21,821 nt of DNA, from positions 1 to 21,821 of the forward strand of contig JAVZNE010000014.1 of assembly GCA_038882975.1 (NCBI GenBank). The letters are read 5' to 3'. The notes under the pieces are model-generated. The model saw only the letters and a list, made by a program, of their open reading frames with translations, did no database searches and was not told the DNA's origin. Shown here in pieces: positions 1-21,821 of this stretch (the stretch's first letter is position 1; each line of letters begins with the position of its first letter). A program made the position numbers and the translations under genes. The DNA comes from Candidatus Bathyarchaeia archaeon. GTDB lineage: Archaea > Thermoproteota > Bathyarchaeia > Bathyarchaeales > Bathycorpusculaceae.

Positions 1-897
1 TATGGGCTTATTGGCTTAAAAATGTTGGCTGAAAAGTATGATGTGGCAAACGCTGGTCTATACCAAAACATGATGCACAAGGCTGCTGATTTCCTCCGCG
101 AGGGCTTTGAAGGCTTATGGCTTCACTATGACCCCTCTGATGGCAAGTGGCATCGTGTGGGCTTGGCGGAAAACGAGGTTTACGATGACTGTTTCGCCTA
201 TGGGCTTTTGGGCTTATACGCCTATGAGGGCTGGAGCCCCTCATGCCAAAAAGTTTACAACTTTATTAACTCGATAGGGGCTTCTACGCAGTATCCAGCC
301 TATAACTCGGCTATTTGTTGGGCTGGCTACATAGACGTTGTTTCGCGTTTTCCAGCATGCGACTACTATGATGGTGTTACCGCTGGTGTCTTGTGGAGCA
401 TCCGCAAGCACCACGACAAGCCAAGCCTCGCCTACAGTGCTAAGATCATAGAAGGGCATGCTGAAAATTTCATGTTTTGGGGCGTTAAGCATGCGGATTA
501 CAGTCCAGTTGAAGAAAAGTGGGCTATGGCTACGGTTTGCTGGCTGGCGAGGCTGTTCCTCAACTATGAAGAGCCCTTAACACGTTTTACTCAGGTGCTT
601 AGGGCTTATGGCAGATGGGTTACACTTTATCCGCTTGTGGCTGTTGGCGAATCGACAATCTACGGCGAGGGTATAGAAATCCAAGCCCTTATCAGTCCAG
701 CTCGGGTTGACGAGGTTCTATTGGAGCCCGGCTACGTTATAAGCGACTATGTTACGGTTTACACTTTTGCACCTATCCGTGTTCGGGATAAAATCCGAGT
801 TGGGAGCGTTGACTACGAGGTTTTAAACGTCCAGACCTTCGATTGGCGGGGCGAAACCGCCTATTTTAGGGGCAGTTGTAGGAGGCTGAATGCATGA
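1..897 (+). CDS. 5'-truncated fusion protein: six-hairpin (alpha/alpha toroid) glycosidase-like region plus C-terminal phage head-closure/head-tail joining domain
   Basis: Frame is open from base 1, so the gene starts upstream of the window. The N-part has helical aromatic motifs (VYDDCFAYGLLGLY, YYDGVTAGVLW). The last ~110 aa (VTLYP...VYTFAPIRVRDKIRVGSVDYEVLNVQ...FRGSCRR) resemble the SPP1 gp16/lambda gpFII beta-fold and directly precede terminator and tube genes. ATGA overlap with the next gene. Confidence 0.6.
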   Translation, partial: YGLIGLKMLAEKYDVANAGLYQNMMHKAADFLREGFEGLWLHYDPSDGKWHRVGLAENEVYDDCFAYGLLGLYAYEGWSPSCQKVYNFINSIGASTQYPAYNSAICWAGYIDVVSRFPACDYYDGVTAGVLWSIRKHHDKPSLAYSAKIIEGHAENFMFWGVKHADYSPVEEKWAMATVCWLARLFLNYEEPLTRFTQVLRAYGRWVTLYPLVAVGESTIYGEGIEIQALISPARVDEVLLEPGYVISDYVTVYTFAPIRVRDKIRVGSVDYEVLNVQTFDWRGETAYFRGSCRRLNA

Positions 898-1334
898 GCG
901 ATGCACAAAACCCAGTGGACATTATCATTCAGTTGCTAGGCGAGAATATGCATGTGGCTAAAGAGGATGGAAGCCTAGCCAAAATCCAATTTAGCCGCGA
1001 ATGGCTAAGCCAAGAGGCTTTACAAAGTGTTGATGGGCATGTGACCGTTGGCTTGGCAGAATGCCTAGATACAAAACTTGAGTTAAGCGGCAAGCTCCGA
1101 AGACGCTTATACACAGTACGCGTTAATGTTTGGAGCCGTGACAGGCTTATCCGCCAAAAAATGGTTGAAGAAGTCATGCGGGTTATCCGCGAAAACCGCA
1201 GCAATCCAGGAGGCTCTCTAGCCTATCTGGATGTGGTTAGTTACCGCGATTTGGACCGTGTGGATGTTAAGCCCTTCATCTACCGCACCGAGTTTGTCTT
1301 GAAGTCATGGGTATTCGAGGATATAGGAGTGTGA
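894..1334 (+). CDS. Putative tail terminator/tail-completion protein (SPP1 gp17/lambda gpU-like)
   Basis: 146 aa, between head-closure and tail-tube genes; pattern YTVRVNVWS...MVEEVMRVI...YRTEFVL fits the terminator fold. Confidence 0.6.
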   Translation: MSDAQNPVDIIIQLLGENMHVAKEDGSLAKIQFSREWLSQEALQSVDGHVTVGLAECLDTKLELSGKLRRRLYTVRVNVWSRDRLIRQKMVEEVMRVIRENRSNPGGSLAYLDVVSYRDLDRVDVKPFIYRTEFVLKSWVFEDIGV

Positions 1335-1341
1335 ATGCGGA

Positions 1342-2211
1342 ATGCCTGAAACCTATGGGGCGCATGAGTGCCGCGTCTACTATGTGCAGGAACCCACTTA
1401 TGGGCAGACGCCAGCCAACCCCTCAATGGTTGCCATTAACGCCGAAAACGTTGAGCCTTCGTTAAATCCAAGCCTCATTCAAGTGCGGGGTGTTGGCAGC
1501 AGAGATTTGGCGGCTCTGAAACGGGGAATGCTGAAACCAACTTTGAAGGTTAGCCACATACTGCCCAGCGACGCGCCTATAGGCTTTATTCAGCATGTGC
1601 AAACCCTAAACAGCCTAAGCATACAAGTGCTTTACTATAAGGGGTTGTTTGCCTCAGCCACAGACATCATAAGCCTACTATACAAGGGCATGCGGATAGA
1701 CAAGCTTTCCGTGGAATGCGGCGTAGACGAGGTTGTTAAGGCAACTGTTGAGCTGATTGGACAAGACGTTACGGTTGGGACGGGCAAAATCACAGGCGCC
1801 ACATATGCGGACTATGCCGGAGCGGTTCCCTATCATCAAAGCTTTGTTCAACGTGGGGCGGCAGACGGTTCAAACTTGTCGGCTGTTGAGCGGGTTACAG
1901 ACTGGAAATTCGCTATTGAAAACAACCTTAAACCAGTGCCTGTCATCCGCACAACAAGCGGGCACCTGCTCAAATATCTACCAGCCCGCCACAGAGAATT
2001 AAGCGGCGAGTTAACCTTCGAGTTTGAAGACAAAGGCGAGTTTGAAGACGTTGTAAATGACAGCGAATTCAGCCTAAAATTCGGACTTGGCGGCTTAAAC
2101 TATGCCCTTTTCAAATACTGCAAATGGGAAAATGTTGCAACGCCAACACGCATAGAAGACTTAGTCAGCCTCAAAGCCCGCTTCATAGCCAGAGACGTGG
2201 TGATAGCCTAA
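1342..2211 (+). CDS. Phage major tail tube protein (non-contractile type)
   Basis: 289 aa; N-terminal E-x-T-Y-G-x-T-P motif, YKGMRIDKLSVEC, DWKFAIENNL and RELSGELTFEF segments typical of tail tube proteins; followed by a chaperone gene. Confidence 0.8.
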   Translation: MPETYGAHECRVYYVQEPTYGQTPANPSMVAINAENVEPSLNPSLIQVRGVGSRDLAALKRGMLKPTLKVSHILPSDAPIGFIQHVQTLNSLSIQVLYYKGLFASATDIISLLYKGMRIDKLSVECGVDEVVKATVELIGQDVTVGTGKITGATYADYAGAVPYHQSFVQRGAADGSNLSAVERVTDWKFAIENNLKPVPVIRTTSGHLLKYLPARHRELSGELTFEFEDKGEFEDVVNDSEFSLKFGLGGLNYALFKYCKWENVATPTRIEDLVSLKARFIARDVVIA

Positions 2212-2681
2212 TGCGAACAGAAACAGTCACGATAGGCGAAGAATATGGCAAAGAGTATGCTGGCAAATACGTTTTCCAGGAGCTTACATGGGCGAAGCGC
2301 AGCCGAATAATCCAAAAACACACAAAATATCATCCACTAACAGGGCATGTGGTTAGCAGCGACTACATAGCCATCCAAGCCGAAACAATAATGGCAAGTC
2401 TAAAAGAACAGCCGCAACACAAGCCCATAACCCTTGAAAAACTTTTAAGCGAAGACCCGGAGAGGGGCATACCAATAGCCCTTGGCGAATTGTTCAGCCA
2501 AATCGTTAACCGCCTAAACAATGTTGGCTTTGAAGAAGCTGCTTTTTTATCAGAGCCATCAGAAGCCAAAAGCCAAACCATGTGCTTACAGAGTTCCGCC
2601 TCTGCAAAGAGTTCGGCTGGACACCGCGGCAGCTCGCCCGACAACCAGCCAAAACCATCCAACAGTTCATCGTCATCCTAA
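2211..2681 (+). CDS. Tail assembly chaperone (gpG-like, unshifted product, 156 aa)
   Basis: Real start is ATG 2211 (TAATG overlap with the tube gene stop), not 2124. The sequence after the slippery site is Ser-rich and low complexity. Confidence 0.75.
   Translation: MRTETVTIGEEYGKEYAGKYVFQELTWAKRSRIIQKHTKYHPLTGHVVSSDYIAIQAETIMASLKEQPQHKPITLEKLLSEDPERGIPIALGELFSQIVNRLNNVGFEEAAFLSEPSEAKSQTMCLQSSASAKSSAGHRGSSPDNQPKPSNSSSSS
2543..2549 (+). promoter_or_regulatory. Programmed -1 ribosomal frameshift slippery heptamer U_UUU_UUA
   Basis: T TTT TTA is in the X_XXY_YYZ phase of the chaperone frame (codons GCT TTT TTA at 2541-2549). Confidence 0.8.
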
Positions 2682-2752
2682 ACGAGCTGGACCGCCAAGC
2701 GGAAGAGGAAAAAGTCAAGATGGAGCGGGAAACCCATTGGCGGTTGAAGTAA
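2549..2752 (+). CDS. -1 frameshift extension of the tail assembly chaperone (gpT-like part of gpGT); not in the ORF track
   Basis: The -1 frame reads IRAIRSQKPNHVLTEFRLCKEFGWTPRQLARQPAKTIQQFIVILNELDRQAEEEKVKMERETHWRLK* (TAA 2750-2752). LCKEFGWTPxQL matches the gpT/GpE-type motif. Confidence 0.8.
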   Translation: MRAIRSQKPNHVLTEFRLCKEFGWTPRQLARQPAKTIQQFIVILNELDRQAEEEKVKMERETHWRLK

Positions 2753-3102
2753 ACATCGAAGTGGATGCCGAAGAGGTCTTGCAAGCACTTCAAAGGTTGG
2801 ATGAGGCTATGCTTAGGCAGGTTCGCGAACAGCTTGAGCGTTGGGCTATGGAGGTCCGCGAATACGCAAGAGCCCTAGCCCCAGCTAGGACGGGCTATTT
2901 GAGAGGCACAATTTACGCTAAAGTTCAGGGTTGGGTTGCCGAAATCGGCGCGGAAGCCTCCTACGCTATGTTCGTAGAGTTTGGCACCCACTACATGCAA
3001 GCTCGCCCCTACCTTAACCCCGCCCTTCAAGAGTTTCTGCCAACCCTTGAACAAGTTATTCTTGAAGCCATTGACAAAGCCAAAGCGGAGGCTGAGCTAT
3101 GA
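2737..3102 (+). CDS. HK97 gp10-like tail completion/neck protein
   Basis: APARTGYLRGTI, YAMFVEFGT and MQARPYLNPAL are hallmark gp10-family motifs. Likely start is TTG 2737 with GGAGCGG upstream; the extension to 2521 overlaps the chaperone and looks non-coding. Confidence 0.85.
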   Translation: MAVEVNIEVDAEEVLQALQRLDEAMLRQVREQLERWAMEVREYARALAPARTGYLRGTIYAKVQGWVAEIGAEASYAMFVEFGTHYMQARPYLNPALQEFLPTLEQVILEAIDKAKAEAEL

Positions 3103-3647
3103 GTTTCCGTGAAATAGCCATAACAGTTCGTGCCATAAACCGTGCAAGCCACGAGTTCGCCAGAATCCAGGCGGACACTGAAGCTTTAAGCGTGCGGATT
3201 AAAAGCCTCGGCGCCGCCATGGCTGGTTTAGGCGCTGCCGGTTCAGCAGTTGTGCATTTAGCCCACCAATTCGGTTTGCTAAACAGTGAACAGACAAAAG
3301 CCTTAGCAAGCCTCACATACCTTGTCACCACAATCGGCATGTTTATACGCTCTTCATGGGGCGTTGCCGTAGCCCAGAAAGTTTACGCTGCAGCCTGCTG
3401 GATAGCCAACGCCGCACAAAACGCCCTAAACATAAGCTTCGCCACATTCCTGGCTTTAACAGGAGTTGGAATAGCCGCCATTATTGGGGCTGCCGCGGCT
3501 GTTTCCTATTTCGCCAGTCAAATGCGCTCTGCAGCAGAATCCGTCAAAGAATACAACGAGGTTGCAGGTGGACTTTACTCCGGTTTTGCTGGGAGAAGCA
3601 TCCGCCGTGCCGGCGAGGAGGAGCTTTACAGGCGAGGCGTAGAATAG
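3099..3647 (+). CDS. Very short tape measure-like protein (182 aa)
   Basis: N-terminal I-x-I-x-V-x-A-x-N-x-A-S motif typical of TMP starts; Ala/Gly-rich helical body with a hydrophobic LTGVGIAAIIGAAAAV segment; sits just before the hub gene. Confidence 0.65.
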   Translation: MSFREIAITVRAINRASHEFARIQADTEALSVRIKSLGAAMAGLGAAGSAVVHLAHQFGLLNSEQTKALASLTYLVTTIGMFIRSSWGVAVAQKVYAAACWIANAAQNALNISFATFLALTGVGIAAIIGAAAAVSYFASQMRSAAESVKEYNEVAGGLYSGFAGRSIRRAGEEELYRRGVE

Positions 3648-3648
3648 C

Positions 3649-5268
3649 ATGAGCGTTGACAATCCAAAGATGGCGGTAGCCTTCGGACAGTATGGCATAC
3701 CCCAAGCCGACGTTATCGAGTGCCGCGTGCATTTGGGCTGCACAAAAGAGGTCAGCAGCTTCGAACTAACACTGCAGAACTGGGATGGCAAATACAGCCC
3801 AAACGGCTCTATCCCGCTGGCTGTCGGGATGGACGGCTCCATCTCCATTGGGAGAGGCTTTAATGTTCCACAGATAATTACCTGCCGCATTGAAAGCCTA
3901 AAATATGAATCCACGCCGGTGGAGCATTACCTGCGGGTTAGCGGGCGATGCTGGGGAGAACGCCTATTCAGACGCGTTTTTACAGGCACTTTTGAAAACA
4001 TGAAAGGCGAAGACATAGTCAAGCATCTACTGGACTATTATGTGGGTTTAAGCCACACGCGGGACGGCACAGAGCTTGTTGAGGCAACGGACACAACCTA
4101 TGTTAAGTTGAAATTTGAGAACACGCCAGTATTTGACATCATCCGCCAAATTGCGGATTCCGCTGACAAAAGCGGCGTTATAGGCTTTGATTTTCGCATA
4201 GCGCCAGACGGAAAGTTTGAGTTTTTCAGGCGGAACAGCAAAACTTCGCCAGTGAGCCTAACCGACCGCATTGAGTTTGCCGAGTACCGTCGAGACATCC
4301 ACCGAATAAGAAACAAGATTTACGTTTATGGAGCAGCTGAAAAGAAAACGCCCGCAGACGCCAACGAGGACGGCTGGACAGAAGCTACAAGCGGCTGGTA
4401 TTCAAACGGCACATTAGCCACAGAATCAAACCATGTAAGCGAGGACGGACAGAAAAAGTACACCGACTCCCTTTGTGTTTACGCTTATGGCGATGGCACA
4501 ACAAGCGAAATATGGCTTTACCGTGAAATTGGCGGATTAAAATTCAACGGTGCCAACGGCTTCAAGCAAATCAACACATGGCTTAACTGGACAAGATATG
4601 GCAGTGCACAGCCAACATCAGCCAAATGCATCCTTTGGCAAACAGCCAACGACCGTTTTGAAATGGACATTAAGCCGCTATTACCGCCACAGGCTACTTG
4701 GGGCAAACTTGTGCTGCGCACGGACCAGCCTACGTGGGTGAGGGTTGGCAACGCTGATTGGCAAAATCCAATAAACGCCATAGGCTTCTACATTATCCAC
4801 GGTGAGGGCTGCATTCCCGTTCTCCGCTTAGACCACCTACACTTTTCAGACTGCCGCTACAGTGCCATGCAAGAGGACGCCAACAGCCAATCAGCCTACG
4901 GCCTAAGGGAGTTAACGGAAACGGATGAGGAGTTGAAAAGCGACAACGAGTGCCATTTAAGGGCTAAAGCATTGCTCAACTATTACAAGGATCCAGCTGA
5001 ACACTTAACCATAAAAAGCACAGTCATAGACTATGGCAATACGCCAATCCTCCCCGGCGATAGAATCTACGTTTCTTTGCCCAACGAAGGCGTAAGCGGC
5101 TACTTCCGCATTGAAAGCGTGGAATACCACATGGACGCCAAAACGCAGACTTTAGAAATAACCCTTGAGCTTGGAAGGGAAACCCCGCTTTTAGCCGACT
5201 ACCTATACGCTTTAAGAAGCAAAACAGACCATTTAAGCCGCTATAAGGCGGGTGTTGCGAGGGTTTAA
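3649..5268 (+). CDS. Baseplate hub/tail tip protein (GpD/Tal-like) with central inserted beta-rich domain
   Basis: SSFELTLQN, LRVSGRC, FDFRIAPDGKFEF, IRNKIYVYG, SQSAYGLRE and ILPGDRIYV...FRIESVEY segments fit hub proteins; immediately after the TMP-like gene. Confidence 0.7.
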   Translation: MSVDNPKMAVAFGQYGIPQADVIECRVHLGCTKEVSSFELTLQNWDGKYSPNGSIPLAVGMDGSISIGRGFNVPQIITCRIESLKYESTPVEHYLRVSGRCWGERLFRRVFTGTFENMKGEDIVKHLLDYYVGLSHTRDGTELVEATDTTYVKLKFENTPVFDIIRQIADSADKSGVIGFDFRIAPDGKFEFFRRNSKTSPVSLTDRIEFAEYRRDIHRIRNKIYVYGAAEKKTPADANEDGWTEATSGWYSNGTLATESNHVSEDGQKKYTDSLCVYAYGDGTTSEIWLYREIGGLKFNGANGFKQINTWLNWTRYGSAQPTSAKCILWQTANDRFEMDIKPLLPPQATWGKLVLRTDQPTWVRVGNADWQNPINAIGFYIIHGEGCIPVLRLDHLHFSDCRYSAMQEDANSQSAYGLRELTETDEELKSDNECHLRAKALLNYYKDPAEHLTIKSTVIDYGNTPILPGDRIYVSLPNEGVSGYFRIESVEYHMDAKTQTLEITLELGRETPLLADYLYALRSKTDHLSRYKAGVARV

Positions 5269-5271
5269 TGT

Positions 5272-5466
5272 TTGTCAAGGGATTTTAGGCGGACAGTTAT
5301 AGAGGTTCGCGAGGACCTGCACCATGAAGTTCGGAAGCTGGCACTGCTTAACGATTTGCGCATCTATCAGCTTGCCAACGCCATTATTGAGGATTACCTT
5401 AAAGATGGTGAGCGGGTGAAAGCCCTAATAAAAAGGCTTAGGCTTCAGCTTCAGCCTCAGCCTTGA
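5272..5466 (+). CDS. Small ribbon-helix-helix/CopG-like DNA-binding protein
   Basis: RRTVIEVREDLHHEVRKLA...IYQLANAIIEDYL fits beta-strand plus two helices; last gene of the tail operon. Confidence 0.6.
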   Translation: MSRDFRRTVIEVREDLHHEVRKLALLNDLRIYQLANAIIEDYLKDGERVKALIKRLRLQLQPQP

Positions 5467-6346
5467 CAGCTTCCAAGAGTTTTCTAATTTCGGCTTTTTC
5501 AGCTTCATCCAAGGGTAGGACTGGCAATCGCGGATAGCCTGCAGGCAATCCAAGCATTCGCATTGCCTCTTTTATGGCTGAAAGCTGGTTGAAGCGTTTG
5601 ACCAGCACTTCGTTTATGCGGGTTATTTTCTTTTGAAGTTTTGCCGCTTTTTCAACGTCGCCTTCCATGTAGGCTTTGTATAGGCTTGCACAAAGCCTTG
5701 GATAAGCGTTGGCTACGGCTATGACGGCGCCTTTTCCACCCAACATAAGTGTCGGCAGCACAACATCGGCTGTTCCAGCCAAAACAGCTATTTTTTCACC
5801 CACTAGGCGTATGGTTTCTGTTATTGTGGCTATGTTTCCACCGCTGTCTTTTACGCCGACAACATGCGAGTATTCTTTGGCGAGCTCTGCAATTACGGCT
5901 GGTTCTAAAGCGTAGCCAGTAAACTTTGGGACGCTGTAGAGGATTATGGGCAAGTCCACAGCCTCTAAAACGGCTTTGTAGTGGGCTGTTAACTCGCGGT
6001 TTGAAAGCCTAAAATAGTAGGGCGTAACCACCACCGCGGCGTCAACGCCCAAGTCTTCGGCGTCCCTTGTAAGCCTTATGGTTTCCCAAGTGCTTGGCGC
6101 GCCTGTTCCAGCCACAACCGTCACGCCACTTTTAGCCTCTTCTAGGACTGCGGCGATTATTTTTTGGCGTTCCTCCCTAGCCAAATAGGGGGCTTCGCCA
6201 TTGCTGCCACAAGGCATAAGCCCATCAACGCCGTTTTCAATCCAGAACCGCGTGCATGTGCGGAGAGCCTTCAAGTCTATTTCGCCTTTTTCAGTGAAAG
6301 GCGTAATATGCGGCACAAATATGCCTTCAAGCCTTGTTTTCTTCAT
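5438..6346 (-). CDS. DapA/NanA-family class I aldolase, 4-hydroxy-2-oxoglutarate aldolase-like
   Basis: TPF, GSNGE, AGTG, ILYSVP and Schiff-base lysine in GVKDSGG; GGGAG upstream of the ATG. Confidence 0.9.
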   Translation of the reverse strand: MKKTRLEGIFVPHITPFTEKGEIDLKALRTCTRFWIENGVDGLMPCGSNGEAPYLAREERQKIIAAVLEEAKSGVTVVAGTGAPSTWETIRLTRDAEDLGVDAAVVVTPYYFRLSNRELTAHYKAVLEAVDLPIILYSVPKFTGYALEPAVIAELAKEYSHVVGVKDSGGNIATITETIRLVGEKIAVLAGTADVVLPTLMLGGKGAVIAVANAYPRLCASLYKAYMEGDVEKAAKLQKKITRINEVLVKRFNQLSAIKEAMRMLGLPAGYPRLPVLPLDEAEKAEIRKLLEAVKAEAEAEA

Positions 6347-6436
6347 GTTTATTCTCCCTTCTCTTGGCGAAGGTTAGGATTTGTTTTCTGCGCTTATAAA
6401 ATATGAGCATTTGCCGCTTGCTAAAAACAGATAAGC

Positions 6437-6670
6437 ATGTTGAGGCTAACAGTTTTTGGTGGCTGGTTGGCGGTTTTGGATTGGCGTAGGTTGAAGCCAG
6501 AGCAGAGGGTGAATTTGGCTGTTGACATGAGCGATGTTTGCATCCGGATTTGTGCTGAAGGCGTTAAAACCCAGAATCCACGTTTAAGCGATGAGGCGCT
6601 TATCGAACTTGTTAGAGAGCGCCTAATGTATGAGAAGAATTCGCGAAGGGGAAGCTGCACAGTTGGATAG
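6437..6670 (+). CDS. Small helical protein, probable partner/antitoxin of the downstream nucleotidyltransferase
   Basis: WRRLKPEQRV...NPRLSDEALIELVRERL; overlaps the next gene; exact start uncertain. Confidence 0.55.
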   Translation: MLRLTVFGGWLAVLDWRRLKPEQRVNLAVDMSDVCIRICAEGVKTQNPRLSDEALIELVRERLMYEKNSRRGSCTVG

Positions 6671-7211
6671 CCTCAAAGGTTTTTTAAGGCGGATTGTAAA
6701 AAGCCTTAACAGTTCTGGTTTGGATTACATGTTTACTGGTGCTTTGGCTGTCAGCTATTATGGTAGGGCGCGCACAACAGTGGACGTTGACATAATTGTT
6801 GCCGCTTTAGGGCGCGATTGGCGGGAAAGACTTGTTTCAGCTTTACAGAAGGCTGGCTTAATAGTGGATGAGAAAAAGCTTGAAGACGCCTTAAAATCCG
6901 GCTATTCCATAACCACTTTTCAAGACGGTAAGTCGCCCTTAACGTTGGATGTCATCCTCTCAAAAGGGCGGCTTGCTAAAAGGCGTGGCAAGATTTTGGG
7001 CTTACCCACCTACTATCAAACGCCTGAAGCCCTTGTTTTGGCTAAGCTTCGCATGATTAGGGCAACCATGCCAAGGGAAAGAGCCCAAAAAGACATAGAA
7101 GACATAAAAGCCATACTAAAATTCACAAAAGTGGACATAGAAGCGGTTAAGCGGCAAGCCGAAAAAGAAGGAACCCTCCAAATCCTTGAGGATGTAATGG
7201 CACAACAATGA
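6663..7211 (+). CDS. Pol-beta-superfamily nucleotidyltransferase (DUF6036/AbiEii-like), putative toxin
   Basis: TGALAVSYYGRARTTVDVD signature, TPEALVLAKL, and R-x-x-KDIEDI; TTG 6663 preferred over ATG 6630. Confidence 0.75.
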   Translation: MDSLKGFLRRIVKSLNSSGLDYMFTGALAVSYYGRARTTVDVDIIVAALGRDWRERLVSALQKAGLIVDEKKLEDALKSGYSITTFQDGKSPLTLDVILSKGRLAKRRGKILGLPTYYQTPEALVLAKLRMIRATMPRERAQKDIEDIKAILKFTKVDIEAVKRQAEKEGTLQILEDVMAQQ

Positions 7212-7443
7212 TGGATGTGGAATTTTTGGTTTTGCTGGAGTATGATGAGGAGAGTAATGCGCTTTACATTCGCTTGAAGGGGGGTGGAAAGCAAGCCCAT
7301 ATCAGACAACCTAATTCTAGACTTGAATGGGAAAGGGGAAATAATAGGCGTAGAAAATTTTAGTACCAAAAACTATGGACTTGGGCAAGTTGTCTTCGCA
7401 GATAAAAATCATAACAAAGAAGCGAAGGCAAACAGAAAATTAG
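7208..7443 (+). pseudogene. DUF2283-family gene with two frameshifts
   Basis: Three frames join to EYDEESNALYIRLKG / VESKPISDNLILDLNGKGEIIGVE / ILVPKTMDLGKLSSQIKIITKKRRQTEN*; breaks at G6 (7279-7284) and A4 (7354-7357). Confidence 0.7.
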
Positions 7444-7865
7444 GCCTCGCCTATCCATATGGTTTGGTTTAAGTCCTTAAAGTGTTGGTCTCCTGTTATG
7501 AGTTTTGCGTTTAGGGTTTTCGCTGTTGCTAGTATTATGGCGTCGAAGAGGCTTGGCGCTTTTAAGCCTTCTTTTTTGGCTTTTTCTGTTAGTTGGGTGT
7601 AGCATTTGGCGGATTCTATGGCTGTTTGTGGGTTTATTGGGGTTATTTCTGTGGTTTCTTCTATGGTTTTCAGGCGTTGTTGGATGGTGTTTTCTTTTGC
7701 GCCTTCGCGTATGTATTTGCGGGCTATTTCTGTTAGAACAATGTCTGGGGTGTAGGCATCCTCGGCTTCTCGGATGGTTTTCATGGCTTTTTCGCCTCGG
7801 CTGCTGCCTATGAAGATTTCAATCCAAGCGTAGGAGTCAACAACTACTGCCGCTGTTGCCGCCAT
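7440..7865 (-). CDS. vapC: PIN-domain ribonuclease toxin
   Basis: VVVDSYAWIE, VLTEI, SLFDAIILATA and ITGDQHF supply the acidic PIN residues; start set at ATG 7865. Confidence 0.9.
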   Translation of the reverse strand: MAATAAVVVDSYAWIEIFIGSSRGEKAMKTIREAEDAYTPDIVLTEIARKYIREGAKENTIQQRLKTIEETTEITPINPQTAIESAKCYTQLTEKAKKEGLKAPSLFDAIILATAKTLNAKLITGDQHFKDLNQTIWIGEA

Positions 7866-8064
7866 TTTCACCACGGTCTTCCTCCGTGAAAGGCTTAATC
7901 TTGCCCTTGTCAATGCCGAAGACTTCGCTTAGGCGTTGTCTGCGTTGCTGGACGATGAAAAGCCTAATGGTTTCGTCTAGGGTTTGGACTCCAAGCTTTT
8001 GGCGTAGCTTCTCAAGCATCTTAAGTGTGGACTTTGAAACCCTAATAGTTGTTGTCTCAGCCAT
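7837..8064 (-). CDS. vapB: VapB-type antitoxin (RHH-like N-terminus)
   Basis: TTTIRVSKSTLKMLEKLR...LDETIRLF; upstream of and overlapping vapC. Confidence 0.8.
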   Translation of the reverse strand: MAETTTIRVSKSTLKMLEKLRQKLGVQTLDETIRLFIVQQRRQRLSEVFGIDKGKIKPFTEEDRGENGGNSGSSC

Positions 8065-8075
8065 ACAGCTTCACA

Positions 8076-8111
8076 TATACCAGTATACAATATACAAGCA
8101 TATAAGCATAC
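8076..8111 (-). promoter_or_regulatory. vapBC promoter/operator: TATA-like element with repeated TATAC half-sites
   Basis: TATAC at 8076, 8084 and 8091; inverted repeat GTATA-N3-TATAC at 8083-8095; CTTATATG on the minus strand near 8099-8106. Confidence 0.5.
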
Positions 8112-8147
8112 TGTAACAAATTTTGAAAACGTCCTAAGCAACACATT

Positions 8148-8325
8148 TTAGGCTGGCGTTTCAGCTATGGCTTTTGGCCGACGTTCCATATCTCCATGCC
8201 CATGATTTCGCCCTTTTCATCAAGTTCCAAATGGATGTCTGGATCAGCCTCCATCACTTCGTGACTTGGTCCCTCTTTGGATAGCAGGTAAAGTATGTCA
8301 ACGTCTTTGTTGTACATGCTTTCAC
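8148..8325 (-). pseudogene. Second, decayed DUF2283-family gene (below ORF-track cutoff)
   Basis: 8317-8165 reads MYNKDVDILYLLSKEGPSHEVMEADPDIHLELDEKGEIMGMEIWNVGQKP*. An out-of-frame GTG AAA GCA start at 8325 and an out-of-frame tail KAIAETPA* ending at 8148 suggest indels. Confidence 0.65.
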
Positions 8326-8375
8326 TTTACCCTAAACCACTGCGCTCTTACCTTGCACTCTCATAATATCTTAAC

Positions 8376-8384
8376 TTATAAATA
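8376..8384 (+). promoter_or_regulatory. Putative TATA box for the methyltransferase operon
   Basis: TTATAAATA ends ~27 nt upstream of GTG 8411, compatible with a leaderless archaeal transcript. Confidence 0.45.
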
Positions 8385-8410
8385 ACCTACACCAAATACA
8401 ATTTAGAGTA

Positions 8411-9274
8411 GTGAAGTTGATGAATGACCAGGAAGTTCAGGCAGCCATTAAGAAAAAGGAGAAGTTGAACGAGTTAGATGGGAAAACTTGGGAGAGATAT
8501 TCTATTAGCATATGGGATATTGTAAAGTCAAGGGAAGAAGTTAAACTCAAACATCCAGCCATGTTTCCTGTGGAATTATGTCGAAGACTGATTGAGATAT
8601 ATACTAAAAAAGGTGATGTGGTTTTAGACCCCTTTATGGGTAGTGGTAGTGCAATAGTTGCTGCTAGAGACTTGGAACGGAAGGGGATTGGTTTTGATAT
8701 CAACCCAGATTTTGTGAAGCTTGCAAAAAAGAGGATATCTCAACAGAAGCTTATACACCTTGGTGTTGAAGATCCTGATATTTATTGTGAGGACGCCAAA
8801 AACCTATTGATGTATGTAAAACCTAACTCTGTGGATTTAGTGATAACTTCTCCCCCCTACTGGAACATTCATACAAGAAAGAGGACGGCGGACTATAAGG
8901 AACCAAGACCATATTCGTCTTTAGAAAGGGATCTCGGGAACATCTCAGATTTCAATAAGTTTATGGAGGAATTGAAGTCTATTTTTGAAAAAGTTTATGT
9001 TGTTTTAAAAAACGGTAAACGATGTATCGTTATTGTTATGGATATTCGTCAAGGTTCTCAGTTCATTCCGTTTCATATGCGCGTAGCAAATATGATGGCG
9101 GAGATAGGTTTTCTTCTTGAAGATATAATAATTTGGGATAGACGTAAAGAGTACAGTAACTTGCGACCATTGGGCTATCCGTATGTTTTCATTGTGAATA
9201 AAGTTCATGAATACATCTTAATATTCAGGAAGAATAGGGTTGAAGAAATTGAAGTCGAAGAAGACCTCGCTTGA
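8411..9274 (+). CDS. Amino (N4-cytosine/N6-adenine) DNA methyltransferase
   Basis: HPAMFP, SAM-binding VLDPFMGSG and catalytic VITSPPYW; SPPY favours m4C; motif I precedes motif IV. Confidence 0.9.
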   Translation: MKLMNDQEVQAAIKKKEKLNELDGKTWERYSISIWDIVKSREEVKLKHPAMFPVELCRRLIEIYTKKGDVVLDPFMGSGSAIVAARDLERKGIGFDINPDFVKLAKKRISQQKLIHLGVEDPDIYCEDAKNLLMYVKPNSVDLVITSPPYWNIHTRKRTADYKEPRPYSSLERDLGNISDFNKFMEELKSIFEKVYVVLKNGKRCIVIVMDIRQGSQFIPFHMRVANMMAEIGFLLEDIIIWDRRKEYSNLRPLGYPYVFIVNKVHEYILIFRKNRVEEIEVEEDLA

Positions 9275-10220
9275 CTATATCGATGAAGATGTGGCTTATT
9301 TTATTGGATTAATAACCGCTAGGGGCGAAATATCTGATCAAGGAGGAGTAAAGCGAATTTCCATAGAATTTCCCTTTAGGAATTTAGAGGTTGAAGGCGT
9401 AAAGAAGAAGATAACACAAAAAGATAAGATATTGTTAAGCTTGGACAGAACCATAAATAGGGTTAATGAACTTGCAGATGTTAACGTTAGAAAAACCGAG
9501 AGCGAACATTCGGTCTATCTTGTACTCGAAACATTAAAAAATACCATGTTTTTGCGAAATATCAGAATGCTTATGAAAGGTAGAAGCTCTTACTATGAGT
9601 TCGAGATTCCCGACCAAATTTTTGAGTCAAGCGATTCTATTAAAAAGGAATTTATCCGTGGATTTGCCGATGTTGCTGGATCTGCCAGGTGGGCGAACAG
9701 AAATAAGTGGGGAAAATGTAGGGTTTATCTGGATGTCCTTAACAGTCCATCCAATTGGCGTTTGCCGGTTCAAATTTGTCATCTTTTGCAAGATCATTTG
9801 GGAATTCCTGTAGATGTTATTCAGTGGGGTCATCCTAATACTAGAGACCCAAGCTTAAGGGAATATAAGGCTGGACGGAAGGATGCTTGGGCGAGAGAGC
9901 ACCAAATAAAAATTTTTGCAGATGATTTTGAGAAAATAGGTTTCTATATGTCCCATAAACAAGAAATACTTGAAGAACTTGCAGAATACAATAAGACGAA
10001 GGGGTTTGCAAAGGCAAACTTTTGCAATCCGCCAAAAAGAAGAAAAACTAAACCGAAGCATCCTGCTGAAAATTCTGAGAAACTACCTTTAGAAATTCGT
10101 GGAAAGCATTACGACTCTTATTGGCAGATTTGCGCGGATTTGGGTTGCGTAAGATACGCAAATTTCGTTAAAAGACATAAACGACTGACCAAATGGATGG
10201 AATCTAAAAAGAAGAAGTGA
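9240..10220 (+). CDS. Double-motif LAGLIDADG-fold protein with degenerate catalytic positions and Cys/His-containing C-terminus
   Basis: AYFIGLITARGEI (~9294-9332) and KEFIRGFADVAGS (~9645-9683), with IPDQIF preceding motif 2 as in DOD/WhiA-like proteins; C-terminal FCNP...H...ICADLGC. Confidence 0.6.
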   Translation: MKKLKSKKTSLDYIDEDVAYFIGLITARGEISDQGGVKRISIEFPFRNLEVEGVKKKITQKDKILLSLDRTINRVNELADVNVRKTESEHSVYLVLETLKNTMFLRNIRMLMKGRSSYYEFEIPDQIFESSDSIKKEFIRGFADVAGSARWANRNKWGKCRVYLDVLNSPSNWRLPVQICHLLQDHLGIPVDVIQWGHPNTRDPSLREYKAGRKDAWAREHQIKIFADDFEKIGFYMSHKQEILEELAEYNKTKGFAKANFCNPPKRRKTKPKHPAENSEKLPLEIRGKHYDSYWQICADLGCVRYANFVKRHKRLTKWMESKKKK

Positions 10221-10227
10221 AAAGGAA

Positions 10228-10725
10228 TTGTATAAGAAAGAGAAAGAAATGTATCCTGATGTCTGTTTGTGGTTCAAGAAAACGTTGCAAAGTAAGTTTA
10301 AAAATGCTAGAATATGTGTCGAAGATACTTCTAAAAAGGTTCTCTCAAAATGGCTTCTTGAGAAAGGTTTTCATGTATACTTTCCTGACCACCAAACGTA
10401 TGAGATTGAAGTTGATGTAACCGGGGTTATTGTAAAATCAGACAAAGAAGCGCATTTGGGACTTGTTGAATGTAAGCTCGGTAGAATAAACCTACGGGAT
10501 TTTTCCCAATTGTTAGGATACAGCAAGGTTGCCTTACCATTGTATTCTATAATACTTTCACCAAAAGGAGTCTCAAATTCAATAAATCTTCTTTTTAATG
10601 TTGCCAGAAGGAATGATATACTTTACTATTCGCGCGATAGGCATATCTTTATTGCTCAATGGGATGAACGGAAAAAGGAAATAGATTTCTCAACTATAAT
10701 TCCCAAAGGCGTTCGTATCCCTTAA
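10228..10725 (+). CDS. Small PD-(D/E)xK restriction-endonuclease-fold protein
   Basis: N-terminal helix with E (EKEMYP), EVDVTG, LVECK and downstream SQLLGY (Q-x-x-x-Y). Confidence 0.7.
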   Translation: MYKKEKEMYPDVCLWFKKTLQSKFKNARICVEDTSKKVLSKWLLEKGFHVYFPDHQTYEIEVDVTGVIVKSDKEAHLGLVECKLGRINLRDFSQLLGYSKVALPLYSIILSPKGVSNSINLLFNVARRNDILYYSRDRHIFIAQWDERKKEIDFSTIIPKGVRIP

Positions 10726-10761
10726 GTTTATGAATTGGTAAATTTCTGAATTTTGCCTCTC

Positions 10762-10803
10762 TTTATATTCAATCCTTGCCTTGTGTTTTGTTTGATGGTG
10801 GTG
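10762..10803 (+). promoter_or_regulatory. Putative TATA box and Shine-Dalgarno for the packaging operon
   Basis: TTTATAT at 10762-10768 and GGTGGTG at 10797-10803 before ATG 10805. Confidence 0.4.
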
Positions 10804-10804
10804 T

Positions 10805-11197
10805 ATGAGGGAGGTTGTTAGGCGGGTTAGGGAGTTAAGCCTTGGTGATTTGGTTCGTGTTGAGTGGTTTGACGCTAGCATTGGCAAGAGTCTCAGCGGC
10901 GGCTTAAACGGCATAGACGTTCCAGTTGTTAGCTGGGGCATATTTCTAGGCGTTTTGGGCTCTAAGAACCGGCATATTATTTTGGCTCAGAATTGTTTTC
11001 GTTATGCTGATGGCTTCTACGACATTGACTATACGGCTGTGCCGCTGGCTTGGACAAGCAACACCAATGTAATCGCCAAAGCCCATGTCCAGCCCGAAGA
11101 AGCCAAACAGCTTCTAAACAGCTTCTTGGTGGGCGGCAAACGCGCCTCGATAAAGGGCAAGAAACACCATCAACAGAGGGTTAAAAACCATGAATGA
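10805..11197 (+). CDS. Hypothetical beta-rich protein, first gene of packaging operon
   Basis: LGDLVRVEWFDAS...SWGIFLG pattern is reminiscent of small Sm/SH3-like viral proteins; SD present; overlaps the next gene. Confidence 0.6.
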   Translation: MREVVRRVRELSLGDLVRVEWFDASIGKSLSGGLNGIDVPVVSWGIFLGVLGSKNRHIILAQNCFRYADGFYDIDYTAVPLAWTSNTNVIAKAHVQPEEAKQLLNSFLVGGKRASIKGKKHHQQRVKNHE

Positions 11198-11420
11198 CTG
11201 GATTAAGAAGGCTTTGACGAGGCGTGTTAGGAATAAAGAAATCCCACCAGACCAACGCCTAGTTTATGGCGTAAAATTCGCATTAGCCATGACAATAAGC
11301 CTATCCGCCCTAGAAATCGCCCATCTGGCTTTCACTGGCAGGTGGAACAGCGAAATCTTCGCCGCCATAACAGGCTTGACCGGCACTGTAAGCGGCATTC
11401 TCATAGCACAAAAAACCTAG
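11190..11420 (+). CDS. Small two-TM membrane protein, holin-like candidate
   Basis: 76 aa; basic N-terminus, then two hydrophobic segments (VYGVKFALAMTISLSALEIAHLAF; IFAAITGLTGTVSGILIA). Confidence 0.5.
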   Translation: MNDWIKKALTRRVRNKEIPPDQRLVYGVKFALAMTISLSALEIAHLAFTGRWNSEIFAAITGLTGTVSGILIAQKT

Positions 11421-11434
11421 AGGGGTAGGCACTA

Positions 11435-11770
11435 TTGGTTAAAATCAGCCGCAATAAAATGTTGAAAAACAGAATCCAAAAACTCAGAACGGAGGTGAAA
11501 ATAGACACCCAAAAACTCAGAGACGAAACCATAAAAAACCTACAAGAACTCTTCACACTAGCCAAAAGCCAAGCCCAAAACGAAAACCTACGCCTAAAAC
11601 AACGCCAAAACTGGACCCGCATAGCCGCCTACATATGCCAAGTAATAAACACCATAGCCACCCGCTTCGACGAACGCCAAATAGACGAAGACTTGGCAAA
11701 ACTGGAGGCGCTAATAAATGAAGCAGCGGCAAAAACAAAAACTCAAACGATTGGAACAAGCACTTGCTGA
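11435..11770 (+). CDS. Putative terminase small subunit
   Basis: 111-aa basic helical protein overlapping the start of terL; assigned by position only. Confidence 0.5.
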   Translation: MVKISRNKMLKNRIQKLRTEVKIDTQKLRDETIKNLQELFTLAKSQAQNENLRLKQRQNWTRIAAYICQVINTIATRFDERQIDEDLAKLEALINEAAAKTKTQTIGTSTC

Positions 11771-13082
11771 AGCCTTCACACCACCTATACCAGCCGACCC
11801 AGTAGAATTCTGCACCCAAATATTGGGCTTCCAGCCAACCCAGTACCAAACAGAACTAATCCGCAAGTTCCAAACCAGCCAATTCACAGCCGCCCGATGG
11901 TGCCGCCAAAGCGGAAAAACCCAAACAGTATCCGCCTTATTGCTACACTACGCACTAACAAACCCAAACACATGCATAGGCATAGTTGGACCAAGCTGGC
12001 GCCAAACAAAACACGTTATTAGGCGAATAAACGCCCTTCTCAAAAAGCTCCCAAAAGGCTTATACGAAAAACCCCAGCAGACGGCGGTACGCCTAAAAAA
12101 CGGAAGCATAATAGAGGCTTATCCGAACAATCCGGAAACAATCCGCGGACCAACATTGCATATTGTCTACGCAGACGAATTCAATTTTATACCAAACGAC
12201 AAAGACTTGTATGACGCCATACTCTTTACGCTTAGCGCAACAAACGGAAAATTCATATGCACAAGCACACCATGGCACACAGACAGCATTTTCTGGCGGA
12301 TTTGGCACGACCCAGCCTACAGCGACTATGCGAAAAGCCACGTAACCCACCAGCAAGCCACAGAACCCAACGGACCACTAAAACGCGAAATCCTACAAAA
12401 AATTAGGAGGCAGCTGGAAAACGACCAGTGGCGATGGCAACGCGAAATGATGGCAGAATGGGCAGAAGACCAAAACACATGGCTAACCCAATCATTAATA
12501 GTAGCCTGCATAGACCCAACCCTAGAATACACAGCCTACAACAAACCCGCCCAAGGACGATTCTACGCAGGACTAGACCTAGGCAAACACCAAGACCCCA
12601 GCGTATTGGCGGTACTAAAACAAGAACAAGACAACACCCTAAGGCTAGTGCACATGCACAGATTCCCACTAAAAACGCCATACGCCACAGTAATAGGCTA
12701 TACAAAAACCCTATGCGAAAAATGGCAAACCACCCAAAAACTCCTAGTAGACATGACAGGAGTAGGCGAATACATAGTAGAAGACATGAAAAACACAGGC
12801 ATGAACACCCAAATAGAAGGCGTAAAATTCACCCAAGAAACAAAAGAGCAACTTGCCAACAACCTAAAACAACTCATGACTGAAAAGCGCCTAAAAATCC
12901 CCTACGACCCAGAACTAATAGCAGAACTAAACACAGAACGCTACCAACTAACAAAAGAAGGCAAAATACGCCTAACCCGCCCAGAAGGCACCCACGACGA
13001 CCGCTTCTGGAGCCTAGCACTCGCGGCATATGCAGCAAAAACCCAACCGCCAACACCAGCCCTATGGATAGTGCCAAAATGA
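11718..13082 (+). CDS. terL: Terminase large subunit
   Basis: Q motif (PTQYQ), Walker A RQSGKT, IRG, Walker B VYADEF, motif III TSTP, nuclease residues in GLDLG, VDMTGVG and HDDRFWSLALA all intact. Confidence 0.95.
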   Translation: MKQRQKQKLKRLEQALAEAFTPPIPADPVEFCTQILGFQPTQYQTELIRKFQTSQFTAARWCRQSGKTQTVSALLLHYALTNPNTCIGIVGPSWRQTKHVIRRINALLKKLPKGLYEKPQQTAVRLKNGSIIEAYPNNPETIRGPTLHIVYADEFNFIPNDKDLYDAILFTLSATNGKFICTSTPWHTDSIFWRIWHDPAYSDYAKSHVTHQQATEPNGPLKREILQKIRRQLENDQWRWQREMMAEWAEDQNTWLTQSLIVACIDPTLEYTAYNKPAQGRFYAGLDLGKHQDPSVLAVLKQEQDNTLRLVHMHRFPLKTPYATVIGYTKTLCEKWQTTQKLLVDMTGVGEYIVEDMKNTGMNTQIEGVKFTQETKEQLANNLKQLMTEKRLKIPYDPELIAELNTERYQLTKEGKIRLTRPEGTHDDRFWSLALAAYAAKTQPPTPALWIVPK

Positions 13083-14584
13083 AACGCCAAAAAGAAATTT
13101 TCCAAATCAAAAGCATAAAACGCCGCTACGACCACGCAACAGGCAAATTCATAATAAACATAGCCTACAAAACAGCCCCACCAAAACCAACAAAAAGAGT
13201 TTTAGGCGTAGCAGAAACCTTTGGGCTCGGCTTAGACCAAACAACAAAATTCACAATATACGAAAACGCAGAAATAAAAATCGGCGTTGGCGACATCGTC
13301 TACATAACAGGCGAAAGCGGCTCAGGAAAAAGCATCCTCCTAAAAGCCCTAGAAAAAGACATCCGAAAATACACACCCCACACATGCATAAACATTGGGC
13401 AAATAAAACCCCCACCCAACAAGCCCATAATAGAAACGGTGGGCAAAACCTTCCAACAAGCCCTTGGGCTTCTAAGCCTAGTAGGCTTAAACGATGCTTT
13501 TATTTTCCTCCGCACCTATCGGCAACTCAGCGACGGACAAAAATATAGATACAAAATAGCCAAACTAATAGAAAGCCAAGCCCAATTCTGGATACTAGAC
13601 GAATTCGCAGCAACCCTAGACCGTGACACAGCAAAAATAGTGGCATACAACCTCCAAAAAACCGCAAGACGCATGGGCAAAACAGTCATAGCCGCCACAA
13701 CCCACACAGACCTCCACGAAGACCTAAACCCCTCAATCCACATTCATAAACGCTACGGAAAAGAAATAACAGTCAAATATCACCCAAACACGCCAGCCAA
13801 AGAATGCAGCCTAACACGAGAAATACGCATAGAACAAGGCGCAAAAGCCGACTACAAAGCGTTAAGCCAATTCCACTATCGTTCAAGCCATCTGCCGCCG
13901 CCGAGAAAAACCTTCACCATGAAACGCGGAGAAGAAACATGCGGAGTAATCGTCTACAGCTACCCACCACCAACAATGTTCGGAAGAAGCCAAATCTGGA
14001 AAGGTAACCACCAACAACTCCAAAAAGAAATTAGCACAATAACCCGAGTAATAATCCAACCAAAATACCGCGCAATAGGCCTAGGAACAAAACTCGTAAA
14101 AGAAACACTTCCATTAGCCGGAACACCCTACGTGGAAACATTAGCCGTCATGGCAAAATACAACCCCTTCTTCGAAAAGGCCGGAATGCGAAAGATAGCC
14201 GAAAGCAAGCCCAGCCCCCACCTGCAAAAAGCCATGGAAAAGCTGGAAGCCCTAGGATTCAAGCCATACATGCTCCAAAGCCAAAGATACAGCATAGAAA
14301 AGCTAAACGAGGTCGGCAAAACCGAAGTTATAAAAATACTAACCGAACTTTCAGAGAAAGGCGCCATTCCCAGAAAAAGAATCATATCCACAAGCGAAGC
14401 CTACCCAAGCCACAAAGAATTCAAAGAAAAAATAGAAAAGCTAAACAGTGAAGGGCTAGCAAAAGCGCTGAAAAAGCTAAGCTTCCTAACACAGACAAAA
14501 GTTTACCTTTTCTGGGCTAAAGACTGGCTTAACGCCAGGAAGCAGCCCAATCTTGGCGTAAAACCTTCTCCACATAAAACTTAG
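13079..14584 (+). CDS. ABC-type ATPase fused to GNAT acetyltransferase (COG2401-like)
   Basis: GESGSGKS, signature LSDGQ, Walker B ILDEF with D-loop ATLD, H-loop ATTH; then FHYR and acetyl-CoA motif RVIIQPKYRAIGLG; ATG 13079 overlaps the terL stop (ATGA). Confidence 0.85.
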   Translation: MKRQKEIFQIKSIKRRYDHATGKFIINIAYKTAPPKPTKRVLGVAETFGLGLDQTTKFTIYENAEIKIGVGDIVYITGESGSGKSILLKALEKDIRKYTPHTCINIGQIKPPPNKPIIETVGKTFQQALGLLSLVGLNDAFIFLRTYRQLSDGQKYRYKIAKLIESQAQFWILDEFAATLDRDTAKIVAYNLQKTARRMGKTVIAATTHTDLHEDLNPSIHIHKRYGKEITVKYHPNTPAKECSLTREIRIEQGAKADYKALSQFHYRSSHLPPPRKTFTMKRGEETCGVIVYSYPPPTMFGRSQIWKGNHQQLQKEISTITRVIIQPKYRAIGLGTKLVKETLPLAGTPYVETLAVMAKYNPFFEKAGMRKIAESKPSPHLQKAMEKLEALGFKPYMLQSQRYSIEKLNEVGKTEVIKILTELSEKGAIPRKRIISTSEAYPSHKEFKEKIEKLNSEGLAKALKKLSFLTQTKVYLFWAKDWLNARKQPNLGVKPSPHKT

Positions 14585-15371
14585 ATATTAACTCAGAGTC
14601 AAGTCCCATGTCTTCCTCAATCTTCCGAAAAACCTCACGCCCCAAAACCTGCAAAGCCCGCAGCCGCCTCCCAAAATCCATCAGTGAAAGCTCACCAGTC
14701 CTTAGAGCCTCCCTAATCAGCCTACAATAATTTTTCGGCAGCCACTTTAGGCTGTATGAGTGGAAAAGCCTCCATTTTGGCGCCGGCCAAAACTCCTTGT
14801 TTAAAGCGAATATTAACCTAATCAATAACTCAACCCCATAGTTTAGACAGTAATGGGCACTTGTTAAATCACCCCTCTTAATCCAAACTTCAGCCACCGT
14901 GCTGGAACTCTTCCTAACAGGGCAGCAGTACCATTTTAAGTACTCAGCACAAACCACAACCCGTTTCTTCCAAAAATTTTCCGAAACTTTCAATTTTTCA
15001 CTCAAAACTTTTTTAGCTTCCCCTTCTGGGTCGAAAACTATTTTGGCTTTCGAGAACTCCCATCTATCCGCATCATCCCAACTATACGCCTTGAAATCCT
15101 CAATAAAATGAATTTCAAAGTCTATTTCAATGTGGTGGCGGCGTTCTGCATCCCGCCAAGTCCCAACCAGCTTCCTCTTCAAGTCTTCATCCCTGTTTTT
15201 AAGAAGCACTAAGACATCTAAGTCTGAGAACTCGTCGGCAAAGCCCCTAGTCAAACCACCTAGAAAAAGGATGCCAGCCACACCTTTATGGGCTGCTATT
15301 TGGGAGGCAAAATCAGCCGCAACCCTTCTAAAACGGGCTATGCGATTTATCCCCTTGAGTTTCGCAACCAT
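14529..15371 (-). CDS. Nucleotidyltransferase-domain protein with helical C-terminal domain (KNTase/DUF4037-like)
   Basis: GGLTRGFADEFSDLDV motif; LIFALNKEFWPAPKW; start at ATG 15371 preferred, longer ORF to 15464 possible. Confidence 0.75.
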   Translation of the reverse strand: MVAKLKGINRIARFRRVAADFASQIAAHKGVAGILFLGGLTRGFADEFSDLDVLVLLKNRDEDLKRKLVGTWRDAERRHHIEIDFEIHFIEDFKAYSWDDADRWEFSKAKIVFDPEGEAKKVLSEKLKVSENFWKKRVVVCAEYLKWYCCPVRKSSSTVAEVWIKRGDLTSAHYCLNYGVELLIRLIFALNKEFWPAPKWRLFHSYSLKWLPKNYCRLIREALRTGELSLMDFGRRLRALQVLGREVFRKIEEDMGLDSELISKFYVEKVLRQDWAASWR

Positions 15372-15476
15372 TTTCCGAAGCAACCAACTGTTAGTTTCTA
15401 TTTGGATTTTTGATTCATAAAGCCTTTTTGAAACTAGCCCAATTTTAGCCATGAAAGGCGACATGGTGCATTATGG

Positions 15477-15722
15477 TTGAAGGCTGAGCCAGCAATAGTT
15501 GTAACAGTTGTAATCTGCCTATTCCTAACCTTCTACTTCTCATACTTATCCCTCCAAGCTTTTGAAGACACCATAAAAAAGCAGTTTGTCCTACTCGCCT
15601 TCTTATCCCTCCTAACCGGAGCAACAATCTTTGGCTGCCTAGCCATCTACCTTGGAATAAGAAAGATTTTCATAAGAGCCGAGCTGAGCGATCTCCAGGA
15701 AACGCGGGAAAGCGAAGACTGA
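15477..15722 (+). CDS. Small two-TM membrane protein, unknown function
   Basis: Two long hydrophobic stretches and a charged C-tail. Confidence 0.55.
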   Translation: MKAEPAIVVTVVICLFLTFYFSYLSLQAFEDTIKKQFVLLAFLSLLTGATIFGCLAIYLGIRKIFIRAELSDLQETRESED

Positions 15723-15777
15723 ACCTCCAATGTCTCATATGCCAAATTTTTTATTCTTAAGACTATGACTATGCTGA

Positions 15778-17163
15778 TTGGTGAAAATCGTGGCTGTGGA
15801 AGTTTTGAAGGAAAGCCTCAAAAAACATGTGGAAGGCTATGTGGAACTGCGATACCATAAAAGACAAGCCTTCAACATTTCCGTTAAGGATGGAAAAATT
15901 GACACGCTGAACAGCGGAGCCGTTGAAGGCGCATGTGCAAGGGTTCTCATAGATGGAAGCTGGGGTTTCACCTCCTCAACAACGCTTGAGAAAGAGAAAA
16001 TTGCTAAAATGTTGAAAGATGCGTCTTCCCTTGCCAAGTCGTCAAAGCCCAAAAAGAAGCGCGTCGTGAAACTTGCAAGCCTAAAACCATACGTGGACAA
16101 GTATGAGACTCCGATGAGGAAAGATCCTGGAAAAGTGGACAAAGAGGAGCTCGTCAGCTTAGTTATAGATGTTGATAAAGCCGTTAGGGATTTCTCCAAA
16201 ACAATAGTTTCTGATACCGTAACCTTCAACATTGTTGACGATAACCTAACCTTCATAAGCTCAGAAGGCTCCGAAATTCATCAGCGGATAGTGCGGTGCT
16301 TCGGGGGCGTAATAGTCGTAGCCAGAGAAAAGGGAAATATTGCCTCTGCCTACGAGGGCATCGGCGAACAGTCTGGTCTCGAGGTTCTGGAGAAAACGCC
16401 TCTGATGGATGCTGGTTTAACAGCTGCTGAAAGGGCTAGTAAACTTGTTTCGGCAAAAGTGGCGCCCGCCGGATATCATCATGTAATCCTTGAAAACCGC
16501 ATTGTTGGGTTATTAGCCCACGAGGCTGTTGGACACTGTGCAGAGGCAGACCTTGTTTTCGGCGGAAGCTTCCTAGCCAACAAGATAGGCGAGAAAGTTG
16601 CCTCCGAAAAGGTAACCTTGGTTGATGATGGAATATTCCTAAACGGTTTTGGAACCATGAAATACGACGATGAGGGCGTCCCTACACAGAAAACCGTAAT
16701 AATTGAAAAGGGTGTCTGCAAAAGTTTTCTGCACTCCCGCGAAACAGCCCAACACTTCGGCGTTAATCCAACCGGAAATGCTCGTGCATGGACCTTCGAA
16801 TATGACCCAATCATAAGAATGAGGAATACATATATTGAAAAAGGCGACTACACATTAGAAGAGCTTGCAGAAGACATAAAAGAGGGCTTCTTCCTTAAAG
16901 GCGGGCTTTCTGGGCAAGCCGACTTCAACGGCGAATTCATGTTCGGCACACAAGAAGCGGTGAGAATAAAGGATGGCAAGTTCGCCGAATCCCTGCGGGG
17001 CGTAACAATAAGCGGAAACGCCTTTGAAGTTCTAAAAAACGTGGACGCTGTCGGCAAAGACTTTGCCATGCGCACCGGCTTATGTGGCAAAGAACAAGTA
17101 AACTATGTTGGCATAGGCGGTCCGAGCCTAAGAACAAAAGTTTTGATGGGGGGAACCAAATGA
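15778..17163 (+). CDS. tldD: TldD metalloprotease subunit
   Basis: HEAVGH zinc motif, YDDEG, TGNAR, RMRNT and C-terminal CGK cysteine; exact start among TTG/GTG codons uncertain. Confidence 0.92.
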   Translation: MVKIVAVEVLKESLKKHVEGYVELRYHKRQAFNISVKDGKIDTLNSGAVEGACARVLIDGSWGFTSSTTLEKEKIAKMLKDASSLAKSSKPKKKRVVKLASLKPYVDKYETPMRKDPGKVDKEELVSLVIDVDKAVRDFSKTIVSDTVTFNIVDDNLTFISSEGSEIHQRIVRCFGGVIVVAREKGNIASAYEGIGEQSGLEVLEKTPLMDAGLTAAERASKLVSAKVAPAGYHHVILENRIVGLLAHEAVGHCAEADLVFGGSFLANKIGEKVASEKVTLVDDGIFLNGFGTMKYDDEGVPTQKTVIIEKGVCKSFLHSRETAQHFGVNPTGNARAWTFEYDPIIRMRNTYIEKGDYTLEELAEDIKEGFFLKGGLSGQADFNGEFMFGTQEAVRIKDGKFAESLRGVTISGNAFEVLKNVDAVGKDFAMRTGLCGKEQVNYVGIGGPSLRTKVLMGGTK

Positions 17164-18509
17164 GCCTTCTAGATTTTGCAGAATTAGCCGTCAAAACATG
17201 TCGGAAACTCGGGGCGGACGAGGCTGAAGCCTTCACTCAAAACCAGCAAATAGTGGAAGTTGTCTTAGAAAGGGCTGAAATCCAGAATGAACGCTTCAAA
17301 ACCCAAAGCGGCATAGGTATACGAGTAATAAAAGACAAGAGTCTTGGATTCGCCTTCGCATCGAAACTCTCAAAAGAAAGCATAGAGGAAACCTGCAAAA
17401 CCGCAGTAAGCTTGGCAAAGGTTTCTGTGCCAAACCCTGAATGGGTTTCACTTCCAACAAAGGAGAGGCTTCCAAAAACTCCAGAGGGCATATACGATCC
17501 AGAGATTGCCAACATAAGCGGGGAAAAAATGCTGAGCCTAGTCATTAACGCTTATGATGCAGCAAAAGGCTATGACAAACGCGTGGACATTGACGACGGA
17601 AAGTTCTCCGCAATCCTAAACGAAATAGCAGTCGCCAATTCCCACGGAGTTGAAGCTCAAGAAAAAACAACCCGTATGGAGGGATATTTAGTCTGCGTGG
17701 CGAAGGAACACGGCGAAACGTCAAGCATGGCATACGAATATGACGCCTCCACAATGCTGGGGGAATTTTCACCAGAAAAAGTTGGAAGAACAGCCGCAGA
17801 AAAGGCCCTATCCTCCCTCCATCCAAAGACAATTGAATCCTTCACCGGAAAAGTCATATTAGACTCAGATCCAGCCTCCTTCATACTGCTTTACCCAGTT
17901 ATTAGCAGCGTGAACGCCGACAACGTGCAAAGGGGAAGAAGCCTATGGGCTGAAAAAATCGGCGAAAAAGTGGCGGCGCCAAAACTTACGGTTTTTGATG
18001 ACGGTTTGATGCCGAGGGGAATAGGCTCCCTAAACTTCGATTTTGAAGGTGTCCCAAGACAGAAAACGCCAATAATAACGCATGGCAAACTTGAAAGCTT
18101 CATGCACAACTCCTACACAGCAAATAAGGAAGGAAGAAAATCAACCGGAAACGCTTATAGAGAAGGTTACACTATGCTTCCAACAGTGGCGCCTTCAAAC
18201 CTCGTGGTCAAAGCCGGGGGAAAGAGGCTTGAAGAGCTCATAGCCGAAGTTGACAAGGGCATAATTGTCCGACGCTTCAGCGGCAACGTCCGACCGGACA
18301 GCGGAGAATTCTCAGGAATAGCCAAACAAGCAAGCTACATAGAAAAAGGACAAATCAAACATGCACTAGGAGAGACTATGATTTCGGGCAACGCCTTCCA
18401 AGCACTACAAGACATAATCGAAATAGGATGCGAAATTCGCCCAACAGAAATACGCGCCTATACGCCGCCAATACTCGTGGGCAACATCCACATAATCTCA
18501 AAACAATAA
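17160..18509 (+). CDS. pmbA: TldE/PmbA non-catalytic subunit
   Basis: GADEAEAF, ANSHG, FDFEG, STGNA, SGEFS; no HExxH; ATG 17160 overlaps the tldD stop (ATGA). Confidence 0.9.
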   Translation: MSLLDFAELAVKTCRKLGADEAEAFTQNQQIVEVVLERAEIQNERFKTQSGIGIRVIKDKSLGFAFASKLSKESIEETCKTAVSLAKVSVPNPEWVSLPTKERLPKTPEGIYDPEIANISGEKMLSLVINAYDAAKGYDKRVDIDDGKFSAILNEIAVANSHGVEAQEKTTRMEGYLVCVAKEHGETSSMAYEYDASTMLGEFSPEKVGRTAAEKALSSLHPKTIESFTGKVILDSDPASFILLYPVISSVNADNVQRGRSLWAEKIGEKVAAPKLTVFDDGLMPRGIGSLNFDFEGVPRQKTPIITHGKLESFMHNSYTANKEGRKSTGNAYREGYTMLPTVAPSNLVVKAGGKRLEELIAEVDKGIIVRRFSGNVRPDSGEFSGIAKQASYIEKGQIKHALGETMISGNAFQALQDIIEIGCEIRPTEIRAYTPPILVGNIHIISKQ

Positions 18510-18638
18510 CTCGCTTTAGGCCATGTCCCAAATAAAATCTTCAATCTCGCCGAAGGACAAATACAGGAACTTAAAGTTTGAAGAAACTCTTTGAAAACTT
18601 AGTTTCAGCCTCTGGGGCCGTTTCTTTGCGAAAAGACT

Positions 18639-19397
18639 CTAAAATGACAAGAGCCAAGGCGCAAAAGCCTTCGCCAAAACAAGTATTATGAAGGAGGAAA
18701 GGGGCACAGTAACATTATCATCTATCGGATTTGACTCAAAATGCTCAATAAAAGAGGCTACGGCCCCAGCTATAACCCCAGCTCCGCCTAAAACGGCGCC
18801 TACCGGTATGGAGAAGGAAGCCATAGCCAAGTTTCCCCACCAAGACTTCGTCCTCCTCTTATAAAGAATGTTCCGTACAATGCCAGTTATGGCATCCCCA
18901 ACAGACATAAAAATTACCGGAAGAACTCCAAACCAGAAGCTTTCCCCGCCAGAAATAAGCCAGCCGAGGGTTATCACAACGCCCCACATGATGCAGAAAG
19001 AAACTTCATAGGCATTCTCCTCAGTCTGGAACCAGTACATAAGCTTGCCACGCCTATGAGGTATGTAAAGGAAAACAGCCAGAAGCATAGCCATGGTAAA
19101 TGGAAAAATGGGCGTCTTAAAAATAAAAGGGACAAGAAAGGCCACTATTCCGCCAGTCAAAATATGAATAATCTTCCGGTTATAATAGACTGCAACATAG
19201 TGCCCCACGCCACGACCAGTCAAAAAGCCGTAAAGCATCCTAGTTAAAATCTCAGCTACAAAAATAACCCAAACAAAAAGCACAGCAGTGGCAACTGCTT
19301 CCCAAACAGATATCATATAGTAATAGTTTTCCCTAATCAATATAAAAAACTGTTGCCAAAACCACACCAGCTTCCATGCCACTCCTGCATTTAACAA
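18639..19397 (-). CDS. Dolichol/phytol kinase-like polytopic membrane protein (CTP-dependent family)
   Basis: RKIIHI, GDAITGIV, KSWWG and IDDNVTVP motifs; multiple TM helices; start uncertain. Confidence 0.8.
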   Translation of the reverse strand: MLNAGVAWKLVWFWQQFFILIRENYYYMISVWEAVATAVLFVWVIFVAEILTRMLYGFLTGRGVGHYVAVYYNRKIIHILTGGIVAFLVPFIFKTPIFPFTMAMLLAVFLYIPHRRGKLMYWFQTEENAYEVSFCIMWGVVITLGWLISGGESFWFGVLPVIFMSVGDAITGIVRNILYKRRTKSWWGNLAMASFSIPVGAVLGGAGVIAGAVASFIEHFESNPIDDNVTVPLSSFIILVLAKAFAPWLLSF

Positions 19398-19511
19398 CGT
19401 GCATCAAAATTACTTGGAATGTATTGGCTGATGGTAACAAACACACATTGTGGTTGATTTAAACCTTTAAAGAAATTTTCGTGTGATGTTTTATGGCTGA
19501 AATGCGCCGTT

Positions 19512-21491
19512 TCACGTTTCCTTTTGAAGCTCGGGAAGTATTCTTTGGAAATAATCCAGCGACTCCGGATTAACTATGGAATCTCTGTTAAGGACTGGTC
19601 TCCCATTTATAATGTTTGCAACAGCCATCTCAACTTTCTTCATGTTGAAGGTATAGGGAATGTCAGGCGCCTCCATGATAATCGCTGGGACATGTCTTGG
19701 AGAAGCTTCATCACGTAATGTCTTCTTTATTCTATATTTTAAATCCTCTGTTAAGGAATACCCTGGCTTTAGCTTAACGAAGAGGATTATTCGCTGATCG
19801 TCTTTCCAACTCTGCCCTACCGCAAGGCTATCGGCTATTTCCGGAAACTTCTCAATAATGTTATAGATTTCAGCTGTACCAATGCGTACACCTGACGGTT
19901 TTAAAACGGCGTCAGATCGTCCTAGAATTGTGATCCCGCCTGTGCCGCTATGGTAAATGGCTAAATCACCGTGCCTCCAAACTTTTTTGCCCTGGAAAAA
20001 TGTGAAGTATGCTTCTAAATATTTCTCGTTGTTTGGGTCGTTCCAGAAGTAAAGCGGCATTGAAGGGGCTGGTGCTTCGCATACAAGCTCGCCCTCCTCA
20101 TCCCAAACCGGCTCACCCTTTACATTATAAACCTTTATTTTCATTCCTAAACCCGGAGCTTGAAGCTCTCCGGCATATACTGGGAGCGTTGGGCTTCCAA
20201 TGGCGAAGCATCCATTGATGTCTGTACCCCCTGAGATTGAGTTAAAATGTAAATCATCTTTAACCTTCTCATATACCCATTCAAAGCCATCGGCAGATAA
20301 GGGTGATCCTGTCTGGGATATTTCTCGAAGAGAGGCAAGATTGAACTCTTTCCCAGGTTCGGCGCCGGCGCTCCTTAGGTAATTGATGTAAGTTGCACTA
20401 CAACCAAAAATAGTTATTTCGTCTTCCTCGATAATCCTCCACAATGTCCTCCAATCTGGATAGTTAGGGTTGCCGTCATAAAGAACTATTGTAGCGCCAA
20501 CAGCCAGCGAGCTCATAAGCCAATTCCACATCATCCAACTGGGCGAAGTGATGTATGTTATCCTATCATCACGCTTTAAATCCGTGTGTATTATGAGCTC
20601 TTTCAAATGGTTTATGAGGACTCCGCTGCAGCTTTGCACCATACATTTCGGCTTACCGGTTGTCCCTGAGGAGAACATTATGTAAATTGGGTGATCTGAT
20701 GGAACTTGTTCGAAATCAGTTTCTTGTTTGGACGATAAGAAATCATTGTATAAGACCCCATTGGGAATTACGCCTGTATCCGGCTTGTCTTGGATGTAGG
20801 GGACGATTATGGTTTTTTCGATTGATGTAACATGGTTTACTATCTTTTGAACATGATTTAAAACGCTGAAGTTTTTTCCTTTGTAGGTGTAGCCATCCAC
20901 TGTAAAAAGGACTTTAGGTTCAATCTGACCAAGGCGATCTAATACAGCACCAGCTCCCAGCTCCACACCACATGAAGCCCAAATAGCCCCAACACTCGCA
21001 GCCGCAAGCATAGCGGTGGATGTTTCGATTATATTGGGCATGTATGCACATACACGATCTCCCGGAGAAACCCCTACTTCACGAAGCGAATTAGCTAAAC
21101 GCGCTACGGACTTATATAATTCGGCGTATGTAATTTTTGCTAACCTCCCAGTTTCTCCTCTGAATATAAACGCAATGTGGTTGTCCCGATACCTTAACAA
21201 GTTTTCAGCGAAGTTTAATCTGGCGCCTATAAACCATCGTGCACCAGGAAACTTGCTTAAATCATCAACCACTTGAGTATAAGTACGTGAAGCTTTAATC
21301 CCAACAAACTCCCAAACAGCATCCCAAAAACTTGCAATGCTTTTGATGGACCAATTATACAAGCGGAAATACGCCTCTCTTGTGTAGGGATCAATGTTAA
21401 GGCCATATTTTTCGTTAACAAACTCAATAAACCTGGTCATGTTAGCTTGCTTGAGTCGCTCGTCTGAAGGTTGCCACAGCAGTTTTCCCAT
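19512..21491 (-). CDS. Acetoacetate--CoA ligase (acetoacetyl-CoA synthetase)
   Basis: LNFAENLL, FSSGTTGKPKC, WMMWNWL, SISGGTD, WRHGD and GRSDAVLKPSGVRIGTAEIY are typical of the AACS subfamily. Confidence 0.92.
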   Translation of the reverse strand: MGKLLWQPSDERLKQANMTRFIEFVNEKYGLNIDPYTREAYFRLYNWSIKSIASFWDAVWEFVGIKASRTYTQVVDDLSKFPGARWFIGARLNFAENLLRYRDNHIAFIFRGETGRLAKITYAELYKSVARLANSLREVGVSPGDRVCAYMPNIIETSTAMLAAASVGAIWASCGVELGAGAVLDRLGQIEPKVLFTVDGYTYKGKNFSVLNHVQKIVNHVTSIEKTIIVPYIQDKPDTGVIPNGVLYNDFLSSKQETDFEQVPSDHPIYIMFSSGTTGKPKCMVQSCSGVLINHLKELIIHTDLKRDDRITYITSPSWMMWNWLMSSLAVGATIVLYDGNPNYPDWRTLWRIIEEDEITIFGCSATYINYLRSAGAEPGKEFNLASLREISQTGSPLSADGFEWVYEKVKDDLHFNSISGGTDINGCFAIGSPTLPVYAGELQAPGLGMKIKVYNVKGEPVWDEEGELVCEAPAPSMPLYFWNDPNNEKYLEAYFTFFQGKKVWRHGDLAIYHSGTGGITILGRSDAVLKPSGVRIGTAEIYNIIEKFPEIADSLAVGQSWKDDQRIILFVKLKPGYSLTEDLKYRIKKTLRDEASPRHVPAIIMEAPDIPYTFNMKKVEMAVANIINGRPVLNRDSIVNPESLDYFQRILPELQKET

Positions 21492-21532
21492 ATGTCGCTC
21501 GCCCCCCCAAACACACTCCTAAATTTTATCGC

Positions 21533-21550
21533 TTTAAGCTTAAACTTTGC
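21533..21550 (-). promoter_or_regulatory. Putative BRE/TATA of the ligase gene overlapping a 12-bp palindrome
   Basis: TTTAAGCTTAAA (21533-21544) is a perfect palindrome; minus strand reads AAAG-TTTAAG about 45-55 nt upstream of the ATG. Confidence 0.4.
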
Positions 21551-21821
21551 CTTAATATTTTAAGCTCTTTCCAGCAATTATTAAACCACGCTTAACACTC
21601 TAATCTCAAGTAAATACACATATACTTAGCCTTCTGCGTTATTAACTAAAGAAAAAGAACATTCCATTTTCGAAAGAATCGCTTAAAAATTTAAGTGGGC
21701 CGGGCCGTATGCAATTAAAAAATTAAGTGAGTCCAAAAACGTTTCATTGATGGCGGAATTATCACTCATCCGAATTGCGGGCTCAAAATTCTTGTCTTTG
21801 AACAATGTAAATTAAAGTTAA

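Follow-up and report, generated by a model that had tools for sequence, protein, structure and literature searches.

Gene transfer agents of the RcGTA type (Rhodobacter capsulatus, Alphaproteobacteria) are encoded by a chromosomal head–tail–terminase cluster with a core of ~15 kb, carry no integrase or replication genes, descend vertically with the host under purifying selection and have been lost from part of the clade, with host-controlled expression likely (PMC10883770, PMC5721377, PMC13669383). These properties are shared by the Bathyarchaeia element described here. Also within Thermoproteota, thaumarchaeal head–tail ‘proviruses’ are described as having no att sites, no replication apparatus and an apparently functional morphogenesis module, and the authors raised GTA-like domestication for them (Krupovic et al. 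2019, PMC6563490). Tailed (pro)viruses of Bathyarchaeia, namely ‘Fuxiviridae’ and ‘Kunpengviridae’ (PMC10848311) and BATPV1/2 (PMC11705971), have, like our element, an HK97 capsid, portal, TerL and tube, and some are integrated. As described in PMC10848311, Kunpengvirus encodes its own integrase, MCM-like helicase and family B polymerase, and the 32-kb Fuxivirus has its TerL numbered beside the portal.

We propose that the element, which comes from a hot-spring archaeon, is a credible but unproven candidate archaeal gene transfer agent. It differs from RcGTA in its archaeal host and presumably independent origin; in placing the terminase, together with its ABC-ATPase/GNAT partner, at the 3′ end; and in having cargo islands inside the cluster and modules swapped with living relatives. 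RcGTA packages host DNA in a head smaller than its locus; for our element host-DNA packaging is a prediction. The thaumarchaeal ‘proviruses’ (PMC6563490) likewise have no att sites or replication genes, but they are highly divergent from each other, whereas the element shows co-phylogeny with its host. From Fuxiviridae and Kunpengviridae, as these are described, the element is set apart by its lack of replication and integration genes and by carrying TerL last.

A single element spanning two contigs

The window analysed is the entire contig C14 (21,821 nt). An exact overlap of 127 bp links its start to the end of contig C11, and four relatives (G005, G013, G003 and G007) are collinear across the C11/C14 join; the neck-to-ABC/GNAT part in the window (1..14584) therefore continues from C11, giving a single continuous 25.1-kb element from C11:33616 to window base 14584. 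A sequence-only reading of the window had proposed a split set of virion genes, spread over loci, and had pointed upstream of base 1 for a portal and an HK97 capsid. Both lie there on C11 (the portal as a probable one), together with a protease-like gene and a cement protein, just upstream of the window, and the apparent split dissolves into a contig edge plus an inserted cargo island. The gene order is protease-like P404, cement, HK97 capsid, probable portal, connectors, neck, tube, hub and RHH, then the cargo island and u130–u76–u111–TerL–ABC/GNAT. No second copy of any structural gene is present in G000, the genome of the window. The element descends from a small temperate head–tail virus family of Bathyarchaeia. 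The term ‘miniaturised’, also used in the sequence-only reading, fits only a conserved core of ~14.8 kb in one compact relative; no tape-measure gene was recognised in the element.

The capsid on C11 matches PF05065 above the cut-off; beside it are the cement protein and the probable portal, whose profile match is weak (21.8 bits, below the cut-off of 39.1; structure model pLDDT 45). Bases 1–1334, previously taken for tail genes, encode neck proteins. The first of these, at 1..897 (+), is the C-terminal part (298 aa) of a neck protein whose 462 aa begin on C11 and whose ORF is complete in L105; its model (pLDDT 83.6) and fold matches indicate that an (alpha/alpha)6 toroid of the GH76/epimerase-like type at the N terminus is joined to a C-terminal head-closure/head–tail joining domain. 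The second, t146 (894..1334, +), is a 146-aa neck/tail protein without a match in Pfam or PHROG, syntenic in relatives and with a dN/dS of 0.12–0.15. The tail tube protein (1342..2211, +; PF18906, 1.7e-14, 54.5 bits; phrog_290, 1.3e-19), the HK97-gp10-like tail-completion/Neck1 protein (2521..3102, +; PF04883, 2.6e-8 over residues 85–155; phrog_5, 3.4e-20), the tail hub/Tal-like protein (3649..5268, +; PF24032 YQBQ-like, 5.6e-14; phrog_400, 4e-14) and TerL are intact ORFs at the places where they had been reported. A 185-aa protein (2124..2681, +), conserved in order, occupies the position of a tail-assembly chaperone and a 182-aa protein (3099..3647, +; dN/dS 0.10–0.21) that of a distal tail protein; neither found a family in profile searches. 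The 2124..2681 ORF shares 160 nt with the next ORF, and a frameshift is possible there. The true start of the 2521..3102 ORF is probably internal; its upstream overlapping part has stops in other species. A 64-aa Arc/RHH-like gene (5272..5466, +; weak phrog_582 match, 1e-3) travels with the element and follows the hub gene in many relatives.

Cargo island and packaging operon

From the ends of the hub and RHH genes (5268 and 5466) to u130 (10805) there is a gap of 5.3–5.5 kb, which holds a lineage-specific cargo island (5438..10725). In agreement with the sequence-only reading, which had described a ~5.3-kb tail–terminase gap with an aldolase, toxin–antitoxin genes and an R-M-like island, we found a DHDPS-family aldolase (−; 8e-83), a PIN toxin pair (−) and an N6/N4 DNA methyltransferase, along with a weak AbiEii-like gene and two unknown genes; GC is 0.37–0.39 over 8.5–11 kb. 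The described decay of DUF2283 genes beside intact structural ORFs applies to one frameshifted gene (7238–7355) but not to the other, which is intact (8180–8314, −). The island is missing from relatives in which the hub gene abuts u130 (L091, L096, L097 and L049). Because the hub is directly followed by u130–u76–TerL in distant relatives, the island is a lineage-specific insertion and a terminase in last place is the normal order of the family.

The terminase operon has promoter-like signals of its own, as had been noted: four tandem RAATTTNN units (10724–10753) and a TATA-like TTTATAT (10762–10768) together mark a packaging-operon promoter (10724..10768, +). This is the only such repeat site with a TATA-like box in the genome, with 0.09 RAATTTNN arrays expected by chance, and the repeat recurs in the upstream regions of 23 of 49 relatives, in 22 of them with a TATA-like box after it. 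Each of the two operons is preceded by a conserved promoter and an operator array.

The packaging genes begin with u130 and u76 (10805..11420, +), small conserved proteins that always precede the terminase (u130 dN/dS 0.02–0.11) and for which profile searches found no family. The next gene, u111 (11435..11770, +), equally without a family match in profile searches, is a candidate small terminase subunit by position alone; it is ~52% identical to its counterparts in close relatives whose TerL is 96–97% identical, against 89% to L055, which argues for allele replacement. TerL (11718..13082, +; Terminase_6N and 6C) combines a T4-type ATPase with an RNaseH-like nuclease (PF03237, 5.5e-17; PF17289, 3.8e-10; phrog_2, 7e-43) and has a dN/dS of 0.09–0.13. 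Contrary to the view that host genes follow the terminase, the next gene belongs to the element: an ABC-type ATPase fused to a GNAT acyltransferase (13064..14584, +; PF00005 and weak GNAT matches; phrog_293, phrog_886), which accompanies TerL in 44 of 79 loci and has homologues in large bacterial phages. The host right flank (14529..21491) is syntenic in same-genus relatives and encodes a nucleotidyltransferase (−), TldD, PmbA, a 252-aa protein (−) and acetyl-CoA synthetase (−).

Inheritance at a fixed chromosomal site

The window contains no tRNA, C11 and C14 no tyrosine integrase, and the whole genome no match to Resolvase or Phage_integr_3; flanking direct repeats longer than 13 bp were not found, and a genome-wide search located MCM only on C1 and Prim-Pol only on C5. 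The earlier observation that integrase, replication gene and att site are absent thus holds in a search that went beyond the window, with no integrase match in 80 metagenome loci or in five further 25–40-kb regions, and the lineage as a whole is without these functions. A matching circular viral contig, which the sequence-only reading had linked with an ordinary provirus, was not seen: none of 33 viral records examined has end repeats.

To the left, the element is flanked by a divergently transcribed two-component system comprising a PAS/GAF histidine kinase, a CheY-like regulator and two 108-aa proteins. Of the 35 metagenome loci that extend at least 1.5 kb beyond P404 on the upstream side, 33 have the same kinase/regulator flank, which we regard as host DNA because second copies and other-family copies occur without it. 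In 7 genomes rpoB lies 45–70 kb from the element on the same contig. All 34 copies with the kinase flank group in a single portal clade (80 rows; SH-aLRT 93) that excludes 19 of the 21 copies located elsewhere, so that 2 state changes are required; L185 and L188 lie inside the clade yet have a different left flank. Across 24 genomes from at least 16 genera, picked for a single portal match of at least 74% identity, portal and RpoB topologies are nearly identical, their divergences correlate (Pearson r 0.87; 0 of 9999 permutations as high) and the portal evolves at ~1.8 times the RpoB rate. Flank and element trees are without conflict (AU p 0.14 and 0.33), and kinase and capsid identities correlate weakly among non-independent rows (rho 0.38, p 0.058). 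The element is inherited vertically at one chromosomal site across many genera of one family, and the match of its tree to that of RpoB across 16 or more genera gives no sign of spread between species. This comparison with the host tree, which had been suggested as a means of recognising an ordinary provirus by incongruence, favours a host-maintained element.

We give an even chance to the reading, drawn from its genes, that this fixed, vertically inherited element is GTA-like, forms particles and packages chromosomal DNA. The cell would still express the two operons in a regulated way, using their conserved promoters and operator repeats, and their products would build DNA-filled tailed particles. 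As the element has no means of excising or replicating itself, chromosomal DNA would be what the T4-type terminase packs into heads, which is GTA-like behaviour. The neighbouring sensor kinase may switch particle production on.

Alternatively, though this is rather unlikely, the element could be a temperate virus that still works and co-speciates with the host, with selection acting at the virus level; to excise, or to replicate in place, it would rely for instance on an unrecognised recombinase among its ORFs, a recombinase encoded elsewhere, or in-place packaging and homologous recombination in the next cell. The wider family is indeed virus-like: copies at other chromosomal sites are multi-copy, some lie 5–6 kb from an integrase or adjoin tRNA-Arg, and, as prophages do, family members harbour cargo and defence islands at fixed hot spots. 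The integrase-associated relatives L096, L156/L270, L133 and L138 have the same gene order and homologous proteins (capsid 66–75% and portal 60–64% identical to those of the element), but they occupy other sites, with MarR-like and HTH regulators upstream and an integrase within 5–6 kb (to the right of ABC/GNAT in L096 and L270) or an adjacent tRNA-Arg. In L096, L133 and L138 the hub abuts u130 with no separate promoter, whereas the element has the island and promoter. Modules have also been exchanged with other family members, including TerL type in G021 and G083, the connector cassette in G005 and u111 in G000. A working virus is disfavoured by the G000 locus, where neither an integrase nor a serine recombinase, an att repeat or a tRNA was found, by the lack of integrases in the metagenome loci and five further genomes and of end repeats in viral records, and by the congruence with RpoB; the integrase near L138, moreover, adjoins a different tailed element.

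Selection and decay

In more than 20 structural and packaging genes dN/dS is 0.03–0.2, at a dS of 0.2–1.8 similar to that of the flanks; purifying selection acts on the head, tail and packaging genes without exception. This measurement, proposed in the sequence-only reading, again favours a host-maintained element. It weighs against a defective, functionless provirus in slow decay, kept by chance or for useful cargo islands, which we consider distinctly improbable. Such a provirus would be consistent with many decayed copies at the same site: what remains in G010 is 37 P404 codons, a fragment of the TerL tail and an aldolase pseudogene, and G012, G002 and G011 hold fragments. TerL is truncated in G013, the portal is frameshifted and most tail genes are lost in G021, and the G094 and G137 copies are degraded. 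The family-wide distribution is patchy, a feature earlier associated with an ordinary provirus, with portal relatives in 68 of 201 family genomes (38 of 98 high-quality ones) and the capsid in 6 of 13 same-genus species, and defence-type cargo lies inside and beside the element (toxin–antitoxin pairs, methyltransferase, HEC-01). However, nearly all internal metagenome copies are intact for capsid (50 of 54) and portal (74 of 77), and for the tail tube 13 of 13 are full length without stops. Complete copies without integrase occur in other genera (G191 and G216), promoters are conserved, and cargo differs among lineages whereas structural genes are constant.

The head genes are the most conserved and most often retained part, evolving at about half the left-flank rate; G021 and G094 keep capsid and cement intact despite tail loss, tail-less variants exist (L116, L118, L119, L123, L126 and L145), and 6 of 22 metagenome loci have no tail gene within 9 kb of the portal. 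Domestication for a non-transfer use, such as a capsid-based compartment, the exclusion of related viruses or a particle for killing or delivery, would fit this pattern but is very improbable. Purifying selection acts equally on TerL, u130 and the probable portal, which are served by a conserved promoter of their own, and this suggests that DNA packaging is part of the function; in addition, the other 16 of the 22 loci keep tail genes.

A complete virion gene set in one chromosomal cluster

The genome under study (G000; 1.42 Mb, 15 contigs, 94.7% complete) carries a 25.1-kb head–tail–packaging cluster, hereafter the element, which extends from position 33616 of contig C11 to base 14584 of the window (contig C14). 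C11 ends in the same 127 bases with which the window begins, and in four related genomes (G005, G013, G003 and G007) the same genes run uninterrupted across the join point. The sequence-only reading had described a split head–tail set and proposed a search upstream of base 1; that search found the HK97 capsid and a probable portal on C11, and the set is not split but contiguous across the two contigs. The head genes on C11 comprise the protease-like P404, a cement protein, the HK97 capsid, the probable portal and small connector genes. The ORF at 1–897 supplies the C-terminal portion of a 462-aa protein, in which a confident structure model (pLDDT 83.6) predicts an (alpha/alpha)6 toroid and, fused to it, a head-closure domain. 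Because of this domain in the model, bases 1–1334 are assigned to neck proteins.

The tail and terminase ORFs that had been proposed from sequence are present and intact. Family matches identify the tail tube (1342–2211), an HK97-gp10-like tail-completion protein (2521–3102) and a YqbQ/Tal-like hub (3649–5268). A 64-aa RHH-like protein separates the hub from an island (5438–10725), which is followed by the small genes u130, u76 and u111, by TerL (11718–13082; domain matches above cut-offs) and by an ABC-ATPase/GNAT fusion (13064–14584) that overlaps the end of TerL. Further right lie the host genes for a nucleotidyltransferase, TldD, PmbA and acetyl-CoA synthetase. Within 2124–3102, ORFs of 185 and 193 aa overlap by 160 nt, and the overlapping upstream part of the 193-aa ORF contains stops in other species. 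The coding strand of the packaging module (11000–14500) is strongly A-rich (AT skew 0.36 to 0.49; GC skew about −0.2), with the AT skew of the tail genes between −0.06 and 0.24.

Capsid, cement protein, tube, tail-completion protein, hub and TerL all match known families; the capsid scores 29.6 bits against PF05065 (cut-off 24.2). The portal profile match is weak (21.8 bits against a cut-off of 39.1), and the portal structure model is poor (pLDDT 45) and unusable. In profile searches of solved structures, no match to the neck protein, portal or P404 improved on E = 0.003. Among isolate viruses, the best matches reach 31% for TerL (Thermus and Meiothermus phages) and 24% for the capsid. The host chromosome holds the complete head, tail and DNA-packaging set typical of a gene transfer agent (GTA), including the HK97-fold capsid, probable portal and large terminase that also mark a provirus. 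No second copy of any structural gene was found in G000, and in a compact relative the core measures about 14.8 kb.

A fixed site next to a two-component system

Four genes upstream of P404 lie on the opposite strand: those for a PAS/GAF histidine kinase (1310 aa), a CheY-like regulator and two proteins of 108 aa. A GNAT gene there is on the strand of the element. For the 108-aa flank protein, the only lead was a weak one to NitrOD5 (12% of one near Atlas cluster; Pfam E = 0.0057). This kinase flank is found in 33 of the 35 metagenome loci that have at least 1.5 kb upstream of P404; kinase identity across flanked metagenome loci ranges from 39 to 83%, and many kinase-flanked loci lie in contigs of 85–197 kb. 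Second copies of the element in G005, G006 and G015, as well as copies in other families, lack the flank and have MarR-like, HTH or x172-like genes instead. We therefore regard the kinase block as host DNA and rejected it as cargo of the element.

In a portal tree of 121 rows, a single clade of 80 rows (SH-aLRT 93) contains 34/34 kinase-flanked copies and excludes 19/21 copies at other sites. The two exceptions inside the clade, L185 and L188, adjoin orthologues of a different region of G000 (C3:99.6–105.8 kb) and not the kinase block; their placement reflects either relocation or genome rearrangement. The gene x172 (172 aa) lies at 6389–6907 of L010, the C11 stretch that holds the left flank. 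It is located left of P404 on the plus strand in the window's genus and in G191, and at the right end on the minus strand, partly with stops, in G021, G216, G083 and G094. Comparison of x172 with the HTH protein of locus L138 revealed no detectable likeness.

Vertical descent, purifying selection and immobility

The element has descended vertically, is under purifying selection and is immobile. For the host-tree comparison proposed in the sequence-only reading, we chose 27 genomes with a single portal match of at least 74% identity, plus G005 (two matches). RpoB was found in 24 of the 27; G205, with a short RpoB fragment, was left out, and the other 23 were compared together with G000. Pairwise portal and RpoB distances across these 24 genomes correlate with r = 0.87, a value reached in 0/9999 permutations, and the two trees, which have nearly all clades in common, are congruent, as vertical inheritance of a GTA predicts. 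The portal evolves at ~1.8 times the rate of RpoB, and in seven genomes rpoB lies 45–70 kb from the portal on the same contig. Within the genus, trees built from head, tail and packaging genes are compatible with those of the flanks (AU p = 0.14 and 0.33).

The dN/dS measurement, likewise proposed earlier, gave 0.03–0.2 for structural and packaging genes at dS of 0.2–1.8, similar to the dS of flanking host genes. The structural genes are thus under purifying selection while resident in the chromosome, as is characteristic of GTAs; u76 and u111 are exceptions (0.05–0.68). Internal metagenome copies are full length without stops in 50/54 cases for the capsid, 74/77 for the portal and 13/13 for the tube.

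The absence of an integrase, replication gene or att site from the window, noted from sequence alone, was upheld by profile and repeat searches that extended to C11 and the whole genome. The window contains no tRNA, C11 and C14 have no match to PF00589, and the genome has none to Resolvase (PF00239) or Phage_integr_3 (PF16795). MCM is encoded only on C1 and Prim-Pol only on C5, and a family search of the small ORFs returned only one wHTH. Flanking repeats that could serve as att sites do not exceed 13 bp in G000, and none over 12 bp was found in G064. Nine integrase queries found 0 matches in 80 metagenome loci and five further 25–40-kb regions of other genera. Among the families searched, the element accordingly has no integration, excision or replication means of its own, which is a GTA feature. 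A simple repeat finder detected no CRISPR array in G000.

The main alternative is that the element is a still-active virus, which we consider unlikely. Its hallmark genes would suit a virus, as would the multi-copy state of relatives at other sites, the integrase that a few of these have 5–6 kb away, and the swapping of TerL types, of u111 and of a connector cassette among relatives. Against this, the integrase with bounding att sites expected of a provirus was not found, and neither, in the collections covered, was a free genome, circular or with terminal repeats: end repeats are present in 0 of 33 IMG/VR records of the family (18 classed as provirus, 15 as linear) and terminal repeats in 0 of 80 metagenome loci. 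Part of the window is carried by 15 of 17 listed public runs as assembled contigs, with no RNA run among the carriers listed; the four examined gave short pieces from several strains, in which neither joints, ends nor depth were informative.

An integrase next to L138 was rejected as part of the element, since its neighbours are a different tailed element on one side and a tRNA-Arg gene on the other, and the same sequence occurs in G059. Two different members of the element family stand in tandem in G041 (L138/L166) and in G059 (L148/L269); between them lie a C5 methyltransferase, a tyrosine integrase and the tRNA-Arg gene.

Decay in relatives

Several observations speak against domestication, the multi-copy relatives, nearby integrases and exchanged genes just named among them. 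At the same site, G010 retains 37 codons of P404, a tail fragment of TerL and a broken aldolase gene, and only fragments of the element are kept in G012, G002 and G011. TerL is truncated in G013; in G021 the portal is frameshifted and most tail genes are lost; the copies in G094 and G137 are degraded. A tail gene within 9 kb of the portal is missing in 6/22 loci, and portal relatives occur in 68 of 201 genomes of the family. Such losses would suit a functionless relic, a reading that the low dN/dS and the intact internal copies render improbable. Another use of the element is slightly more improbable still. Capsid and TerL are present and under selection, unlike in a tailocin (tail genes without capsid or terminase), and the window has tail genes and no integrase or replication gene, unlike a capsid-forming, PICI-like satellite (integrase, replication module and head without tail).

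Predicted regulation and a GTA-like reading

A predicted promoter located 37–81 nt upstream of u130 consists of four tandem RAATTTNN units and a TATA-like box, and no other site of this kind in the genome comes with a TATA-like box. Of 49 distinct upstream regions from relatives, 23 contain a triple RAATTT repeat (0.01 in shuffled controls), and in 22 of the 23 a TATA-like box comes after it. The region upstream of P404 is conserved across genera and contains two GGCCAA-N-TTGGCC palindromes. In compact relatives at other sites, u130 lacks a promoter of its own. The conserved adjacent two-component system and the conserved putative operator arrays would fit host control of production.

We infer that the element produces particles, that these package host DNA and that the neighbouring kinase controls the process. 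Whether the element is a GTA-like domesticated element is, in our judgement, evenly balanced. A fuller scenario, which we put forward tentatively and consider somewhat doubtful as a whole, is that a whole family-level clade of Bathyarchaeia keeps a GTA, a small tailed virus that was captured and became fixed next to a PAS/GAF kinase, a CheY-like regulator and two small output-like proteins; the kinase system would turn on the two operator-controlled operons, and the resulting particles would package and deliver chromosomal DNA.

To our knowledge, GTAs are genetically well defined only in bacteria. The sole known archaeal case is that of Methanococcus voltae, without assigned genes. Bathyarchaeia are abundant and mostly uncultured, and gene exchange among them is little known. 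If the fuller scenario is correct, the element would give archaea their first GTA defined at the level of genes, with its regulator encoded alongside. What the locus offers is a clearly bounded, defined set of genes together with two conserved promoters and a candidate sensor system, and natural knock-outs occur among sister species; domestication of an archaeal tailed virus for gene transfer is therefore directly testable. Our literature search found no paper describing a GTA-like element in Bathyarchaeia; the nearest precedent is the same domestication idea for Thaumarchaeota (PMC6563490).

Gene order, cargo and neighbouring insertions

All 49 viral-collection loci are collinear parts of a single gene order; in those that extend far enough, the terminase comes last. 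In four distant relatives (L091, L096, L097 and L049) the hub gene is followed directly by u130–u76–TerL–ABC/GNAT. Given this adjacency and the common gene order, the 5.3-kb island is an insertion at a cargo hot spot. Besides a DHDPS-family aldolase, a PIN pair and an N6/N4 methyltransferase, it carries a weak AbiEii-like gene, two unknown genes and two DUF2283 genes, of which one is frameshifted. The part holding the methyltransferase and the two unknown genes (8411–10725) has a GC content of 37–39%, and its proteins are 98–99% identical in L047 and G005, whereas flanking genes there are 85–93% identical, which suggests recent lateral spread of this part.

The terminase had been read as followed by host genes, but the ABC/GNAT gene after it is not one: it is paired with TerL in 44 of 79 genome loci, sometimes lying upstream, and has homologues of 32–41% identity in large Pseudomonas, Klebsiella and other phages. 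No ABC/GNAT gene adjoins TerL in the Thermus phage Riverbug.

Tail-less variants of the family (L116, L118, L119, L123, L126 and L145) have head and packaging genes only, the portal leading straight into u130–u76–u111–TerL, with a small connector gene between them in two. An HEC-01-type defence pair (AAA_21 ATPase and TOPRIM/DUF4276-like protein; L010 7489–9254, C11:31788–33553) has inserted immediately to the left of the head operon in G000. The pair also occurs in metagenome loci L193 and L194, but G005 and G013 lack it at that place. The element is flanked on either side by TldD/PmbA paralogue pairs, ~13 kb upstream (C11:17554–20287) and 1.2 kb downstream (window 15778–18509), with a mutual identity of 28–34%.
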